Shown here in pieces: positions 1 through 64,000 of a DNA stretch of 64,000 bases. Each line of letters opens with the position of its first letter. The stretch's first letter is position 1. The DNA is taken from the NCBI GenBank assembly GCA_963814395.1, contig CAWFCS010000001.1, forward strand, positions 128,581 through 192,580. The letters run 5' to 3'. The stretch is from an uncultured Acidobacteriota bacterium. Lineage in GTDB: Bacteria; Acidobacteriota; Vicinamibacteria; Vicinamibacterales; UBA2999. The notes under the pieces are model-generated. The model had not been told where the DNA came from. It did no database searches and was given only the letters and a program-made list of their open reading frames with translations. Made by a program: the position numbers and the translations under genes.

Positions 1-115
1 CACCTGACGGCACCGGGGCGGGCGTGCGCCCGCCCCTCGCGCTCCGGTGGTATCGTGGCTCCGCGCGTGCCGCAGGTGAGCGGCTGAGCTTGATCCAGTT
101 TCGTGGACGGTTTAG

Positions 116-1140
116 CTACGCTGCTTGAGCGTGCCGACGCTCGAAGACCGCTGGGCTGACTCTGGCCCAGCGTCGAGTGCCGACGCTGCTGGTTATAGAA
201 CACTTCGATGTAATCGAACAGGTCCATCTTCGCGTCGCCGTAGCTCGCGAACTGGTCCGCCAGCTCGCTCTTGACGGTCGAGAAGAAGCTTTCCATCACA
301 GCGTTGTCCCAGCAGTTGCCGCGGCGGCTCATGCTGCACACGATCCCACGGGCGTCGAGGACGGCTTGGTAGTCCTCGCTCGCGTACGTCGAGCCTTGAT
401 CCGAGTGATGCAGCAACCCGATCGCGGGGCATCGTCGCTTGAGCGCCATCTCGAGCGCCTTGATGGTCAGGTGGCGATCGTTCGCGGCACTCACCGCCCA
501 GCCGACGACGAACCGCGAGAACAGGTCGAGGATCACGGCCAGGTAGAGCTTGCTGCTGGTGCCGATGACGAACTCCGTCGTGTCGCCGACCCAGCGCTGA
601 TTCGGGGCCTCCGCCTTGAACTGGCCGATCGAGGAGGTTGTCGGCGACCGGTTGATCGTGGTCGCTCATTGTCGTGTGCTTGTACCGCCTTCGCACCCGC
701 GCCTTCAGGCCGTCGGCTTGCATCAAGCGCACGACGCGCTTCCGGCTGACCTGCTCGTGGAGCTCGATAAGATCCTCGTGGATGCGCGGACTCCCGTACC
801 GGTGTTTGCTGGCCTCGAAGGACGCGCGGATGAGGACTTGTAAGCGGCGATCGTCGATGCGGTGCGCGGACTCCGACCGACCCCGCCATGCGTAGAACCC
901 GCTCGTCGTGACACGGAGATTGCGACACAGAGCGACGACGGGGAAGGTGGCCTTCTCCAGGGCGATCCACGCAAACTTCACGCGTGGTCCCTCACGAAGA
1001 AGGCCGCGGCTTTTACGAGGATCTCCCGATCCTGCCGGAGCTGCCGATTCTCTTTCCGCAAGCGGACCAACTCCTCGCGCTCGGCAGTGGTCACGCCGGT
1101 CTTGCCCGCCGTGCGATCGGCGCGCGCGTGCTCCACCCAC
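116..1140 (-). pseudogene. IS3-family transposase OrfB (DDE), frameshifted
   Basis: Same as intact copy 10558..11580 except for 1-nt insertions near 162 and 623. The translation diverges after ..DNLLDR. Confidence 0.8.
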
Positions 1141-1322
1141 GCACGGAAGGCCGTTTCGGTCAGGTCCAACTCGCGGGCCACCGCCGCGACCGTCCGACCT
1201 TCATCGAGGACCAACCGCACGGCCCCCGCTTTGAACTCCTCCGTGAACTGTCGCCGTGCCCGTCGCCCCGTCTTGCCTGATTCCATTCTGGCCATCGTAT
1301 CCCCCTCTGGAAAGATGTCCAC
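978..1322 (-). CDS. IS3-family transposase OrfA (HTH)
   Basis: 114 aa, identical to 11418..11762. Has the RRQFTEEFK..VARELDL HTH plus leucine-zipper-like region typical of IS3 OrfA. Confidence 0.85.
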   Translation of the reverse strand: MDIFPEGDTMARMESGKTGRRARRQFTEEFKAGAVRLVLDEGRTVAAVARELDLTETAFRAWVEHARADRTAGKTGVTTAEREELVRLRKENRQLRQDREILVKAAAFFVRDHA

Positions 1323-1340
1323 GAAACTGGATCAAGCTCA

Positions 1341-1571
1341 GCTGGCTGGCTCACGGCGTGGGTGTTTCCGGGACATCTCTTCGGGGCGCCGGTTCTCCCT
1401 AGGGCGAGTCTGGTGCTATCGCCGATCCTAAACGGGGCGCTGATGCACTACTTCGGCGCATGGCGGGCACAGCACCTGCAGGGGAACTCGTTCATCGCGA
1501 CGTTCTGGGGTGGGGCCCTGTTCGCGTTCGGCTTCGCTGTGGTCCGTTTCGTCTTGGTCGTAAATCAGTAA
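1341..1571 (+). pseudogene. C-terminal fragment of small membrane-protein cassette gene, split by IS3 copy 1
   Basis: ..SLVLSPILNGALMHYFGAWR..IATFWGGALFAFGFAVVRF aligns with the C-terminus of 14056..14460. It starts directly at the IS end. Confidence 0.6.
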
Positions 1572-1689
1572 GGTCGAAGCGAGAATTTGGCGTGGGCTCA
1601 TGAGGCCCGAGCTGCGTCGCCAACGGCCGCAGTGCTTGAGGTCCGCTCGGGTGCGCGACGCTCCGGAGGTCACGGCATTGGGGCTCGGT

Positions 1690-1765
1690 GCCTAACAACG
1701 GCTTGCAGCCGGCGGCAGCCCGGGCGATCATGAGGCCGCCGCGGCTGAAGCCGGGGGCGTTAGGC
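1690..1765 (+). repeat. attC site, family A
   Basis: 76 bp, GCCTAAC...GTTAGGC. Arms ..CGGCTTGCAGCCG / GCGGCTGAAGCCG.. pair. Confidence 0.85.
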
Positions 1766-1773
1766 CGATCTGA

Positions 1774-2529
1774 ATGAACGGATTGCTGGATTGCACGACG
1801 TACCAGTCGGCGCTCGGATCCCTCGCCGGTCTGCTCGGCGTCAAGACCTCTGGTCTTCAAGACAAGCTGAGCTCGCTCGCCATCGACTGGGACAGTGAAG
1901 AGTCTGAGGAGACGCAGTTGGTGCGGTGCCTTGGATTCGAGTCCCAGGAAGAATTGCCGCTGCCCGAGGCTACCAGATGGTTTCACGCGACTCGTGCACC
2001 CAGGCATCGAGAATTCACTGAAGGTCTGCTGCCCACTCTTGCGGCGCTTCCGCGATTATGGGAAGACCTCGAGTCTGTGGCGCGGTCGTGGATCGGTCCC
2101 GAAGAGTGGAACGCGTACCGCGAGTCTTTTGCGAGTTCAGGCCGATTCTATTCGCTTCAGTTCACCTCGAAGGCCATTTCGGCCGCCTGGGAGGGACCGT
2201 TCGCCTTCCTCGTTCGTGATGCCGCTCTCGGGCGTCATCGCGGTCACAAACAGTTCACCCGGATCTGTGAGGCCCTTGAAGACATCTGCGCCGACTATCA
2301 GGAGGTGTTCGGTCACGCGTTGCGGCATGCTTACGAGGCATCCACCGAACCCTGCTTGGTCGTATTCACGGCTCCCGGTGGGGGCCGGGGAGCCGTGACC
2401 GCGGCGACTGTGTTCGTGTATCGCTCGCTCCACGAGCTGAGCCACGGCCGGTCTAGCCACGCCTGCTTCTCCGGAAAGGGCAAGGCAGTACCCGCCTCTT
2501 GGATCGAGCGAGTCGAATGGCTCCCGACG

Positions 2530-2535
<6 letters not shown>
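1774..2535 (+). CDS. hypothetical protein (orphan cassette, 253 aa)
   Basis: Single ORF fills the cassette. Its TAA stop lies inside the R'' heptamer of the next attC. No family recognised. Confidence 0.6.
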
Positions 2536-3225
<690 letters not shown>

Positions 3226-3259
3226 ACGCCGGTCCGTTAGACGGACGAGGAGGTGCCAG

Positions 3260-3703
3260 GTGTCAAGTCAACACTTTCGCACCAAGGTCGACTGGTTCTT
3301 CGTGATGATCTACATGTTCTTAGGCGTTCGCCTCTTCACGCCCGTTGTGACCGCCGTAGTCCAGGGCCGTTCATTCACGCCTGCGGTGGATCTTGTTTCC
3401 GCTTGGCGTCCTCGGGGCGCTGTCACTACTTGGCGGCTAGCACGTACCTACGTTCTGACCGACACGATGCTTCTTGTCAAATCGGGCCCGTTCACGTCGC
3501 GGATCCCGGTCGCGTCAATTTACAAACTTCGAGCCACCCACACGATTGTCGCGTCGCCGGCACTGTCGCTCGACCGCATCGAAGTTCTCGCGAGGCAAGG
3601 GCCCTACACCGTGATTTCGCCGGCCGACAAGCGCGGATTCATTGCCGCGGTTCGCCAACGCGTACCAGCACTCGAGCTCGAAGGGCTTGAAACCGCCGTC
3701 TAA
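3260..3703 (+). CDS. bacterial PH-domain (bPH_4/DUF1200-like) membrane protein
   Basis: N-terminal TM segment. ..YVLTDTMLLVKSGPF..IPVASIYKL..SPALSLDRIEV motif. GGAGG SD upstream. Confidence 0.5.
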   Translation: MSSQHFRTKVDWFFVMIYMFLGVRLFTPVVTAVVQGRSFTPAVDLVSAWRPRGAVTTWRLARTYVLTDTMLLVKSGPFTSRIPVASIYKLRATHTIVASPALSLDRIEVLARQGPYTVISPADKRGFIAAVRQRVPALELEGLETAV

Positions 3704-3778
3704 TCTAACCACGGCTTGCAGCCGACGCCGGCCCGGTGAATCATGAGGGCCGCCGCGGCTGAAGCCGGGGCGTTAGCC
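3703..3778 (+). repeat. attC site, family A
   Basis: 76 bp, ATCTAAC...GTTAGCC. Confidence 0.8.
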
Positions 3779-3789
3779 CGACCGCAACG

Positions 3790-3818
3790 TTGCATCGTCG
3801 TATATACAGGCGTATACT
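3790..3818 (+). promoter_or_regulatory. candidate sigma70 promoter TTGCAT-17-TATACT, leaderless layout
   Basis: The -10 ends 6 nt before GTG 3825. Overlaps the palindromic GTATA..TATAC element also present at 19466..19486. Confidence 0.55.
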
Positions 3819-3824
3819 CGATCC

Positions 3825-4118
3825 GTGCGCTTCGGGTGGGATGCTCGGAAAAGCGATCGCAATCTTCGGGCGCGGGGCTTCGACTTCGAGTTCGCCACGC
3901 AGGTGTTCGACGGGCCGACCTTGGAGCGCCCAGACACACGTCGCGACTACGGCGAGCGTCGGGTCGTGGCCATTGGCCAGGCCGATGGCATCACCCTGAC
4001 TCTCGTGTACACCGACCGGGCCGAGGCCGGTGCACAGGTCCGTCGCATCATTTCGGCCAGAGTGAGTAGTCGCAGTGAGCGTCAAGCCTACGAGCAAGCA
4101 GTCCAAGGCCGGTCCTAG
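3825..4118 (+). CDS. brnT: BrnT-family toxin (DUF497)
   Basis: MRFGWDARKSDRNLRARGFDF...RRIISARVSSRSERQAYE. Confidence 0.8.
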   Translation: MRFGWDARKSDRNLRARGFDFEFATQVFDGPTLERPDTRRDYGERRVVAIGQADGITLTLVYTDRAEAGAQVRRIISARVSSRSERQAYEQAVQGRS

Positions 4119-4392
4119 CCGCGGCCGCGCCAGCCTCGCCCGGCTGCGGCGGGTCTCTGACGCGACGATTCAACGCACGTCGCCCCGAGAGCTGCGAGGC
4201 CTGCCGGATGATTTCTGGGCTTCGGCGCGGGTGGTCGAGCCCGTGGCGAAACAGCCGATTTCGCTCAGGGTCGACACAGATGTTCTCGACTGGTTCAAGG
4301 CCCAGGGGCCCCGGTATCAGTCACGCATCAACGCGGTCCTGCGGTCGTTCATGACGCAGGCCAGCACCGCTAGCCGCCGAAAGGCGGGCTAA
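4075..4392 (+). CDS. brnA: BrnA-type antitoxin (DUF4415-like)
   Basis: ..ISLRVDTDVLDWFKAQGPRYQSRINAVLRSF. Overlaps the brnT end. Its TAA stop lies in the attC R''. Confidence 0.7.
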   Translation: MSVKPTSKQSKAGPSRGRASLARLRRVSDATIQRTSPRELRGLPDDFWASARVVEPVAKQPISLRVDTDVLDWFKAQGPRYQSRINAVLRSFMTQASTASRRKAG

Positions 4393-4458
4393 CATCCAAA
4401 TGCAGCCGACGCGCCGCGTGTCGCCCAACGGCGCGCGGCTGATTTGGCGTCGTTAGCC
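4387..4458 (+). repeat. attC site, family C
   Basis: 72 bp, GGCTAAC...GTTAGCC. ccaaat/atttgg, cagccg/cggctg and cgcgccg/cggcgcg pair, with two unpaired bases on the 5' arm. Confidence 0.85.
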
Positions 4459-4483
4459 CAATCCCAGCTCGATCGAGAAGAGG

Positions 4484-4648
4484 ATGACACTACGCCACAC
4501 GAAGATCGGGGTGACGGTCGCGACGATGCTTGTGGGTGGCGTTCTGACGACGCTTGTACCGGTTGCTGGCCAGTCCGGTCGGTCACCGGTCAGCGTTGTG
4601 CGTCTTCTCGATCGGCCCATCATTTCGCCGGACTTGGACAAGAGCATC
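4484..4648 (+). pseudogene. duplicated 5' fragment of cassette gene 7116..8183
   Basis: Identical to 7116..7280 (MTLRHTKIG..DLDKSI). Runs into the IS21 end. Confidence 0.8.
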
Positions 4649-4754
4649 TGGGCGCGCCGCTCGGAAAGTAGGCCATTCGCCGCCCAGAAAGTAGGCCACC
4701 TGAGGGCCTGATGGCGGACTTGCGGGATCGGGGAATCCGGCGTCCGCTGAAAGG

Positions 4755-6239
4755 ATGCTCAGGATGGATCAAGTGCATGTGGTCCGGCACAAAGTGCTGG
4801 TCGAAGGGCGGTCGCAGCGGGCGGTGGCGCGGGAGCTGGGACTCTCGCGGTCGACGGTTGGCAAGTACGTCGGCCAGGCAGCGCCGGTCCGGAAGGCCGA
4901 GGCGGGACCGCGGCCACGGCCCGTGTGGGACACGGTCGGCGGGCGCGTGCAGGCGCTGCTCACCGAGTCGGCCCAATGGACCGGCGGCAAGCAGCGGCTG
5001 ACCGCGACGCGGTTGCATGGGCTGGTCGTCGCCGAGGGCCTCCAGGTCGGCGTCACCGTGATCAAGGCGGCGGTGGCGGAGTGGAAGCGCCAGCGGCGCG
5101 AGGTCTTCGTGCCGCTGACGTATCGGCCGGGGGATCTCGCCGAGGTCGACTTCTTCGAGGTGCTGGTCGACGTCGACGGCACGCGGCGAAAAGCGTGGCT
5201 CTTTCTGATGCGCTTGATGTACTCGGGCCGCGACTTCGCCTGGATCTACGAGCGCCAGGATCAGATCAGTTTCCTCGATGGGCACGTCCGCGCGTTCGCA
5301 CACTTCGACGGCGTGCCGGCGCGGGTCGCCTATGACAATCTGCGGGCCGCCGTCGTGCGGATTCTGGTCGGCGGCGGGCGCACGCTGACGGCGCGGTTCA
5401 GTGCGATGGCGTCGCACTATCTGCTGGAGGCGTGCTTGTGCGGCCCGGGCGAGGGCCATGACAAAGGCGGCGTCGAGAGCCGCGGGAAAGCGGTGCGCCA
5501 GCAGGTGCTGGTGCCGATTCCGAGCGGGCCGACGCTGGCCGGCATCAATGCGACGTTGCTGGCACAGATGGATGCGCGCCTCGCCACGGCGCGCGATGCG
5601 ACGCGGCCAGACGATCGGGGCGCGCTTCGCGGAGGAGCAGCGACTCTTTCGGGACGCCCCGATCCCCTTCGTGGCCGAAGCCACGACGCTCGCCACGGTG
5701 ACTCCACGCGCGCTGATTCGACTCGACGGCGCGGGGTACTCGGTGTGGACGCGCTGGGCCGGCCTCGACCTCGTGGTCCGGACGGGCGCCACGACCGTCA
5801 CCATCGTCGGGCGCGACGGCACCTGCGTGTCCCATCCGCGGCGGCGGTTCGGCCAGCGGTCGATTGACTACCGGCATTACTGGCCGAGCTGGCGCGCAAG
5901 CCGCAGGCGGTGCGGCAGGTGCTGCCGGATCTGCTGCGCGACCTCGGCGCCCCGTTTCCGGCGATCTGGGATCAGCTGCACGGCGCGCATGGGCCGCGCG
6001 AGGCCGCGCGGCTCTTCGCCAAGGTGCTGGGCCAGCTCGACACGCACGGCGCCGCGGTCGTCGTGCCGGCGCTGACCCGCGCGCTCGCGACCGGCACGCC
6101 GCTGCTCTTGGCGCTGACGCCGGTGCCCGATCGCGACGGCCTCGCCGCCGACGCCGTGCCCGCGCGGCTGCGTGACCTCGAGATCCCGAGCGGCTGTGCC
6201 GCCGACTACGACGGCTGGCTCGTCGCGGTGGGCGCATGA
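4755..6239 (+). pseudogene. istA: IS21-family transposase IstA, two frameshifts
   Basis: Three consecutive frames carry HTH..DDE..C-terminal IstA sequence. Shifts lie near 5604 and 5880. Confidence 0.8.
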
Positions 6240-7021
6240 GCGCCCCCGCGATCGTCCGGGATCTCGTCGTCGCCCATACGCGGGCACTGAAGCTGCCCGG
6301 CGTGGCCCGGACGTTTGAAGGCCTCGCGCGGCAAGCCCGCGACAGCCACTGGCCGCACGAAGACTACCTGCACGAGGTCCTGAGCGCCGAGCAGGCGTCG
6401 CGGCACGAGTCGGTGATCCGGCAGCGGCTCCGCGAGGCGCGCTTCCCGGAGGTGAAAACGCTCGACACCTTCGACTTTGCGGCGGCCGACGGGATCAATC
6501 CGACGCAGATCCACACCCTCGCGCGCGGCGAATGGGTGACCGCGCCGGAGAATCTGATCCTGGCCGGGCCGATCGGGACCGGCAAGACGCACCTGGCCAT
6601 CGCGCTCGGCGTGGAAGCGACCCGCCAGAAACGGCGCGTCCTCTTCACGCGGGCCGCTGACCTGGTCCGCCAGCTCGTGGAAGCCCGCGATGCCCGCGAG
6701 CTGACGCGTCTGCAGCAACGACTGCTCCGCGTCGACGTGCTGATCGTCGACGAGCTGGGCTTCGTGCCCTTCGATCGCGTCGGCGGCGAGCTGCTCTTTA
6801 ATCTGCTGACCGACCGCTACGAGCGGCGCGCCACCGTCGTCACCACCAATCTCGCCTTCGCGGAATGGGTCACCGTCTTCGCCGGCGACGAGAAGCTGAC
6901 CACGGCCCTGCTCGACCGCTTGGCGCATCACGCCACCGTGCTCACCACCAAGGGGAAGAGCTATCGCATGCGCACCCGGAGGGGCGCCGACGGACGGGCC
7001 TGCCCCGTCAGAATCACGTAG
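6236..7021 (+). CDS. istB: IS21-family helper ATPase IstB
   Basis: Walker A GPIGTGKTHLA and LIVDELG Walker B. Confidence 0.9.
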   Translation: MSAPAIVRDLVVAHTRALKLPGVARTFEGLARQARDSHWPHEDYLHEVLSAEQASRHESVIRQRLREARFPEVKTLDTFDFAAADGINPTQIHTLARGEWVTAPENLILAGPIGTGKTHLAIALGVEATRQKRRVLFTRAADLVRQLVEARDARELTRLQQRLLRVDVLIVDELGFVPFDRVGGELLFNLLTDRYERRATVVTTNLAFAEWVTVFAGDEKLTTALLDRLAHHATVLTTKGKSYRMRTRRGADGRACPVRIT

Positions 7022-7115
7022 AATCAACCGCCCTCAGGTGGCCTACTTTCTGAGCGGCGAATGGCCTACTTTCCGAGCGGCGCGCCCGCCCAATCCCAGC
7101 TCGATCGAGAAGAGG

Positions 7116-8183
7116 ATGACACTACGCCACACGAAGATCGGGGTGACGGTCGCGACGATGCTTGTGGGTGGCGTTCTGACGACGCTTGTACCGGTTGCTG
7201 GCCAGTCCGGTCGGTCACCGGTCAGCGTTGTGCGTCTTCTCGATCGGCCCATCATTTCGCCGGACTTGGACAAGAGCATCGGTCCCAACATCCAGGGGCC
7301 ATCGCTCATCCGCGTGCCAGACTGGGCGCCGGGACGCCTCGGCAAGTACTACCAGTATTTCGCCGACCACAAGGGACGCTATATCCGTCTCGCATATGCT
7401 GACGACCTTCTGGGCCCCTGGCACATTCACGCGCCAGGCAGCCTTCAGCTCGGAGGTTCGTTTCTGCTGACCGAGCCGCCACAGGGGCCGGCTGACGAGT
7501 TGGCCAAGCTTCGCGCCGAAGGGCGCCGGGCAAACTTTTCGCACGACGCCTTCACCGAAGCCACGACGCCGCATATCGCCTCACCTGATGTCCACGTCGA
7601 CGAGGCCAATCGACGAATCATCATGTATTACCACGGCCTCAATGGGCTTGGGGAGCAGGTGACGCGGGCCGCCACTTCTGCCGACGGCATTCGCTTTGCG
7701 GCAAGGCCTGAGATCCTCGGGAAGACCTATTTTCGAACGTTTACTCACGGCGACTATATCTACGCTATGGCCATGCGTGGCCAGTTCTACCGATCAAAGA
7801 ACGCGCTGAGCGGTTTCGAGGAAGGGCCTTTGCTGTTCAACCCCAACATGCGTCATGCCGCCTTTCTCAAGCGCGGGAGCACACTGCTTGTGTTCTGGAC
7901 GCAGGTTGGGACGGCTCCGGAAGCGATTCAGCTGAGCACGATCGATCTGTCAGGCGATTGGACGACGTGGAAGGACACCGCCCCGATTGAGGTCCTCCGA
8001 CCAGAGCGAGTGTGGGAGGGATCGGACGCGCCGCGGCGACCGTCGCTCCGCAGTACCGCCTACGGCCATGTCAATCAGCTACGTGACCCGGCGGTCTTCG
8101 AGGAGAACGGACGGATGTTCCTGCTCTACGCGGTGGCCGGTGAGAGCGGCATCGGAATCGCCGAGTTGAAGTTCGACAACTGA
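7116..8183 (+). CDS. secreted beta-propeller-like protein (GH43/GH117-like fold suspected)
   Basis: Signal peptide MTLRHTKIGVTVATMLVGGVLTTLVPVAG. Start chosen downstream of the IS end with GAGAAGAGGA upstream. Family call is weak. Confidence 0.45.
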   Translation: MTLRHTKIGVTVATMLVGGVLTTLVPVAGQSGRSPVSVVRLLDRPIISPDLDKSIGPNIQGPSLIRVPDWAPGRLGKYYQYFADHKGRYIRLAYADDLLGPWHIHAPGSLQLGGSFLLTEPPQGPADELAKLRAEGRRANFSHDAFTEATTPHIASPDVHVDEANRRIIMYYHGLNGLGEQVTRAATSADGIRFAARPEILGKTYFRTFTHGDYIYAMAMRGQFYRSKNALSGFEEGPLLFNPNMRHAAFLKRGSTLLVFWTQVGTAPEAIQLSTIDLSGDWTTWKDTAPIEVLRPERVWEGSDAPRRPSLRSTAYGHVNQLRDPAVFEENGRMFLLYAVAGESGIGIAELKFDN

Positions 8184-8192
8184 CCACAAACG

Positions 8193-8270
8193 GGCTAACT
8201 CCGTCTGGAGCCGACGTGGCTCCAGTAGGGAGCGCCGCGAGAGCCACGCGGCTCAGACGAAGCGTTAGCC
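8193..8270 (+). repeat. attC site, family D
   Basis: 78 bp, GGCTAAC...GTTAGCC. Arms TCCGTCTGGAGCCGACG / GCGGCTCAGACGAAGC. Confidence 0.8.
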
Positions 8271-8351
8271 GGACACAACGAACACAGCGGACGCATCGGT
8301 CAGTGCTTGCGGGGCTCGCGCGATCCTGAGATCATCGACCAGAACGCGTAC

Positions 8352-8588
8352 ATGCCGAAGGTCGGAGGCATCCCGGGGCCGTATTGGTTCTTCTTCTACA
8401 GCTTCGACTGTAGCGAGCCCATTCACGTACACGTTCGACGCGACGATGCTGAGGCGAAGTTCTGGCTGCGGCCCGTCGCCTTGGCGTGGAATCGCGGGTT
8501 CTCGGCGCGCGAGCTGGGCGACATTCGACGGACGATCGTCGTTCGTGAACGGCAGATCATCGAGGCATGGCATGAGCACTGTGGTTAG
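8352..8588 (+). CDS. DUF4160-family protein
   Basis: MPKVGGIPGPYWFFFYSFDCSEPIHVHV.. matches the paralog at 12778. Confidence 0.65.
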   Translation: MPKVGGIPGPYWFFFYSFDCSEPIHVHVRRDDAEAKFWLRPVALAWNRGFSARELGDIRRTIVVRERQIIEAWHEHCG

Positions 8589-8910
8589 CGCGGAAGCGAG
8601 CATCGCGCGGGTTGAGGTGTCCGAAGACACGATCACGGCCCACCTGGCAGACGGGCGAGTCATCAGCGTACCGTTGGCATGGTCGTGGCGCCTGTCAGAT
8701 GCGACGCCCGCCCAGCGTGCCAACTGGCGTCTGATCGGTCGCGGTCATGGCGTGCACTGGCCCGACATCGACGAAGACATTAGTGCAGAAGGCATGCTCA
8801 ACGGCACACCAGCGCGCCGACCCGTGCGTCGAATCCGAAGAGCAATGGCGCCGGCTAACATGCGCATGCAGTCGACGCGCGGCAAGAAGAAAGCGACCGC
8901 GCGCGGCTGA
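8572..8910 (+). CDS. DUF2442-family protein
   Basis: ..ITAHLADGRVISVPLAWSWRL..ATPAQRANWRLIGRGHGVHWPDIDEDIS. Overlaps the upstream gene and reads into the attC. Confidence 0.65.
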   Translation: MSTVVSAEASIARVEVSEDTITAHLADGRVISVPLAWSWRLSDATPAQRANWRLIGRGHGVHWPDIDEDISAEGMLNGTPARRPVRRIRRAMAPANMRMQSTRGKKKATARG

Positions 8911-8936
8911 TGCGCGATCGTTAGCCGGACAGACGA
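8853..8936 (+). repeat. attC site, family C variant
   Basis: 84 bp, GGCTAAC...GTTAGCC. Arms ATGCGCATGCAGTCGACGCGC / GCGCGCGGCTGATGCGCGAT. Confidence 0.75.
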
Positions 8937-8948
8937 ACGCCAACGGCA

Positions 8949-8957
8949 TGCGACAAT
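8949..8957 (+). promoter_or_regulatory. candidate extended -10 (TGcGACAAT), 6 nt before GTG start
   Basis: No SD. Same leaderless layout as the other TA cassettes. Confidence 0.4.
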
Positions 8958-8963
8958 GATCGC

Positions 8964-9233
8964 GTGCCAGAGCTGTCGCGCTTCTTTGGAATCATCATTC
9001 GAATGTTTGCGGAACTGGGCGCGCCCCACCACCGACCGCACTTCCATGCCGCGTACCAGAACGCGACGGCGACGTTCGCTCTCGATCCGATCGAATGCAT
9101 CGGTGGCGAGTTGCCCCGGACGCAGCAGCGGCTGGTCGAGGCGTGGGCAGAGATTCACCACGCGGAACTCCTGGACGCTTGGCACCGCCTGCAATCTGGT
9201 CAGAGCCCACGCAAGATCGATCCGTTGCAGTAA
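8964..9233 (+). CDS. DUF4160-family protein
   Basis: MPELSRFFGIIIRMFAELGAPHHRPHFHA.. Confidence 0.7.
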   Translation: MPELSRFFGIIIRMFAELGAPHHRPHFHAAYQNATATFALDPIECIGGELPRTQQRLVEAWAEIHHAELLDAWHRLQSGQSPRKIDPLQ

Positions 9234-9246
9234 GAGGGAAACCGCC

Positions 9247-9564
9247 ATGGGCCATGCCATCTATCGGGTCGAGCGTTTCGAGATCGTTGCGCCCTACACC
9301 TTGGCGCTGCGGTTCAATGACGCCACGGAACAAACGATCGATTTCCTGCCAGTACTGGAAGGTGAACTGTTCGGACCCCTTCGTGATCTCACCCTCTTCA
9401 ACCGCGTAGAACTCGACGACGCGTTCGGCACGATCCAGTGGCCGACCGGAGCAGACTTCGATCCGGAAACACTACACGACTGGCCAAGGTATCGAGACGG
9501 GCTGGTCGAAATGGCTCGGCGGTGGGCGCTGGCCGGTACGCCATCTACGAAGCGAGCGGGCTAA
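9247..9564 (+). CDS. DUF2442-family protein
   Basis: ..VERFEIVAPYTLALRFNDATEQTIDF..FGTIQWPTGADFDPE. TAA stop in the attC R''. Confidence 0.65.
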   Translation: MGHAIYRVERFEIVAPYTLALRFNDATEQTIDFLPVLEGELFGPLRDLTLFNRVELDDAFGTIQWPTGADFDPETLHDWPRYRDGLVEMARRWALAGTPSTKRAG

Positions 9565-9630
9565 CATCCAAATTGAGCCGACGCGCCGGGCGACGCTTGT
9601 CGACGCGCGGCTGATTTGGCGTCGTTAGCC
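9559..9630 (+). repeat. attC site, family C
   Basis: 72 bp, GGCTAAC...GTTAGCC. Confidence 0.85.
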
Positions 9631-9641
9631 CGACTAGGAGC

Positions 9642-10529
9642 ATGGTCATGCGTGGCCGAGATCACACCCGACGCGCGCAACGGGGGCGCATGGCTCTGGT
9701 CGGATTCTTTCTGCTGACCTTTGCGTTGACCTGGACGGCATGGCTAGCGCCCGCGGCGCTGGGGGCGCCAGGCGATTCCGGGTTCTTCGGTCTCGGCGGT
9801 CTGGTCTTCCTGTTGGGCGTCTTCGCGCCAGCGTTCGTGGCGCTCGCTCTTACCGTGTACGGCGAAGGTCGCGCGGGGGTTGCGCGACTGCTGGCGCGCA
9901 TCGGCAGGTGGCAGGTGGGCGCACACTTGTACCTGTTCGCGATCAGCTATATGGCGGCCACCAAGCTGTTCGCCGCCCTGGTACATCGAATTGCCACGGG
10001 CGTGTGGCCGAGTTTCGGCGGCACGCCGGTGCCCCTGATGCTCGGCGCGATACTGGTTTCGACCTGGGTGCAAGCTGGTGAGGAGGTGGGATGGAGGGGA
10101 TATGCGCTCCCGCGCCTCGCGACGCTCCTGGGCCTCGGCGGCGCGAGCGTTCTCCTCGGCGTCATGTGGGCGCTCTGGCACTTGCCGCTCTTCTTCCTGC
10201 ACGGCAGCGGGAGTGACGGCCAGTCGTTCCCGATCTACCTGCTACACGTGACCGCGCTTTCGGTGGCGATGTCCTGGCTGTACTGGAAGACCGAGGGCAG
10301 CCTACTGCTAGTGATGCTGATGCACGCCACCGTGAACAACACGACCGGCATCGTTCCCGCGGCCCTTCCCAACGCCGTGTCCCCCATGTCGTTCGAGGGC
10401 ACACTGGTGGCTTGGGTGACCGTCGCAGTATCTTCGGCGGTCGCCGCGCTGCTCCTGGCCCGAATGCGTGGAGCCGAGATCGGCGCGATGGTCGGCCCAG
10501 GCTCTCGCCAGTCTCAGCTCGGGGAATGA
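9642..10529 (+). CDS. CPBP-family intramembrane metalloprotease, 3' end replaced by IS3 insertion
   Basis: EEVGWRGYALPRL, LWHLP and HATVNN motifs. The stop TGA is the first 3 nt of the IS; the native end (..QLGEPVV*) resumes at 11781. Confidence 0.75.
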   Translation: MVMRGRDHTRRAQRGRMALVGFFLLTFALTWTAWLAPAALGAPGDSGFFGLGGLVFLLGVFAPAFVALALTVYGEGRAGVARLLARIGRWQVGAHLYLFAISYMAATKLFAALVHRIATGVWPSFGGTPVPLMLGAILVSTWVQAGEEVGWRGYALPRLATLLGLGGASVLLGVMWALWHLPLFFLHGSGSDGQSFPIYLLHVTALSVAMSWLYWKTEGSLLLVMLMHATVNNTTGIVPAALPNAVSPMSFEGTLVAWVTVAVSSAVAALLLARMRGAEIGAMVGPGSRQSQLGE

Positions 10530-10557
10530 GCTTGATCCAGTTTCGTGGACGGTTTAG

Positions 10558-11580
10558 CTACGCTGCTTGAGCGTGCCGACGCTCGAAGACCGCTGGGCTG
10601 ACTTGGCCCAGCGTCGAGTGCCGACGCTGCTGGTTATAGAACACTTCGATGTAATCGAACAGTTCCATCTTCGCGTCGCCGTAGCTCGCGAACTGGTCCG
10701 CCAGCTCGCTCTTGACGGTCGAGAAGAAGCTTTCCATCACAGCGTTATCCCAACAGTTGCCGCGGCGGCTCATGCTACACACGATCCCACGGGCGTCGAG
10801 GACGGCTTGGTCGTCCTCGCTCGCATACGTCGAGCCTTGATCCGAGTGATGCAGCAACCCGATCGCGGGGCATCGTCGCTTGAGCGCCATCTCGAGCGCC
10901 TTGATGGTCAGGTGGCGATCGTTCGCGGCACTCACAGCCCAGCCGACGACGAACCGCGAGAACAGGTCGAGGATCACGGCCAGGTAGAGCTTGCTGCTGG
11001 TGCCGATGACGAACTCCGTCGTGTCGCCGACCCAGCGCTGATTCGGGGCCTCCACCTTGAATTGCCGATCGAGGAGGTTGTCGGCGACCGGTTGATCGTG
11101 GTCGCTCATTGTCGTGTGCTTGTACCGCCTTCGCACCCGCGCCTTCAGGCCGTCGGCTTGCATCAAGCGCACGACGCGCTTCCGGCTGACCTGCTCGTGG
11201 AGCTCGATAAGATCCTCGTGGATGCGCGGACTCCCGTACCGGTGTTTGCTGGCCTCGAAGGAGGCGCGGATGAGGACTTGTAAGCGGCGATCGTCGATGC
11301 GGTGCGCGGACTCCGACCGACCCCGCCATGCGTAGAACCCGCTCGTCGTGACACGGAGATTGCGACACAGAGCGACGACGGGGAAGGTGGCCTTCTCCAG
11401 GGCGATCCACGCAAACGTCACGCGTGGTCCCTCACGAAGAAGGCCGCGGCTTTTACGAGGATCTCCCGATCCTGCCGGAGCTGCCGATTCTCTTTCCGCA
11501 AGCGGACCAACTCCTCGCGCTCGGCCGTGGTCACGCCGGTCTTGCCCGCCGTGCGATCGGCGCGCGCGTGCTCCACCCAC
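10558..11580 (-). CDS. IS3-family transposase OrfB (DDE integrase-like)
   Basis: ..NQRWVGDTTEF..LAVILDLFSR..HHSDQGSTY..NCWDNAVMESFF. Overlaps OrfA; probably expressed by -1 frameshift. Confidence 0.85.
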   Translation of the reverse strand: MGGARARRSHGGQDRRDHGRARGVGPLAERESAAPAGSGDPRKSRGLLREGPRVTFAWIALEKATFPVVALCRNLRVTTSGFYAWRGRSESAHRIDDRRLQVLIRASFEASKHRYGSPRIHEDLIELHEQVSRKRVVRLMQADGLKARVRRRYKHTTMSDHDQPVADNLLDRQFKVEAPNQRWVGDTTEFVIGTSSKLYLAVILDLFSRFVVGWAVSAANDRHLTIKALEMALKRRCPAIGLLHHSDQGSTYASEDDQAVLDARGIVCSMSRRGNCWDNAVMESFFSTVKSELADQFASYGDAKMELFDYIEVFYNQQRRHSTLGQVSPAVFERRHAQAA

Positions 11581-11762
11581 GCACGGAAGGCCGTTTCGGT
11601 CAGGTCCAACTCGCGGGCCACCGCCGCGACCGTCCGACCTTCATCGAGGACCAACCGCACGGCCCCCGCTTTGAACTCCTCCGTGAACTGTCGCCGTGCC
11701 CGTCGCCCCGTCTTGCCTGATTCCATTCTGGCCATCGTATCCCCCTCTGGAAAGATGTCCAC
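11418..11762 (-). CDS. IS3-family transposase OrfA (HTH)
   Basis: Identical to 978..1322. Confidence 0.85.
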   Translation of the reverse strand: MDIFPEGDTMARMESGKTGRRARRQFTEEFKAGAVRLVLDEGRTVAAVARELDLTETAFRAWVEHARADRTAGKTGVTTAEREELVRLRKENRQLRQDREILVKAAAFFVRDHA

Positions 11763-11844
11763 GAAACTGGATCAAGCTCAGAACCGGTTGTATGACAAGC
11801 GGCTGTCACGATCCTCAGACTGCCGAAATCCTGCCGCGGATGCG

Positions 11845-11908
11845 GGCTAACAACCGGTTGCAGCGGACGGTCCGCCGCGCGGCCCGCCGCTGAACCGGAG
11901 CGTTAGGC
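11845..11908 (+). repeat. attC site, family E
   Basis: 64 bp, GGCTAAC...GTTAGGC. Arms AACCGGTTGCAGCGGACGG / CCGCTGAACCGG. Confidence 0.8.
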
Positions 11909-11928
11909 GCACTTGAACGAGCACGGCG

Positions 11929-11958
11929 TTGCTTGCCTACAGAGGTATCGCATATGAT
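11929..11958 (+). promoter_or_regulatory. candidate promoter TTGCTT-18-TATGAT with operator-like palindrome
   Basis: The -10 ends 6 nt before GTG 11965. GGTATC-gcatat-GATACC (11944..11961) overlaps the -10. Confidence 0.5.
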
Positions 11959-11964
11959 ACCGAC

Positions 11965-12384
11965 GTGAAACCTCGAATCGTGCTCGACACGAACGTGGTG
12001 GTGGCCGGCATCCGGTCGAGTCTCGGTGCATCGAATCGAGTGCTGTCGTTGGTCGGTACCGGCCAGTTTGTGCATGCGGTGTCGGTAGCGTTGTTGTTCG
12101 AGTACGAGTCGGCCGTGGTTCGTCCGGAGGCCGGCGTTCGATTGCCCAGGGCTGTGGTCGACGACGTGCTGGACTATCTGTGTTCCACCGCCGAGCGTCA
12201 GCGAATCTACTTCCTTTGGCGACCGATGTTGCCTGATCCGAGCGACGATCTTGTGCTGGAAGTCGCCGCGCACGGGCGGTGTGACCGGATCGTGACGTTC
12301 AACGTTCGCGACTTTCGCGGGTCGGAGCGATTTGGCATTCGCGCCCTGACACCCGCGGCCTTTCTACGATCACTCGAGGAATAA
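11965..12384 (+). CDS. PIN-domain toxin
   Basis: VKPRIVLDTNVVVAG.. and ..PDPSDDLVLEVAAHG..IVTFNVRDF. Confidence 0.7.
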   Translation: MKPRIVLDTNVVVAGIRSSLGASNRVLSLVGTGQFVHAVSVALLFEYESAVVRPEAGVRLPRAVVDDVLDYLCSTAERQRIYFLWRPMLPDPSDDLVLEVAAHGRCDRIVTFNVRDFRGSERFGIRALTPAAFLRSLEE

Positions 12385-12386
12385 TC

Positions 12387-12714
12387 ATGAGCGCATTGAG
12401 CCTTCGACTGCCGAACTCGTTGCATGAGCGGGCACGCGACTTGGCCCGTCGTGAGGGCGTGTCGATCAATCAACTGGTAGCTTCGGCGCTGGCCGAGAAG
12501 ATGTCGGCGTTGCTGACCGAGGAGTACCCTCGACGCACGGGCAAAGCGGGGGTCACGCGCGCGGTTCCTCGCGGCGTTGGCCCAAGTGCCCGCCATTGAA
12601 CCAGATCCGGAAGACCGGTTGCCGACGGCGGCGCCTAGCAGGCGCTTGCAGCCGACGAAGGCGCGTCAGAAGGCTGGGCTGAAGCCACGACCGCGAACGC
12701 GCCTTCGCGGCTGA
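12387..12714 (+). pseudogene. RHH/HicB-like antitoxin, apparent 1-nt insertion
   Basis: MSALSLRLPNSLHERARDLARREGVSINQLVASALAEKMSALLTEEY, then the expected LDARAKRGSRARFLAALAQVPAIEPDPEDRL continues in the +1 frame (ccc run near 12527). The corrected ORF stops at a TGA inside the attC. Confidence 0.6.
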
Positions 12715-12731
12715 AGCGCATTGCGTTAGCC
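12633..12731 (+). repeat. attC site, family B variant
   Basis: 99 bp, GCCTAGC...GTTAGCC. Arms GGCGCTTGCAGCCGACGAAGGCGCG / CGCGCCTTCGCGGCTGAAGCGC. Confidence 0.7.
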
Positions 12732-12762
12732 GAAGCTGAACGTGGCGTGTTGCCAGTAAAGC

Positions 12763-12771
12763 TGGCACAAT
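12763..12771 (+). promoter_or_regulatory. candidate extended -10 (TGgCACAAT), 6 nt before GTG start
   Basis: No SD before 12778. Confidence 0.4.
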
Positions 12772-12777
12772 CGCCAG

Positions 12778-13020
12778 GTGAGTCCCACGGTGCTGCAGAC
12801 CGGCCCGTACCGGCTGTTCTTCTTCTCGAGCGATCGTGGTGAACCCGTGCACGTGCACGTGGCGCGCGACCGCAAGGCCGCGAAGGTCTGGCTGGCGCCG
12901 GTGCGTGCCGAGTACAACCGCGGGTTCACGAAGGCGGAACTGGCGAAGGTAGCGGCGTTGGTGCGCGAGCACGAAGCCGCGATTCAGAGGGCCTGGCATG
13001 AGTACTTCGGCAGCAACTGA
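12778..13020 (+). CDS. DUF4160-family protein
   Basis: ..GPYRLFFFSSDRGEPVHVHVARD.. Confidence 0.7.
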   Translation: MSPTVLQTGPYRLFFFSSDRGEPVHVHVARDRKAAKVWLAPVRAEYNRGFTKAELAKVAALVREHEAAIQRAWHEYFGSN

Positions 13021-13375
13021 CGTTCCCGTGGCGACCGAGGTGAGGGTCACGGGCGATGCACTGGTGGTGGCCCTTCGCGATGGCCGTGTCGTGTCGGTTC
13101 CGCTCACATGGTATCCACGCCTGGCGGCGGCGACGCCGAGCGAGCGTCGACAGTGGGAGTTGATCGGACCCGGCCTTGGTATTCACTGGCCCGCCATCGA
13201 CGAAGACGTGTCGGTTGACGCGCTGCTGGCTGGGCAGGGCTCGAACGAGAGCGTGCGGTCGTTGCGTCGTTGGCAGGCGGCGCGAGCACGCCCGGCTAAC
13301 AAGGCGTTGCAGCCGACGAGCCGCGCCCAGCAGTCAGCCAAAGCGAAGCGACCTCTACGCGCGGCTCGCGGCTGA
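12998..13375 (+). CDS. DUF2442-family protein with attC-encoded tail
   Basis: ..ALRDGRVVSVPLTWYPRL..ATPSERRQWELIGPGLGIHWPAIDEDVS. The last ~27 aa (NKALQPTSRA..RAARG) are read from the attC. Confidence 0.65.
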   Translation: MSTSAATDVPVATEVRVTGDALVVALRDGRVVSVPLTWYPRLAAATPSERRQWELIGPGLGIHWPAIDEDVSVDALLAGQGSNESVRSLRRWQAARARPANKALQPTSRAQQSAKAKRPLRAARG

Positions 13376-13392
13376 ACGCCGCTGCGTTAGCC
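13294..13392 (+). repeat. attC site, family B
   Basis: 99 bp, GGCTAAC...GTTAGCC. Confidence 0.85.
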
Positions 13393-13408
13393 GAAGGACG
13401 AACGGACG

Positions 13409-13950
13409 ATGAAGACATGGGAGGTGACACTCTATCGTTGGGAACGGTCTGAACCTGTGGAAGGTGTCTCGTTCCTCCCGCAGGATCGCGTTGTCATCCT
13501 CGCTGGAACCTTCGCCGGTCGCATGGGCACCGTCGTCGGCTTAAGCAAGGGGCCGCCGGAGCCCGCCTACGAGGTGGAGTTGGAGGACGGCACGCGGACT
13601 GGGTTAGGTGGGTCCGCTCTCGGTAGCCCCGTCCCGAACGACGTTGGTCAACATATTGCCTGGATTCAAGAGTGGGTACGCTGCTCGATGTGATGGGGAC
13701 TGGGAACATCAGAGTGGCTTGACACTGGAAACGCTCGACAATCCAGGCTGGTCGCTCAAGGTGGATCTTGAGGGTACCGACCTCGAGGGGAAGTCATTCG
13801 CACCCATTCGAGATCGGCGAACCCGAGAGGGCATGGCTGGCCTGCGAGCTCGATGGCACCACGTGGAGCGGCGCAGGCGGACCCCACATGCTGGGGTTGA
13901 TCCTGGCCACGTTCGTCAGGTGGGCCCGCAGCACGGGCCCCTCCGCCTAA
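13409..13950 (+). pseudogene. Imm53-like immunity-domain protein with small N-terminal beta-rich domain, two frame changes
   Basis: ..IAWIQEW / YAARCDGDWEHQSGLTLETLDNPGWSLKVDLEGTDLEGKSF / ..EIGEPERAWLACELDGTTWSGAGGPHMLGLILATFVRWA lie in three successive frames. Confidence 0.5.
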
Positions 13951-14022
13951 CATCCGCTTGCAGCCGACGGCAGCCCGCGGGATCGACGAGGCCGCTGCGG
14001 CTGAAGCGGCGTGCCGTTAGGC
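13945..14022 (+). repeat. attC site, family A variant
   Basis: 78 bp, GCCTAAC...GTTAGGC. Arms CCGCTTGCAGCCGACGG / GCGGCTGAAGCGG. Confidence 0.8.
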
Positions 14023-14055
14023 TTCTCTAGAAGCATCGGAATAGCGCGATTAGGA

Positions 14056-14460
14056 GTGCGGCTTATCGAATTCATCTTCGAGGTGGTCGCCGGACTGATC
14101 TGGGAGATCTGCCTTCAGGTTGTTGGCGAGGCGCTGTTCGAACTCGGCTTTCACTCGCTCGGCGAAGGGTTCCGCCGGCGCGAGCGCGCGCATCCCGTCT
14201 TGGCCGGCGTTGGCATCAGCCTGTGGGGCGGGCTGGGTGGAGTGGCAAGCAGCATGCTGTGGCCGTCCCGCGTGTGGACCAGCGCATTGCTACCAGGCGC
14301 GAGCCTGTTGCTTTCGCCTCTGTTGAACGGCGCGGCAATGGAATTCTACGGGCGTTGGCGCACGCGGCACGGCGGACCGCGGTCGTACATCGCCACCTAC
14401 TGGGGCGGGGCGCTCTTCGCGTTCTCGATGGCTGTGGCTCGATTCGTCTGGATCGAATAG
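14056..14460 (+). CDS. small multi-pass membrane protein (paralog of fragment at 1341..1571)
   Basis: Start GTG chosen after the attC end with AGGAG adjacent. Hydrophobic segments. C-terminus ..IATYWGGALFAFSMAVARF. Confidence 0.5.
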   Translation: MRLIEFIFEVVAGLIWEICLQVVGEALFELGFHSLGEGFRRRERAHPVLAGVGISLWGGLGGVASSMLWPSRVWTSALLPGASLLLSPLLNGAAMEFYGRWRTRHGGPRSYIATYWGGALFAFSMAVARFVWIE

Positions 14461-16014
14461 TGATTCGAAGCCTCCTAAGAAACTGCTCCCTCGACGACCT
14501 CGCCGGTCGCGAGGTTGATCAGGCCAAATCCGAGATGCTCGGCGCGTTGCCGGAGGCGGCGGACGACGCGGGTGCGGTCGCTGCGCATCGTAGGCCTCGG
14601 CGCCGGGTCGACGTAGACGAGGTGGTCTTTGAGCGTGCGATAGACCAGGATGGCGAGCTTGCGCGCGGTGGCGGTGATGGCTTTGGCCTTGCCGATGCGG
14701 AAGGCCACGCGCCGATAGAAGGCGCCGAGGGCGGTCTGGGTGCGGCCGAGATTCATGGCGGCCAGGCGGAGGATCGCCGCGGCGCGATTCGCGGAGGGCT
14801 GCGTCCGGCTGCTGAGGAGGCGGCCGCCGGAGATCTTGTTCTGCGGCGCGAGGGTCAGCCACGACGTGAAGTGCTTCTCGGTGGGCCAGCGCGTCATGTC
14901 GGTGCCAATCTCCGACAGCAGGCGGAGCGCGTTGTAGGGCCCGATGCCGTCGATCTGGGAGAGGTCGACGCCGGTGAGCTGGTGGAGCGGGCGTCCGGAC
15001 ATCGAAGCGCGGTTCGTTGTCGCGCGGCTTCTGCGGCGCCGCGCGGCGGGCAGCGGGGTCGGCGGCGGCGCGGTGGTCGCGGCGAGCTGGGCGAGGTGCG
15101 CTTCGAGGGCGCGCATCGCACGCCGTCGAGTTGCCGCTGATAGGTGTCGAAGAGTTCGAGATTCTGCTGCAGGACGAAGACGTGTTCGGGGCGATAGTTG
15201 CCGGTCAGGGCGGCGACGATCTCGGCCTCGGACGCGTGACACCGATAGTCCCGATGCTGGGCGAGCTGCTGCGGGTCGCGCTGGCCGGCGACGATGTCGC
15301 GCAGGATCCGCAGGCCGGTCACGCCGGTGATGTCGCTGACGACAGCGGGAGCTGCACGTTCATCTGGACCAACGCCTTCTGCATGCGTTGGACGAGCGCC
15401 CCCGCGCTCTCGATGAGCGTGGTCCGGTGCCGGAGATAGCCGCGCAAGCGCGACGATGCCGTCGGCCGGGCGGAAGCTGCCGCGCAGCAAGCCGAGGATG
15501 TGGAGGTCGCGGAGCCACTCGCAGTCCGAGACATCACTCTTGCGGCCCGGGAGATTCTTGACGTGCCGCGCGTTGACGAGGATCACCTGGAACCCACGCG
15601 CCTCGAGGATCTCGAAGATCGGAATCCAGTAGACGCCGGTGGCTTCCATCGCCACGTGGGTGATGCGGCACGCCGTGAGCCAGTCGGCGAGCCGGTGGAG
15701 ATCGCCGGTGAACGTCGGAAACGATTGCACCGGCGTCGGGTCGCGATCCGGCGGCACGGCGACGAAGTGCTCGGCGGATCCGCAGTCGATGCCGGCGGCG
15801 TGCGGATGGAGCCGCTCCAGGGCGGCGGGAGACGCGGGGCTTGGGAGCACGACGACGGGTCTGGCGCTTCACGGAGGCTCCTTTACACTGACGCAGCCTC
15901 CGGGAACAGGGATGCGGATGAGAGGCAATCTCCTAAACGGGATCACGCCGCGTCGAACGGCGTGTCACCAATGACGATGCCGCGAATCCCCGGACCACGC
16001 TAACCAGCGGGCTC
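14461..16014 (-). mobile_element. IS110-family element (degenerate; boundaries approximate)
   Basis: The transposase remnant fills the region. No inverted repeats seen, as is usual for IS110. Begins within 14 nt of the cassette gene stop. Confidence 0.6.
14475..15850 (-). pseudogene. IS110-family transposase, at least 3 frameshifts
   Basis: N-terminal AGIDCGSAEHFVAV..VAMEATGVYW and C-terminal LTGVDLSQIDGIGPYNALRLLSEIG..LTLAPQNKISGG are spread over alternating frames. Confidence 0.8.
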
Positions 16015-16249
16015 TGTGCACCAGTGCCGGGTCGGTCTCGGTTCCCGGAGTGCGCGGCGTCAACTACTATTGCCGGTCGGCGACAACTATTTCTGCCGGC
16101 GAAGGGTCAGCGAAGGAGCCGTGCCCACCACCGGGCGCGACTCGGGTGTGATCGTCGGCTGGTGGGTAGCCGGAAAGACCCTGAGGGCCGGAGCGCCGCC
16201 AGGCGCGGAGGCCCCCGTCGAGGGCACGCCCCCTGCCTGGAGGTTCGGG

Positions 16250-17044
16250 TCATGCGGCCGGTTCCGCGCTGGGGCGCGTGGGGCCCTTGCCGCGGCGTTT
16301 CGCGTGCTCGGTCCGAAAACTGGGGACATCGAATTCCAGCAGCACCGAGTGATGCACCAAGCGATCGATCGCCGCGGCGGTCGCCATCTGGTCGCGGAAG
16401 ATCCGGTCCCACTGCGCGAAGATCAGATTGCTGGTGATGAAGACCGAGCGGCGCTCGTAGCGTTCGGCGAGGAGCGTGAAGAGAATCTCGGCTTCCTCGG
16501 GACTCTGCTGGACGTAGCCCACGTCGTCGAGGATCAGCACGGCGAACTGATCGAGTTTGCGGAGGGCGCGCGGCAGCTCCAGGTCGCGCTTCGCGGCCAA
16601 GAGGTCCTGCACGAGGTTATAGGTCGGCATGAAGAGGACGGCGTGGCCGCGCTCGATGAGGGCGTGGCCGACGGCGCACATCGCGTGGCTCTTGCCGACG
16701 CCGGGCAGGCCGAAGGCCAACACATTGGTCGCGTCGTCGAGGAAGTCGCCGTCGGCGAGCTCGTGGAGGCGGCGCACCAGCGTCGGCGGCAAGCGCCCCT
16801 CGTCCAGGGTGGCGAACGTCTTCCCCGGCGGCAGCTTCGAGGCGCGGCGTAACCGCGTGATGCGACGTTCGTGGCGCTCGTCGGCCTCGAGCTGCAGGAC
16901 GTCCAAGAGCACCGGGAGGGCGGGCTGCTGCTCCGCGCTGACGAACCGCGACACCAATTCGCGCGCGGCCGTCGTGAGCGTGAATCCGGTCAGCAGGGTC
17001 GTGATCTGATCGCCGATGGTGCGCGTCGAGACGGGGCGGCTCAT
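16250..17044 (-). CDS. istB: IS21-family helper ATPase IstB
   Basis: GLPGVGKSHAM Walker A and LILDDVGY Walker B. Starts at MSRPVSTR, overlapping the istA stop. Confidence 0.85.
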   Translation of the reverse strand: MSRPVSTRTIGDQITTLLTGFTLTTAARELVSRFVSAEQQPALPVLLDVLQLEADERHERRITRLRRASKLPPGKTFATLDEGRLPPTLVRRLHELADGDFLDDATNVLAFGLPGVGKSHAMCAVGHALIERGHAVLFMPTYNLVQDLLAAKRDLELPRALRKLDQFAVLILDDVGYVQQSPEEAEILFTLLAERYERRSVFITSNLIFAQWDRIFRDQMATAAAIDRLVHHSVLLEFDVPSFRTEHAKRRGKGPTRPSAEPAA

Positions 17045-18526
17045 GCGGCCGCTCCGGTCCGGAGCGCATCGTAGACCGCGAGATCGGGCCGCGGAATGTG
17101 AATGACCGGCACGACGCAGACGGGCGGCGCGACCTGCGCCTGCACGGTGACGTAGTCGAACCCGCCGATCTGATCGAGCACGCCGGCGAGGACGACCGCG
17201 ACGCGCGCTTCTCCCGTCGTGGCCGCCAGCTGCAGGATCCGCAGGTACTCCACGTCGGCGCGCTCGCCATGCGTGCGCACGAGCGCGTCGTACGCCCGCC
17301 GGAAGAGGACCGACGGATAGAGGTCTTCCCGATAGCGATACCGCGCGAACGCGCCGGGCTTGCGCACCAACCACCCGATGACATGGCGGTAGTCGATGCG
17401 ATGCTCGTCGCCCTTGCGCAACCGCGGCATCGTCTGCACGACCTGGCCCCGGTACCGGACCTCGACGACATTGGGGTGCACGCGCGCTTCGACCGTGTGG
17501 CCCATCAACTGCGCCGGCACGGAGTAGGTGCGGTGCGCGACGCGCACCGTGCTCCACCGCCGCACGACCGGGTAATAGGTCGTGTAGCTCGGAATCGCGG
17601 CGGAGGGCAGGGCGCGGAGCGCCGGCCGCTCCTCGGCCAGGCGGGCGGCCACCGGCCGGTTGCGCCAGTACGCGACCACCTCCTGGACGAAGGCCTCGTA
17701 CGCGGCGAGGTCCGCGAAGTCGGCATGCCCTCGCACCAGCAGCGCCTGCGCGACCAGCGACTTGAGGCGGCGATGCGCTTGCTCGGCGACGCCGTTTTCG
17801 TGCGCCTTGCCCGGCGTGATCCGGCTCGAGCGCATCCCGTAGTGCTCGAGCACGGCGCGGAACCGCGTCGTCAGGTCGCGCCCCCCACTCGCTTTCAGCT
17901 CGTGCGTCGCGGCCGACAGATTGTCGCTCCGCAGGATCGTCCGGCGCGCCCCCCAGCGCCCACAGGGCGCCTTGGACGCCGGCGACCAGCGCCTCGAACG
18001 TCTCCCCGAACGCCACCGCCACCCACGTCCAGTGGCTGTAACTGAGCACGAACTCAAAGAGCAGGTGCGGAAACGGATCGCCGGCGATCGTCACGCCGAG
18101 CTCGGCGCCATGCGTGAAGTCGATCGCCGCCTCGCGCCCGGGGACGGCGACTTGCTCGAAGAACACCTCGGGCTCGACGCCGTGCCGCGCCCGCCAGTCG
18201 CGAAAGCGTCGCTGCAGCGTCCGCGCCTGCCCGGCCTGGAACTGCTCGGGATACCGCGTCCGCAACACCTCCAGCACCAGCTTCGCCTCGAGGACGCCCT
18301 TGACGTCGCGCCGCAGCAGCGGCTCGACGTCCGTCAGCCAGACCGCCGCAAAGGGATCCGGGCGCGTCCGCCAGTCCCGGATCTGGGTCGTGGCCGACGG
18401 CGCCGGCCCCGTGTCCCACTCCCGCGCCGTCCGGAGACTCATGCTACTGGCGGCCGCCGCGGCCGCCTGGGTCTTGCCATTCATACGTGTCTGCCTCATC
18501 AGCCGAACCTGCGCATCCGTGACCAT
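17041..18526 (-). pseudogene. istA: IS21-family transposase IstA, one frameshift
   Basis: The N-terminal 200 aa (MVTDAQVRLMRQ..FEFVLSYSHWTWV) is in one frame and the rest (..ILRSDNLSAATHEL..) in another. The shift is near 17930. Confidence 0.8.
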
Positions 18527-18674
18527 TGATCACAGGCTGGCACAGCCGGCCAGGCCGACCCCGAAGCGGCAGATCTAGTTGTCGCCGGGCACCGGAGGCT
18601 CGTGATCATACCGGCGGTGGCGTCCCACCCAGTTTCTCGCGTGACGAATCGCGATGGCATCGCGAGGGCCGCTA

Positions 18675-18758
18675 CCATCACATGAACCCGGCGGCGTTCA
18701 GCTTCTGTGGCATCATCCGGGCGTTGGTGGCGCCGCGGGTTATGCGCGGTCGTTGGGC
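18675..18758 (+). repeat. divergent attC-like site
   Basis: 84 bp, CCATCAC...GTTGGGC. aacccggcggcg pairs with cgccgcgggtt with one extra base on the 5' arm. Weak R''. Confidence 0.4.
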
Positions 18759-18773
18759 TGACAAACGAACGAA

Positions 18774-19091
18774 CTACGAACGCAGTCGTTCTCGCCAGTA
18801 GCCAGGCCGGCGCCGATCGTGCGCGACGGCGAGGATTCTCAACTCCTCGGCCATCTCAAGATAGACAACGTGATACGGAAACCGCCTCACGGCAAGACGG
18901 CGTACGGCAAGGTCGCGGGGCACTCTCGGAACTGGGGCACCGACCCGCGGAAGATCGAGTAGCTGGCGAATCGTCGTGTCGACCTCATCGAAGAACTCGA
19001 TCCCGAGCCCCTCGCGTCGACTTTCGTACCAAACGCCCGCCTGTCGATATTCGGCCTCGGCTTCGTCCTCGAAGCGAACCTGCCGGCTCAC
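18774..19091 (-). CDS. ParE/RelE-family toxin
   Basis: ..FPYHVVYLEMAEELRILAVAHDRRRPGYW. Overlaps the upstream antitoxin by 4 nt. Confidence 0.7.
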   Translation of the reverse strand: MSRQVRFEDEAEAEYRQAGVWYESRREGLGIEFFDEVDTTIRQLLDLPRVGAPVPRVPRDLAVRRLAVRRFPYHVVYLEMAEELRILAVAHDRRRPGYWRERLRS

Positions 19092-19330
19092 CGCTCTCGG
19101 AGATCCGATTCGGCCCGGTTGCGAACGTCTTGCCAGGGGGCCCCAGGTGGGCCTCCCGCGAGCACGCGGCGTGCCCGCCGTTCAATCTCGGAGGCCCAGG
19201 CCGCCTCGACCTCGGCCGGGGCTTCGCAACCGCCATCCAGGCTGGCGAGCAGCTCGGCCGCGACATCCGCTCGTTCCTCAACCGGGAGGGCCAATGCTTC
19301 CTGAAGAAGTTGCTGCGTTCGAGACGTCAT
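19088..19330 (-). CDS. addiction-module antitoxin (TIGR02574-like)
   Basis: ..QQLLQEALALPVEERADVAAELLASL..WASEIERR. Confidence 0.65.
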   Translation of the reverse strand: MTSRTQQLLQEALALPVEERADVAAELLASLDGGCEAPAEVEAAWASEIERRARRVLAGGPPGAPWQDVRNRAESDLRER

Positions 19331-19336
19331 GAGGCC

Positions 19337-19366
19337 ATTGTAGACCTCGAATCAGCAGCCCAGCAA
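19337..19366 (-). promoter_or_regulatory. candidate promoter TTGCTG-18-TACAAT, leaderless layout
   Basis: The -10 ends 6 nt before ATG 19330. The -35 is formed by the R'' end of the adjacent attC. Confidence 0.5.
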
Positions 19367-19431
19367 CCGCTTGCAGCCGACGGCGGCTGGTGCCATTCTG
19401 AGCCGCCGCGGCTGAAGCGGCGACGTTAGGC
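19361..19431 (+). repeat. attC site, family A variant
   Basis: 71 bp, CAGCAAC...GTTAGGC. Arms CCGCTTGCAGCCGACGG / GCGGCTGAAGCGG. Confidence 0.7.
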
Positions 19432-19456
19432 CGACAAGACCGACTTGTGTGCGCGA

Positions 19457-19486
19457 TTGGTAGGCCGTATATGACAGGCGTATACT
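19457..19486 (+). promoter_or_regulatory. candidate promoter TTGGTA-18-TATACT, leaderless layout
   Basis: The -10 ends 6 nt before GTG 19493. cgtatatgacaggcgtatact is nearly identical to 3799..3818. Confidence 0.5.
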
Positions 19487-19492
19487 GCGTGC

Positions 19493-19915
19493 GTGGGTAT
19501 CCGTTCCGAGTTCTTCCCGGACGTGGACGGGTTTCAGTGGGACGAGGGCAATTCGTTCAAGAACTGGACACGCCACCGAGTCAGCCAGACAGAGGCTGAG
19601 CAGGTATTTTTGAATCGACCGCTCGTGGTGGTCGGGGCGCCGTTCAAGGGTGAGGCGCGGCAATTCGCGTTCGGTCACACAGACGCCGGACGGTTGCTGA
19701 CCGTTGTGTTCACAGTGCGCGGGTCGCTGCTGCGCGTGATTTCGGTGCGGCCCATGAGTCGGCGAGAGCGGAGGGGGTATGGCCAAGCGCACGACAGCGT
19801 AGGACGATCCCGACGTTCGCATCTGAGCGTGCGGAGCGGGAATACTGGGAAACCCACGACGCGGGTGACGTTGTCGATTGGGCGTCGGCCCGTCAGGCGG
19901 TGTTTCCGAATCTGA
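19493..19915 (+). CDS. brnT: BrnT-family toxin (DUF497), C-terminal extension probably artefactual
   Basis: ..FQWDEGNSFKNWTRHRV..RLLTVVFTVRGSLLRVISVRPMSRRERRGY. The family normally ends about 95-105 aa. Confidence 0.7.
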   Translation: MGIRSEFFPDVDGFQWDEGNSFKNWTRHRVSQTEAEQVFLNRPLVVVGAPFKGEARQFAFGHTDAGRLLTVVFTVRGSLLRVISVRPMSRRERRGYGQAHDSVGRSRRSHLSVRSGNTGKPTTRVTLSIGRRPVRRCFRI

Positions 19916-20196
19916 AGGCATCCACAGAGACCATCTCTCTTCGCCTGCCGTCGGCGCTGTTGTCGGACCTGAAAGTCCTAGCCAACAAACGCGACGTGCC
20001 GTATCAGTCGTTGCTCAAGGTGTATCTCGCCGATCGGGTGAGTCGAGAGACGATCGGAATTCGCAGCCTAACAAGGCGTTGCAGCCGACGAGCCGCGCAG
20101 CGAAGGCCGTGGCAACGACGCGACGGGCACGCGCGGCTCGCGGCTGAACGCCGTTCCGTCAGGCATTCGCGAACAGCATCGCGGCGAACTCGCTAG
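19779..20196 (+). pseudogene. brnA: BrnA-type antitoxin (RHH), frame change after codon 7; 3' end uncertain
   Basis: ATG GCC AAG CGC ACG ACA GCG TAG, then the +1 frame reads RRTIPTFASERAEREYWETHDAGDVVDW..FPNLKASTETISLRLPSALLSDLKVLANKRDVPYQSLLKVYLADRV. Confidence 0.55.
20066..20164 (+). repeat. attC site, family B
   Basis: 99 bp, GCCTAAC...GTCAGGC. Confidence 0.8.
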
Positions 20197-21081
20197 AGCC
20201 TGTTATGTACTTTCACTTGTACTGGCCGGGGAGATTTGGGACACAGGAAGGGATGCCCAAGCGCATCCCGCGACCGCGATCGACCGGCTATCCCAGTGAT
20301 GTGAGCGATGAGGAGTGGGCCTTGGTCGCGCCGTATCTGACCCTGAGCCGGCTCGATAGTCCGCAGCGGACGCACGATCTGCGGACCGTGTTCAATGCCA
20401 TCCGGTGGCTGGTGCGCACCGGCGCCTCGTGGCGAATGATGCCCAACGACCTGCCGCCGTGGCCGGCGATCTATCAGCAGTGGCAGCGCTGGGTGCGCGC
20501 GGGGTGCTTCGAGGCGATGGTGCACGACCTGCGGGTGATCCTCCGGCTGCAGGCGGGCCGCGCCGCGCAGCCCACCGCCATCATCCTCGACAGTCGGACG
20601 CTGCAATCGACGCCGGAATCGGGCGCGCGCGCGGGCTACGACGGGGCGAAGCGGCGCAAGGGCGCGAAGGTCCACGCCGCCGTTGACACGCTCGGGCATC
20701 TGCTCGCGCTGCACGTCACGCCCGCCAACGCACAGGACCGCGCGCAGGTGGGCACGCTGGCCGCGGCGGTGCAGGACATCACGGGGCAGCACGTGTCCCT
20801 CGGCTACGTCGACCAAGGGTATACGGGCGCGGATCCCGCGGCGGCGGCCGCCGCCCACGGGATCCGCCTCGAGATCGTCAAGCACCCCGAAGCCAAGCGC
20901 GGCTTCATCCTCCTGCCCCGCCGCTGGGTCGTCGAACGGAGCTTCGGGTGGGCCGCCCGCTTCCGGCGCCTGGCCCGCGACTACGAACGCCTGGCCGACA
21001 CGCTCGCGGCCTATCACTATCTCGCCTTCGCATGTCTCATGCTCCCGCACGCGCTGGCGGCGGGAACTTCATAACAGGCTC
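20196..21081 (+). mobile_element. IS5-family insertion sequence
   Basis: Inverted repeats gagcctgttatg / cataacaggctc flanked by a TA duplication (20194..20195, 21082..21083). Confidence 0.85.
20253..21074 (+). CDS. IS5-family DDE transposase
   Basis: ..[64 protein letters not shown]. Confidence 0.85.
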
Positions 21082-21087
21082 TAGAAT
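21082..21087 (+). promoter_or_regulatory. candidate -10 box (TAGAAT), 6 nt before GTG start; its TA is the IS5 target duplication
   Basis: cgcTAgaat was the pre-insertion sequence. The IS now separates the -10 from its upstream region. Confidence 0.4.
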
Positions 21088-21093
21088 CATCGG

Positions 21094-21432
21094 GTGCGGT
21101 TGCCGACCGTCGACCAGGCCATCATCGACTGGGCGAAAGTCGAGGGCTATCTGCTCTCCGAGGTGCATCCCGTCGGGCGATTCAAGGCGCGGTCTTTCGC
21201 AAGTCTCGGCTTCACGGTCCACAACTGGCTCGAACTCGACGCGGCGCTCCGCTCGCAACATCTTTCCGAGTCCGCAACACCGGGGCCGGTCGAGCCCTTT
21301 GGCCAGTCGTTCACGATCCGGGCTATCCTCAAGGGACCGGGCGGTGCCGCCCCGGTGACCAGCGTCTGATTTGTGCGCACGGGCGAGACGGTGGCGCGAT
21401 TCGTCACGGCGTACCCGGGAGGCAGAGCATGA
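21094..21432 (+). pseudogene. DUF6883-like protein with in-frame TGA
   Basis: The ORF stops at TGA 21367..21369 but continues in frame (FVRTGETVARFVTAYPGGRA) to TGA 21430..21432, which overlaps the next ATG. Confidence 0.5.
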
Positions 21433-21665
21433 CACCGCAGAATCTCGACGTGGTCGTCCTTGAGCGCGATCTGCCCGCCCATGGTCTCAAGCGGGGCGAT
21501 CTCGGCGCGGTGGTCGAGCCGGTCGGGCCCGACAGCTACATGGTCGAGTTCGTGGCGGGCTCCGGGCGTACGCAGGCGCTCGTCACGCTCGAGGCGCTCG
21601 ACATCCGGGCGGTCAGCGACGACAATCTGCTCTCGGTGCGTTCCTCGCACGCCATCGCCAGCTAG
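21429..21665 (+). CDS. DUF4926-family protein
   Basis: MTPQNLDVVVLERDLPAHGLKRGDLGAVVEPVGPDSYMVEFV.. Confidence 0.65.
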   Translation: MTPQNLDVVVLERDLPAHGLKRGDLGAVVEPVGPDSYMVEFVAGSGRTQALVTLEALDIRAVSDDNLLSVRSSHAIAS

Positions 21666-21672
21666 GCGCGAT

Positions 21673-21743
21673 GCCTAACCTCCATATGCAGCCGACGCGC
21701 CGTCTGACGCGTTCGGCGCGCGGCTGATTTGGCGTCGTTGGCC
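21673..21743 (+). repeat. attC site, family C
   Basis: 71 bp, GCCTAAC...GTTGGCC. Confidence 0.8.
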
Positions 21744-21783
21744 GGACAGAACCACGCGGGTTGCCAACTCGAAGGACGAGGAG

Positions 21784-21789
21784 TAGCCT
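21784..21789 (+). promoter_or_regulatory. weak candidate -10 (TAGCCT), 6 nt before ATG
   Basis: Layout matches the other TA cassettes, but the hexamer is poor. Confidence 0.25.
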
Positions 21790-21795
21790 GTTTTC

Positions 21796-21996
21796 ATGAC
21801 GACCGTCGCGGAGATCTCTGGTGCCGTCCAGCGCTTGCCGACGCGAGAGCTTGCTCGCTTCCGGAAGTGGTTTGCTGAGTACGACGCGGCCGTGTGGGAC
21901 CGGCAGCTCGCCGCGGATGACGCGGCGGGCAAGCTCGGCGCATTGACTCGCGAAGCCCAGCGTGACCACCGGGCGGGGCGCACGAAAGCGCTGTGA
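21796..21996 (+). CDS. antitoxin-like small protein
   Basis: 66 aa. 4-nt overlap with the downstream toxin-like gene. Confidence 0.5.
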   Translation: MTTVAEISGAVQRLPTRELARFRKWFAEYDAAVWDRQLAADDAAGKLGALTREAQRDHRAGRTKAL

Positions 21997-22334
21997 AGCA
22001 TTTCGCCAACGCGCGATTCTGGCAGTGCTACCGCGCGTTGCCGGTCGAGGTTCAGGCGCTCGCCGATCGAAACTACGCTCTCCTGCGCTCCAACTCGAGC
22101 CACGGCTCCCTTCATTTCAAGCAGATCGGCGGGCTCTGGTCAGTGCGTGTCGGTCTGCACTACCGAGCGCTGGCCACCTCCGCGGACGACGACCTCGTCT
22201 GGTTCTGGGTCGGTTCACACGCCGAGTACGATCGATTGGTCGGACGCAAGCCGGCTAACAAGGCGTTGCAGCCGACGAGCCGCGCGCCCGTGAAGGCCAA
22301 ATCGAAACGTGGCGCGCGCGCGCCTCGCGGCTGA
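21993..22334 (+). CDS. RelE/ParE-superfamily toxin-like protein with attC-encoded tail
   Basis: MKHFANARFWQCYRALP..LHFKQIGGLWSVRVGLHYRALA..LVWFWVGSHAEYDRLV. The tail NKALQPTSRA..RAPRG is read from the attC. Confidence 0.55.
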   Translation: MKHFANARFWQCYRALPVEVQALADRNYALLRSNSSHGSLHFKQIGGLWSVRVGLHYRALATSADDDLVWFWVGSHAEYDRLVGRKPANKALQPTSRAPVKAKSKRGARAPRG

Positions 22335-22351
22335 ACGCCGTTCCGTTAGAC
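22253..22351 (+). repeat. attC site, family B
   Basis: 99 bp, GGCTAAC...GTTAGAC. Confidence 0.85.
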
Positions 22352-22426
22352 CGACAATCGAACGACCGATCCGATCCAAGACAGCGAGGCGTTCCGGCTG
22401 GGCCGTGGTAGCCTCAGCGCATCGCG

Positions 22427-22678
22427 ATGAACGAGTTCGAGTGAGACCCCCGCAAGGCCGCGAGCAACCTGAAGAAGCACGGCGTCTCGGACCCCGCGGC
22501 CAGGATCTTCGACGATCCCGATCACTCAGGCGACGAGCGTCGTAAGATCATCATAGGGTACTCGCGGCGCCCTCGGCTGTTGGTCGTGGGCTTTACGCAA
22601 CGGGTCGGCCGCGTTCGCATCATCACCGCGCGACGGGCGTCGCGGGCTGAGACACAGCGTCATGAAGAGCACACGTAA
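22427..22678 (+). pseudogene. brnT: BrnT-family toxin remnant (TGA at conserved Trp, internal deletion)
   Basis: MNEFE-TGA-DPRKAASNLKKHGVS..RVRIITARRASRAE. TGA 22442..22444 replaces the W of the FEWD motif. Shorter than its paralogs. Confidence 0.65.
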
Positions 22679-22904
22679 GGCAAAGGCACCGGCCCGCGAT
22701 CTCCGCGCGGAGTACGAGGTCGACTACAGCAAGAGCCAGAAGAACCGGTTCGCAACTGGCGGCGCGCCCGCTGTGGCCGTCGTACTCGACCCCGACGTGG
22801 CTCGCGTCTTCGGCTCTTCGGCGAAGGTCAACCGTCTCCTCCGGTCGGTCATCAAGGCCGTGCCCGGCGCCGCAGACGGCGACAGAAAACGCAAAGCGGG
22901 CTAA
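22662..22904 (+). CDS. BrnT-associated antitoxin
   Basis: ..RAEYEVDYSKSQKNRFA..VAVVLDPDVARVFGSSAKVNRLLRSV resembles 2918..3225. TAA stop in the attC R''. Confidence 0.55.
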   Translation: MKSTRKAKAPARDLRAEYEVDYSKSQKNRFATGGAPAVAVVLDPDVARVFGSSAKVNRLLRSVIKAVPGAADGDRKRKAG

Positions 22905-22970
22905 CCACCAAATGCAGTCGACGCGCCGGACGTCGCGTGTCGGCGCGTGGCTGATTCGGCATCGTTAGGT
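22899..22970 (+). repeat. attC site, family C
   Basis: 72 bp, GGCTAAC...GTTAGGT. Confidence 0.85.
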
Positions 22971-23009
22971 CGACAACGAAGGACGCTGGCGCGCGAACCA
23001 GCGTCTGGC

Positions 23010-23015
23010 TATAAT
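23010..23015 (+). promoter_or_regulatory. candidate -10 box (TATAAT), 9 nt before ATG
   Basis: Consensus hexamer. No SD before 23025. Confidence 0.45.
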
Positions 23016-23024
23016 CTGGCCAGA

Positions 23025-23348
23025 ATGCGGTTCGAGATCGCACTGGCACCGGGCGCAGTCGCGGCGCTCAAGGCCCTGCCGGCCCGGACGCGCACGACCG
23101 TCCGCGAGGCCCTCGAACGGCACCTGCGGTACGAGCCGACGAAGACCAGCAAGAGCCGCATCAAGCGCCTCCGGGGGCTCTTGCGCCCGCAGTATCGGCT
23201 GCGCGTCGATGAGATCAGGGTGTTCTATGACGTCACTGCGAGCACAGTCGAAATTCTTGCCATCATCACGAAAGCCGAGGCGCAAGCCTGGCTCGACGAC
23301 GCCGGTGCGCCCGACTCGGAGCGTGGCTCTGGCGGAGGCGAAGGATGA
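23025..23348 (+). CDS. RelE/ParE-family toxin
   Basis: ..LRPQYRLRVDEIRVFYDVTASTVEILAIITK. Confidence 0.65.
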   Translation: MRFEIALAPGAVAALKALPARTRTTVREALERHLRYEPTKTSKSRIKRLRGLLRPQYRLRVDEIRVFYDVTASTVEILAIITKAEAQAWLDDAGAPDSERGSGGGEG

Positions 23349-23640
23349 TCTGTCCCGCTACCTCCGCCTGGCGGCCACCGAAGAGATCGTGATCACCCGT
23401 CACGGACGACCGGCCGGCGTCATTATCGGCTTCGAGAACGAAGACGCGTGGTTCGACTACAGACTCGAGAACCATCCAGAATTCCTGGATCGAATCGCGG
23501 CGGCGCGGGCGGCCCTCGCCGCCGGGCAGGGCATCCGGCTTGAAGAACTCGAAACGCGACCTAACAAGGCGTTGCAGCCGACGAGCCGCGCCGGGCGCGT
23601 GGGCAACCCGACGCGCCGTGGTCGCGCGGCTCGCGGCTGA
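23323..23640 (+). CDS. Phd/YefM-family antitoxin with attC-encoded tail
   Basis: VALAEAKDDLSRYLRLAATEEIVITRHGRPAGVIIG. Start is tentative. The tail NKALQPTSRA..RAARG is read from the attC. Confidence 0.55.
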   Translation: MALAEAKDDLSRYLRLAATEEIVITRHGRPAGVIIGFENEDAWFDYRLENHPEFLDRIAAARAALAAGQGIRLEELETRPNKALQPTSRAGRVGNPTRRGRAARG

Positions 23641-23656
23641 ACGCCGGGCGTTATCA
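23559..23656 (+). repeat. attC site, family B
   Basis: 98 bp, ACCTAAC...GTTATCA (degenerate R'). Confidence 0.75.
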
Positions 23657-23657
23657 G

Positions 23658-23894
23658 ATGAGTCAGACCGTCGAACAGCGCCGCCCGGCGTGCGGACTGT
23701 CATGCGTGCCCACCGCGCCGCGCTGTGACTGTGGGTACGACTTCACCCTCGGCACGTCGCCTCCGCGCCCGCGTGGCCTTCAGCTGAGTGCGACCACCAT
23801 TGGGGCGCTCAGTGGGGGCGCGTGGTTTGTCGTCGCGTTGGTCCTCGACCGGGGGTGGGCGCTTCCGTTGCGGAAGAAGCGACCTGTACATTGA
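23658..23894 (+). CDS. small zinc-ribbon plus TM protein (hypothetical)
   Basis: CGLSCVPTAPRCDCGYDF cysteine pattern, then the hydrophobic segment IGALSGGAWFVVALVL. Confidence 0.4.
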   Translation: MSQTVEQRRPACGLSCVPTAPRCDCGYDFTLGTSPPRPRGLQLSATTIGALSGGAWFVVALVLDRGWALPLRKKRPVH

Positions 23895-23901
23895 CTGAGC
23901 C

Positions 23902-23979
23902 GGCTAACCTTCAGATGGAGCCGACGCCCCTCGGCGGCTGGCGCATCGACCGCGGCGCGGCTCATCTGAATCGTTAGCC
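23902..23979 (+). repeat. attC site, family D
   Basis: 78 bp, GGCTAAC...GTTAGCC. Arms CTTCAGATGGAGCCGACG / GCGGCTCATCTGAAT. Confidence 0.8.
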
Positions 23980-24018
23980 TGACCCACGACAGCCCTTGCC
24001 AGACAGACGGTCCGTGGC

Positions 24019-24024
24019 TACAAT
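24019..24024 (+). promoter_or_regulatory. candidate -10 box (TACAAT), 8 nt before ATG
   Basis: No SD before 24033. Confidence 0.45.
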
Positions 24025-24032
24025 GTATCCAC

Positions 24033-24287
24033 ATGACGGTCACTACACGGATCGTTCGAATCGGCAACTCGCGGGGCATCCGCGTGCCGAAGGTGTTGCT
24101 CGAGCAGGCGGCCCTGTCGGATGAAGTCGAGATCCAGGCCGAACCGGGCCGGCTCGTGGTCAGCGGAGTGAAACGGCCACGAGCGGGCTGGGCGGTGGCA
24201 GCCCGCGCCATGCATGAACGGACCGATGACATCGAACTGGATGCACCGACAACGAGCCGGTTCGATCGATCGGGCTGGAAGTGGTGA
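24033..24287 (+). CDS. mazE: MazE/AbrB-family antitoxin
   Basis: ..IVRIGNSRGIRVPKVLLEQA SpoVT/AbrB motif. Confidence 0.8.
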   Translation: MTVTTRIVRIGNSRGIRVPKVLLEQAALSDEVEIQAEPGRLVVSGVKRPRAGWAVAARAMHERTDDIELDAPTTSRFDRSGWKW

Positions 24288-24604
24288 TGCGTCGCGGCGA
24301 CGTGTTGTTGGTCAAGCTCGATCCGACCTTGGGTAGTGAGATCAAGAAGACCAGGCCGTGCGTGGTCGTGTCGCCGGACGAACTGAACGAGCACTTGCGC
24401 ACCGCGATTGTCGCTCCGATGACGACCAAGGGGCGGCCGTACCCGTGGCGAATTCAGTGCCGCTTTCAAGGCAAGACTGGCTACGTCGTGCTCGACCAGC
24501 TTCGGACCATCGACCAAGAACGTGCGGCATCGCGGCTCGGGCGGTTGTCCGCAGACACACTTGATCAAGTACTCGAACGGCTGCAAGAGATGTTCGCTGA
24601 GTGA
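24281..24604 (+). CDS. mazF: MazF/PemK-family toxin
   Basis: RRGDVLLVKLDPTLGSEIKKTRPCVVVS..VAPMTTKGRPYPW..VVLDQLRTID. Confidence 0.85.
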   Translation: MVMRRGDVLLVKLDPTLGSEIKKTRPCVVVSPDELNEHLRTAIVAPMTTKGRPYPWRIQCRFQGKTGYVVLDQLRTIDQERAASRLGRLSADTLDQVLERLQEMFAE

Positions 24605-24611
24605 ATCGGCA

Positions 24612-24640
24612 GGCTAACATCCGAAGCGGCGTCGTTAGCC
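24612..24640 (+). repeat. truncated attC remnant (family C ends only)
   Basis: 29 bp ggctaacatccgaa/gcggcgtcgttagcc. The ends align to family C; the L boxes and centre are missing. Confidence 0.55.
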
Positions 24641-24647
24641 TGAGCCC

Positions 24648-25283
24648 ATGAACATCTCGCGCGCGATCCTGACCCTCTGGATGTTCGTGGCGACCACGCC
24701 GGCGTGGGGCCAAGTGGGGCCACCCTCGAGTGCGAACCAGCCCACAGATGACTCGAAGGGCTACTTCCAGGCAGGGCTCCTGGTCGCCTTCCATCCAGAG
24801 GGCACGCCGTATCCTCGCATCACGCCCACCGTTCACGGCGCGGTGCCCGGTGCACTCATCGGCGGCGGCATACGCCTCTCTCCTGCGCTCGCACTGGAGG
24901 TCGAGACGGTCCTGAGGCGCTCCCTCGTGACGCCCTTGGTGCTACTGGGCTTTTCGTCAAACAGGAATTTTGACGGAGCGGTTCGCGACCTAGTGGTCGG
25001 TGCAAACCTGAGGTTGAGGCCGAGCCGTCACCTTGAGCTTCACGTCGGTGGCGGGGTCGCTGTCAGCCGGTACTCCGGCCTCGCGCCACCCATTCAGGAA
25101 GTCACGCGAAAGCAGGGCACGCTTGGTGCGGGCATTGCCAAGGCTTGGCGCGTCGGCGCCAAGACGGCAGTCGTGCCCATGGCCAGCTACGAGTGGATCG
25201 ACAGACCAGATGAGCTGTCGTCCGTCGCCACTCTCGGCGTGAGTAGCCATGTGTTCCGCATTGGCGTGATGATCCGTCACTAG
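24648..25283 (+). CDS. outer-membrane beta-barrel-like protein
   Basis: Signal peptide ..TTPAWGQ. Alternating hydrophobic beta-strand pattern. Weak call. Confidence 0.4.
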   Translation: MNISRAILTLWMFVATTPAWGQVGPPSSANQPTDDSKGYFQAGLLVAFHPEGTPYPRITPTVHGAVPGALIGGGIRLSPALALEVETVLRRSLVTPLVLLGFSSNRNFDGAVRDLVVGANLRLRPSRHLELHVGGGVAVSRYSGLAPPIQEVTRKQGTLGAGIAKAWRVGAKTAVVPMASYEWIDRPDELSSVATLGVSSHVFRIGVMIRH

Positions 25284-25391
25284 GCCTTGGACGCCCTCGT
25301 CTTGAGAACCACGCCCATCAGGCATCTGGGCGCGCCGCTCAGGCATCTACTCAAGTGGCCCGACCAATGACTGCCAGCGGTGAAGAGGCCA

Positions 25392-25466
25392 GGCCAACAT
25401 CGGCTTGCCGCCGACAGCGGCCCAGTGGATCATGAGGCCGCTGCGGCTGAGGCCGCAACGTTAGCC
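25392..25466 (+). repeat. attC site, family A
   Basis: 75 bp, GGCCAAC...GTTAGCC. Confidence 0.75.
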
Positions 25467-25490
25467 AGGCCGACACAATTCAGAGCCCAC

Positions 25491-25520
25491 TTGACATCCC
25501 AAAGATGAGATGTGCACACT
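25491..25520 (+). promoter_or_regulatory. candidate promoter TTGACA-18-CACACT, leaderless layout
   Basis: Consensus -35. The -10 ends 5 nt before ATG 25526. Confidence 0.5.
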
Positions 25521-25525
25521 GAGGC

Positions 25526-25807
25526 ATGTGGGCACTCCTGGAGCATTGCCGGATGGACCGGCAGCTGGCCAAGGCCCCACGCGAAGTGCTCAAGCGCTAC
25601 GAGAAGTGGAAAGACATCGCGCGGTTGTCGGGGCCTCCGGGCATCCGGCTGATCGCTGGATTCCATGACGAGGCCTTGGCGGGAAAATGGAAGGGGTCGC
25701 GGTCATCTCGCCTGGGTGACCAATGGCGCGTCATCTACCGCGTGGAGCCGGAACACCTCACCTGCTACATCGAATCGGTGACGCCCCATGACTACCGGAG
25801 GCCGTGA
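25526..25807 (+). CDS. RelE/HigB-like toxin
   Basis: ..FHDEALAGKWKGSRSSRLGDQWRVIYRVEPEHLTCYIESVTPHDY. Confidence 0.65.
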   Translation: MWALLEHCRMDRQLAKAPREVLKRYEKWKDIARLSGPPGIRLIAGFHDEALAGKWKGSRSSRLGDQWRVIYRVEPEHLTCYIESVTPHDYRRP

Positions 25808-25808
25808 C

Positions 25809-26126
25809 ATGAAGAACTATCGTGCGGCGCGCAAGCGCGTAACCGTGTCGGTCGGAGAGTCGGTGCGAATCATCCGTGAGCTGCAGGGGCTGAGCCAGAA
25901 CGAGCTCGCCCAGCGCACGGGTATCTCGCAGGCGACGATCTCCGGCATCGAGAACGACCGGGTCAAGCTCGGCGTCGAACGCGCAAAGGCCCTCGCGCAG
26001 GCGCTCAGGTGCCACCCCGGCGTGCTGGTGTTCCCCGGCTGGGTTGTGCCTACTGAGGCGGCGGTGAAACAACCGGTTGCAGCGGACGGCGCGAGCGCCG
26101 CCGCTGAACCGGCAACGTTAGGCTGA
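25809..26126 (+). CDS. XRE-family HTH antitoxin (HigA-like)
   Basis: ..IRELQGLSQNELAQRTGISQATISGIENDR. The 3' end reads through the attC. Confidence 0.7.
   Translation: MKNYRAARKRVTVSVGESVRIIRELQGLSQNELAQRTGISQATISGIENDRVKLGVERAKALAQALRCHPGVLVFPGWVVPTEAAVKQPVAADGASAAAEPATLG
26064..26123 (+). repeat. attC site, family E
   Basis: 60 bp, GTGAAAC...GTTAGGC. Arms AACCGGTTGCAGCGGACGG / CCGCTGAACCGG. Confidence 0.7.
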
Positions 26127-26181
26127 CAGATCCGCAACAGGAGATCGCATGAAATAGCACCGCGTCGGCGTTGGAGTTGCG

Positions 26182-27024
26182 ATGGTCTTCGCTTGCGGGG
26201 CCGTTCTTCTTGCGCAAGATCGGTACGTCAGCTCAGACGGAGCGTCGATTCGTTACGTCGTCCAGGGGCGAGGCGAATCGGTCGTGCTGGTCCATGGGTA
26301 CACTGGAAGCGTAGAAGACCATTGGGTTACGCCTGGAGTTATGTCGAGGTTCGCGCAGGACTACCAAGTGGTGGCGCTGGACCTGCGCGGACATGGGAAA
26401 GGCGCCACACCGTATGAGGCCAGCGCCTATGCACGCATGGAACAGGACGTCGTGCGCGTGCTCGACGACCTGAAGATCGCTCGCGCACACATTGTCGGCT
26501 ACTCCCTCGGAGGAGTCTTCGTCAACAAGCTGCTCGTGACCAATCCTGACCGCGTCCACACCGCGGTGCTTGTAGCTTCGCCAGGGCGCCGAAGTTGGAG
26601 CGCGAAGGACGACGAGGCTGCGCAGCATGCCGCTCGGGAGCTGATGAGCGATGCACCCTACCGATCGTTGGCGCTACTCCTCGCCCCGACCGATCGCTCC
26701 CGACCATCAGAAGAGGCCGTGCGATCGGCTTCGGCACGCCTGGCCGCCCGCAACGACCCGAAGGCTCATGCGGCACTAGCGTTGGCGCGCAAGTATCAGG
26801 TCGTAACGGTCGAGGAGTTGGCTCGCACCAAGACGCCATCTCTCGCCGTAGTCGGCACAGCCGATCCTGTAGTGAACAGCGTTCGCGATATGAAGAAGGG
26901 CTGGCCGGGTGTGGTCGTGGAAGAAATCGGGGGCGCCACGCATGCGGGCGAGCGAAGCAGTCTGACGCAGCCGTCCACCTGGAACCGCGTCGCGGCGTTC
27001 TTTCGTGAGCATCCTACGTTCTAG
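26182..27024 (+). CDS. alpha/beta hydrolase
   Basis: VLVHGYTGS.. and nucleophile elbow GYSLGG. Confidence 0.75.
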   Translation: MVFACGAVLLAQDRYVSSDGASIRYVVQGRGESVVLVHGYTGSVEDHWVTPGVMSRFAQDYQVVALDLRGHGKGATPYEASAYARMEQDVVRVLDDLKIARAHIVGYSLGGVFVNKLLVTNPDRVHTAVLVASPGRRSWSAKDDEAAQHAARELMSDAPYRSLALLLAPTDRSRPSEEAVRSASARLAARNDPKAHAALALARKYQVVTVEELARTKTPSLAVVGTADPVVNSVRDMKKGWPGVVVEEIGGATHAGERSSLTQPSTWNRVAAFFREHPTF

Positions 27025-27034
27025 TGCATCGACA

Positions 27035-27105
27035 GTATGACGTCCGAATGCAGCCGACGCGCCACGTGATGCCAACGGCGCGCGGCTGATTCGGCGTCGT
27101 TAGAC
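27035..27105 (+). repeat. attC site, family C
   Basis: 71 bp, GTATGAC...GTTAGAC (degenerate R''). Confidence 0.7.
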
Positions 27106-27173
27106 CGACAACGAAGGGCACGACGAAGAGAGGACGGTAGTGGTGACGAACACTCGAGGTATGTGCGCAGCTC

Positions 27174-27944
27174 TTGTGTGTGTCCTCGCGGTTGCAGTAC
27201 CTGAGCGCTCAGCCGCCCGCCCCTGTTCTCCACGACCTCAAGGCCATGCCCGAACTGGAGGTCAACGCGAACATCAAGATCAAGAAGGTGATGGGCGAGA
27301 TCGGCACCTTCATGCTCGGCAGGTTCCGTGCGGGGTTCAAGTCCGCTCCTCATCACCATACCTACGAACAAATCAACATCGGCCTGACGGGCATGTACAC
27401 GTTGCCGGTGGCAGGCACTCGGCATCCGGTGTCGGCCATGCGCGGCGTCGTGATCCCGCCAGACGTCGAGCACAACAACGACGTGCCTGGGGACGCCGGT
27501 GACCCAGAATTGATCGAGTTTCAGTCCACGCGCCGACTCGACTTCCCGCCCGAGCGCCAGCAGGTCACTCTTCCTGCCTGGCCTACGGCGTTGCCGGTGC
27601 CCCAGGGGCGCCAGGTGGGGTTTGACTTCGGCACATCGTCCTCGGGCTGGCAGACCATCATCAAGGGTGTTCGCATGCAGGCGCGCACCGGCAGCACGAC
27701 CGCGATCGCGTCGTGGGAGCTTCTGCCAACGGCGCAAGACTCCGTCGACCTCCGACTCTTGCTGCCTGGGGCTGAGCGGTTCGTATATGTGGTTGAAGGC
27801 GCCGTTGAGGCAACCGTCGACACAAGGCGCCTCGTCGTGAGCCCTGGCGCCTTGCTCGTGAGCGCGTCAGGCGGGCCGCCTCTTCGCGTCAGCAGGCAGG
27901 GCAGCCAACGAGCGCTGCTGCTCGTATTCGAGGCGCGTCGCTGA
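27174..27944 (+). CDS. cupin-domain protein (two cupin-like halves)
   Basis: ..SAPHHHTYEQINIGLTG cupin motif. A possible signal peptide lies in another frame upstream (27140..). Confidence 0.45.
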   Translation: MCVSSRLQYLSAQPPAPVLHDLKAMPELEVNANIKIKKVMGEIGTFMLGRFRAGFKSAPHHHTYEQINIGLTGMYTLPVAGTRHPVSAMRGVVIPPDVEHNNDVPGDAGDPELIEFQSTRRLDFPPERQQVTLPAWPTALPVPQGRQVGFDFGTSSSGWQTIIKGVRMQARTGSTTAIASWELLPTAQDSVDLRLLLPGAERFVYVVEGAVEATVDTRRLVVSPGALLVSASGGPPLRVSRQGSQRALLLVFEARR

Positions 27945-27965
27945 TCGTCAAGGTGATGACCAGCG

Positions 27966-28037
27966 GTCTAACATCCAAATGCAGCCGACGCGCCGCGTGA
28001 TGCCCGACGGCGCGCGGCTGATGCGGTGCCGTTGGGC
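27966..28037 (+). repeat. attC site, family C
   Basis: 72 bp, GTCTAAC...GTTGGGC. Confidence 0.85.
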
Positions 28038-28074
28038 AGACCGCTCACGCACCACCAGGGAAGAGGACCGAAGA

Positions 28075-28590
28075 ATGAACCTGTTGACGACAAGACTTGC
28101 GCTCACGGTCATTCTGTCGCTCGGCTCCTTGGGCAGCACGTCGCACGCGCAGGCCGACGACCCTGTTGCCAAGCAGTTCACTGGGATGTGGAGGCTGGCC
28201 TCTCGAACGCAGCGTCTCGCTGATGGCACGACGCGACAGCATCCGATCAGCGTCGGGTACATCATCTACACCGATTCTGGGCACATGTGCTACGTGGCCA
28301 TGAATCCTAGTCGGGCCAAGTGGAAGTCCGAGACTGCGCCGACCGCCGAAGAAGCCATCTCCGGGATCACGGGCCTGGGTGCATACTGCGCGACTGTCGA
28401 GGTGTATTCGAAAGAGGGATTTGTCGTCCATCAGGCGGAGATTGACAAGATCCCGAACCTGGTTGATCGGGCCAAGAAACGGTGGTTTACATTTCAGGGG
28501 CCGAACCGCGTCGTGTTGCGGGTCGATACCCCGGAACTAATCTTGCCGGTCGTCGAGGACACGCTGACCTGGGATCGCGTACGGCAGTGA
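28075..28590 (+). CDS. lipocalin-like domain protein, secreted
   Basis: Signal peptide MNLLTTRLALTVILSLGSLGSTSHA. ..FTGMWRLAS.. start typical of the lipocalin-like family. Confidence 0.55.
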   Translation: MNLLTTRLALTVILSLGSLGSTSHAQADDPVAKQFTGMWRLASRTQRLADGTTRQHPISVGYIIYTDSGHMCYVAMNPSRAKWKSETAPTAEEAISGITGLGAYCATVEVYSKEGFVVHQAEIDKIPNLVDRAKKRWFTFQGPNRVVLRVDTPELILPVVEDTLTWDRVRQ

Positions 28591-28680
28591 TCTGAAGCAG
28601 ACGATCCCGCTCGCTCTACGCGAGGCTCATGGAAGTCCGACGTCGACCGAGCGGACAGCTGGACATCGGCGCACACGGCC

Positions 28681-28752
28681 GTCTAACACGCGCTGCACTA
28701 GACGGCCGCCGGTGCAATCATGGGCGGCCGCTGGTGAACGCTGTCGTTGATA
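28681..28752 (+). repeat. divergent attC-like site
   Basis: 72 bp, GTCTAAC...GTTGATA. Arms acgcgctgcactagacggccgcc / ggcggccgctggtgaacgctgtc pair imperfectly. Confidence 0.6.
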
Positions 28753-28816
28753 TGGCCGATTCCCGAGGTTGCGGTCGGTCGATCGAGAGCTACGAGGAGG
28801 GACCGCCGTGCCTGGA

Positions 28817-30304
28817 ATGTCTCGACGTGAAGCGCTCGCCCTTCTGGCAGCAGGTGCCGTCGCGCCCCATGGGGCCGCCGTGTCGGCACAGACTGCGACC
28901 GACGCTCATTGGTTGAGTATGGCGGACATCGGCCGCCTTATCAGGGCGCGAACGCTGTCATCCACGGCGTTGACCGAGCAGATGCTCGATCGCATCAAGC
29001 GCCTCGACCCAGCCCTCGAGAGTTACGCCACCCTGATGGCCGACGCCGCCCTGGACGCCGCGCGCGCGGCCGACCGCGAGATGAGTGCTGGCACCGACCG
29101 CGGACCGCTGCACGGCGTGCCGATTGCCGTCAAGGACCTCTGTTACACCCGCGGGGTTCGAACGATGGGCGGGACGTTCGTGAATGCCACGTTCGTTCCG
29201 AACGAAGACGCTACCGTCGTTGCCAAGCTGCGCGATGCCGGCGCGGTCCTGCTCGGCAAGCTGAATCTCACGGAAGGCGCGATGGTGGGGTATCACCCCG
29301 AGAGGGGCATTCCGCGAAACCCGTGGGACACCAGTCGCTGGCCGGGCCATTCGTCGAGCGGATCGGGGGTGGCGCTCGCCGCTGGCCTGTGCTTTGGCGC
29401 CATCGGCACCGACACCGGCGGTTCAATCCGCTATCCCTCGTCTGCCAACGGCGTGGTCGGACTGAAGCCCACCTATGGACGCGTAAGCCGCCACGGCGTG
29501 ATGGGGTTGTCCGCAACACTTGATCATGTCGGTCCGATGGCCCGAACCGTGCGGGACGTCGCCACCATGTACGACGCGATTGCCGGGCACGATCCGAAGG
29601 ACGCCACGTCGCTCGCGAGCCCACCGACCAGCGCGACCGCCCAGATCGAGCGGTCCATCAGTGGCCTGCGTATCGGCATCGATCGTGACTACGCGCTACG
29701 AGGTATCGATCCCGGCCAGGCTGCGTCCATCGAGGAGGCGCTCAAGGTACTCGCCGGCCTCGGCGCACGCATCGTCGACGTAACCATGCCAGATCGCTCG
29801 GCAATGCGCGACACGTGGCTATCAATCTGCGCCGCTGAAGCACTCGTGTTTCACAAAGAGAATTACCCGGCGCGCGCCAACGACTACGGTGTCTACTTCC
29901 GCGAGTTCCTGGCCATGGGCGCCACGGTGACTCCGGAGCAGGCCGCTACGGCACGGGCGTGGCGAACCCAGTTCAGCGCCCGTGTCACGGCGGTTCTGGA
30001 GTCCGTCGACGCCATGGCCTGCCCGGCCGGCGGCGCCCCGGCGTGGCCGGTCACGCGCGCTCAACTACTCGGCGGCGACCTCGTTCCGGCGATGGCCAAG
30101 GCATTGCCGCGCAGCTCCGAATTCACGATGCCGATGAATCTCGCCGGCACGCCGGCCATCTGCCTGCCGTCGGGTTTCTCGGCCGAAGGGCTTCCGTACA
30201 GCATCCAGCTTGCCGGCCGCCGTCTCAGTGAGCCAACGCTCTGCCGTCTCGCGTACGCCTACGAGCAAGCCACGCGGTGGCATACTCGGCACCCGGCGAT
30301 CTGA
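28817..30304 (+). CDS. amidase (amidase-signature family), Tat/Sec signal
   Basis: MSRREALALLAAGA.. signal. GHSSSGSG and GTDTGGSIR signature. Confidence 0.8.
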   Translation: MSRREALALLAAGAVAPHGAAVSAQTATDAHWLSMADIGRLIRARTLSSTALTEQMLDRIKRLDPALESYATLMADAALDAARAADREMSAGTDRGPLHGVPIAVKDLCYTRGVRTMGGTFVNATFVPNEDATVVAKLRDAGAVLLGKLNLTEGAMVGYHPERGIPRNPWDTSRWPGHSSSGSGVALAAGLCFGAIGTDTGGSIRYPSSANGVVGLKPTYGRVSRHGVMGLSATLDHVGPMARTVRDVATMYDAIAGHDPKDATSLASPPTSATAQIERSISGLRIGIDRDYALRGIDPGQAASIEEALKVLAGLGARIVDVTMPDRSAMRDTWLSICAAEALVFHKENYPARANDYGVYFREFLAMGATVTPEQAATARAWRTQFSARVTAVLESVDAMACPAGGAPAWPVTRAQLLGGDLVPAMAKALPRSSEFTMPMNLAGTPAICLPSGFSAEGLPYSIQLAGRRLSEPTLCRLAYAYEQATRWHTRHPAI

Positions 30305-30313
30305 CGTGCGCCG

Positions 30314-30382
30314 GCCCAACCTGCGGTTGCCGCCGGCGTCGGCCGGTGCAATCCTGAGGCCGGGCACAGCCTGGCGTTCAAG
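30314..30382 (+). repeat. degenerate attC-like site (last of array)
   Basis: 69 bp, GCCCAAC...GTTCAAG. The interior resembles family A (..GCGGTTGCCGCCGG..ATCCTGAGGCCGGG..). Confidence 0.45.
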
Positions 30383-30457
30383 CGCAACGCGGTCGCGCTG
30401 AGTCAGCTGCCGGGTGTCGAGGTGCAGGCGGTCGCCGACGCCAAGAAGGGCGCGGGG

Positions 30458-31798
30458 ATGGGAAAGGACACCGTGCGTCATTCGCTGCTGTTGTGCGTGG
30501 TGCTGATCGCCACCATTGGTCTGACTCCCACCACAGGCCGTGCGCAGGCGAGCACCAAGTGGGTGACCACGTGGGCTGGTTCCGTGCAGGGGCCGTACCC
30601 GGTCGGCAACGCGACAGCTCAGCCGGACTTGAGCGTGGTGTTCCCGTCGGCTGAAACCGGCGCACGCGACCAGTCCTTTCGGTTGATCGTGCGCCCCGAT
30701 CTCTGGGGGCCCGAGGCGCGCCTTCGACTCTCGAATACGTTCGGCACCCGTCCGATCACCTTCGACGGTGTGTTCGCAGGCATCCAGATGAGCGGCGCCT
30801 CGATTCTGAAGGGGACCAATCGCGCCGTGACCTTCGCAGCGAAAGCCTCGGTGACGATCGCGGCCGGGGAATCAGCGTGGAGCGATCCGATCGCCCTGCC
30901 GTTCTGGCGCCCGGCCCCGGACACGACGCTCGACGGTCGAAAGCTCGCCGTCAGCTTCCACATCAGTGGGGACAGCGGACCGATGACCTGGCACGCCAAG
31001 GCGCTCACCACGTCGTTCGTCACGATGCCAGGAGCCGGCTCGCGGGGCCAGGATGAGGGCGAGTCGGCGTTTCGAGCCAGTACCACCTCCTGGTACTTCC
31101 TCGACGCCATCGACATGCGGGCACCGCGCGACACGCGCGTGGTTGTCGCGTTCGGTGATTCGATCACTGACGGCACCGCGTCCACACTCAACGGGGACGA
31201 CCGATGGCCGGATGTGCTCTCGCGGCGCTTGCACGCCGAGTACGGCGACTCGGTTGCCGTCGTCAACGCCGGCATCGGCGGCAATCGTGTCGCCAGTCCG
31301 CTCGACTACTCTTCGCAGAAGCCGTTTGCCGGCGGGCCATCGGCAGGCCAGCGTCTCGAACGCGACGTGCTCTCGCTCTCTGGCGTCTCAGCGGTCATCT
31401 GGCTGGAGGGGATCAACGACTTCACCTCAGGGGCCACGGTGGACGGCGTTCAGGCCGCCATGCGCCACGTCGTGGGCCGGCTCCGCTCGAAGGGTCTTCG
31501 CGTGTATGGGGCAACGCTCACCTCGGCCATCGGCAATGCCAGCGGCGGCGATGGCGGCGTGGAGAGAGACACGAAACGACGTGCCCTGAACGCCTTCATT
31601 CGCACGTCCGCGCTGTTCGACGGCGTGTTCGACTTCGACCGGGCGACGCTCGACCCAGGAACGGGCGCAATGCGCGAGGAGTTCGTCCCGAACAGTACCA
31701 CGGGCGGTCCCGGTGATCACCTACATCCGAATCGACTTGGGTATCTCGCCATGGGGCAGGCGATCGATCTGCAGCTGTTGATGGCAGAGAAGCACTGA
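30458..31798 (+). CDS. SGNH/GDSL-family hydrolase, secreted
   Basis: VVAFGDSITDG block I and GDHLHPN block V. Confidence 0.75.
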   Translation: MGKDTVRHSLLLCVVLIATIGLTPTTGRAQASTKWVTTWAGSVQGPYPVGNATAQPDLSVVFPSAETGARDQSFRLIVRPDLWGPEARLRLSNTFGTRPITFDGVFAGIQMSGASILKGTNRAVTFAAKASVTIAAGESAWSDPIALPFWRPAPDTTLDGRKLAVSFHISGDSGPMTWHAKALTTSFVTMPGAGSRGQDEGESAFRASTTSWYFLDAIDMRAPRDTRVVVAFGDSITDGTASTLNGDDRWPDVLSRRLHAEYGDSVAVVNAGIGGNRVASPLDYSSQKPFAGGPSAGQRLERDVLSLSGVSAVIWLEGINDFTSGATVDGVQAAMRHVVGRLRSKGLRVYGATLTSAIGNASGGDGGVERDTKRRALNAFIRTSALFDGVFDFDRATLDPGTGAMREEFVPNSTTGGPGDHLHPNRLGYLAMGQAIDLQLLMAEKH

Positions 31799-31852
31799 GC
31801 TGTGGTCTTGCGGCTCTGGCTGAGCACCAGAGGTGAGTTATGCTCCGGTGCG

Positions 31853-32437
31853 ATGAGTCTCGAGCACGAGAAGTGGATGCGCCTGGCCATCGACGAGGCG
31901 GAGCTGGCGCGCGGCAACACGGGCGACAACCCTTGGGTCGGCTGCGCGATCGTGAGCCCGACCGGCGAGCTCCTGGGGCGGGGCCACACACTGGGCCCAG
32001 GCGAAGATCACGCCGAGATCGCCGCCGCCCGCGACGCGCAGGCGCGCGGGCACAGCGTGGTGGGCGCCACGCTCTATTCCACCCTTGAACCCTGCGCGTT
32101 CCATGGCCGCACCCCGGCCTGCGCGAGATCTATTGCCGAACGCGGCATCGCCCGGGTGGTGATCGGGATGCCCGACCCGCACCCGCGGGTCAACGGCGCG
32201 GGCACGCTCATGCTGCGCAACGCCATGGTGGAGGTGATCGAAGGGGTGTGCGAGGCCGACGTGAGACGCCAGCTTGGCCCCTGGGCACTCGAGCACCATC
32301 CGCATGAGCCGCTGCACCGGGCCCAGTCCCTTCCCGAGCCGCACCGCGTGGCACGGCTGGCCGAGCTCTACGGAGTAGACCGCTCGCAGATCGAGGCGTT
32401 CCTGGCCAGACACGCCGCTGGAGACTCACGGCCATGA
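31853..32437 (+). CDS. CMP/dCMP-type deaminase (RibD N-terminal-like)
   Basis: HAEIAA and LEPCAFHGRTPAC zinc motifs. Confidence 0.7.
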   Translation: MSLEHEKWMRLAIDEAELARGNTGDNPWVGCAIVSPTGELLGRGHTLGPGEDHAEIAAARDAQARGHSVVGATLYSTLEPCAFHGRTPACARSIAERGIARVVIGMPDPHPRVNGAGTLMLRNAMVEVIEGVCEADVRRQLGPWALEHHPHEPLHRAQSLPEPHRVARLAELYGVDRSQIEAFLARHAAGDSRP

Positions 32438-32459
32438 CCGTGATCCGGAAAGGCTGACC

Positions 32460-33218
32460 ATGGCACACCCCGATGCCTGCGTCACGATCCATATGGTGGC
32501 CAGCCTCGACGGCTTCATCGCCCGCACCGACGGACGCGTCGACTGGCTCGAGGTGCCCGACGAGTTCGAAGGGGGCGACACGCTCGACCCGGAGTTCGTG
32601 CGAGCGTTCCTGCAGACCATCGACTGCTACGTGATGGGCTCACGCACCTACGAAACCGCCCTGGCGTTCGAGGGCAAGGGTCTTGGCTGGGCCTACGGTG
32701 ACACGCCGACGTTCGTGCTGACCAGCCGGCCGCTGCCGAAGACCAGGGATTCGGTGGAGTTCTACGCGGGCGATCTCACGCGCCTGGTGAATGAGCGGCT
32801 CAAGCCATCGTTCCGCGGCATCTGGTTCGTGGGCGGCGGGGTCGTGGCTGGAGAGTGCCTGCGGCTCGGCCTGGCCAACGAGGTGCGCTACTCGATCGTG
32901 CCCATCCTGATTGGTGAAGGCATTCCGTTCTTCACCGCGCTCGGCGCGGATGTGGCGCTGCACCTGGTGGAGACGAAGGCCTACAAGAGCGGCATGGTGG
33001 CCCTGCGCTACGAGGTGCGGCCAGAGCGTCATGACTCAGCTGTGGACGATCATCGGCGTAGGCGACGTGGCGCGCAGCATCAGCGTGGTATCAGTCGCTC
33101 CTCGGCCAGCCCCACTCGCCACCGGCCCATGCCGACTTCGGGCAGATTCGCGAGGCCGATGGCACGGTGTTGCTGTGTCTTCACCAGTGGGGCGCGCACG
33201 AACATCCGTCGCTGCTGA
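32460..33218 (+). CDS. RibD C-terminal/DHFR-like reductase family protein
   Basis: TIHMVASLDGFIA.. The last ~60 aa of the ORF overlap the next gene and are probably not real. Confidence 0.6.
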   Translation: MAHPDACVTIHMVASLDGFIARTDGRVDWLEVPDEFEGGDTLDPEFVRAFLQTIDCYVMGSRTYETALAFEGKGLGWAYGDTPTFVLTSRPLPKTRDSVEFYAGDLTRLVNERLKPSFRGIWFVGGGVVAGECLRLGLANEVRYSIVPILIGEGIPFFTALGADVALHLVETKAYKSGMVALRYEVRPERHDSAVDDHRRRRRGAQHQRGISRSSASPTRHRPMPTSGRFARPMARCCCVFTSGARTNIRRC

Positions 33219-33412
33219 GCCCTGAACCGGCCACGCCGGGGAACGGCCTGCTCTTGTTCTTTCGCGTCGACGATCTCGACCAGGCGTTGCCGCGAGCCCG
33301 CGCGCTCGTATCCCAACTCGAAGAGGAACCGCACGCCAACCCGAACACGCGCACGACGGAGTTCTCGCTGCGGGATCCCGACGGCTACTACGTGACGATC
33401 AGCGCGCTGTGA
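33031..33412 (+). pseudogene. VOC/glyoxalase-family protein, one frame change as sequenced
   Basis: MTQLWTIIGVGDVARSIS / WYQSLLGQPH..LLCLHQWGAHEHP..LRDPDGYYVTISAL. The shift is near 33085. Confidence 0.55.
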
Positions 33413-33424
33413 CCACTTGCCGGC

Positions 33425-34056
33425 GTGCTCGCTCTGGCCGTGCTCGACAGCATCAACCCGTCGGCGATCGTCGTCACGCTCTATTTGCTCTCTACCGCCG
33501 GGTCGCGCGCGTTCGCGCAGGTGGGCGTGTACATCGCCACGATCTTCGTCACCTACCTGCTGCTCGGGGTGGCGATGATGGTGGGGATCGGCGCGCTTCT
33601 GCCGTCGCTCGGAGCGGCCCTCGACGGCGTGCCGGGCCTGATCGTGCAGAGCGTCGTGGGGCTGGCGCTGCTGGTCTACAGCCTGCGCGCCCCCGCGCAA
33701 CGCCACGGCATCGACGGCGCGGCCACCGTCAGCAAGCTCGCTTGCCGCGCTCGTGATGCTGGGTGTCACGCGTGACGGCCATGGAACTGCCCACGGCCGT
33801 GCCCTACTTCGCGGCCATCGCCCTGCTCACCGAGGCCGAGCTGCCGCTGCGCGCGTGGGCGCCGCTGCTCGCGGCCTACAACGTGATCTTCGTGCTGCCG
33901 CCGCTGGCGCTGCTGGCCGGGCACCTGGTGTTGCAGGGCCGGATGGCGGAGCCCTATGCGGCCCTCAGGCAGCGGCTGGAGAGCGGTGCGCGAAGCACCA
34001 TGCTGTGGATTGCTGGCCTCGTTGGCGGCGCGCTCTTCGCCACGGGCGATGATTGA
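33425..34056 (+). pseudogene. GAP-family membrane protein, one frame change as sequenced
   Basis: LAVLDSINPSAIVVTLYLL.. continues as ..ELPTAVPYFAAIALL in another frame (near 33750). Confidence 0.5.
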
Positions 34057-34097
34057 ACTCGTGGCGCGGCTGCGCTGAGATCACGGGCGCCGCGCGC

Positions 34098-35785
34098 CTA
34101 CTTCGGCGGCACCACCGGCACGAAGCCCGGGAACACGTAGGCGTAGAGCATCGCCACGATGCCCATCACGATCATCAGCATCACGCTGTGCTTGATGGTG
34201 AAGCGGAACAGCCGGCTCTCGTCGTCGGACGTCATGCCCGTGGCGGCCACGGCCACGGCGATGCTCTGCACCGAGATCATCTTGCCCATCACGCCGGCCG
34301 CCGAGTTCACCGACGCCGTGAGCACGGGATTCAGGCCCAGCGCATTGGCCGTCACCACCTGCAGGTTGCCGAAGAGCGCGTTGGCCGAGGTGTCGCTGCC
34401 GGTGAGGAACACGCCCAGCCAGCCCACCACCGCGCTGAAGAACGGGAACAGCACGCCGGTGGTGGCCAGCGCCAGGCCGAGCGTGCTGGTCATGCCCGAG
34501 TAGTTCATCAGGTAGGCCAGCCCGAGCATCGAGGCGATGGTGAGCATGGCGAACTTGAGCTGGTTGAAGGTGGCGGCATACAGCCCCACGAACTTGCCGG
34601 GCGACACGCGCAGCACCAGGGCCGCGGCAATCGTGGCCAGGAAGCACGCCGTGCCCGACGCGCTCAGCCAGTTGAGGGTGTAGATGGCGGCGTAGGGCGC
34701 CGGCGCGGCGGTGACCGGCGGGATGCGCGTGATCACATTGTGCAGGCCGGGCACCATCACGCCGTTCAGGCCAGCGGCGGCCTTGGGCAGGAACGACGGC
34801 ATGATGCCGTGGGTGAAGGTGTCGATCTGCGCCTTGATGGACGGCTCTCCCCAGGGCAGCACGAACACGACCAGCAGCAGGTAGGGCATCCAGGCCATGA
34901 AGATGGCGCCGGCCGAGTGCCGCTTGGCCGCCGCGGTGATGGGCGTATCGCCCTCGAGCCGCATGATGGTCTTGGGTCGCCACAGCTTCAGCACCGCGAC
35001 CATCACGATGATGCAGGTGAGCGAGCTGAGGATGTCGGTCAGCTCCGGGCCCATGTAGTTCGACACGTAGAACTGCATGCGCGGCAAACGACACGCCGCA
35101 GGCGATGATCGCCGGCAGCACCTCCGCGGCGCGCGCCCAGCCCGCCATGACCACCACGAGATAGCCCGGGATGATGATCGAGATGAGCGCGCACATGCGG
35201 CCCACCATGGCCGAGAGCGGCATCACGGGCAGACCCGGTGACCGCCGCCAGGGTGGTGACCGGGATGCCGATCGAGCCAAACGCCACCGGCGCGGTGTTG
35301 GCGATGAGGCAGAGGCCGGCGGCGTAGAAGGGATTGAAGCCCAAGCCCGCCAGCATGGCGCCCGACACGGCCACGGGCGCGCCGAAGCCCGCGGCGCCTT
35401 CGATGAACGCGCCGAACGAGAAGGCGATGAACATCGCCTGCAGGCGGCGGTCGTCGGTGAGGCTGCCGACCGAATCCTTGATCACCTCGAACTTGCCCGT
35501 GTCTACCGCCAGGCGGTAGAGCATGATCGACGAGAACACGATCCAGGCGATCGGGAACAGGCCGTAGGCGGCGCCGTACACCGTGGAGATCACGGCCAGG
35601 CCGGGCGGCATGCCGTAGACCGCCAGCGCCACGACGAACGCGGTGATGAGGCCACTGAGCGCCGCTTTCCACGCCGGGGCGCGCCACACGCCCAGCATCA
35701 GGAAGAGCACCACGATGGGCAATGCGGCAACCGGCGCCGACATGGCCAGGCTGCCGCCGAGGGGTTCGTAGTTATGCGTCCACAT
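34098..35785 (-). pseudogene. lctP: L-lactate permease, two frame changes as sequenced
   Basis: Three colinear frames carry LctP sequence (..FGAPVAVSGAMLAGLGF.. / ..LPVMPLSAMVGRM.. / ..GVFLTGSDTSANALFGNLQ..). Confidence 0.8.
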
Positions 35786-35856
35786 ATGCGGGTTGGCCGT
35801 GTGGCAGTCCACGGCCCCGCACGCTTATAGCACAGGCCGCCGCTGCGGGCGGCACA

Positions 35857-37566
35857 CTACCGCTTCTCGTAGACCACCTTGCCGTCGAAGATCGTCGCCA
35901 TCACTGTCACTCCGGTGGGCGCCGCGATGGGCGCCGCCGCCAGGTCGCTGCCGAGCACCACGAGGTCGGCCAGCATGCCCGGTGCCAGCGTGCCCTTGCG
36001 CTGCTCGTCGAACGAGGCGTAGGCCGGCCACGTCGTGTAGCCCGCCAGCGCCTCGTGCAGGCTGAGCCGCTGGTCGGCGGCCTTCTCGGCGCGGATGCGC
36101 GTGGACGCCAGCCACAGGCCCTGGCCGGCTTCGAGCGTGGCCACGGGCCAGTCGCTGCCGAAGGTGAGCCGTCCGCCAGCGGCTTGAATGCTCTTCCATG
36201 CCCACGCCCGCGACGCGCGTCGCGGCCCAATCGGATCCGGCCACGGGCCCTTGGGCACCGCCTGGTTCGTGTCGCCGAGCGCCACGTGAATCGGCTGCTG
36301 CGACGCAATCACGCCGAGGGCGCCGAAGCGGGCGATGTCTTCGGGCGCGATCGCCTCGATGTGTTCCAGGCGATGGCGGCGTCCGCGGGCCGGCGCGGGG
36401 TTGGCCTTGGCGGCGGCCTCGAAGGCATCGAGCGCCATGCGGATCGCCCGATCGCCGATGGCGTGAATCTGAATCTGCCAGCCGCGTTTGTCGAACATGG
36501 CGACGATGCGATTCATCTCGGCGGCGGTCATGTTGGGCGTGCCGGCGCTCTTCGTGCCCACGTAGGGCGCGAGCATGGCCGCGGTCTGGCTCTCGATCAC
36601 GCCGTCGGCATACATCTTCACGATGCCGGTGCGCACGGTGGGGTCGTCGCCGTACCGCTTCCACGCCACGTCCATCGCGTCGACATCGGCCTCGGTGATG
36701 CCGCCCTCTGCGGAGGTGGCCAGATACGCGCGCACGGTGAGGGCGCCGGCCTTGCGGGCGGCGTCGTAGAGGGCCATCTCGGCCACCGAGCCACCCGCGT
36801 TCTGAATGCTCGTGACGCCGAACTGATTGGCATGGGCCACGGCGGCCTCGAGCGCCGCGCGGCGATCCTCGTCGGTCACCTTCGGCAGCACGCCAGCCAG
36901 CAGATCCATCGCCGATTCCTTCAAGTGCCCGGTGGGCTCGCCCGTGCGCGGATCCCGCACGATCACGCCGTTCACGGGATCCTTCGTGGCCTTCGTGATG
37001 CCGGCCAGGGCCAGCACTTTCGCGTTCACCCACACGCTGTGGCCGTCGTAGCAGGTCATCACCGCGGGCCGGTCCGGCACTACGGCATCGAGCTGCGCCG
37101 TGGTGGGGCTGGCGTTGGTGAAGGGGGCATAGAGCCAGCCTCGGCCCTTGATCCACCCATCGCCTGGCTTGGTGGCGGCGAAGGCGCGAATCTTGTCTTG
37201 CACCTGCGCGAGGGTCGTGAGGCCAGCGAGATCCACGTCGCCGAGCGACAGGCCGCCCGACACGAAGTGCACGTGCGAGTCGTTGAAGCCCGGCGCCACG
37301 GTGTGGCCCTGCGCGTCGATCACGCGCGTGGCGGGACCAGCCAGCGCCTTGATCTCATCGGTGGTGCCCACCTTCAGGATGGTGGTGCCCGAGACGGCCA
37401 CGGCCTGCGCGATGGTACCGGCGCTGTCCATCGTGTGCACCTTGCCGTTCACGATGATCAGGTCAGCGGCCGGCGCCGTGCTGGCGGCGGGCGCGGGTGC
37501 GCTCGCGCCACCACAGGCGGCGGAGCAGGCAAGAGCGGCAGCGACGAGGTACGCGCGTAGGGTCAT
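35857..37566 (-). CDS. amidohydrolase-3 family metallohydrolase, lipoprotein-like signal
   Basis: Start MTLRAYLVAAALACSAC. GFNDSHVHF motif. The upstream part of the 821-aa ORF is discounted. Confidence 0.8.
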   Translation of the reverse strand: MTLRAYLVAAALACSAACGGASAPAPAASTAPAADLIIVNGKVHTMDSAGTIAQAVAVSGTTILKVGTTDEIKALAGPATRVIDAQGHTVAPGFNDSHVHFVSGGLSLGDVDLAGLTTLAQVQDKIRAFAATKPGDGWIKGRGWLYAPFTNASPTTAQLDAVVPDRPAVMTCYDGHSVWVNAKVLALAGITKATKDPVNGVIVRDPRTGEPTGHLKESAMDLLAGVLPKVTDEDRRAALEAAVAHANQFGVTSIQNAGGSVAEMALYDAARKAGALTVRAYLATSAEGGITEADVDAMDVAWKRYGDDPTVRTGIVKMYADGVIESQTAAMLAPYVGTKSAGTPNMTAAEMNRIVAMFDKRGWQIQIHAIGDRAIRMALDAFEAAAKANPAPARGRRHRLEHIEAIAPEDIARFGALGVIASQQPIHVALGDTNQAVPKGPWPDPIGPRRASRAWAWKSIQAAGGRLTFGSDWPVATLEAGQGLWLASTRIRAEKAADQRLSLHEALAGYTTWPAYASFDEQRKGTLAPGMLADLVVLGSDLAAAPIAAPTGVTVMATIFDGKVVYEKR

Positions 37567-37594
37567 GGCGGCTCTACGATAGCAGGGGCGCGGG

Positions 37595-38056
37595 TTGCGC
37601 ACCGCCCGGCGATGGGCCATGAGTGTGCGCATGCTGACGCTTCGCGACCTCGGCGCCGCTGCCATCAAGCTGCTCGGCGTCACGTATCTGGCGCAGACCA
37701 TCGTGGGTCTCTTCACACTGTTGGCGATGTTCTTCGTGCCGATGGAGGCGAACCTTCCGGGAGCGGGTGAGATTTTACCCACGCCAGTTGGCATCGCCCT
37801 CGATCGGCTCGACCTCATGGTGGTGTCGCTCGTGGCCATCGGCGTGGCGCTGGCCGCGTCGTCCCTGCCGACGCTGGTGCAGACCGGCGGCACGGCCCTG
37901 TGGTACGCCGAAGCCTCTCGCCAGGCGTTTGCCGACGCCTGGTTCGAGCGCCAGTGGCCAGAGGTGATTCGCGCGGGGCTCGAGCTGACGGTCGGCATGG
38001 CGCTGGCCTTGGCCGCCCGCCCGGCGGCGTCGTGGCTCGACGCGCGGTCGCAGTAG
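37595..38056 (+). CDS. hypothetical membrane protein
   Basis: Several hydrophobic segments. Start uncertain. Confidence 0.4.
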   Translation: MRTARRWAMSVRMLTLRDLGAAAIKLLGVTYLAQTIVGLFTLLAMFFVPMEANLPGAGEILPTPVGIALDRLDLMVVSLVAIGVALAASSLPTLVQTGGTALWYAEASRQAFADAWFERQWPEVIRAGLELTVGMALALAARPAASWLDARSQ

Positions 38057-38103
38057 CGGCCAACCATCTGGCGTCGGGGGTTGATTGCGGGTAGTCTGAG
38101 CCA

Positions 38104-38421
38104 ATGCCGTCTCCCGTGCTGAACCACGCTGACGCGGTGCAGCGTCTCTCGAGCTATGCGTCTGAGATTCGCGCCCTGGGCGTGAGTCGTCTGGCGCTGT
38201 TCGGCTCGGTTCTGCACGGTCGGCCACAGCCCAACAGCGACGTCGATCTGCTCGTGCAATTCGCCGCAGGGGAAAAATCGTACGACCGCTTCGTTGCGCT
38301 GTCCGATCTGCTCGAGCGACATCTCGGCCGGCGTGTCGAGCTGGTGACGACCGAGGCACTATCGCCCTTCATTGGGCCGCGCATCCTCAACGAAGCGGAA
38401 GATGTCCTTCGAGCCGCGTGA
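38104..38421 (+). CDS. mntA: MNT-type nucleotidyltransferase antitoxin
   Basis: ..LFGSVLHGRPQPNSDVDLLV motif. Confidence 0.7.
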   Translation: MPSPVLNHADAVQRLSSYASEIRALGVSRLALFGSVLHGRPQPNSDVDLLVQFAAGEKSYDRFVALSDLLERHLGRRVELVTTEALSPFIGPRILNEAEDVLRAA

Positions 38422-38737
38422 CTTTCTGCGGCATATCCTGGTTGAGGCGGACTACTTGATTGCCCGCTCTGCCGGGCTTTCGTACCCTGAGTTCGCCGCT
38501 GACGAGACGCTGCGGCGCGCGTTCGTACGCAGCCTGGAGATTGTCGGCGAAGCGTCCAAGAAGATCCCGGACGATTTTCGCGCCAGCTATCCACAGGTCG
38601 AGTGGAGCGCCATGGCGCGTATGCGTGACCGGCTCATTCACGCCTATTTTGGCGTGGACTTCGAACTGGTATGGGATGTCGTGCGCCACCGTGTGCCAGA
38701 ACTCAGGGCTCAGGTCGCCGCCATTCTGGACACGTAG
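38402..38737 (+). CDS. hepT: HEPN (DUF86) toxin
   Basis: ..MARMRDRLIHAYFGVD (R-x4-H) motif. Overlaps mntA. Confidence 0.7.
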   Translation: MSFEPRDFLRHILVEADYLIARSAGLSYPEFAADETLRRAFVRSLEIVGEASKKIPDDFRASYPQVEWSAMARMRDRLIHAYFGVDFELVWDVVRHRVPELRAQVAAILDT

Positions 38738-38774
38738 CGGTCCCATCCTGGTCAGGTAACGGTCGAGGCCGGTC

Positions 38775-39374
38775 ATGATGCACCTTGCGCACGCGCTGAT
38801 TGTGGCCACGCTCTTCAGCCAGCCGGCAGCGGCGCAGACCGCTCTCGAGATCGCGCTGGCCCACGACAGCCCGGCCGAAGCGCAGACCAAGGCGCAGTTG
38901 CAGCGCCTGCTGGCCACCCACGACCTGTCGGCGTGGCTCTTCACGCGCACGATCGTGGTGGATGAGCGCGCCGTCCCGCACAGCCATCCCGTGCTCACCC
39001 TGCACACCCGTCACGACAAAGACGACGAGTTGCTGCTTTCCACCTTCGTGCACGAGCAGTTCCACTGGTACCTGTCGAATCGCAAGGACGCGACCGAGGC
39101 GGCGATGGGCGAGTTGCGGAAGCTGTTCCCCTTGCCAGGCGGCACGGCGGCCAACGCGGCCGAGGAGTACTCGACCTACCTGCACCTGGTCGTGTGTTAC
39201 CTCGAACGTCAGGCCGACCTTCGGCTCTTCGGCGAGCTGAAGACCAAGCAGATCATGGACTTCTGGTCGGGCGACCACTACGCGTGGGTCTACCAGATGG
39301 TCACCACGCGCCCGCGCGACATCGGCACGGTGCTGCGCGCCCACAAGTTGAGCCTGCCACAGGGAGCCCCATGA
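38775..39374 (+). CDS. hypothetical exported protein
   Basis: Signal peptide ..LFSQPAAAQ. No family recognised. Confidence 0.5.
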   Translation: MMHLAHALIVATLFSQPAAAQTALEIALAHDSPAEAQTKAQLQRLLATHDLSAWLFTRTIVVDERAVPHSHPVLTLHTRHDKDDELLLSTFVHEQFHWYLSNRKDATEAAMGELRKLFPLPGGTAANAAEEYSTYLHLVVCYLERQADLRLFGELKTKQIMDFWSGDHYAWVYQMVTTRPRDIGTVLRAHKLSLPQGAP

Positions 39375-39895
39375 GCTTCGACCTCACTAGCAGCATCGCG
39401 GTGCTCGAACGCACGCCGGCCACCTTTCGTGCCCTGCTGTCGGACCTGCCCGACGAGTGGATCGCGGCCAACGAGGGCCCGGCCACGTTCAGCCCGTTCG
39501 ACAACCTTGGGCATTTGATTCACGGCGAGCGTACCGACTGGATCCCGCGGGCGCGCATCATCCTGGCGCAAGGCGCCAACCGCACCTTCGAGCCCTACGA
39601 CCGCTTCGCCCAGGTGCGCGAGAGCGCGGGCAAGTCGCTGGCGCAGTTGCTCGATGAGTTCACCGCCCTGCGCGCCGAGAACCTCGCCACGCTGCAGGAA
39701 TGGCGCCTCACCGACGAGCAACTCGCGCTCGAAGGCCAGCATCCGGAGCTGGGGCCCGTGACGCTTCGCCAGTTGCTGGCGGCCTGGGTGGTGCACGACC
39801 TCGGTCACCTGGCGCAGACCTCGCGGGTGATGGCCAAGCAGTATCGCGAGGCCGTGGGCCCATGGCGCGCGTACCTGCCGGTGCTGGACCGCTGA
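39371..39895 (+). CDS. DinB-family protein
   Basis: ..NLGHLIHGE.. and ..VVHDLGHLAQ histidine motifs. Confidence 0.7.
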   Translation: MSFDLTSSIAVLERTPATFRALLSDLPDEWIAANEGPATFSPFDNLGHLIHGERTDWIPRARIILAQGANRTFEPYDRFAQVRESAGKSLAQLLDEFTALRAENLATLQEWRLTDEQLALEGQHPELGPVTLRQLLAAWVVHDLGHLAQTSRVMAKQYREAVGPWRAYLPVLDR

Positions 39896-39908
39896 GGGGT
39901 GCGTCGGC

Positions 39909-40322
39909 ATGGCGCACCTTCACCTCGTCGCGCTGGTCGTGCAGGACTACGACCCAGCCATCCGCTTTTTCGTCGACGTGCTTCAGTTCGAGCTGGTCGA
40001 AGACGTGCCGTCGCTGACCAACGACGGCCGCCCCAAGCGCTGGGTGGTCGTGCGGCCGGTTGGGGGCCAGACCGGCATCCTGCTGGCGCGTGCTGATGGC
40101 GCGCACCAAGCGCAGGCGGTGGGCCAGCAGTTCGCCGGCCGGGTCGGCTTGTTCCTGCGCGTGGACGACGTCGAGGCGAGCTTCGCGCGCATGACGGCTG
40201 CCGGCGTTACATTCGTGTCCGCGCCGCGCACCGAGACCTACGGCACGATCGCGGTGTTTCTCGACCTGGAGGGCAACCGGTGGGACCTCCTGGGCCCTGC
40301 TGGCGTTGCGCCAACCGGCTAA
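39909..40322 (+). CDS. VOC/glyoxalase-family protein
   Basis: ..HLVALVVQDYDPAIRFF..FLDLEGNRWDL. Confidence 0.7.
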   Translation: MAHLHLVALVVQDYDPAIRFFVDVLQFELVEDVPSLTNDGRPKRWVVVRPVGGQTGILLARADGAHQAQAVGQQFAGRVGLFLRVDDVEASFARMTAAGVTFVSAPRTETYGTIAVFLDLEGNRWDLLGPAGVAPTG

Positions 40323-40331
40323 ACTGGCACC

Positions 40332-40721
40332 ATGCTCGGTCGTGTTCTGCTCGCGTGTGCGCTAGCCGCCGGCGTCAAGGGGCCGTCCATCACGGCGCAG
40401 CCCGAGTCTCGGCCGACCATCGACGGTGCATGGGAAGGGTTCGTCACCAATCCCGACGGCGATCCACGCCGGTTCCGCTTCACGTTCGTCACGGACGGTC
40501 CACGTGTGACTGGCACGGTCGCACTCGGCGACGCGGCGGCGGTGCCGTTCAGAGACGCCCGACTTCGTAAGCAGTTGCTCGTGTTCCACCTCGAATCGCG
40601 CGATCGCGATGAGGCACTGCTCTTCAGCGGCCTGATTGGCGACGCTGACATCACGTTCGCCGTCTACCGGGCTCGGGGTAGCGAGCTCAGCGACCCTGTG
40701 CGCTTCACCGCCACGCGGTAA
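40332..40721 (+). CDS. hypothetical exported protein
   Basis: Signal peptide. No family recognised. Confidence 0.45.
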   Translation: MLGRVLLACALAAGVKGPSITAQPESRPTIDGAWEGFVTNPDGDPRRFRFTFVTDGPRVTGTVALGDAAAVPFRDARLRKQLLVFHLESRDRDEALLFSGLIGDADITFAVYRARGSELSDPVRFTATR

Positions 40722-40753
40722 ACTGCACGCGCACCACTCTTCAGGAGACGCGC

Positions 40754-42289
40754 ATGGCAGTTCGGGCTCGCACGCACATCATCCGCATCGCGTTGGCCGT
40801 GGCGATCCCGGCGTTCATGGGCGCGGTCGCGCCGGCGTCGGCGGAGCAGACGTCACTGGCGCAAGACGCGGCCACGCTCGCCGCCGTGGATCGCGCGATG
40901 GAGGCCTACCGCCTCGATGCGCACATCCCCGGCATGGTGTGGGGCATCGTGAAGGACGGCCGCCTCGTGCATGTGAAGGGCGCCGGTGTGCAGGACGTGG
41001 ACACGAAGCGCGCGGTCACGGCCGACACGCTCTTTCGCATCGCCTCGATGACCAAGGCGTTCACCGCACTGTCGATTCTGAAGCTGCGCGACGACGGCAA
41101 GGTGTCGCTCGACTCGCCCGCCGAGACCTACGTGCCGGAACTGCGCGGCTGGAAATACCCGACCGAGGATTCCCCGAAGATCCGCGTGCGCGAGCTGCTC
41201 ACGCACACCGGCGGGCTCGTCACCGACGACCCGTGGGGCGACCGGCAGACGCCCCTGCCCGAAGCCGACTTCACGCGGCTGCTGACGGACGGCGTGCCCT
41301 TCACGCGTCCGCCGGCCACGCAGATGGAGTACTCGAACCTCGGCTACGCGCTGCTCGGCCGCATCGTGGGCAACGTGTCGCAGGGCCCCTACAAAGACTT
41401 CGTGCAGCGCACGCTGCTCACGCCGCTCGGCATGACGGCCACGAGCTACGACGTGACGTCGGCCCCGGCCGACCGTCGAGCCCTCGGCTACCGTTGGGAA
41501 GACAACGCCTGGAAGCTCGAGCCCACGATGGCGCACGGCGCGTTCGGCGCCATGGGCGGCATTCAGACGAGCGCGAACGACTACGCCAAGTGGGTGGCGT
41601 TCTTGCTGCAGGCCTGGCCCCCGCGCGACGGCGCCGACGCCGGTCCGGTGCGGCGATCGAGCGTGCGCGAGCTGGCCCAGGGGGCGAACTTCCCCTCGGT
41701 GCGCATGCGTCCAGGCGCGAGCGGACCCGGGGCGTGCCGCGAGGCCGCCACCTACGCCATGGGCTTCTACGCCGCCTCGGATTGCGAGCTCGGCCTCACG
41801 CTGAGCCACGGCGGCGGCTATCCCGGCTACGGCTCGCACGTGCTCGTGCTGCCGGATTTCGGCGTGGGCATCTTCGCGCTGGCCAATCGCACCTACGCGG
41901 GGCCGCGTGCGCCGGTGTGGGATGCGGCCGTGGCGCTGCTGCGCGCGGGCCACCTGGCGGAGCGTCCGGCCACCGTGTCTCCGGCCCTCGCCACCGCCTA
42001 CGCGGCGGTACGCACCATGTTCGGCTCGGGCTCGGTCACCGCTGCGGGCGACGTGCTGGCCATGAACTTCCTGATGGACCGCGACGCGCAGCACTGGGCC
42101 GGCGACCTCACCGCGCTCAAGGCGCAAGTGGGCACGTGTGACACGGCCGCGCCGATTGCGCCCACCGGCGCGCTGGCGGGCGAGTTCACGTGGACCTGCG
42201 CGCACGGTCGCCTGCAGGGTGAGCTGCTGCTCGCGCCCACGCCGGCGCCGCGGATTCAGTCGCTGAGCCTCACGCGCGCCACGCCATAG
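40754..42289 (+). CDS. serine hydrolase (beta-lactamase/transpeptidase-like)
   Basis: SMTKAF (S-x-x-K) and YSNLGY motifs. Signal peptide. Confidence 0.8.
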   Translation: MAVRARTHIIRIALAVAIPAFMGAVAPASAEQTSLAQDAATLAAVDRAMEAYRLDAHIPGMVWGIVKDGRLVHVKGAGVQDVDTKRAVTADTLFRIASMTKAFTALSILKLRDDGKVSLDSPAETYVPELRGWKYPTEDSPKIRVRELLTHTGGLVTDDPWGDRQTPLPEADFTRLLTDGVPFTRPPATQMEYSNLGYALLGRIVGNVSQGPYKDFVQRTLLTPLGMTATSYDVTSAPADRRALGYRWEDNAWKLEPTMAHGAFGAMGGIQTSANDYAKWVAFLLQAWPPRDGADAGPVRRSSVRELAQGANFPSVRMRPGASGPGACREAATYAMGFYAASDCELGLTLSHGGGYPGYGSHVLVLPDFGVGIFALANRTYAGPRAPVWDAAVALLRAGHLAERPATVSPALATAYAAVRTMFGSGSVTAAGDVLAMNFLMDRDAQHWAGDLTALKAQVGTCDTAAPIAPTGALAGEFTWTCAHGRLQGELLLAPTPAPRIQSLSLTRATP

Positions 42290-42341
42290 CCGACGGTGAG
42301 CCCGACGAAGGTCTCATTGCCGGCAGGCGACGACGCGGCCG

Positions 42342-42797
42342 TCAACGAGCCTTGCGCTTCTTGGCAGGCGTCGCCTTCTTCTTGGGCTTCGGGAGCGGCG
42401 CACCAAACGACCAGGAGTGCCCGAACGGGTCGACCAGTTGGCCAAACCGGTCGCCCCAGAACTGATCTGCGGCGGGCATGACGATCGTGCCGCCCGCCTT
42501 TGCCGCACGTCCCATCCACCGATCGACGTCCTTGGGCGCCGTCAGCTGAACGAACATGCTCACCGCGGTTCCGCCATGCTTCTGCGGCGTGCTGCCGCCG
42601 GTGAACTCCGGAAAATCATCAGACAGATAGAGCGCATGCCCGTTGATCTCGACTTCGGCGTGCATCAAGCGCTTCTTGTCTTCGGCGGGCATGCGCATGA
42701 TCTCTGTGGCGCCGAGCCCCTTCTTGTAGAACGCGATCGCGGCCTTCCCGTCGCTTACCGTCAGATAGGGCACGAGTTGCTTCTGCGTCTTGGCCAT
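42342..42797 (-). CDS. VOC-family (PhnB-like) protein with lysine-rich tail
   Basis: ..LVPYLTVSDGKAAIAFY..FWGDRFGQLVDPFGHSW. Confidence 0.65.
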   Translation of the reverse strand: MAKTQKQLVPYLTVSDGKAAIAFYKKGLGATEIMRMPAEDKKRLMHAEVEINGHALYLSDDFPEFTGGSTPQKHGGTAVSMFVQLTAPKDVDRWMGRAAKAGGTIVMPAADQFWGDRFGQLVDPFGHSWSFGAPLPKPKKKATPAKKRKAR

Positions 42798-42876
42798 CGC
42801 TGTCTCCCCGTCACGTCGAATCTGGCTGCCGTCTGCCGCTTCGGCCGTCGGCTCCGCCATCCTACAACGCGGGACC

Positions 42877-43981
42877 CTACACGTTGAACTTGAAGAGCAG
42901 CACGTCGCCGTCTTTCACGACGTACTCCTTGCCTTCCATGCGGTAGAGGCCCTTCTCGCGGGCCGCGGCCACCGAGCCGCAGGCCACGAGATCGTCGTAG
43001 GCCACGGTCTCGGCCTTGATGAAGCCGCGCTCGAAATCCGAGTGGATCACGCCGGCGGCCTTGGGCGCCGTATCGCCCACGTGGATGGTCCAGGCGCGCA
43101 CTTCCTTTTCACCCGCGGTGAAGTAGGTCTGCAGGCCGAGCAGGTGGTAGGTCGAGCGGATGAGCGAGCCCATGCCGCTTTCGGTCACGCCCAGCTCCTT
43201 CAGGAACTCGTCGCCTTCTTCGGGCGACAGGTCGATGAGCTCGCTCTCGATCTGCGCGCTGATCACCACGGCCTCGCACGACAGGTGCGTCTTCACGTAG
43301 TCGCGCACCTTCACCACGTGGGGATTGGCGTCGGCCGTGGCGAGATCCGAGTCCTTCACGTTGCAGGCGAAGATGGTGGGCTTGTCGCTGAGCAGGAAGA
43401 AGCCCTTGGCCACGGCGCGCTCCTCGGGCTCGAGGGCCACGGTGAGGGCCGGACGCCCGGCTTCGAGCGCCTCGATCGAGCTTGGTCAGCACGGCCTCTT
43501 CGGCGATCGCGGTCTTGTCGCCGCGCTTGGCTTCCTTGGCCACGCGCTCGCGCTTCTTGCTCACCGATTCCAGGTCGGCGAGCATCAGCTCGGTGTTGAT
43601 CACCTCGATGTCGCGCACCGGATCGACGCTGCCCGACACGTGCAGCACGTCGTCGTCCTCGAAGCAGCGCACCACCTGCACGATCGCGTCGACCTCGCGG
43701 ATGTGCGTGAGGAACTTGTTGCCCAGGCCCTCGCCCGTGCTCGCGCCCTTCACCAGACCGGCGATGTCGACGAACTCGACGGCCGCGGGAATGACCACGT
43801 TGGTCTTGGCGATCTTCTGCAGCACGGCCAGGCGCGCATCGGGCACCGTGACGATGCCCACGTTGGGGTCGATGGTGCAGAAGGGGTAGTTGGCGGCCTG
43901 GGCGCCGCGGGTGCGGGTGACGGCGTTGAACAACGTGGACTTGCCGACGTTGGGGAGACCGACGATTCCTGCTCTCAGCAT
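42877..43981 (-). pseudogene. ychF: redox-regulated ATPase YchF, one frame change as sequenced
   Basis: [16 protein letters not shown].. N-terminal half and ..[23 protein letters not shown]-terminal half are in different frames (near 43460). Confidence 0.85.
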
Positions 43982-44053
43982 GTGGAACGTCTATTGTAAC
44001 GGCCCAGCCGGGAATCCGCCCTGGCGCGCTGCCGCAGGCTCGGCGCCGCGCGT

Positions 44054-45199
44054 TCAGTAGCCCAGGCGAATCACGCCGGTCTTCTGGTCGCCCACCGCGC
44101 CCTTGGTGAGCCACTCGAGCGACGCGCCGTACATCAGCAGGTGGTTCTTCTCCCACATCGCGTTGTGCGAGGAACACGCCAGGTCGACCAACACCTTGTC
44201 GGGGGCGCCCAGGTCGTCGTAGGCGATCTTCACGCGGTCGGGGGTCACCTGCTTGTCGAGCACGCCGGCGATGATCATCGTCGGAATCTTCGTGCCGCCA
44301 ATCGCTGCCGCATTCCAGCCCCACGTGGTGGTAGAGGGCGCGCGGCGTACACCCGTGCCCCAGGTGGCGCCCACCGGATCCGACGCCAGCATCTCGGCCC
44401 ACACCGCGTCGCGCGTAGCCGGCTCGTATTGATTCGCGCACCCCACCTGGCGATCCCAGTTGGCGGTGAACTCGCTGCGCGACTGCGTGTTGAAGACCGT
44501 GCCAGGGTTGGGCAGCGCGGGTGCGGTGGCCGCGGCCGTACGGTTGTAGGCGGGCGCAAAGAGCACCATGCGGTGCACCTTGTCGGGATGCTGCGCCGCA
44601 TAGCCGCCCGCGCGCGGACCGCCGAGCGACCACGCCACGAGGCTCACTTTCGCCACGCCGCGCAGCTTCCGGATGTGATCCACCACCGCGTCGATGTCGT
44701 GCCAGTCCGACGCCAGGCTTGTAAGCTGGCCCGGATAGGTGGGCTTGCACGGCGCGGGAATCAGGCTGGGGATGAACTGCGCCTGCTGCGCCTCGGCCAG
44801 GTTGCACGGGTCGCTCATGGCCGCGGGTCTGGTGGAGCGGCCGTAGCCGGTCGTGTCCATCGAGAACACGTCGAAGCCGGCCTGCGCCAGATACGCCATC
44901 CAGCTATGCGTGCCGATGGGCGCGTCGAAGGCCACTTCGGCGGGCGTGCCGGCGCCGTGCACGAAGAGCACCACCTTGTCGGCGGCAGGGGCCCCGCGCA
45001 AGGCCACGCCCGCGCTGACCCGTTCCCGCACGTAGATGTGCGCGAGCTGACCGGAGATCGCCGGCACGTTCGAGGTGAGGCGCACGAAGTGATCGATCGT
45101 GAGCACACGTTGGCCGTCGTCGGCCGCCTGCGGCGACGTCGCCGCCAGCAGCAACACGAGAAGGATCAGGGCAAGGCGCAGCGGCATGACGGTGACCAT
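44054..45199 (-). CDS. alpha/beta hydrolase, secreted
   Basis: Signal MVTVMPLRLALILLVLLLAA. ..LVAWSLGG elbow. Confidence 0.65.
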   Translation of the reverse strand: MVTVMPLRLALILLVLLLAATSPQAADDGQRVLTIDHFVRLTSNVPAISGQLAHIYVRERVSAGVALRGAPAADKVVLFVHGAGTPAEVAFDAPIGTHSWMAYLAQAGFDVFSMDTTGYGRSTRPAAMSDPCNLAEAQQAQFIPSLIPAPCKPTYPGQLTSLASDWHDIDAVVDHIRKLRGVAKVSLVAWSLGGPRAGGYAAQHPDKVHRMVLFAPAYNRTAAATAPALPNPGTVFNTQSRSEFTANWDRQVGCANQYEPATRDAVWAEMLASDPVGATWGTGVRRAPSTTTWGWNAAAIGGTKIPTMIIAGVLDKQVTPDRVKIAYDDLGAPDKVLVDLACSSHNAMWEKNHLLMYGASLEWLTKGAVGDQKTGVIRLGY

Positions 45200-45413
45200 C
45201 GCCGCGCATTCTCGCATGAACCCCGAGCTGCACACCGGCCCATCCGTGTGGGCGGGCCGGCGCTTCCCCTGGCCACTGTGGGTGCCGCCCTGCCGATTTT
45301 GTGGCGCGAGGTGCCACGTGGGCCGGGCTGCCGCCCGTCGACACCTGGCCTGCGTTGTGCACCTGTGTTCCGCGCCGGCCGTACCGTTCGCGGCCGCGCA
45401 TGGAGGAGATGCA

Positions 45414-46010
45414 ATGAAGAACATTCTAAGCGAGACCCTGGCGTTGGGCCTGGTGCTGTCGATGTCACCCGCGGTGATTGGCAGCGTGACCGCGGCCGAC
45501 CTGAGCGTCGTCTTGCAGGCGCCGACCGACGAGATGCTGAAGGATCGCGTGGCCTACCGTCTCGAGACGAGCACGCTGGTGCGCAAGTACGACGTGAAGG
45601 TGAAGGTCGACGGCGGCGTGGCCATGCTGTCGGGCACCGTCGCGACGGCCGCGCAGAAGGCCGAGGCCGAGAAGATCGCCAAGGTCGACGGCGTTACGCG
45701 CGTCGAGAGCACGATTGCCGTCGATGCCGATGTGGACAAGACCCTGGGCGAGCGCATCAAGGGCGGCTTCAGCAAGACCGGCGAGAAGATCAGCGACGGG
45801 TGGATCACCACCAAGCTGAACTGGTTCTTCGTGGGTGAAGACCTGCTCAAGGACAGCAAGATCGACGTCGACACGAAGGACAACGTGGTGACGCTGAAAG
45901 GCACCGTGGCGAGTCAGGCCGGGCGCGCACGCGCGGTCGAACTGGCCAAGGCCACCGAGGGCGTCAAGACCGTCGTGAACCACCTGACCATCAACACCAG
46001 CGTGCATTAG
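45414..46010 (+). CDS. BON-domain protein
   Basis: GGAGGAG SD. Two ..V.V.V..GV..L.G.V... repeats. Confidence 0.75.
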   Translation: MKNILSETLALGLVLSMSPAVIGSVTAADLSVVLQAPTDEMLKDRVAYRLETSTLVRKYDVKVKVDGGVAMLSGTVATAAQKAEAEKIAKVDGVTRVESTIAVDADVDKTLGERIKGGFSKTGEKISDGWITTKLNWFFVGEDLLKDSKIDVDTKDNVVTLKGTVASQAGRARAVELAKATEGVKTVVNHLTINTSVH

Positions 46011-46073
46011 AGACACGAAGAGCCGGCAGGCCAATGGCCTGCCGGCACCGTCGTGGGCCGTGCTCACGCGCCA

Positions 46074-46163
46074 CTACATGCCGCAACCCACCTGGTTGAG
46101 CACGAACCAGAGTGCGACCAGTGAAAACGGCACGCCGAGCAGCCACGCCACTCCATATTTCAT
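46074..46163 (-). CDS. 29-aa hydrophobic peptide (hypothetical)
   Basis: MKYGVAWLLGVPFSLVALWFVLNQVGCGM with GGGAGGGA SD. Unverified. Confidence 0.3.
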   Translation of the reverse strand: MKYGVAWLLGVPFSLVALWFVLNQVGCGM

Positions 46164-46427
46164 GATGTCCCTCCCTATGCCCATGAACAGCAATCTCAGT
46201 GCCACGCAGATCCCAACGCCGGTCGATCCTCGAGTGCCCGGCGGGCCGCCCCCGCTGGAGCCGCCGGTCGTGCCGCCCGATGATCCGAATCTGCCCGACG
46301 TGCATCGTGAGCCGAGCATCGACCCGCCGCGCGATCCGGCGCCGATCGGCGTGCCCTCCGAGCCGCCGCCAGGACTCGTGCCGGAACCGATGCGCCTCGA
46401 CGCGCACGACGGCGCGGGCGCGTAGCC

Positions 46428-47507
46428 GTGCGGGCGCTCGTGCTGCCCGTGCGCATCCTGGCGGGCTGCGCGATCGTCGGCCTGCTCTACGTCGGACGGC
46501 CGGTGTTGATCCCGATGGTGCTGTCGGTGTTCCTGTTCTACGCGCTCGATCCCCTCGTCGACCGGCTGCAGCGCTGGCACGTGCCGCGCGTGCTCGGCGC
46601 CGTCACCGTGGTGTGCGCGCTGGTGGGCGCCATGGGCACGGGCGCCGCGGCCCTGTGGCCGCAGGTGGAGACGGTCGTCACGCAGATTCCGGCCGGGGTG
46701 CAACAGCTCCGCACGACCCTGCGCCGCAGCCGCGCCCGAGCGGGGGAGCCCACCGCCCTGCAGAAGGTGCAGGCTGCCGCCGACGCTATCGACAAGGCTG
46801 CCGCCGAAAGCGCGCCGACGGTCGCCAACCGCGGCACGGTGATGGTCGAGATGACCGATCCGTGGCGCGTCTCCGACCTCTTGTGGTCGAGCGGCATCGG
46901 CATGGTGGCACGGGCTGGACAGTTGGTCGGCGTGCTGTTCCTCACGGTCTTCCTGCTCATCGAAGACGACGCGTTCAAGCGCAAGCTCGTGCGGCGCATG
47001 GACTCGCTCGGCGAACAGCGCGTCACGGTCGGCATCCTCAACGACGTGGCCGCGCAGATCGAGCGCTTCATCTGGGTGCAGGCTGTGACGTCGGCCGGCG
47101 TGGCGCTCGTGACGGGGCTCGCGCTGTGGGGGCTCGGCGTGGCGCAGCCAGCGGTGTGGGGCGTGTTTGCCGGCGTCATGAACCTGGTGCCCTTCTTCGG
47201 GCCCTTCATCGTCACCTGCGTGCTCGCCGCGGTGGCCTTCCTGCAGTTCGGCAGCCTGACCAGCGCGGCGCTCATCGCCGGCGTCACGCTCGCCATCACG
47301 TCGATCGAGGGCAACATCGTGACGCCGCACCTGCTCAGCCGTGCCGGCTCGCTCAACATGGTGGTGCTGTTCGTGGCCATCGCCTTCTGGAGCGGCGTAT
47401 GGGGCGCGGCCGGCATGTTGCTGGCCGTGCCGATTCTGATGGCGGTGAAGGTGATTGCGGATCGCGTGGCCGGATTCGAAGGACTCGCCGACATGCTGAG
47501 CGCCTGA
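46428..47507 (+). CDS. AI-2E family transporter (PerM-like)
   Basis: Multi-TM. ..NLVPFFGPFI.. motif. Confidence 0.75.
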   Translation: MRALVLPVRILAGCAIVGLLYVGRPVLIPMVLSVFLFYALDPLVDRLQRWHVPRVLGAVTVVCALVGAMGTGAAALWPQVETVVTQIPAGVQQLRTTLRRSRARAGEPTALQKVQAAADAIDKAAAESAPTVANRGTVMVEMTDPWRVSDLLWSSGIGMVARAGQLVGVLFLTVFLLIEDDAFKRKLVRRMDSLGEQRVTVGILNDVAAQIERFIWVQAVTSAGVALVTGLALWGLGVAQPAVWGVFAGVMNLVPFFGPFIVTCVLAAVAFLQFGSLTSAALIAGVTLAITSIEGNIVTPHLLSRAGSLNMVVLFVAIAFWSGVWGAAGMLLAVPILMAVKVIADRVAGFEGLADMLSA

Positions 47508-47528
47508 GGCTGCTATGCTGCCCAGGAG

Positions 47529-47891
47529 ATGCTCATCCTGATTGTCGACGACGAGCCTCACAGCGCCAGCGCGCTGGCCATGTTGTTACAGGCTCACGGT
47601 CACGTCTCGCACGTGGCGCACGACGGTCAAGAGGCGTGTGAGCGCGCCGACGATCTGCGTCCCGAGGTGATTCTGCTCGACCTGAGCCTGCCGGATCTGA
47701 GCGGCTACGACGTGTGCCGCCACATCCGGTCGCAGGCCTGGGCCACGCCGCCCTTCATCGTCGCCCTCACCGGCTGGGGACAACAATCGGACCGGCAGCG
47801 CACGCAGGAGGCTGGCTTCGACCGGCATCTGGTGAAGCCCATCGATCCCGAAGAGCTGCTGCGCGTGCTGAACCAGCGGTTCTCCGCGTGA
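47529..47891 (+). CDS. response regulator receiver protein
   Basis: ILIVDDE..LLDLSLPD..KP. Confidence 0.8.
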   Translation: MLILIVDDEPHSASALAMLLQAHGHVSHVAHDGQEACERADDLRPEVILLDLSLPDLSGYDVCRHIRSQAWATPPFIVALTGWGQQSDRQRTQEAGFDRHLVKPIDPEELLRVLNQRFSA

Positions 47892-47944
47892 GCCGGCGCC
47901 TGATAGGCTCGGGAGACGTGAGTTCCGCTCGACTGACACCCGAC

Positions 47945-49294
47945 ATGCACTCCCAGGACGCCGCCTCCCGGCAGTTGCTGGCCCTGGCCCTGCACCTTGC
48001 CGCCCGGCGCGACGCCGTCCTGCAGGCGTGGCGCGCGGCCGTGCGAGCTGATCCCACGCTCACGACCGCGTCCTCGCTGCCGCGCAGTCAGTTCAACGAC
48101 CATATCCCTGGCCTGCTCGATGCCTTCGAACAGCGCCTCAAAGCCTGGCCGCGCAGTGAAAGCGCCGCCTCGGGTGCCCGGCGTCACGACGATGCCGCCA
48201 GCCACGGCCTGCAGCGCTGGCAGCAGGGCTACCACCTGCGCGAGGTGACGCGCGAGTGGGGGCATCTGCAGGTGTGCCTCACCGACGAGCTCACGGGCTA
48301 CTTCCTGGCCCAGGCCGGCCTCGACCCGGCGGTGCAGCCGGCGGCGTTTCGGGCGCTTGCGGAGCTGTGCGGACAAGGCGTGAGTGAGAGCGCCACACAG
48401 TACTTCCAGATTCAGCAGGACGAAGCCGCGGGCCACGTGCGCGAGATGGAGCGGCATCTGGCGGAGGTGCGCGAGCTCGAGGCGAGCCGCGTGGAGCTCT
48501 TCCGGCAGGCCGCCCACGACCTGCGCGGCAACGTCGGCGTGGTGCGCAATGCCACGGCGGGCCTGGCGCGCGAGGAGATCCCCGAGCCCATGCGCGACGG
48601 TCTCCTGCGCCTGCTGCAGCGCAGCGTGTCGTCGCTGCACGGCCTGCTCGACGAGGTGATGGACCTGTCGCGCTTGCAGGCCGGTCAGGAGGCCCGCGAC
48701 GTCCAGGCCATGGACGCGGCCGTGCTGCTCGCCGACCTCGTCGAGCAGTTGCGGCCGCTGGCCACCGAGCGCGGTCTGTATCTGCGCACCGAAGGGCCGC
48801 TCGCGCTGCGCGTGCACGGCGACGGGCCAAAGGTGCGGCGCATCGTGCAGAACCTGGTGATGAACGGCGTGAAGTACACGCGCGCGGGCGGCGTGACGGT
48901 GAGCTGGGGCGATAGCCGCGACAACGACGTGGGCCGCTGGATGGTGTGCGTGCAGGACACCGGCCCCGGGTTCGACGGGGGCGCCAGCGCGCCCATGGCG
49001 GAGGTGCTGAAGGACGCCACCGTGGAGTCACGCGAAGTGGATGCGCACGCGCCGCACGGCGCCTCTGGCCCGGCGCCGGCCGAGCCGGCACCGCCGGTGC
49101 GCGCCGCGGGGCTAGCGGTCGACGAGGAGCGCGGCGAGGGCATCGGCCTGTCGATCGTGAAGCGCCTGTGCGAACTGCTCGACGCCAGTGTGGAACTCGA
49201 GTCGCTGCCGGGCGCGGGCACCACGTTCCGCATCGTGCTGCCGCGCCGCTACGACAGCGACGAGCGTCCACCCCGCGCGATGGCGGCGGGGTGA
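47945..49294 (+). CDS. sensor histidine kinase
   Basis: ..FRQAAHDLRG H-box. ..GEGIGLSIV.. G-box. Confidence 0.75.
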   Translation: MHSQDAASRQLLALALHLAARRDAVLQAWRAAVRADPTLTTASSLPRSQFNDHIPGLLDAFEQRLKAWPRSESAASGARRHDDAASHGLQRWQQGYHLREVTREWGHLQVCLTDELTGYFLAQAGLDPAVQPAAFRALAELCGQGVSESATQYFQIQQDEAAGHVREMERHLAEVRELEASRVELFRQAAHDLRGNVGVVRNATAGLAREEIPEPMRDGLLRLLQRSVSSLHGLLDEVMDLSRLQAGQEARDVQAMDAAVLLADLVEQLRPLATERGLYLRTEGPLALRVHGDGPKVRRIVQNLVMNGVKYTRAGGVTVSWGDSRDNDVGRWMVCVQDTGPGFDGGASAPMAEVLKDATVESREVDAHAPHGASGPAPAEPAPPVRAAGLAVDEERGEGIGLSIVKRLCELLDASVELESLPGAGTTFRIVLPRRYDSDERPPRAMAAG

Positions 49295-49301
49295 GCCGCC
49301 G

Positions 49302-49502
49302 CTATTTCTTCAGGAGCAACGCGAGGCCGCCGACGAGCATCAACCCGCCGGCAATCGGCGGCAGCGCCACCGACTCCCGCTTGTCGGCGGAGATCTCGAT
49401 CGGGCCGACATCCACGATCTTGTCCTTGCGCGTCCACGAGAACCCGCCATAGGCCAGCGCCAACACGCCGCACACAATCAACACCATTCCCAACGCCTTC
49501 AT
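49302..49502 (-). CDS. small two-TM membrane protein
   Basis: MKALGMVLIVCGVLALAYGG...GGLMLVGGLALLLKK. Confidence 0.45.
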   Translation of the reverse strand: MKALGMVLIVCGVLALAYGGFSWTRKDKIVDVGPIEISADKRESVALPPIAGGLMLVGGLALLLKK

Positions 49503-49572
49503 GCCATCCTCCTCGGGCCGGATTCGTGCCGGCCACACGCACTCTTGCAACTGCTGTTCCGCCGGTGCCGGG

Positions 49573-49908
49573 CTACACGAGACCGGTTGGCGGATCGCCC
49601 GGCTTGTCAGGCTGCGGACTCCACGGATTGGCCGGGCGGGTGTGCGACGCCACGGGCCGCTTCCAGCGGCCCATGCCCACGACGATGCAGCCGACGCCCA
49701 ACGCCAGCGTCAGGCCGGCGAGGGGGGCGATGACCACGGGCGCCACCGACGCGCCATCCGCGCGATCCGCGGGCACGCCGCCATCGGGGCCCTGCGACGG
49801 GCCTCCCGACTGCTCGATGACGTTGCGGGACGATTGGAAGCAGGCTGCGGCCGACCCGCCGAGACCAGCCACGACCATGAACACGCCGACGGGTAGCAAC
49901 CACCGCAT
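49573..49908 (-). CDS. hypothetical membrane protein
   Basis: Two hydrophobic segments. Preceded by a sigma-54-type promoter. Confidence 0.4.
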   Translation of the reverse strand: MRWLLPVGVFMVVAGLGGSAAACFQSSRNVIEQSGGPSQGPDGGVPADRADGASVAPVVIAPLAGLTLALGVGCIVVGMGRWKRPVASHTRPANPWSPQPDKPGDPPTGLV

Positions 49909-49959
49909 TGAGACCTCCTCTGCCGCCCGCCGTCGTGGCAGGCCGTGCATGGAGGCAAG

Positions 49960-49976
49960 AGCAAGGGCCGTTCCAG
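49960..49976 (-). promoter_or_regulatory. sigma-54 (-24/-12) promoter candidate
   Basis: The minus strand reads CTGGAACGGCCCTTGCT versus the consensus YTGGCACGrNNNTTGCW. About 50 nt upstream of ATG 49908, directly downstream of the sigma-54 activator gene. Confidence 0.5.
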
Positions 49977-49992
49977 GTGGAACGCGGCCCGC

Positions 49993-51500
<1,508 letters not shown>

Positions 51501-51504
<4 letters not shown>

Positions 51505-52160
51505 GCGCTCACCACCGGAAAGAGCAGGCCCACGGCCGCGCCCGGCTCGCGGTGCTGCCAGGTGCGCACGCCGTGCCGCTCGAGCACCGCGGCCGCCCAG
51601 AACAGTGACAGCCCGAAGCCGCCGCGCACGAGCATCGGGGTGGCCGCGTCGGGGGCGTCGGGGTGCGGCGGCAATGCCGCCACCGCCTGGGCGCCGCCGA
51701 CGCTCAGCGTCATCGTCGAGCCGAGGGTCTCGGTCATGGCCATCACCTTGTCGTCGGGCCCGGCGTCGGCGCAGGCCATCGTGCCGAATGCCGCCACGGC
51801 GGTGGCCAGATCATGCGTGCCATCGGTGGCGATCAGATGTGCTGCCAGCGGAGGGCCGCTGCGGACGGGCGCATGACGCGACAGCGCCTCGTGCACGGCG
51901 TCGAACACGGTCGCGGCGCTGACCCGTGCCAGCAGACTGGGCGCGACCCCTTCGGTCGTGGCGCCGAGCCGCCCCATGTCGTTGCAGAGCGCGGCGATGC
52001 GGCCGAGCGCGTCACGTGTGCGCTCGATCGCGGCAGCCTGTTCGGTGGTGCTGGTGAGCCGGCCCTCGGCCATGAGCTTGAGGTATCCCTGCGAGACAGC
52101 CAACGGCGTTCGAATCTCGTGGGCCAATACATTCAAGACACGCGCCAGTTCGGTCTCCAC
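51501..52160 (-). CDS. soluble histidine-kinase-like protein (HisKA H-box)
   Basis: ..LAHEIRTPL H-box. 4-nt overlap with the regulator gene. ATPase motifs not evident. Confidence 0.5.
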
Positions 52161-52323
52161 AGTGCACCGAGCCTAACACGAGCCATGACGCCGCCTTGGC
52201 ATGCCGATTGAAGCTGAAGCCCGTGCGCGCCGCCATCGTCGGGGTGAGTGAGCACTCTCGAACGTGGCGGTGTGGCGCGCACGGGTCAGATTCGGTATCG
52301 AACTTCCCAGGGGTAGCACGCAC

Positions 52324-52926
52324 ATGACCGATCTCTCGACCATGGAACGGGCACTGAACATCATCGCCGTCGGCATCGCGCTGCAAACCGTGTTGCTGAT
52401 CGGCGGCGCCGTTGCCGCCTATCTGGCCTACCGGCGCACCACGGTTGCGCTCACCGGGCAGATCGTGGAACTGCGCGCCATGGCCGATGCGTTGTCGGTC
52501 ACCGTCAACCGCGCCGCTGACACGGTGGCGCACGGCGCACACGTCGTGACGTCGGCCGTCGACGACGCGCGGCAATCGGCGCACAACGCCGCGGCCTGGC
52601 TGAACACCGCGGCCGCGGTCGTGACGACCCCGCGCACCGCCGCCGCCATGGGGCTGCTGCGCGGCGTGGCGTGGTGGAAAAACCGCCGCCGGGCCGCGCG
52701 GACCGGCCCGCGTCAACCATCCGTTCTGATCGCCTCTGTGACCAACGCTTCTCAAGACTGGAGACCGCCCATCATGTTGAACACCCTGCTCATCGTTCTC
52801 GTCGTGCTGTGGCTGCTCGGAATGGTCAGCTCCTACACGCTCGGTGGCTTCATCCACCTGCTGCTGGTGCTCGCCGTGGCCGTGATGCTCATTCGCGTCA
52901 TTCAAGGGCGCAACCCGGTCAGTTGA
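52324..52926 (+). CDS. membrane/coiled protein ORF running in frame into an lmo0937-type peptide
   Basis: N-terminal TM plus Ala-rich helix. No stop before 52926. Confidence 0.35.
   Translation: MTDLSTMERALNIIAVGIALQTVLLIGGAVAAYLAYRRTTVALTGQIVELRAMADALSVTVNRAADTVAHGAHVVTSAVDDARQSAHNAAAWLNTAAAVVTTPRTAAAMGLLRGVAWWKNRRRAARTGPRQPSVLIASVTNASQDWRPPIMLNTLLIVLVVLWLLGMVSSYTLGGFIHLLLVLAVAVMLIRVIQGRNPVS
52774..52926 (+). CDS. lmo0937-family small membrane protein
   Basis: MLNTLLIVLVVLWLLGMVSSYTLGGFIHLLLVLAVAVMLIRVIQGR. Confidence 0.6.
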   Translation: MLNTLLIVLVVLWLLGMVSSYTLGGFIHLLLVLAVAVMLIRVIQGRNPVS

Positions 52927-53003
52927 CCGTCGGCCCGTTCCGGGGGCCGTTCGGCGCGTTGCGTTGGCGCCCCCCATTCGGCACTTTCAGGAGACCTTCG
53001 ACC

Positions 53004-53573
53004 ATGACCATGCGAATACTTACGACGGCTGCGCTCGCCCTTGTCCTCGATGCGGCCACTCCCCGGGCCGCCCACGCCGACTGGCTGCTGACGCCTTACC
53101 TGGGTGTGACGTTCGGCGGCGACGCGGAGAAACAGCAGGTCAACTACGGCCTGAGCGCGGCGTTCCTCGGCGGCGGCATCTTCGGCATCGAAGTCGATGC
53201 GGCGCTCACGCCCAACTTCTTCGAGTCCGACTCGGGCCTGATCGACGACAGCAATGTCTCCACGCTGATGGCCAATCTGATGGTGGCGGCGCCCGACGGG
53301 CGCGCCGCTCCGGCCCTACGCCTCGGGCGGGGTCGGCATCATCCGCTACAAGGCCACCAGCGTGGGCAACTTCTTCGACCTCGATGACAGCAGCTTCGGC
53401 GTGAACATCGGCGGCGGTGTGCTGGCGCAGGTGGGCGCCCAAGGTGGGCATTCGCGGCGACATCCGCTACTTCCGCTCGGTGCAGGATTCCGACGGCGGC
53501 GACGATCTCGACATCGACTTCGGCCAGCTTCAACTTCTGGCGCGGCACCCTGGGTGTGACCTTCCGCTTCTGA
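53004..53573 (+). pseudogene. outer-membrane beta-barrel protein, three frame changes as sequenced
   Basis: Signal MTMRILTTAALALVL. ..RPYASGGVGIIRYKA.. / ..VGIRGDIRYF.. / ..NFWRGTLGVTFRF* in shifting frames. Confidence 0.55.
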
Positions 53574-53594
53574 TCCCCATCAGGGCGGGCCGCG

Positions 53595-54639
53595 ATGACC
53601 GAATCGGAGTTTCGCCTCGTCGCTGACCTGGGCACGGCGTTCTATTTCCGTGCGGCCGGTCCGCGGGCTCCGGCTCGGCTCAGCGCCGGCTTCTTCGTCC
53701 TCACCGGCGTGGCGCAGCCGCCCGCCTGGGTGGCACTGGACCGATGTGATCCACCCCGACGACCGGCCCTCGTTCGTCGCGAGCTGGACGCGGGCAGAGG
53801 CCGATCATGCGCGACTCGACACCGAGGTGCGGCTGACCGGGACCGATGGCCGTGACCATTGGTACCGGGTGCGCGCGGAGCCGCTCGAGCCCGATGACGG
53901 GGGGTCGTGCGCGTGGGTGGGCGTGGCCCTGGACGTGTCCGAGACGGCGGCGGCCCACGCGCAACTCACCACCGAATTCCTGGCCACGGCGTCGCACGAA
54001 CTTCGCACGCCGCTCAACGCCATTGCGGGCTGGCTGCACGTGCTCAAGCTGCACGCGCGTGACGACCTGCCGCAGTGGCACGCCCTGGCTGCGATCGAGC
54101 GCAATCTGCTGGCCGAGAAGACCCTGATCGAGGGCCTGCTCGACGTGGCCCGGCTGGCGCGCGGCGCGGTCACGATCGTGCCGGCCCGCGTCGACCTCAG
54201 CGACCTCGTGCGAACCTGTGCGGCGAATGCTACGCCCGCCGCCGCCGCGAAAGGTGTGGCGCTGCGCGTGGACGCACCGATGGATCCGGTGGTGGTCACC
54301 GCCGACCGCGTGAAGATCGAACAGGTGGTGTGGCACCTCCTGGCCAACGCCATCCGGCACACCGCCGGTGCCGGTCAGGTGCACATCCAGGTGGGGCACG
54401 ACCACGGGCGGGCCTGGCTGCGCGTACGGGACTCCGGCGAGGGCATCGACGCCACGTTCCTGCCGCACGTGTTCGAGCCCTTCAGTCAACGACCCCTGGT
54501 CGCCACCCGGGTGGGTCTCGGCCTGGGCCTGAGCGTGGTGCGCGCGCTGGTCGAGTTGCACGGCGGGTCGGTGTCCGCCGCCAGCGACGGGCCAGGGCAC
54601 GGCGCCGTGTTCGAAGTGACGCTGCCGAGCGCGGCATGA
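53595..54639 (+). pseudogene. PAS-domain sensor histidine kinase, one frame change as sequenced
   Basis: ..FFVLTGV / ..WTDVIHPDDRP..WYRVRAEP (PAS). ..ASHELRTPLN H-box. ..GLGLGLSVV G-box. Confidence 0.7.
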
Positions 54640-55022
54640 TTCTCGTGGTCGACGACTATCCCGACACGCTCGACGTGTGGACCGTGTCACTGCAGGCTGC
54701 GGGGTTCGACGTGGTCACGGCCGTCGACGGCCTGACGGCGCTGGCCATGGCCGAGGCCCTGCTGCCCGATCTGGTGGTGCTCGACCTCGAGCTGCCCGGC
54801 CGCAGCGGCTACGACGTGGCGACGTCGCTGCGGCAGAATCCGGCCACGCGGCACATTCCCCTGATTGCCGCCACCGGGTTCTCGCACGAGGCGCAACTCG
54901 CGCGCGCCCGGCGTGCCGGCTTCGACGTGATCGTGATCAAGCCGTGCGACCCGGGCGAGCTCATCGCCCACATCCATCGGCTGATTGCCGCATGCCGCAT
55001 CTGGGCAGCGCGCTACCAATGA
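54636..55022 (+). CDS. response regulator receiver protein
   Basis: ILVVDDYPD..VLDLELPG..IKP. ATGA overlap with the kinase. Confidence 0.8.
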   Translation: MILVVDDYPDTLDVWTVSLQAAGFDVVTAVDGLTALAMAEALLPDLVVLDLELPGRSGYDVATSLRQNPATRHIPLIAATGFSHEAQLARARRAGFDVIVIKPCDPGELIAHIHRLIAACRIWAARYQ

Positions 55023-55138
55023 CGGCAGTGAAGGTCTTCGCCGGGAGTGCCATGGCCGGCGCGGACGATGGCGCGGAGCTTGCTCACACCGCGATGTCGC
55101 CGACTGGTGCATACCGGCGGCGCGAACAGGAGAGGGAT

Positions 55139-55445
55139 ATGTCCATGTCGAGATACGAACGAGAGAGCAGCGGCGCCGGTTTCGCGGCGGGCGCGCTCAC
55201 CGGAGCGCTGGTGGGCGCTGGTCTGGCGCTGCTGCTGGCGCCCAAGGCGGGCGCCGAGCTGCGCGAAGAGCTGGGCGAGTCGTTGACGTCGTTGCGCGAG
55301 CGCCGTGGCGCGTCGCTACCGTGAGCTGGCCGCGCGCGCCGGGGTCGAGATCGAAAATCTCGAAGAGCGCGTGGATGCCGCCGCCGAGTCGATCGAAGTC
55401 AGCGCCCGCGAGTTGCTGTCCCGGTCGCCGAGGAGCCAGGCATGA
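55139..55445 (+). pseudogene. YtxH-like protein, one frame change as sequenced
   Basis: ..GALTGALVGAGLALLLAPKAGAELREEL.. then ..RYRELAARAGVEIENLEERV in the next frame. Confidence 0.5.
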
Positions 55446-55918
55446 AGACCCTGGCCGATGCGTTCCATCACACCCTGCAAGACGTCTATTTCGCCGAGCA
55501 CGCGCTGATCAAGGCGCTGCCCAAGGTGATCAAGGCCGTGACGCAGTCCGATCTGAAGGCTGCGCTCAAGGCGCACCTGGCCGAAACCAAGGGGCACGTC
55601 ACCACTCTCGAACGCGTGTTCGCATCGGTGGGGGAAAAAGCCACGGGCGTGAAATGCGACGCCATCGAAGGCCTCATCAAGGAATGCGAGGGCGTCGTCG
55701 ACGAGGCCACTGGCAAGGTGGCCCGGCACGCGGCCATTCTGGGCTGCTGCCAGGCCATCGAGCACTACGAGATCGCACGCTACGGCACCTTGCGCGAATG
55801 GGCCAAGGCGCTCGGCAATCACGAGGCGCACGAGCTGCTCGGGCAGATTCTCGACCAGGAGAAGGCCGCCAATCACACGCTCACGCACCTGGCCGTGACA
55901 GCGGTGAACGCGGCGTAG
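55442..55918 (+). CDS. ferritin-like DUF892 (YciE/YciF-type) protein
   Basis: ..LQDVYFAEHALIKALPK..AIEHYEIARYGTL. Confidence 0.7.
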   Translation: MKTLADAFHHTLQDVYFAEHALIKALPKVIKAVTQSDLKAALKAHLAETKGHVTTLERVFASVGEKATGVKCDAIEGLIKECEGVVDEATGKVARHAAILGCCQAIEHYEIARYGTLREWAKALGNHEAHELLGQILDQEKAANHTLTHLAVTAVNAA

Positions 55919-55936
55919 CGGCGACGCCGGCTCGGC

Positions 55937-56864
55937 CTACGGCCGGCCGGTGGGTGGCGGTGTGGCCCCCGACACCGTCACCTTGAGCAGGCTGGTCGTC
56001 CAGCAGCAACCCGTGGCACCACCGCCTGGACCCGACAGGTCGTTGGCGGTCACGTGCAGCAGGTAGTCGCCGGGTTCACTGAAGGTGACCGTGGTAGACG
56101 CCTTGCCCGCGTAGGGCTCGGCCGGCTTGCCACCCTTCAGCGTGGTCACCTTGTGGTGGTCCTTGGCGACCGTGACCTTGCCAGGGCCGCGATACTTGGC
56201 CACCACGAGCGTCACCACCTGCTCGTGTTCGCCGATCGGCGCGTTCGAACCGCTCGAATACAGCGCGTCGTCTTCCACCCACAGGTCGAGCGTCATCGGC
56301 ATGCCCACCATGGCCACGCGGGCGATCGCCTTCGCGACGGTCGCCTCCGGGTTCTGGAGCCCCGGGCCGTTGGCTGAGAAGCGCAACACGGCCGGCTTGT
56401 TGTACTTGCCCCCAGGGCTCTCTTCCGACGCCGTCTGCGGCGTGATGTTGTAGTCGGGTGTCGACGAGAGAGGCACACGCTGGGTCACCCCGTTCACGGT
56501 GAGCACCCACCACAGCTTCTCGGTGGCGCCCTTCGGCACGGTGACCGTGAACATCCCGAAGTTCCGATTGGGCAGGAAGTGCGTGGGCTGGCCACGATCC
56601 GGATCGCCCGGCTCGAAATGGTTGTTGGGCCCGATCGGCACGTCGATCTCGTCGGTCCAGTTGCGGCTGTAGTAGCCCACGAGAAACGTGCGCGTGCCGT
56701 CGGGGTTGTCGTACCACCCGTCGTAGGCCGGCGACACGCTGGCGCCGAACGCCTTCTTCGGTGCGCTCGGCAGCAGTTGTCCCTGGAGGGACGACGTGGT
56801 GCCCGTGAGGGCCAGAGGCCACCGCGCTCGCGGCGGCCAGTCGACGCATCTGAAATGAGCTCAT
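55937..56864 (-). pseudogene. exported hypothetical protein, one frame change as sequenced
   Basis: Signal MSSFQMRRLAAASAVAS in one frame and the mature part (..SPAYDGWYDNPDGT..) in another. Confidence 0.45.
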
Positions 56865-56883
56865 CGCAGTGTTCCTCAGAGCG

Positions 56884-58272
56884 CTACCGCTGCTGGCTGG
56901 TGGTCGATTGGGCCTTCTTCTTGGCGACGCGCTCGGCATACTCCGCGTCCGAGAGATACACGACGTTCATCCAGGCGTGCGCCATCTCGTCGACCGTGCG
57001 GTCGCCGTAGCCCACCCACTGATCGGGATCGGGGTTGCTCTTGTTGGCCTTCGTGTTGTCGTAGTAGGCCGTCACGTGGATGATGGTGCCCTTGGGGAAG
57101 ACCGGCGAGGCGTCGTCCTCGTAGATGTAGTTGGTCATCCAGTTGAAGTTGAAATCGGACACGTAGCTGACGACCTCGGTGCGGCCGTCGGGCAGGATGG
57201 CCTCGACCTGCATCGCCTTGCCGCGCAGATGGAAGTGCGGCTGGAAGTTGGTGATGATGGTGTTTTCCTTCAGCACCGTGAAGCCTTCGGTGTAGGCGAT
57301 CGAGTTGGGCGGGATGTCGAGCGCCGCGGTGCCGTTCTTGAGGCCCGTGAAGCCGATCAGGTAGCTGCGCTTGGTGGGTTCCTCGCCTTTGGGATACAGC
57401 CACAGCCCGATCTCCGACGCGCTCGTGATGGCCTCGCCCGAGGCGTGGATGTGCTGATCCCACGAGATCTTCTCGCCCGGCATGATCAGCTTGCCCGTGC
57501 CGTCCATGAAGCGGTCGTAGCCCTTGCCGATGGCCCATTCCATGAGCTGCGGCCGGCGGTTGACGAGGTCGGCGGCCGACGCGGCGGCCGGCGCCCCGGG
57601 CCGCACTACGCCGGTGTTCACGGCGGCGACGTTGTCGGGATTGAGGATGTGATACGCGATCGAGTGGTGCAGGATCTTGCGGCCCTCGAGATTGGCGGGC
57701 CGAATCTCGACCATCCGCACCCAGCGCGGCTCGGTGATCGGAATCTCGCTCACCGGGCGCCACCACACGTCCTGGTGCACGGCCGGCATGGTCTGCATCG
57801 GCGCGGTGATCACGACGTCGGGCGGGCCGTAGCCGTCGCGTTGCCCCTGCCAATAGAGGCCCTGGGTGACGGGCTTGGCGGTGAAGTCGGCCGGGTTGCC
57901 CTCGGGCGCGCCCTGGTCGACCCAGTTGACGACCGTGGCGATCTCGGCGTCGGTGAGCGACATGTCGTTCTTGAACTTCTGCACGCCCACGCTGCGGTCG
58001 ATGTGCCAGGGCGGCATCTGCCGCGTGGCCACGCGCGCCCTGATCGACTTGGCCCACGGTCGCGCCTCGCGGAAGGTCACGAGCGACATGGGCGCAATCG
58101 ATCCGGGCTCGTGGCACGACTGGCACTTGGCCTGGAAGATGGGCGCGACGTCTTTGGCGAACGTCACCGGTGCGGCAGGGGCCGCGGCGTGCGCGGGTGC
58201 GGGCACTGCGAACAGACCAACGGCCGCCAGAGCCGTCACTCCCAGACGAAGCATCGTTCCGGTCATCGTCAA
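56884..58272 (-). CDS. c-type cytochrome domain protein, secreted
   Basis: CQSCH haem motif after the signal peptide. Confidence 0.65.
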   Translation of the reverse strand: MTMTGTMLRLGVTALAAVGLFAVPAPAHAAAPAAPVTFAKDVAPIFQAKCQSCHEPGSIAPMSLVTFREARPWAKSIRARVATRQMPPWHIDRSVGVQKFKNDMSLTDAEIATVVNWVDQGAPEGNPADFTAKPVTQGLYWQGQRDGYGPPDVVITAPMQTMPAVHQDVWWRPVSEIPITEPRWVRMVEIRPANLEGRKILHHSIAYHILNPDNVAAVNTGVVRPGAPAAASAADLVNRRPQLMEWAIGKGYDRFMDGTGKLIMPGEKISWDQHIHASGEAITSASEIGLWLYPKGEEPTKRSYLIGFTGLKNGTAALDIPPNSIAYTEGFTVLKENTIITNFQPHFHLRGKAMQVEAILPDGRTEVVSYVSDFNFNWMTNYIYEDDASPVFPKGTIIHVTAYYDNTKANKSNPDPDQWVGYGDRTVDEMAHAWMNVVYLSDAEYAERVAKKKAQSTTSQQR

Positions 58273-58453
58273 CTCCTTGTCGGGCGGGTCACCGTGTGGC
58301 CCTCGACCACTGCAGTTCCCATGCCTGAGTTGGATGACGAAATACCGACGTATTCCGTAAGAAATCAGTGGGCGCGAGGGGTGTGCGGGGGAATTCCCCG
58401 CGCCCGTCCCACGGCCGTTTCCGCAGGCCCTCGGGCCCCGGCCGGCGAGCCGA

Positions 58454-58921
58454 TCAGCCCTTCAGAAAGCTCTTCAGCATCCAGATGGTCTTCTGGTGCA
58501 GCGTGATCCGGCCAATCATCAGGTCCTGGCTTTCCGCGTCGCTGGCGGCGCCGGCCAGCTCGCGGGCGCGGGCGGCGTCGGCCACCACCTTCTCGTTGCC
58601 GGCGATGAGCGCGCGCACGTAGTCTTCCTGCGACAGGGGCGAAGTGAACTCCTTCATCTGCGCGGCCGCGGCCAGGGTGCCGAGTCCGCCGATGGCGTAG
58701 GCGTCGAGCGCCCGCACGCGCTCGGCGATCTCGTCCACCGCCGTGAAGAGCTCCTCGTACTGCGTCTGAAAGGCCGTGTGCAGCGCGAAGAAGCCCGGGC
58801 CCTCCACGTTCCAGTGGGCCAGATGCGTGAGCGAGAGCAGGGCGTAGGAATCGGCCAGCACCTGATTCAGGCTCTGGGTCAGTTGCGCGGTGCGCACGTC
58901 GCGAGCGGCGTCGTTGGCCAT
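58454..58921 (-). CDS. dps: Dps-family DNA-protection/ferritin-like protein
   Basis: ..LTHLAHWNVEGPGFFALHTAF..DEIAERV. Confidence 0.85.
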   Translation of the reverse strand: MANDAARDVRTAQLTQSLNQVLADSYALLSLTHLAHWNVEGPGFFALHTAFQTQYEELFTAVDEIAERVRALDAYAIGGLGTLAAAAQMKEFTSPLSQEDYVRALIAGNEKVVADAARARELAGAASDAESQDLMIGRITLHQKTIWMLKSFLKG

Positions 58922-58951
58922 ACCGTCATCATGCCACGGCGCCAGGCACTT

Positions 58952-59869
58952 TCAGGGCTCGATCCACCCACTGAGCGGCTTGAAGCGTCCGGCGTCGAGC
59001 TCGCAGACGAAACCGGCCGGTTGGGCGTGATGGTCGGACGCGGAGAACGACACGGGCGGCATGGTGCCGCCGGCGTCCCACTCGCGGATCGACTCGAGCG
59101 CGTCGACCAGACGCTCGCGGGTCAGGTCGCGGCCGGCGCGACGCAGCCCTTCGACGATCAGGCGGCCATAGACGTAGCCGTAGAGCGAGTAGCGGTTCCG
59201 CGGCCGATCCTCGTGGTAGCGCGCCAGCGCGGCGCGATCGCGCGAGTCGATGGGCAGCGCGCCGGCCACGGTGTAACCCGAGCTGCCCGCCAGTGACGTG
59301 AGCCGTTCGAGGAACAGCTGCCCGTAGGCGTTCACGTCGTGCACGATGCCGAGGCGCGTGAGTTTGCGATCGCGTGCCAGGTAGGGAAACATCACCGCCG
59401 CTTCGCCTTCGAAGCGCGGGAACGACGTAAAGAGATGCCGCTGGCCCGCCGACGACACGAGCGCGGTGTGCGGGAAGAGATACGGCACGCGGCGGCTGGC
59501 CGTGAGCGCCAGCAGCGTCATCGACTGCGGCCCGCCCCAGTTGACCAGGGCGAGCACGCCGTCGTCGTCGATGAGCCGCGTGGCGTTGGCCACGGCTTCG
59601 GCGGCCGCGTCGCCGCCACCACGCGCGTAGCCCTTCCACGCAATCGTGCGCCCGTGAATCGGGCCGGCGGCGTTGGCTTCCTGGAACGCGAGCCGGAAGC
59701 CGAGGTTCTCCTCGTCGGTCGAGAAGGAGTTGACCTGTTCCTCCAGCCCGAAAGTGATGGTGGTGCTGGTGACACCGCGCTCGACGGCCGGCTGTGCCTG
59801 AGCGAAGAGGAGCGCTGCCCCGGCAACGGTGGCGGTCACCGCCGCCAGGACCACGCGAATCCGCATCAT
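58952..59869 (-). CDS. periplasmic substrate-binding protein (Leu/Ile/Val-type ABC family)
   Basis: Signal peptide. ..ITFGLEE..LVNWGGPQS.. Shorter than usual for the family. Confidence 0.45.
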   Translation of the reverse strand: MMRIRVVLAAVTATVAGAALLFAQAQPAVERGVTSTTITFGLEEQVNSFSTDEENLGFRLAFQEANAAGPIHGRTIAWKGYARGGGDAAAEAVANATRLIDDDGVLALVNWGGPQSMTLLALTASRRVPYLFPHTALVSSAGQRHLFTSFPRFEGEAAVMFPYLARDRKLTRLGIVHDVNAYGQLFLERLTSLAGSSGYTVAGALPIDSRDRAALARYHEDRPRNRYSLYGYVYGRLIVEGLRRAGRDLTRERLVDALESIREWDAGGTMPPVSFSASDHHAQPAGFVCELDAGRFKPLSGWIEP

Positions 59870-59882
59870 CTGCGGAGAGAGC

Positions 59883-60191
59883 TTACCGCTTCTTCGCCCG
59901 TGCCGCGCTCACCGAGGCTGCGGCGATGGCCACGGCGCCGGCCACCGCGCCGGCGGCCACGAGGGCCCGCTTCACGCTCTTCTTCCTGGTCGGCGTGGGC
60001 GCCAGCTTCTGGCTCGCCTTCAAGGCCAGCTTCGAGGCTCCAACACGCGCCGTGGTGACCGCCTTCGACACGCTCTTCGCGGCTTTCGAGGCGCTCTTCA
60101 CGGCCTGCGTGACCGCCTTCTGTCCAGCCTTCTGGCCCGCCTTGGCACGGGTGGCAACCGACTTCGCGACGTCTTTCATCTTAGCCATCAA
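59883..60191 (-). CDS. Lys/Ala-rich low-complexity protein with C-terminal hydrophobic segment
   Basis: Repeated AK.. motifs. Histone-H1-like composition. Confidence 0.4.
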   Translation of the reverse strand: MMAKMKDVAKSVATRAKAGQKAGQKAVTQAVKSASKAAKSVSKAVTTARVGASKLALKASQKLAPTPTRKKSVKRALVAAGAVAGAVAIAAASVSAARAKKR

Positions 60192-60266
60192 TCATCCTTC
60201 TGGCATCGCACGCGTGATGCCTGCAATGAGTGTACGCCTCATTCGCGAGAGGATCGGCCGGCCCGA

Positions 60267-61347
60267 TCACACCCCGGCGCCGACCGCGGTCGCGCGCAGG
60301 CGCACGTCGCGCCGGAGCGCGGCGCGAATCGGACCCATGAGCGTGTAGGTCGAGGTGAGGTGCAGCAGTCGATCGTCCGGTTCGTCCTCCACCTGCCCCG
60401 TGAGCACCGCCCAGCGCTCGTTGAACCACGTTTCGTTCACGCCGCCGCGCGCGCGCTTCTTCTCGAGCAGCGCGATCTGGCGCTGGCGGTTGACGATCTC
60501 GGGATGATGATTGACGCCAAGGATGCGCGGCACGCCGTCACCCTCCGTGCCTGCTACTTCCACCATGGTGATGGCATCGGTGGGGGCGCCCGCGGCGTCG
60601 GTGTCGACGGCGAGCACATGCACGTCGGCAGCGGCGCGGCCGGTGGCCACGAGGTCGTAGAGCCGGTTGTCGAGCACGGGGAAACGCATGCCGTCCTTGA
60701 GGTCGCTGGCGAAGTGCCCGAACCACGGATGCGCTTGTCCTGCCGGCAGCAGGTCGTTGTAGCGCACGCCCACGCTCTTGCCGCCGCGCTCCGGGCCACG
60801 CAAGCACGGCTTCGGCCACGCCCAGCCAGCGGCACATCACGCCGAAGCTGTGGCACACGGCGATGAGCGAGGCGTGCGGATCGGCGCGGATGGCGTCGAA
60901 GAGCGCGAAGAGCGGCGCTTCCCACGCCGGATCCTCGATGATGCCCTGCGAGCCGTCGCGGCCGTCGTTCAGCCGCGGATCGAGGTGACCAGGGCCGCCC
61001 GTGCCCAGGTAGATCGCGTGCCGGCCGTGCGCGTGGTCGGGCAGCGCGTGGCCGCGGCGCACGTCATACGAGAGCACGCGCACGCTGAGGCCCGCCGGCA
61101 CCAGCTCGTCGCGCATGTCGCACACCGCGCTCTGCACCACGTCGACCAGGGCTTCGTGGCCCAGGTTCGGCCAGCCGTGGTGCATGTCGAGCAGCGCCAC
61201 GTCGATGATCTGCGGCTCGGCGGCGGGCGCGTCGCCGGCCCGTTCGACCCGCGCGAAGCGGAAACCGCCCACCTCCGCCCGCGTCGGGCAACCGGTGAGA
61301 CACTCCTGCGCGCCCAGGCGGGCGCGATGCGCGCAGTCGAAGGACAT
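60267..61347 (-). pseudogene. class-I glutamine amidotransferase-like protein, one frame change as sequenced
   Basis: ..SLIAVCHSFGVMC.. nucleophile region, then ..ILGVNHHPE in another frame (near 60800). Confidence 0.5.
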
Positions 61348-62616
61348 CAGCGGCGCGTCGTGGCCGGCGCGCGCGGCACGGGCACCAGGCGATAGACCGG
61401 CGTGGCCTTGCCGTCCACGCCGCGCACGTCGGCGTCGATCATCACGTAGACGGCGCCGTCGGGTCCCTGCTGCACGTCGCGCATGCGGCCCATGCCCTGA
61501 ATCAGGATCTCGTCGGCCACCACGCGGCGCCCCTTGAGCGTCATGCGCACCAGGCGCTGGCCGCTCATGCCGCCCACGAGCATGTCGCCCTTCCAGCCCG
61601 GGGAATGTGTCGCCGCCGTAGAAGATCAGGCCCGACACGCCAATCGACGGCACCCACACGTGGGCCGGCGGCGTGAAGCCGTCCTTGTGCGTGCCTTCGT
61701 GGATGGCGAGGCCGGTCGTGTAGTTCACGCCGTAGCCAATCACCGGCCAGCCGTAGTTCATGCCGGGCGTGATGACGTTCAACTCGTCGCCGCCTTGCGG
61801 GCCGTGTTCGTTCTGGAACAGATCGCCGGTGGTGGGATGGAACGCCATGCCCTGCGCGTTGCGGTGGCCGAGCGACCAGATCTCGGGCAGCGCGTGCGGC
61901 GTGCCCACGAACGGGTTGTCCTTGGGCACGCGGCCGTCGTCGTGCAGGCGCACGGTCTTGCCGTTGTGGGTCAGCAGATCCTGCGCAGGGTGGCGATGCA
62001 GATCGGCCACGGCGGGCCACTGGCGATCGCCGAGCGTGAGGAAGAGGTAGCCGGCCTTGTCGAAGGCGATGCGCCCGCCCCACATCGAGCTGCGGTTGGT
62101 GCCGTTGCCCGCGGCCTGCGCCACGAAGATGTCCTGCACGTTCGACAGGCGATCGTTCTCGAACCGTCCGCGCGCCAGGGCCAGGTTGCCGTAGCCGTTC
62201 GGTCCCGGCTTGACGTAGCTCAGATACAGCAGCCGGTTGGTGGCGAAGCCGGGATGCAACACCACGTCGCGCAGGCCCGCCTGCTCGCGGCCGTCTTGCG
62301 CGGTGGCGCCGTGGCCCAGATACAGGATGTCGGGCAGGCCCGCCACGGGCGCGTCGAGGAGCTTGCCCTGGCGCACGATACGCAGCCGGCCCGGGCGCTC
62401 GGTGATGAGCATGTCGCCCTCGGGCGTGAACGCCATCGAGTGCGGGTGGATGAGCTCGGCCACGAGTTCCAGCCGGAAGTCGTGCTGTGAGGTGCGGAAG
62501 ATGCGGCTGGCGGCGGGCGCCTGAGCGCGGGCCGCTGGAGCGGCCAGCGCCGATGCGATCACGCCCGCGAGCAGGAGGGAGGCGGAACGGCGGAGGGGCG
62601 GCAGGATGGCGGACAT
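61347..62616 (-). pseudogene. PQQ-dependent sugar dehydrogenase (sorbosone-dehydrogenase type), one frame change as sequenced
   Basis: ..IWSLGHRNAQGMAFHP..GPQGGDELN..NYGWP. C-terminal 78 aa in another frame (near 61585). Confidence 0.7.
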
Positions 62617-62699
62617 CACGTCGCCACGATACGGCGTTCTGCGCCTTGAATCAACGCCGCGTCGCGCTCGCTCCCCCTCGGGGGATAGTCGCCATGCCG

Positions 62700-64000
62700 T
62701 CATTCCGTGCGCAGCGCCTGCAGCACATCCACGCGTGAGGCGCGCCGTGCCGGCAGCAGCGCCGCCGCCACCGCGGCCACCGCGAGTACCTGCGGCTGCG
62801 CCCAACACGGGCCACAGGCCTGGCAGGCGCAGGCCGTCCACGTAGCTTGCCGCCACGGCGGCCAGCGCGTAGCCCAGCCCCACGCCGGCCACGATGCCGA
62901 CGGCGACGATGGCCGCGCCTTCGCGCAACACGCCCCTGAGCAGGTCGCGCGGCGTGGAGCCGATGGCCAGGCGCACCCCGAACTCGCGCGTGCGGGCGCT
63001 CACCGAGAAGGCCAGCACGCCGGCCACACCCACGATCGCGATGGCCAGGGCCACGAGCGCGAAGCCCGCGACGACGAACGCGTTGACGCGGTCGGGGGTG
63101 AGCAGGCCAGCACGCACGTCGGCGAGCGTCGCGGCGCGCTCCACCGGCTGCTCCGGCGCGATCTCGTGCAGCACGCGCGTGATGGCCGGCATCAGGGCAT
63201 AGGGATCGCCGCCCGCCGCCTGCACGAACAGGCGGCCGGCGTAGGGAATCTGCTTGAGCGGGTGATAGACCACCCAGGCGGGCAGCGGCAACACGCTCTC
63301 GTCGTTCAGGTCGGCCGCCACGCCCACGATCCGCCGCTTCGCAGAGCCAAAGACCGGGTCGGTCCACCAGATCTGACGGTTCAGGGCCTCGCCGTTCGGG
63401 AAGAGCCGCGTGGCAATGGTCTGGCTGACGATCACGACCAACTCGCCGCGGCCGCGGTCGTCGTCGGTGAAATCGCGGCCGGCCAGGATGGGCACGCCGA
63501 GCGTGGCGAAGAAGCCCGGCGTGACGTTGCGCAGCCGCGCCATCGGCGGGTCGTCGCCGTTGGCCGGGGTGTAGCCCTCGGCGGCGAACGAGAACGGACC
63601 GAACTTGCCCAGGTCGCGCCAGGGCACCACGTTGCCGGCCGCCACGCGAGTGACGCCCGGTAGCGCCGAGAGTGCGCCGTACGGCCTCGTCCACGAAGGC
63701 CACGGTCTTGGGGCCGGCCGACTGGATCGGGAGCGGCACGTCGATCGCCAGCACCTGCGCCACGTTGGCGACCGAGCTGGTGGTCTGCAGGGCCAGCAAC
63801 GCCGCCAGCAACATCCCCGCGCCCACGAGCAGCACGAACGAGAACGCCACCTGCGCGGTGGCGAAGAGCCTGAGCCGCCGGTTGGTGCCCGGCGTGATGC
63901 GCAGGCCGCCCGTGGCCAGGCTCGCGCCGGCCGACGTGTCGGACGCCGGCAGGCGCGGAATCCACGCCAGCAACACCGCGGCCGCCATGGCCAGCCCTGC
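62700..64000 (-). pseudogene. FtsX-type (MacB/ADOP-like) ABC permease, partial at window edge, two frame changes as sequenced
   Basis: ..LAFSVSARTREFGVRLAIGS.. FtsX motif. The end ..RASRVDVLQALRTE* is in a third frame. Confidence 0.7.

Follow-up and report, generated by a model that had tools for sequence, protein, structure and literature searches.

A gene-cassette array of integron type in the chromosome of a soil Acidobacteriota (Vicinamibacterales-like)

Published work lists integrons for both Acidobacteriota and Gemmatimonadota (PMC8618304) and includes models of acidobacterial chromosomal attC sites (PMC8352920). Each cassette of the array described here is a gene or toxin-antitoxin pair that lacks a promoter of its own and has an attC site behind it. 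Going by established integron biology, the bottom (minus) strand of each attC would fold into a hairpin, composed of an R-box stem, a central spacer left unpaired, an L-box stem carrying two extrahelical bases, and a variable loop. The integrase of the integron would recognise this hairpin and cut at the AAC complementary to top-strand G↓TT; recombination of attC with attC would excise the cassette as a circle, and recombination of attI with attC would re-insert it beside the integrase gene. Positions 1-30382 of the window, i.e. the whole stretch of 64,000 nucleotides analysed here, are a genuine integron gene-cassette array in the chromosome of a soil Acidobacteriota (Vicinamibacterales-like). 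The array belongs to a known kind of element, since acidobacterial integrons and attC models are published, and the suggestion in a sequence-only reading that it may be undescribed was too strong. Present-day recombination and expression from a Pc promoter may be expected.

Number, distribution and structure of the attC sites

A covariance model (R1), seeded only by repeats of the window (n=15) and searched without filters, gives 26 plus-strand matches at E <= 2e-4, all within 1685-28761 (starting at 1685, 2525, 3139, 3698, 4382, 8188, 8848, 9554, 11840, 12628, 13289, 13940, 18663, 19353, 20061, 21668, 22248, 22894, 23554, 23897, 24607, 25387, 26059, 27030, 27961 and 28676). A further site (R1 match 30309-30382, 11 bits, E 2.4) is decayed, so that the earlier count of 27 attC-like sites is borne out, 26 of them with statistical support. 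Minus-strand matches are the same palindromes only, 30-60 bits weaker; the single orientation claimed before thus holds for 26 of 26 significant sites. The 33.6 kb right of the array are devoid of significant R1 matches (best right of 30.4 kb: E = 0.13), and a 5' half-site pattern matches 23 times, always on the plus strand and inside the array, with 0.92 matches expected by chance. A check for the same repeats dispersed in both orientations finds them, within the window, co-oriented and confined to the array. Intervals free of insertion sequences (IS) measure 246-1557 bp, in agreement with the 0.27-1.5 kb given previously, and every one of the wider gaps (3.7, 2.2, 4.6 and 1.5 kb) holds IS elements. 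Sites and cassettes are the following (bits refer to R1):

Cassette 1, partial: window start to 1765, split by IS3; closed by attC 1, 1690-1765 (+), 76 nt, GCCTAAC...GTTAGGC, 71.9 bits, E 6e-15
Cassette 2: 253-aa orphan ORF 1774-2535, stop = TAA of R''; closed by attC 2, 2530-2606 (+), 77 nt, 80.5 bits, bottom-strand DNA fold -29.4 kcal/mol, z -5.6
Cassette 3: BrnT toxin 2659-2943 (Pfam BrnT_toxin 1e-26) and 78-aa ORF 2989-3225, which enters attC 3, 3144-3242 (+), 99 nt, 53.4 bits
Cassette 4: bPH_4 protein 3260-3703 (Pfam bPH_4); closed by attC 4, 3703-3778 (+), 76 nt, ATCTAAC...GTTAGCC, 70.9 bits
Cassette 5: BrnT 3825-4118 / BrnA 4075-4392 toxin-antitoxin pair (Pfam); closed by attC 5, 4387-4458 (+), 72 nt, 89.4 bits, the top-scoring site
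Cassette 6: 355-aa orphan ORF 7116-8183; closed by attC 6, 8193-8270 (+), 78 nt, 60.8 bits, outside the seed alignment
Cassette 7: DUF4160 8307-8588 / DUF2442 within 8446-8910 (Pfam); closed by attC 7, 8853-8926 (+), 74 nt, 83.7 bits
Cassette 8: ORF 8956-9564 with DUF2442 (Pfam); closed by attC 8, 9559-9630 (+), 72 nt, 78.1 bits
Cassette 9: CAAX-protease gene 9642-10529, truncated by IS3 copy 2; closed by attC 9, 11845-11908 (+), 64 nt, 68.3 bits
Cassette 10: PIN_3 11929-12384 and HicB/CopG-like protein 12387-12599 (Pfam); closed by attC 10, 12633-12731 (+), 99 nt, R'' GCCTAGC, 48.1 bits
Cassette 11: DUF4160 12778-13020 / DUF2442 12998-13375; closed by attC 11, 13294-13392 (+), 99 nt, 53.9 bits
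Cassette 12: 94-aa ORF and Imm53-like protein 13608-14030 (Pfam Imm53); closed by attC 12, 13945-14022 (+), 78 nt, 64.8 bits
Cassette 13: 149-aa ORF 14011-14460 and two IS elements; closed by attC 13, remnant adjoining an IS21 end, 18663-18758 (+), 29.6 bits, E 9e-5
Cassette 14: orphan ORFs; closed by attC 14, 19358-19431 (+), 74 nt, R'' GCCCAGC, 80.0 bits
Cassette 15: BrnT 19493-19915 (Pfam) and ORF downstream; closed by attC 15, 20066-20164 (+), 99 nt, R' mutated to GTCAGGC, 51.5 bits
Cassette 16: DUF6883 21094-21369 / DUF4926 21429-21665; closed by attC 16, 21673-21743 (+), 71 nt, 78.1 bits
Cassette 17: 66-aa ORF and ParE-like toxin 21993-22334 (Pfam); closed by attC 17, 22253-22351 (+), 99 nt, 55.5 bits
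Cassette 18: 80-aa orphan ORF 22662-22904, stop within R''; closed by attC 18, 22899-22970 (+), 72 nt, 75.3 bits
Cassette 19: ParE / Phd-type pair 22947-23348, 23209-23640 (Pfam), 79.5% nucleotide identity to L009; attC 19, 23559-23656 (+), 98 nt, R' GTTATCA, 46.4 bits
Cassette 20, the smallest: 78-aa ORF 23658-23894; closed by attC 20, 23902-23979 (+), 78 nt, 56.5 bits
MazE 24033-24287 / MazF 24281-24604 (Pfam PemK_toxin 7.5e-31), 5' of attC 21, 30-nt remnant, 24612-24641 (+), GGCTAAC-ATCCGAAGCGGCGTC-GTTAGCC, 28.5 bits, E 1.6e-4
Cassette 22: 211-aa orphan ORF 24648-25283; closed by attC 22, 25392-25466 (+), 75 nt, 70.9 bits
Cassette 23: RelE/YafQ-like 25526-25807 and HTH_3 protein 25788-26126, ending in R' (Pfam); attC 23, 26064-26123 (+), 60 nt, R'' GTGAAAC, 65 bits
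Cassette 24: alpha/beta hydrolase 26182-27024 (Pfam); closed by attC 24, 27035-27105 (+), 71 nt, R'' GTATGAC, 76.2 bits
Cassette 25: cupin protein 27174-27944 (Pfam); closed by attC 25, 27966-28037 (+), 72 nt, 83.5 bits
Cassette 26: lipocalin-like protein, ORF end 28590; closed by attC 26, 28681-28756 (+), 76 nt, degenerate R' GTTGATA, 33.9 bits, E 8e-6
attC 27, decayed terminal site: 30314-30382 (+), GCCCAAC...GTTCAAG, 3' of amidase gene 28769-30304

The sites, 30-99 nt long, show the canonical attC architecture: R'' and R' pair in a 7-bp stem, followed by an asymmetric spacer that stays unpaired, an L stem in which two single-base bulges lie 6 bp from each other, and a variable loop. In the printed boxes, read by eye, R' starts with GTT in 26/27 sites and R'' ends with AAC in 23/27; GGCTAAC, with G in position 2, departs from the strict form of the proposed R'' consensus RYYYAAC. 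Compensatory changes occur at 13/26 pairs of the seed alignment. Across 24 sites, paired cells make up 94.8% (27-45% with partners slid), double changes are present at 15/26 pairs, and the covariation score is reached by none of 500 shuffles. For bottom-strand DNA folds the z-scores range from -3.1 to -5.9, and four of five folded sites possess the architecture of attC_aadA1 of R100, including the 6-bp bulge spacing; the R stem of the fifth (27966-28037) is absent from its minimum-energy fold. Reciprocally, R1 recovers attC_aadA1 (plasmid R100, 36.7 bits, E 5e-7) and attC_aadA2 (pFBAOT6, 32.5 bits), each coinciding exactly with the 3' end of its aadA gene; the 20 kb of class 1 integron context yield no other match. 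No attC family was found in Rfam. With a mean pairwise identity of 67%, the sites are heterogeneous and less uniform than those of classic Vibrio sedentary integrons. Their identity as attC is supported by structure, covariation, co-orientation, clustering, cassette content and the reciprocal test against experimentally characterised attC.

Cassette content, insertion sequences and decay

The cassettes contain BrnTA, DUF4160/DUF2442, PIN, ParE/Phd, MazEF and RelE-like pairs, orphan ORFs and small enzymes; about eleven are toxin-antitoxin cassettes, which probably stabilise the array. Every Pfam-supported cassette gene lies on the plus strand, in line with the earlier statement on ORF direction, and GC3 of cassette ORFs is lower than that of the flanking genes. 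Stops inside the repeat had also been noticed, and comparison of ORF and attC coordinates reveals many ORFs that either stop at the TAA within the R'' box or extend into attC. The ORF of cassette 2 (1774-2535) has 63 metagenomic homologues and itself lacks a Pfam match. The region of cassette 18 (22326-22886) is 88% identical in nucleotides to L093, and attC 9 shares 98% identity with a site of the Phycisphaeraceae MAG L070.

The array harbours six IS elements:

85-1340 (-): IS3-family, copy 1, orfA 978-1295, orfB about 193-1140; interrupts partial cassette 1; terminal inverted repeats TGAGCTTGATCCAGTTTCGTGGAC
4649-7088 (+): IS21-family, istA 4755-5867, istB 6236-7021 (Pfam rve, IstB_IS21), in cassette 6; terminal inverted repeats
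10527-11780 (-): IS3-family, copy 2 (Pfam rve, HTH_21, HTH_Tnp_1); truncates the CAAX-protease gene of cassette 9; 3-bp target duplication (GAA)
14470-16010, boundaries approximate (-): IS110-family (Pfam DEDD_Tnp_IS110, Transposase_20), transposase split across two frames (14475-15242 and 14894-15850)
16050-18600, boundaries approximate (-): second IS21-family element, istB domain within ORF 16250-18526 (Pfam IstB_IS21 1e-49); terminal repeats
20197-21080 (+): IS5/IS4-family, transposase 20205-21074 (Pfam DDE_Tnp_1, DUF4096)

Both IS3 copies are 98-100% repeats of each other, and copy 2 with its flanks (10497-11810) is identical (100%) to Logan contig L127. A perfect direct repeat of 193 bp (4456-4648 = 7088-7280) lies on either side of the first IS21 element, and the IS110 element has 89% nucleotide identity to L114. 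The IS5/IS4 element has entered the 5' leader of cassette 16 at a CTAG, its inverted repeats and duplicated CTAG being visible against the uninterrupted copy in the related genome L131.

With about six damaged sites and six IS invasions the array is partly decayed, and parts of it may therefore no longer be recombinogenic. The damage comprises remnants 13 (L' and R', GTTGGGC, intact; R''/L'' half degenerate) and 21 (R boxes and spacer retained, L''-loop-L' lost), the mutated GTT of site 15, and sites 26 and 27 with degenerate R' or terminal position. Site 27 forms the distal boundary of the array; its 5' half agrees with the half-site pattern save for 3 mismatches.

Flanking genes, integrase and related loci

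Right of the array follow:

30422-34056 (+): block of GDSL lipase, deaminase, RibD_C, glyoxalase fragment and split SfLAP gene (Pfam)
34098-35812 (-): L-lactate permease gene (lctP), split in two ORFs (Pfam Lactate_perm)

The block is not part of the demonstrable array: on the plus strand of 30.4-34.1 kb no R1 match occurs even at E <= 10, and no homology to the block was found in the relatives L131, L134 or L137. The lctP locus is syntenic with L131 and L137, and in related genomes lctP is the conserved gene that anchors the integron locus in the chromosome. Its product has homologues of 85-97% identity, the named ones belonging to Vicinamibacterales or Acidobacteriota. Protein homologues bear out the Acidobacteria-like host guessed before; its order is probably Vicinamibacterales.

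In many soil MAGs, of Acidobacteriota and of other groups, the attC type of the window adjoins integron integrases of the TIGR02249 family. An exact pattern scan for this type yields at least 118 stretches, about 70 of which carry the title of an Acidobacteriota lineage, and more than 20 of these loci possess IntI1-like sequences, several fragmentary, which adjoin co-oriented attC arrays in the loci scanned with R1. Integrases at such loci reach 385-448 bits with TIGR02249 (cut-off 265).

The window itself contains no tyrosine recombinase, attI or Pc. In agreement with the integrase-free window reported before, tblastn with IntI1 and two acidobacterial IntI gives no match at E <= 1e-3, and nothing but chance matches at E <= 10. 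The sequence-only reading had left two options, a CALIN or the far portion of a very large chromosomal integron. A window lacking all three features would suit a CALIN, but this is the less likely reading, given P0188 and the syntenic relative L131. P0188 is an apparently intact integron integrase of 324 aa (TIGR02249 443 bits, 55% identical to IntI1), with the catalytic residues and the IntI-specific segment kept. It is recorded, as are window proteins P0001 and P0064, with a longest contig of 258,010 bp (sources NCBI+ENA); from these matching records, rather than from coordinates, its gene most likely lies to the left of the window on the same 258-kb contig. In L131 the order is lctP, cassettes, attC sites and intI, with cassettes oriented as in the window and intI at the far end. 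We therefore regard positions 1-30382 with good confidence as the distal section, remote from the integrase, of a complete sedentary chromosomal integron of an Acidobacteriota genome. By the layout of L131, its intI would most likely be co-oriented with the cassettes ("inverted intI"). A counter-example is the short related contig L054, on which cassettes are in the opposite orientation relative to lctP.

Comparison of cassettes across related genomes, proposed as a check on the array, reveals mobility footprints, i.e. homology edges at the GTT core that coincide with cassette boundaries. Cassette 11 recurs in the relatives L137, L134 and L054; the similarity to L137 (85.6% nucleotide identity over 12725-13390) is bounded by both R' cores. 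Cassette 16 is the first, intI-proximal cassette of L131 (92.8% nucleotide identity to L131 20105-19759), with homology beginning at the GT(T/C)AGGC core.

Placement and structure of the attC sites

Direct-repeat analysis of the window detects repeat families of 60-100 nt each in the first 30 kb only. A covariance model (R1) with 15 aligned repeats as its seed was run without filters over the whole window and yields 26 matches on the + strand with E <= 2e-4 (1685-28761), 11 of which are absent from the seed alignment. Site 27 (30309-30382) reaches 11 bits only. Minus-strand matches are mirror images of the same + strand palindromes with far lower scores, and from 30.4 kb rightwards to 64 kb no significant R1 match is present (best E = 0.13). 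The 26 co-oriented sites, each closing a cassette ORF at its 3' end, lie within 28 kb, with all gaps shorter than 4 kb except for one of 4.6 kb, which holds two IS elements. A pattern for the 5' half-site occurs 23 times (0.92 expected), always on the + strand and inside the array. The sequence-only reading of this DNA had reported 27 attC-like sites of 29-99 bp in a single orientation, roughly 0.27-1.5 kb apart when IS elements are excluded; number, orientation and spacing hold, and the measured site lengths are 30-99 nt across the whole array.

The consensus of the 15-site alignment consists of a 7 bp outer stem (GCCTAAC / GTTAGGC), an asymmetric unpaired spacer between outer and inner stems, and a long inner stem, TTGCAGCCGACG / CGCGGCTGAA, followed by a variable loop. 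Two unpaired bases (columns 21 and 28) interrupt this inner, or L, stem. Compensatory changes are present in 13 of the 26 pairs of the seed alignment. Pairing holds in 94.8% of cells among the 24 best sites, versus 27-45% when the partners are slid, double (compensatory) changes occur in 15 of 26 pairs, and the covariation score is reached by no shuffle. The R stem is paired at 83-96% in these 24 sites. Read from the printed boxes, R'' ends in AAC in 23 of 27 cases and R' starts with GTT in 26 of 27. Mean pairwise identity of the sites is 67% (range 46-91%), and two length classes can be distinguished, 60-78 nt (18 sites) and 97-99 nt (six sites).

A search of the window at Rfam gathering thresholds has no matches; Rfam does not comprise an attC family. 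The strict pattern RYYYAAC...GTTRRRY matches only five window sites, because many R'' boxes read GGCTAAC and the cores vary. The heptamers listed in the sequence-only reading are indeed those of the boxes, but GGCTAAC, given there as an instance of RYYYAAC, does not strictly match that pattern.

R1 was also run, as a reciprocal test, on 20 kb of class 1 integron DNA, comprising In2 from plasmid R100 and the pFBAOT6 integron. Exactly two significant matches were found in this DNA, attC_aadA1 (36.7 bits, E 5e-7) and attC_aadA2 (32.5 bits, E 5e-6), each abutting the 3' end of the respective aadA gene in correct orientation. These class 1 sites (59-base elements) share with the window sites the order and spacing of boxes, R''-L''...L'-R', and the GTTAG core. 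The L boxes are nearly alike, GCAGCCGAC/GCGGCTGA in the window and AAGCCGAC/GCGGCTT in the aadA sites. When folded as bottom-strand ssDNA (z-scores -3.1 to -5.9), four of five window sites have the shape of attC_aadA1, i.e. an R stem, an asymmetric internal loop, and two single-base bulges, spaced by 6 bp, in the L stem; the fifth (27966-28037) forms the L stem with one bulge, and its R stem is absent in the minimum-energy fold. The sole fold difference is the bulge nearer the R box, which on the bottom strand is C in the window sites and G in attC_aadA1. Loops are longer in the window sites (60-99 nt in total) than in the class 1 aadA attC (60). Structure, covariation and the reciprocal test bear out the interpretation of the repeats as attC sites, and the window array is a large integron cassette array.

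Cassette genes, damaged sites and insertion sequences

All Pfam-supported cassette genes are located on the + strand. Third-position GC content is about 0.69-0.81 in cassette ORFs versus 0.83-0.97 in the flanking genes, and several cassette ORFs terminate in the TAA of R'' or extend into attC. PADLOC does not assign any of ten orphan or little-annotated cassette proteins to a defence system. The six long attC sites (97-99 nt; starting at 3144, 12633, 13294, 20066, 22253 and 23559) are all situated on two-gene cassettes of toxin-antitoxin type, and at least four of them are partly coding, the second ORF extending into the site.

Cassette genes, damaged attC sites and IS elements of the array (cassette gene types according to Pfam)
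BrnT-type cassettes, three, + strand
DUF4160/DUF2442-type cassettes, three, + strand
Cassette with PIN and HicB/CopG-like protein, + strand
ParE-type cassettes, two, one of them with Phd, + strand
Cassettes with MazEF, with RelE/YafQ-like protein and HTH, and with DUF6883/DUF4926, + strand
Cassettes with bacterial PH-domain protein, Imm53-like protein and CAAX protease, + strand
Genes for alpha/beta hydrolase, cupin, lipocalin-like protein and amidase, + strand
Orphan ORFs, about eight
Site 13, R''/L'' half missing
Site 21, 30-nt remnant of R'', spacer and R'
Site 15, GTC in place of GTT
Sites 10, 14 and 24, AGC or GAC in place of AAC
Sites 26 and 27, R' boxes degenerate
85-1340 and 10527-11780, two IS3 copies
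4649-7088 and about 16050-18600, two IS21 elements
about 14470-16010, IS110 element
20197-21080, IS5/IS4 element at CTAG in the leader of cassette 16, seen by comparison with the related locus L131

The array is partly decayed and has been invaded by six IS elements, which interrupt cassettes in 30 kb. A displaced 5' half of attC 13 was not found near the IS110/IS21 block with the half-site pattern. The second IS3 copy is flanked by a clean 3-bp duplication, GAA, and the flanks of the first (GGC / GCT) are unmatched. The exact IS3 OrfA protein is present on 17 public contigs, including one of the Acidobacteriota MAG GCA_031376505.1, where the element is 91% identical at the nucleotide level. 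Logan contigs of run ERR14374161 include a stretch that is identical to window 10497-11810. The IS21 element at 4649-7088 lies between perfect direct repeats of 193 bp (4456-4648 and 7088-7280), copies of the target that take in the end of attC 5 and the first part of the cassette 6 ORF. Target duplications in the IS21 family measure 4-8 bp, much less than this repeat, which may reflect an error of assembly or an unusual rearrangement. Some IS110/IS1111 elements target attC sites. The IS110 transposase of the array (14475-15850, - strand) is divided between two overlapping frames and therefore probably represents a pseudogene or contains a sequencing error.

The lctP locus and the integrase

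Ordinary chromosome occupies the right half of the window, with genes for a lactate permease (lctP), an amidohydrolase, glyoxalases, a beta-lactamase-fold protein, YchF, two-component systems, a sigma-54 activator and an FtsX/MacB-type permease. Homologues of the lactate permease are 85-97% identical, and the named ones are from 'Vicinamibacterales bacterium' or 'Acidobacteriota bacterium'. In the window, lctP (34098-35812, - strand) is split into two overlapping ORFs of 257 and 329 aa; the gene of L131 (9511-11023) is likewise divided (162 and 340 aa), and most close homologues are intact with 561 aa. Five compact + strand genes connect the last attC with lctP (30422-34056), for a GDSL lipase, a deaminase, RibD_C, a glyoxalase fragment and a split SfLAP. 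This block is free of attC according to R1 and has no counterpart in the relatives L131, L134 and L137; it may consist of old cassettes that have lost their sites, or be a separate insertion.

Cassettes or attC sites occur downstream of lctP in four relatives (L131, L134, L137 and L054), with lctP at 86-91% nucleotide identity. L131, a contig of 1.83 Mb, is 88% identical in the lctP region and syntenic across window 34-45 kb. Downstream of its lctP come co-oriented small genes and two attC sites (85 and 66.5 bits), followed by an integrase gene that shares the strand of the cassettes. The 200 C-terminal residues of this integrase contained in the locus score 253 bits on TIGR02249, versus 94 for the best Xer model. 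In L134 (about 90%), an attC directly follows the lctP-adjacent gene, after which the contig ends, and L137 (86%) has one cassette with attC. L054 (17-2891), a 2.9-kb contig of a related MAG with lctP at 91%, holds cassettes and attC co-oriented with lctP, an orientation opposite to that in the window, in L131 and in L134; that genome has an inverted array, or else the short contig is a chimera.

Two cassettes of the window recur at this locus. Cassette 16 (DUF6883/DUF4926) is 83-93% identical in nucleotides to the intI-adjacent cassette of L131, where the junction reads ...GAATACTT|GTTAGGCATTCGCGAAC..., and the window junction after attC 15 reads ...CGCCGTTCC|GTCAGGCATTCGCGAAC...; homology therefore begins at the core, and the upstream parts are unrelated. 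Cassette 11 (DUF4160/DUF2442) and the solitary cassette of L137 share 85.6% identity, the homology starting at GT(T/C)AGCC and ending at the next GTTAG, and further versions of cassette 11 are present in L134 and L054. In each of two independent cases, a boundary of homology between shared cassettes falls on the GTT core, a natural footprint that would favour recombination by an integron integrase at G|TT. Shared cassettes at differing array positions, bounded at the crossover, are consistent with an outcome of excision and re-insertion by an integrase.

The 64-kb window does not contain an integrase. The earlier observation that it lacks a tyrosine-recombinase ORF is upheld by tblastn with IntI1 (identified as WP_000845048, 100% identical) and two acidobacterial IntI, as none of the three queries finds a match at E <= 1e-3. 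A lenient tblastn match at 38501-38689 (E = 0.05) is not a recombinase according to motif reading; it lies inside a HepT/DUF86-like ORF. Two overlapping small ORFs at 38104-38737 resemble an MNT/HepT (nucleotidyltransferase/DUF86) toxin-antitoxin pair, solely by the motifs DVDLLV and RDRLIHAYFG. The attI-type junction of L131 has no match in the window with up to three mismatches, and neither attI nor Pc is present there. As the window starts within a cassette, one interrupted by IS3, the array continues to the left, and attI and Pc would be expected left of position 1.

A search of the protein collection with the L131 integrase fragment yielded P0188, a candidate integron integrase of 324 aa with 82% identity to the fragment. 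NCBI and ENA record it on a contig of 258,010 bp, as they do the window proteins P0001 and P0064. P0188 scores 443 bits on TIGR02249 (cut-off 265), shares 55% identity with IntI1 in an alignment of 313 residues that has one single-residue gap, and keeps the catalytic R, K, HxxR, H and Y positions as well as the IntI-specific segment LPDGLRRKYPRAPYEWAWQWVF. Although indirect, these records are good evidence for an intact integron integrase encoded by the source contig beyond the window, and only the synteny with L131 points to where it would lie with respect to the array.

The array most probably represents the distal portion of a complete sedentary chromosomal integron (SCI). It is unlikely to be a CALIN, i.e. 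an attC cluster detached from, or at no time joined to, an intI elsewhere on the contig, with cassettes mobilised only in trans, if at all. CALINs are a frequent class of element (PMC8618304), and the window is alike in its attC cluster without intI in 64 kb and its heavy invasion by IS elements, which can break arrays apart; furthermore, integrase-less remnants occur at the same locus, with one attC in L137 and one in L134, the latter within 1.3 kb beyond lctP. Unlike a CALIN, however, the window array is cut by the window edge in the middle of a cassette and runs on leftward, the apparently intact P0188 comes, by its record, from a contig equal in length and sources to that of the window proteins, apparently the same one, and in the syntenic L131 the integrase sits at that array end which the window edge cuts off.

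Related integrons and the spread of the attC type

Viewed as a sedentary chromosomal integron, the array resembles those of Vibrio cholerae (superintegron), Xanthomonas and Pseudomonas in its long series of co-oriented, promoter-less cassettes bounded by more than 19 attC sites, in the dominance of toxin-antitoxin pairs and orphan ORFs, and in a chromosomal locus common to related genomes. It differs by its Acidobacteriota (Vicinamibacterales-like) host, by six IS elements in 30 kb and by less uniform attC sites, the repeats of Vibrio being more uniform than the mean identity of 67% in the window; moreover, the window lacks an integrase, and intI of the relative L131 runs in the cassette direction instead of divergently. 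The large-array criterion for SCIs in the work of Cury et al. from 2016 is reportedly more than 19 attC sites; the window possesses 26-27, flanked by ordinary chromosomal genes. 'Inverted-integrase' chromosomal integrons exist, e.g. in Treponema denticola, and L131 and several acidobacterial loci share with them an intI transcribed in the direction of the cassettes. In 25 of 30 SCIs, the attC bottom strand lies on the template of the leading strand (PMC5371416). The same apparently applies to the window, as judged by a weak positive GC skew of the + strand.

Reports of integrons exist for Acidobacteriota and Gemmatimonadota (PMC8618304), and Ghaly et al. 2021 (PMC8352920) derived an Acidobacteria-specific attC covariance model from attC sites on chromosomes. 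Those sites belong to the same phylum and kind of element as the window array. The literature search found no paper on a Vicinamibacterales array of such size or on an lctP-linked locus. The array does not reveal a new mechanism. It is a well-resolved large chromosomal integron outside Proteobacteria, in a soil phylum that ranks among the most abundant and the least cultured, with textbook attC architecture and evidence consistent with cassette movement among related genomes.

An exact pattern of the conserved boxes, scanned against public genomes, matched at least 118 stretches. Among the matches listed, about 70 by our own count are titled as Acidobacteriota lineages, many of them Vicinamibacterales, and the remaining ones belong to Chloroflexota, Proteobacteria (including Lysobacterales and Luteimonas), Planctomycetota, Nitrospirota and others. 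All loci scanned with R1 possess co-oriented arrays, with the exception of L069, which has one site on the opposite strand. IntI1-like sequences are found in more than 20 loci (42-75% identity, several fragmentary) and mark the start of the array where R1 was run. Three integrases that were checked score 385-448 bits on the TIGR02249 'integron integrase' model (cut-off 265). The intI layout is divergent in L030, L065, L062, L093, L089, L033 and L013, and intI is co-oriented with the cassettes in L032, L017, L086, L111, L091, L076 and L052. Acidobacterial loci occur in both groups, with the usual divergent layout in L093, L089, L033 and L013 and the co-oriented one in L032, L017, L086, L111, L076 and L052.

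The attC class of clinical aadA cassettes has a wide distribution among Acidobacteriota and other soil MAGs, a point of relevance to the origin of mobile resistance cassettes. As a speculative joint reading, which we regard as possible but rather improbable, Vicinamibacterales-like Acidobacteriota might carry a lineage-conserved SCI downstream of lctP with intI co-oriented with the cassettes, here expanded to at least 27 cassettes. Structurally, its attC sites would fall into one class with those of clinical aadA cassettes, at present assigned to Xanthomonadales, and the abundant soil Acidobacteriota might then be an unrecognised major reservoir, and possible source, of cassettes of this class.

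Heterogeneous attC sites in two length classes, as in mobile integrons, single sites 93-98% identical to those of other phyla, and the many IS elements would suit a mobile integron or transposon-borne array of recent horizontal arrival. Such an origin is nevertheless very improbable, as 27 cassettes far exceed mobile arrays, which rarely contain more than eight (PMC5371416), the Pfam search of the cassette region found no transposition genes of Tn402 or Tn7 type, and cassettes or attC are linked to lctP in all four relatives. Resistance genes are absent from the window cassettes, unlike those of class 1 integrons, and toxin-antitoxin pairs and orphan ORFs predominate. REP/BIME- or MITE-like palindromes merely resembling attC and unrelated to integron recombination, to which the GC-rich, imperfect and intergenic repeats bear some likeness, are effectively refuted: the dispersal in both orientations named beforehand as their hallmark is absent within the window, where 26 sites share one orientation and the adjoining 33.6 kb (30.4-64 kb) lack significant matches, the two bulges and the asymmetric spacer are conserved and covary, R1 detects the genuine attC of aadA1 and aadA2, the same repeats elsewhere form co-oriented arrays beginning beside TIGR02249 integrases, and homology of shared cassettes begins or ends at the GTT crossover.

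Four single attC sites of the array (11849-11906, 3704-3774, 4385-4456 and 19358-19433) are 93-98% identical to sites in other MAGs, namely of Phycisphaeraceae (L070), Myxococcota (L105) and Acidobacteriota (L009 and L017). Near-identical attC sites across lineages fit a common soil cassette pool. attC sites are reported to group by environment, not by phylogeny (PMC8352920), which agrees with the spread of this attC type across phyla.
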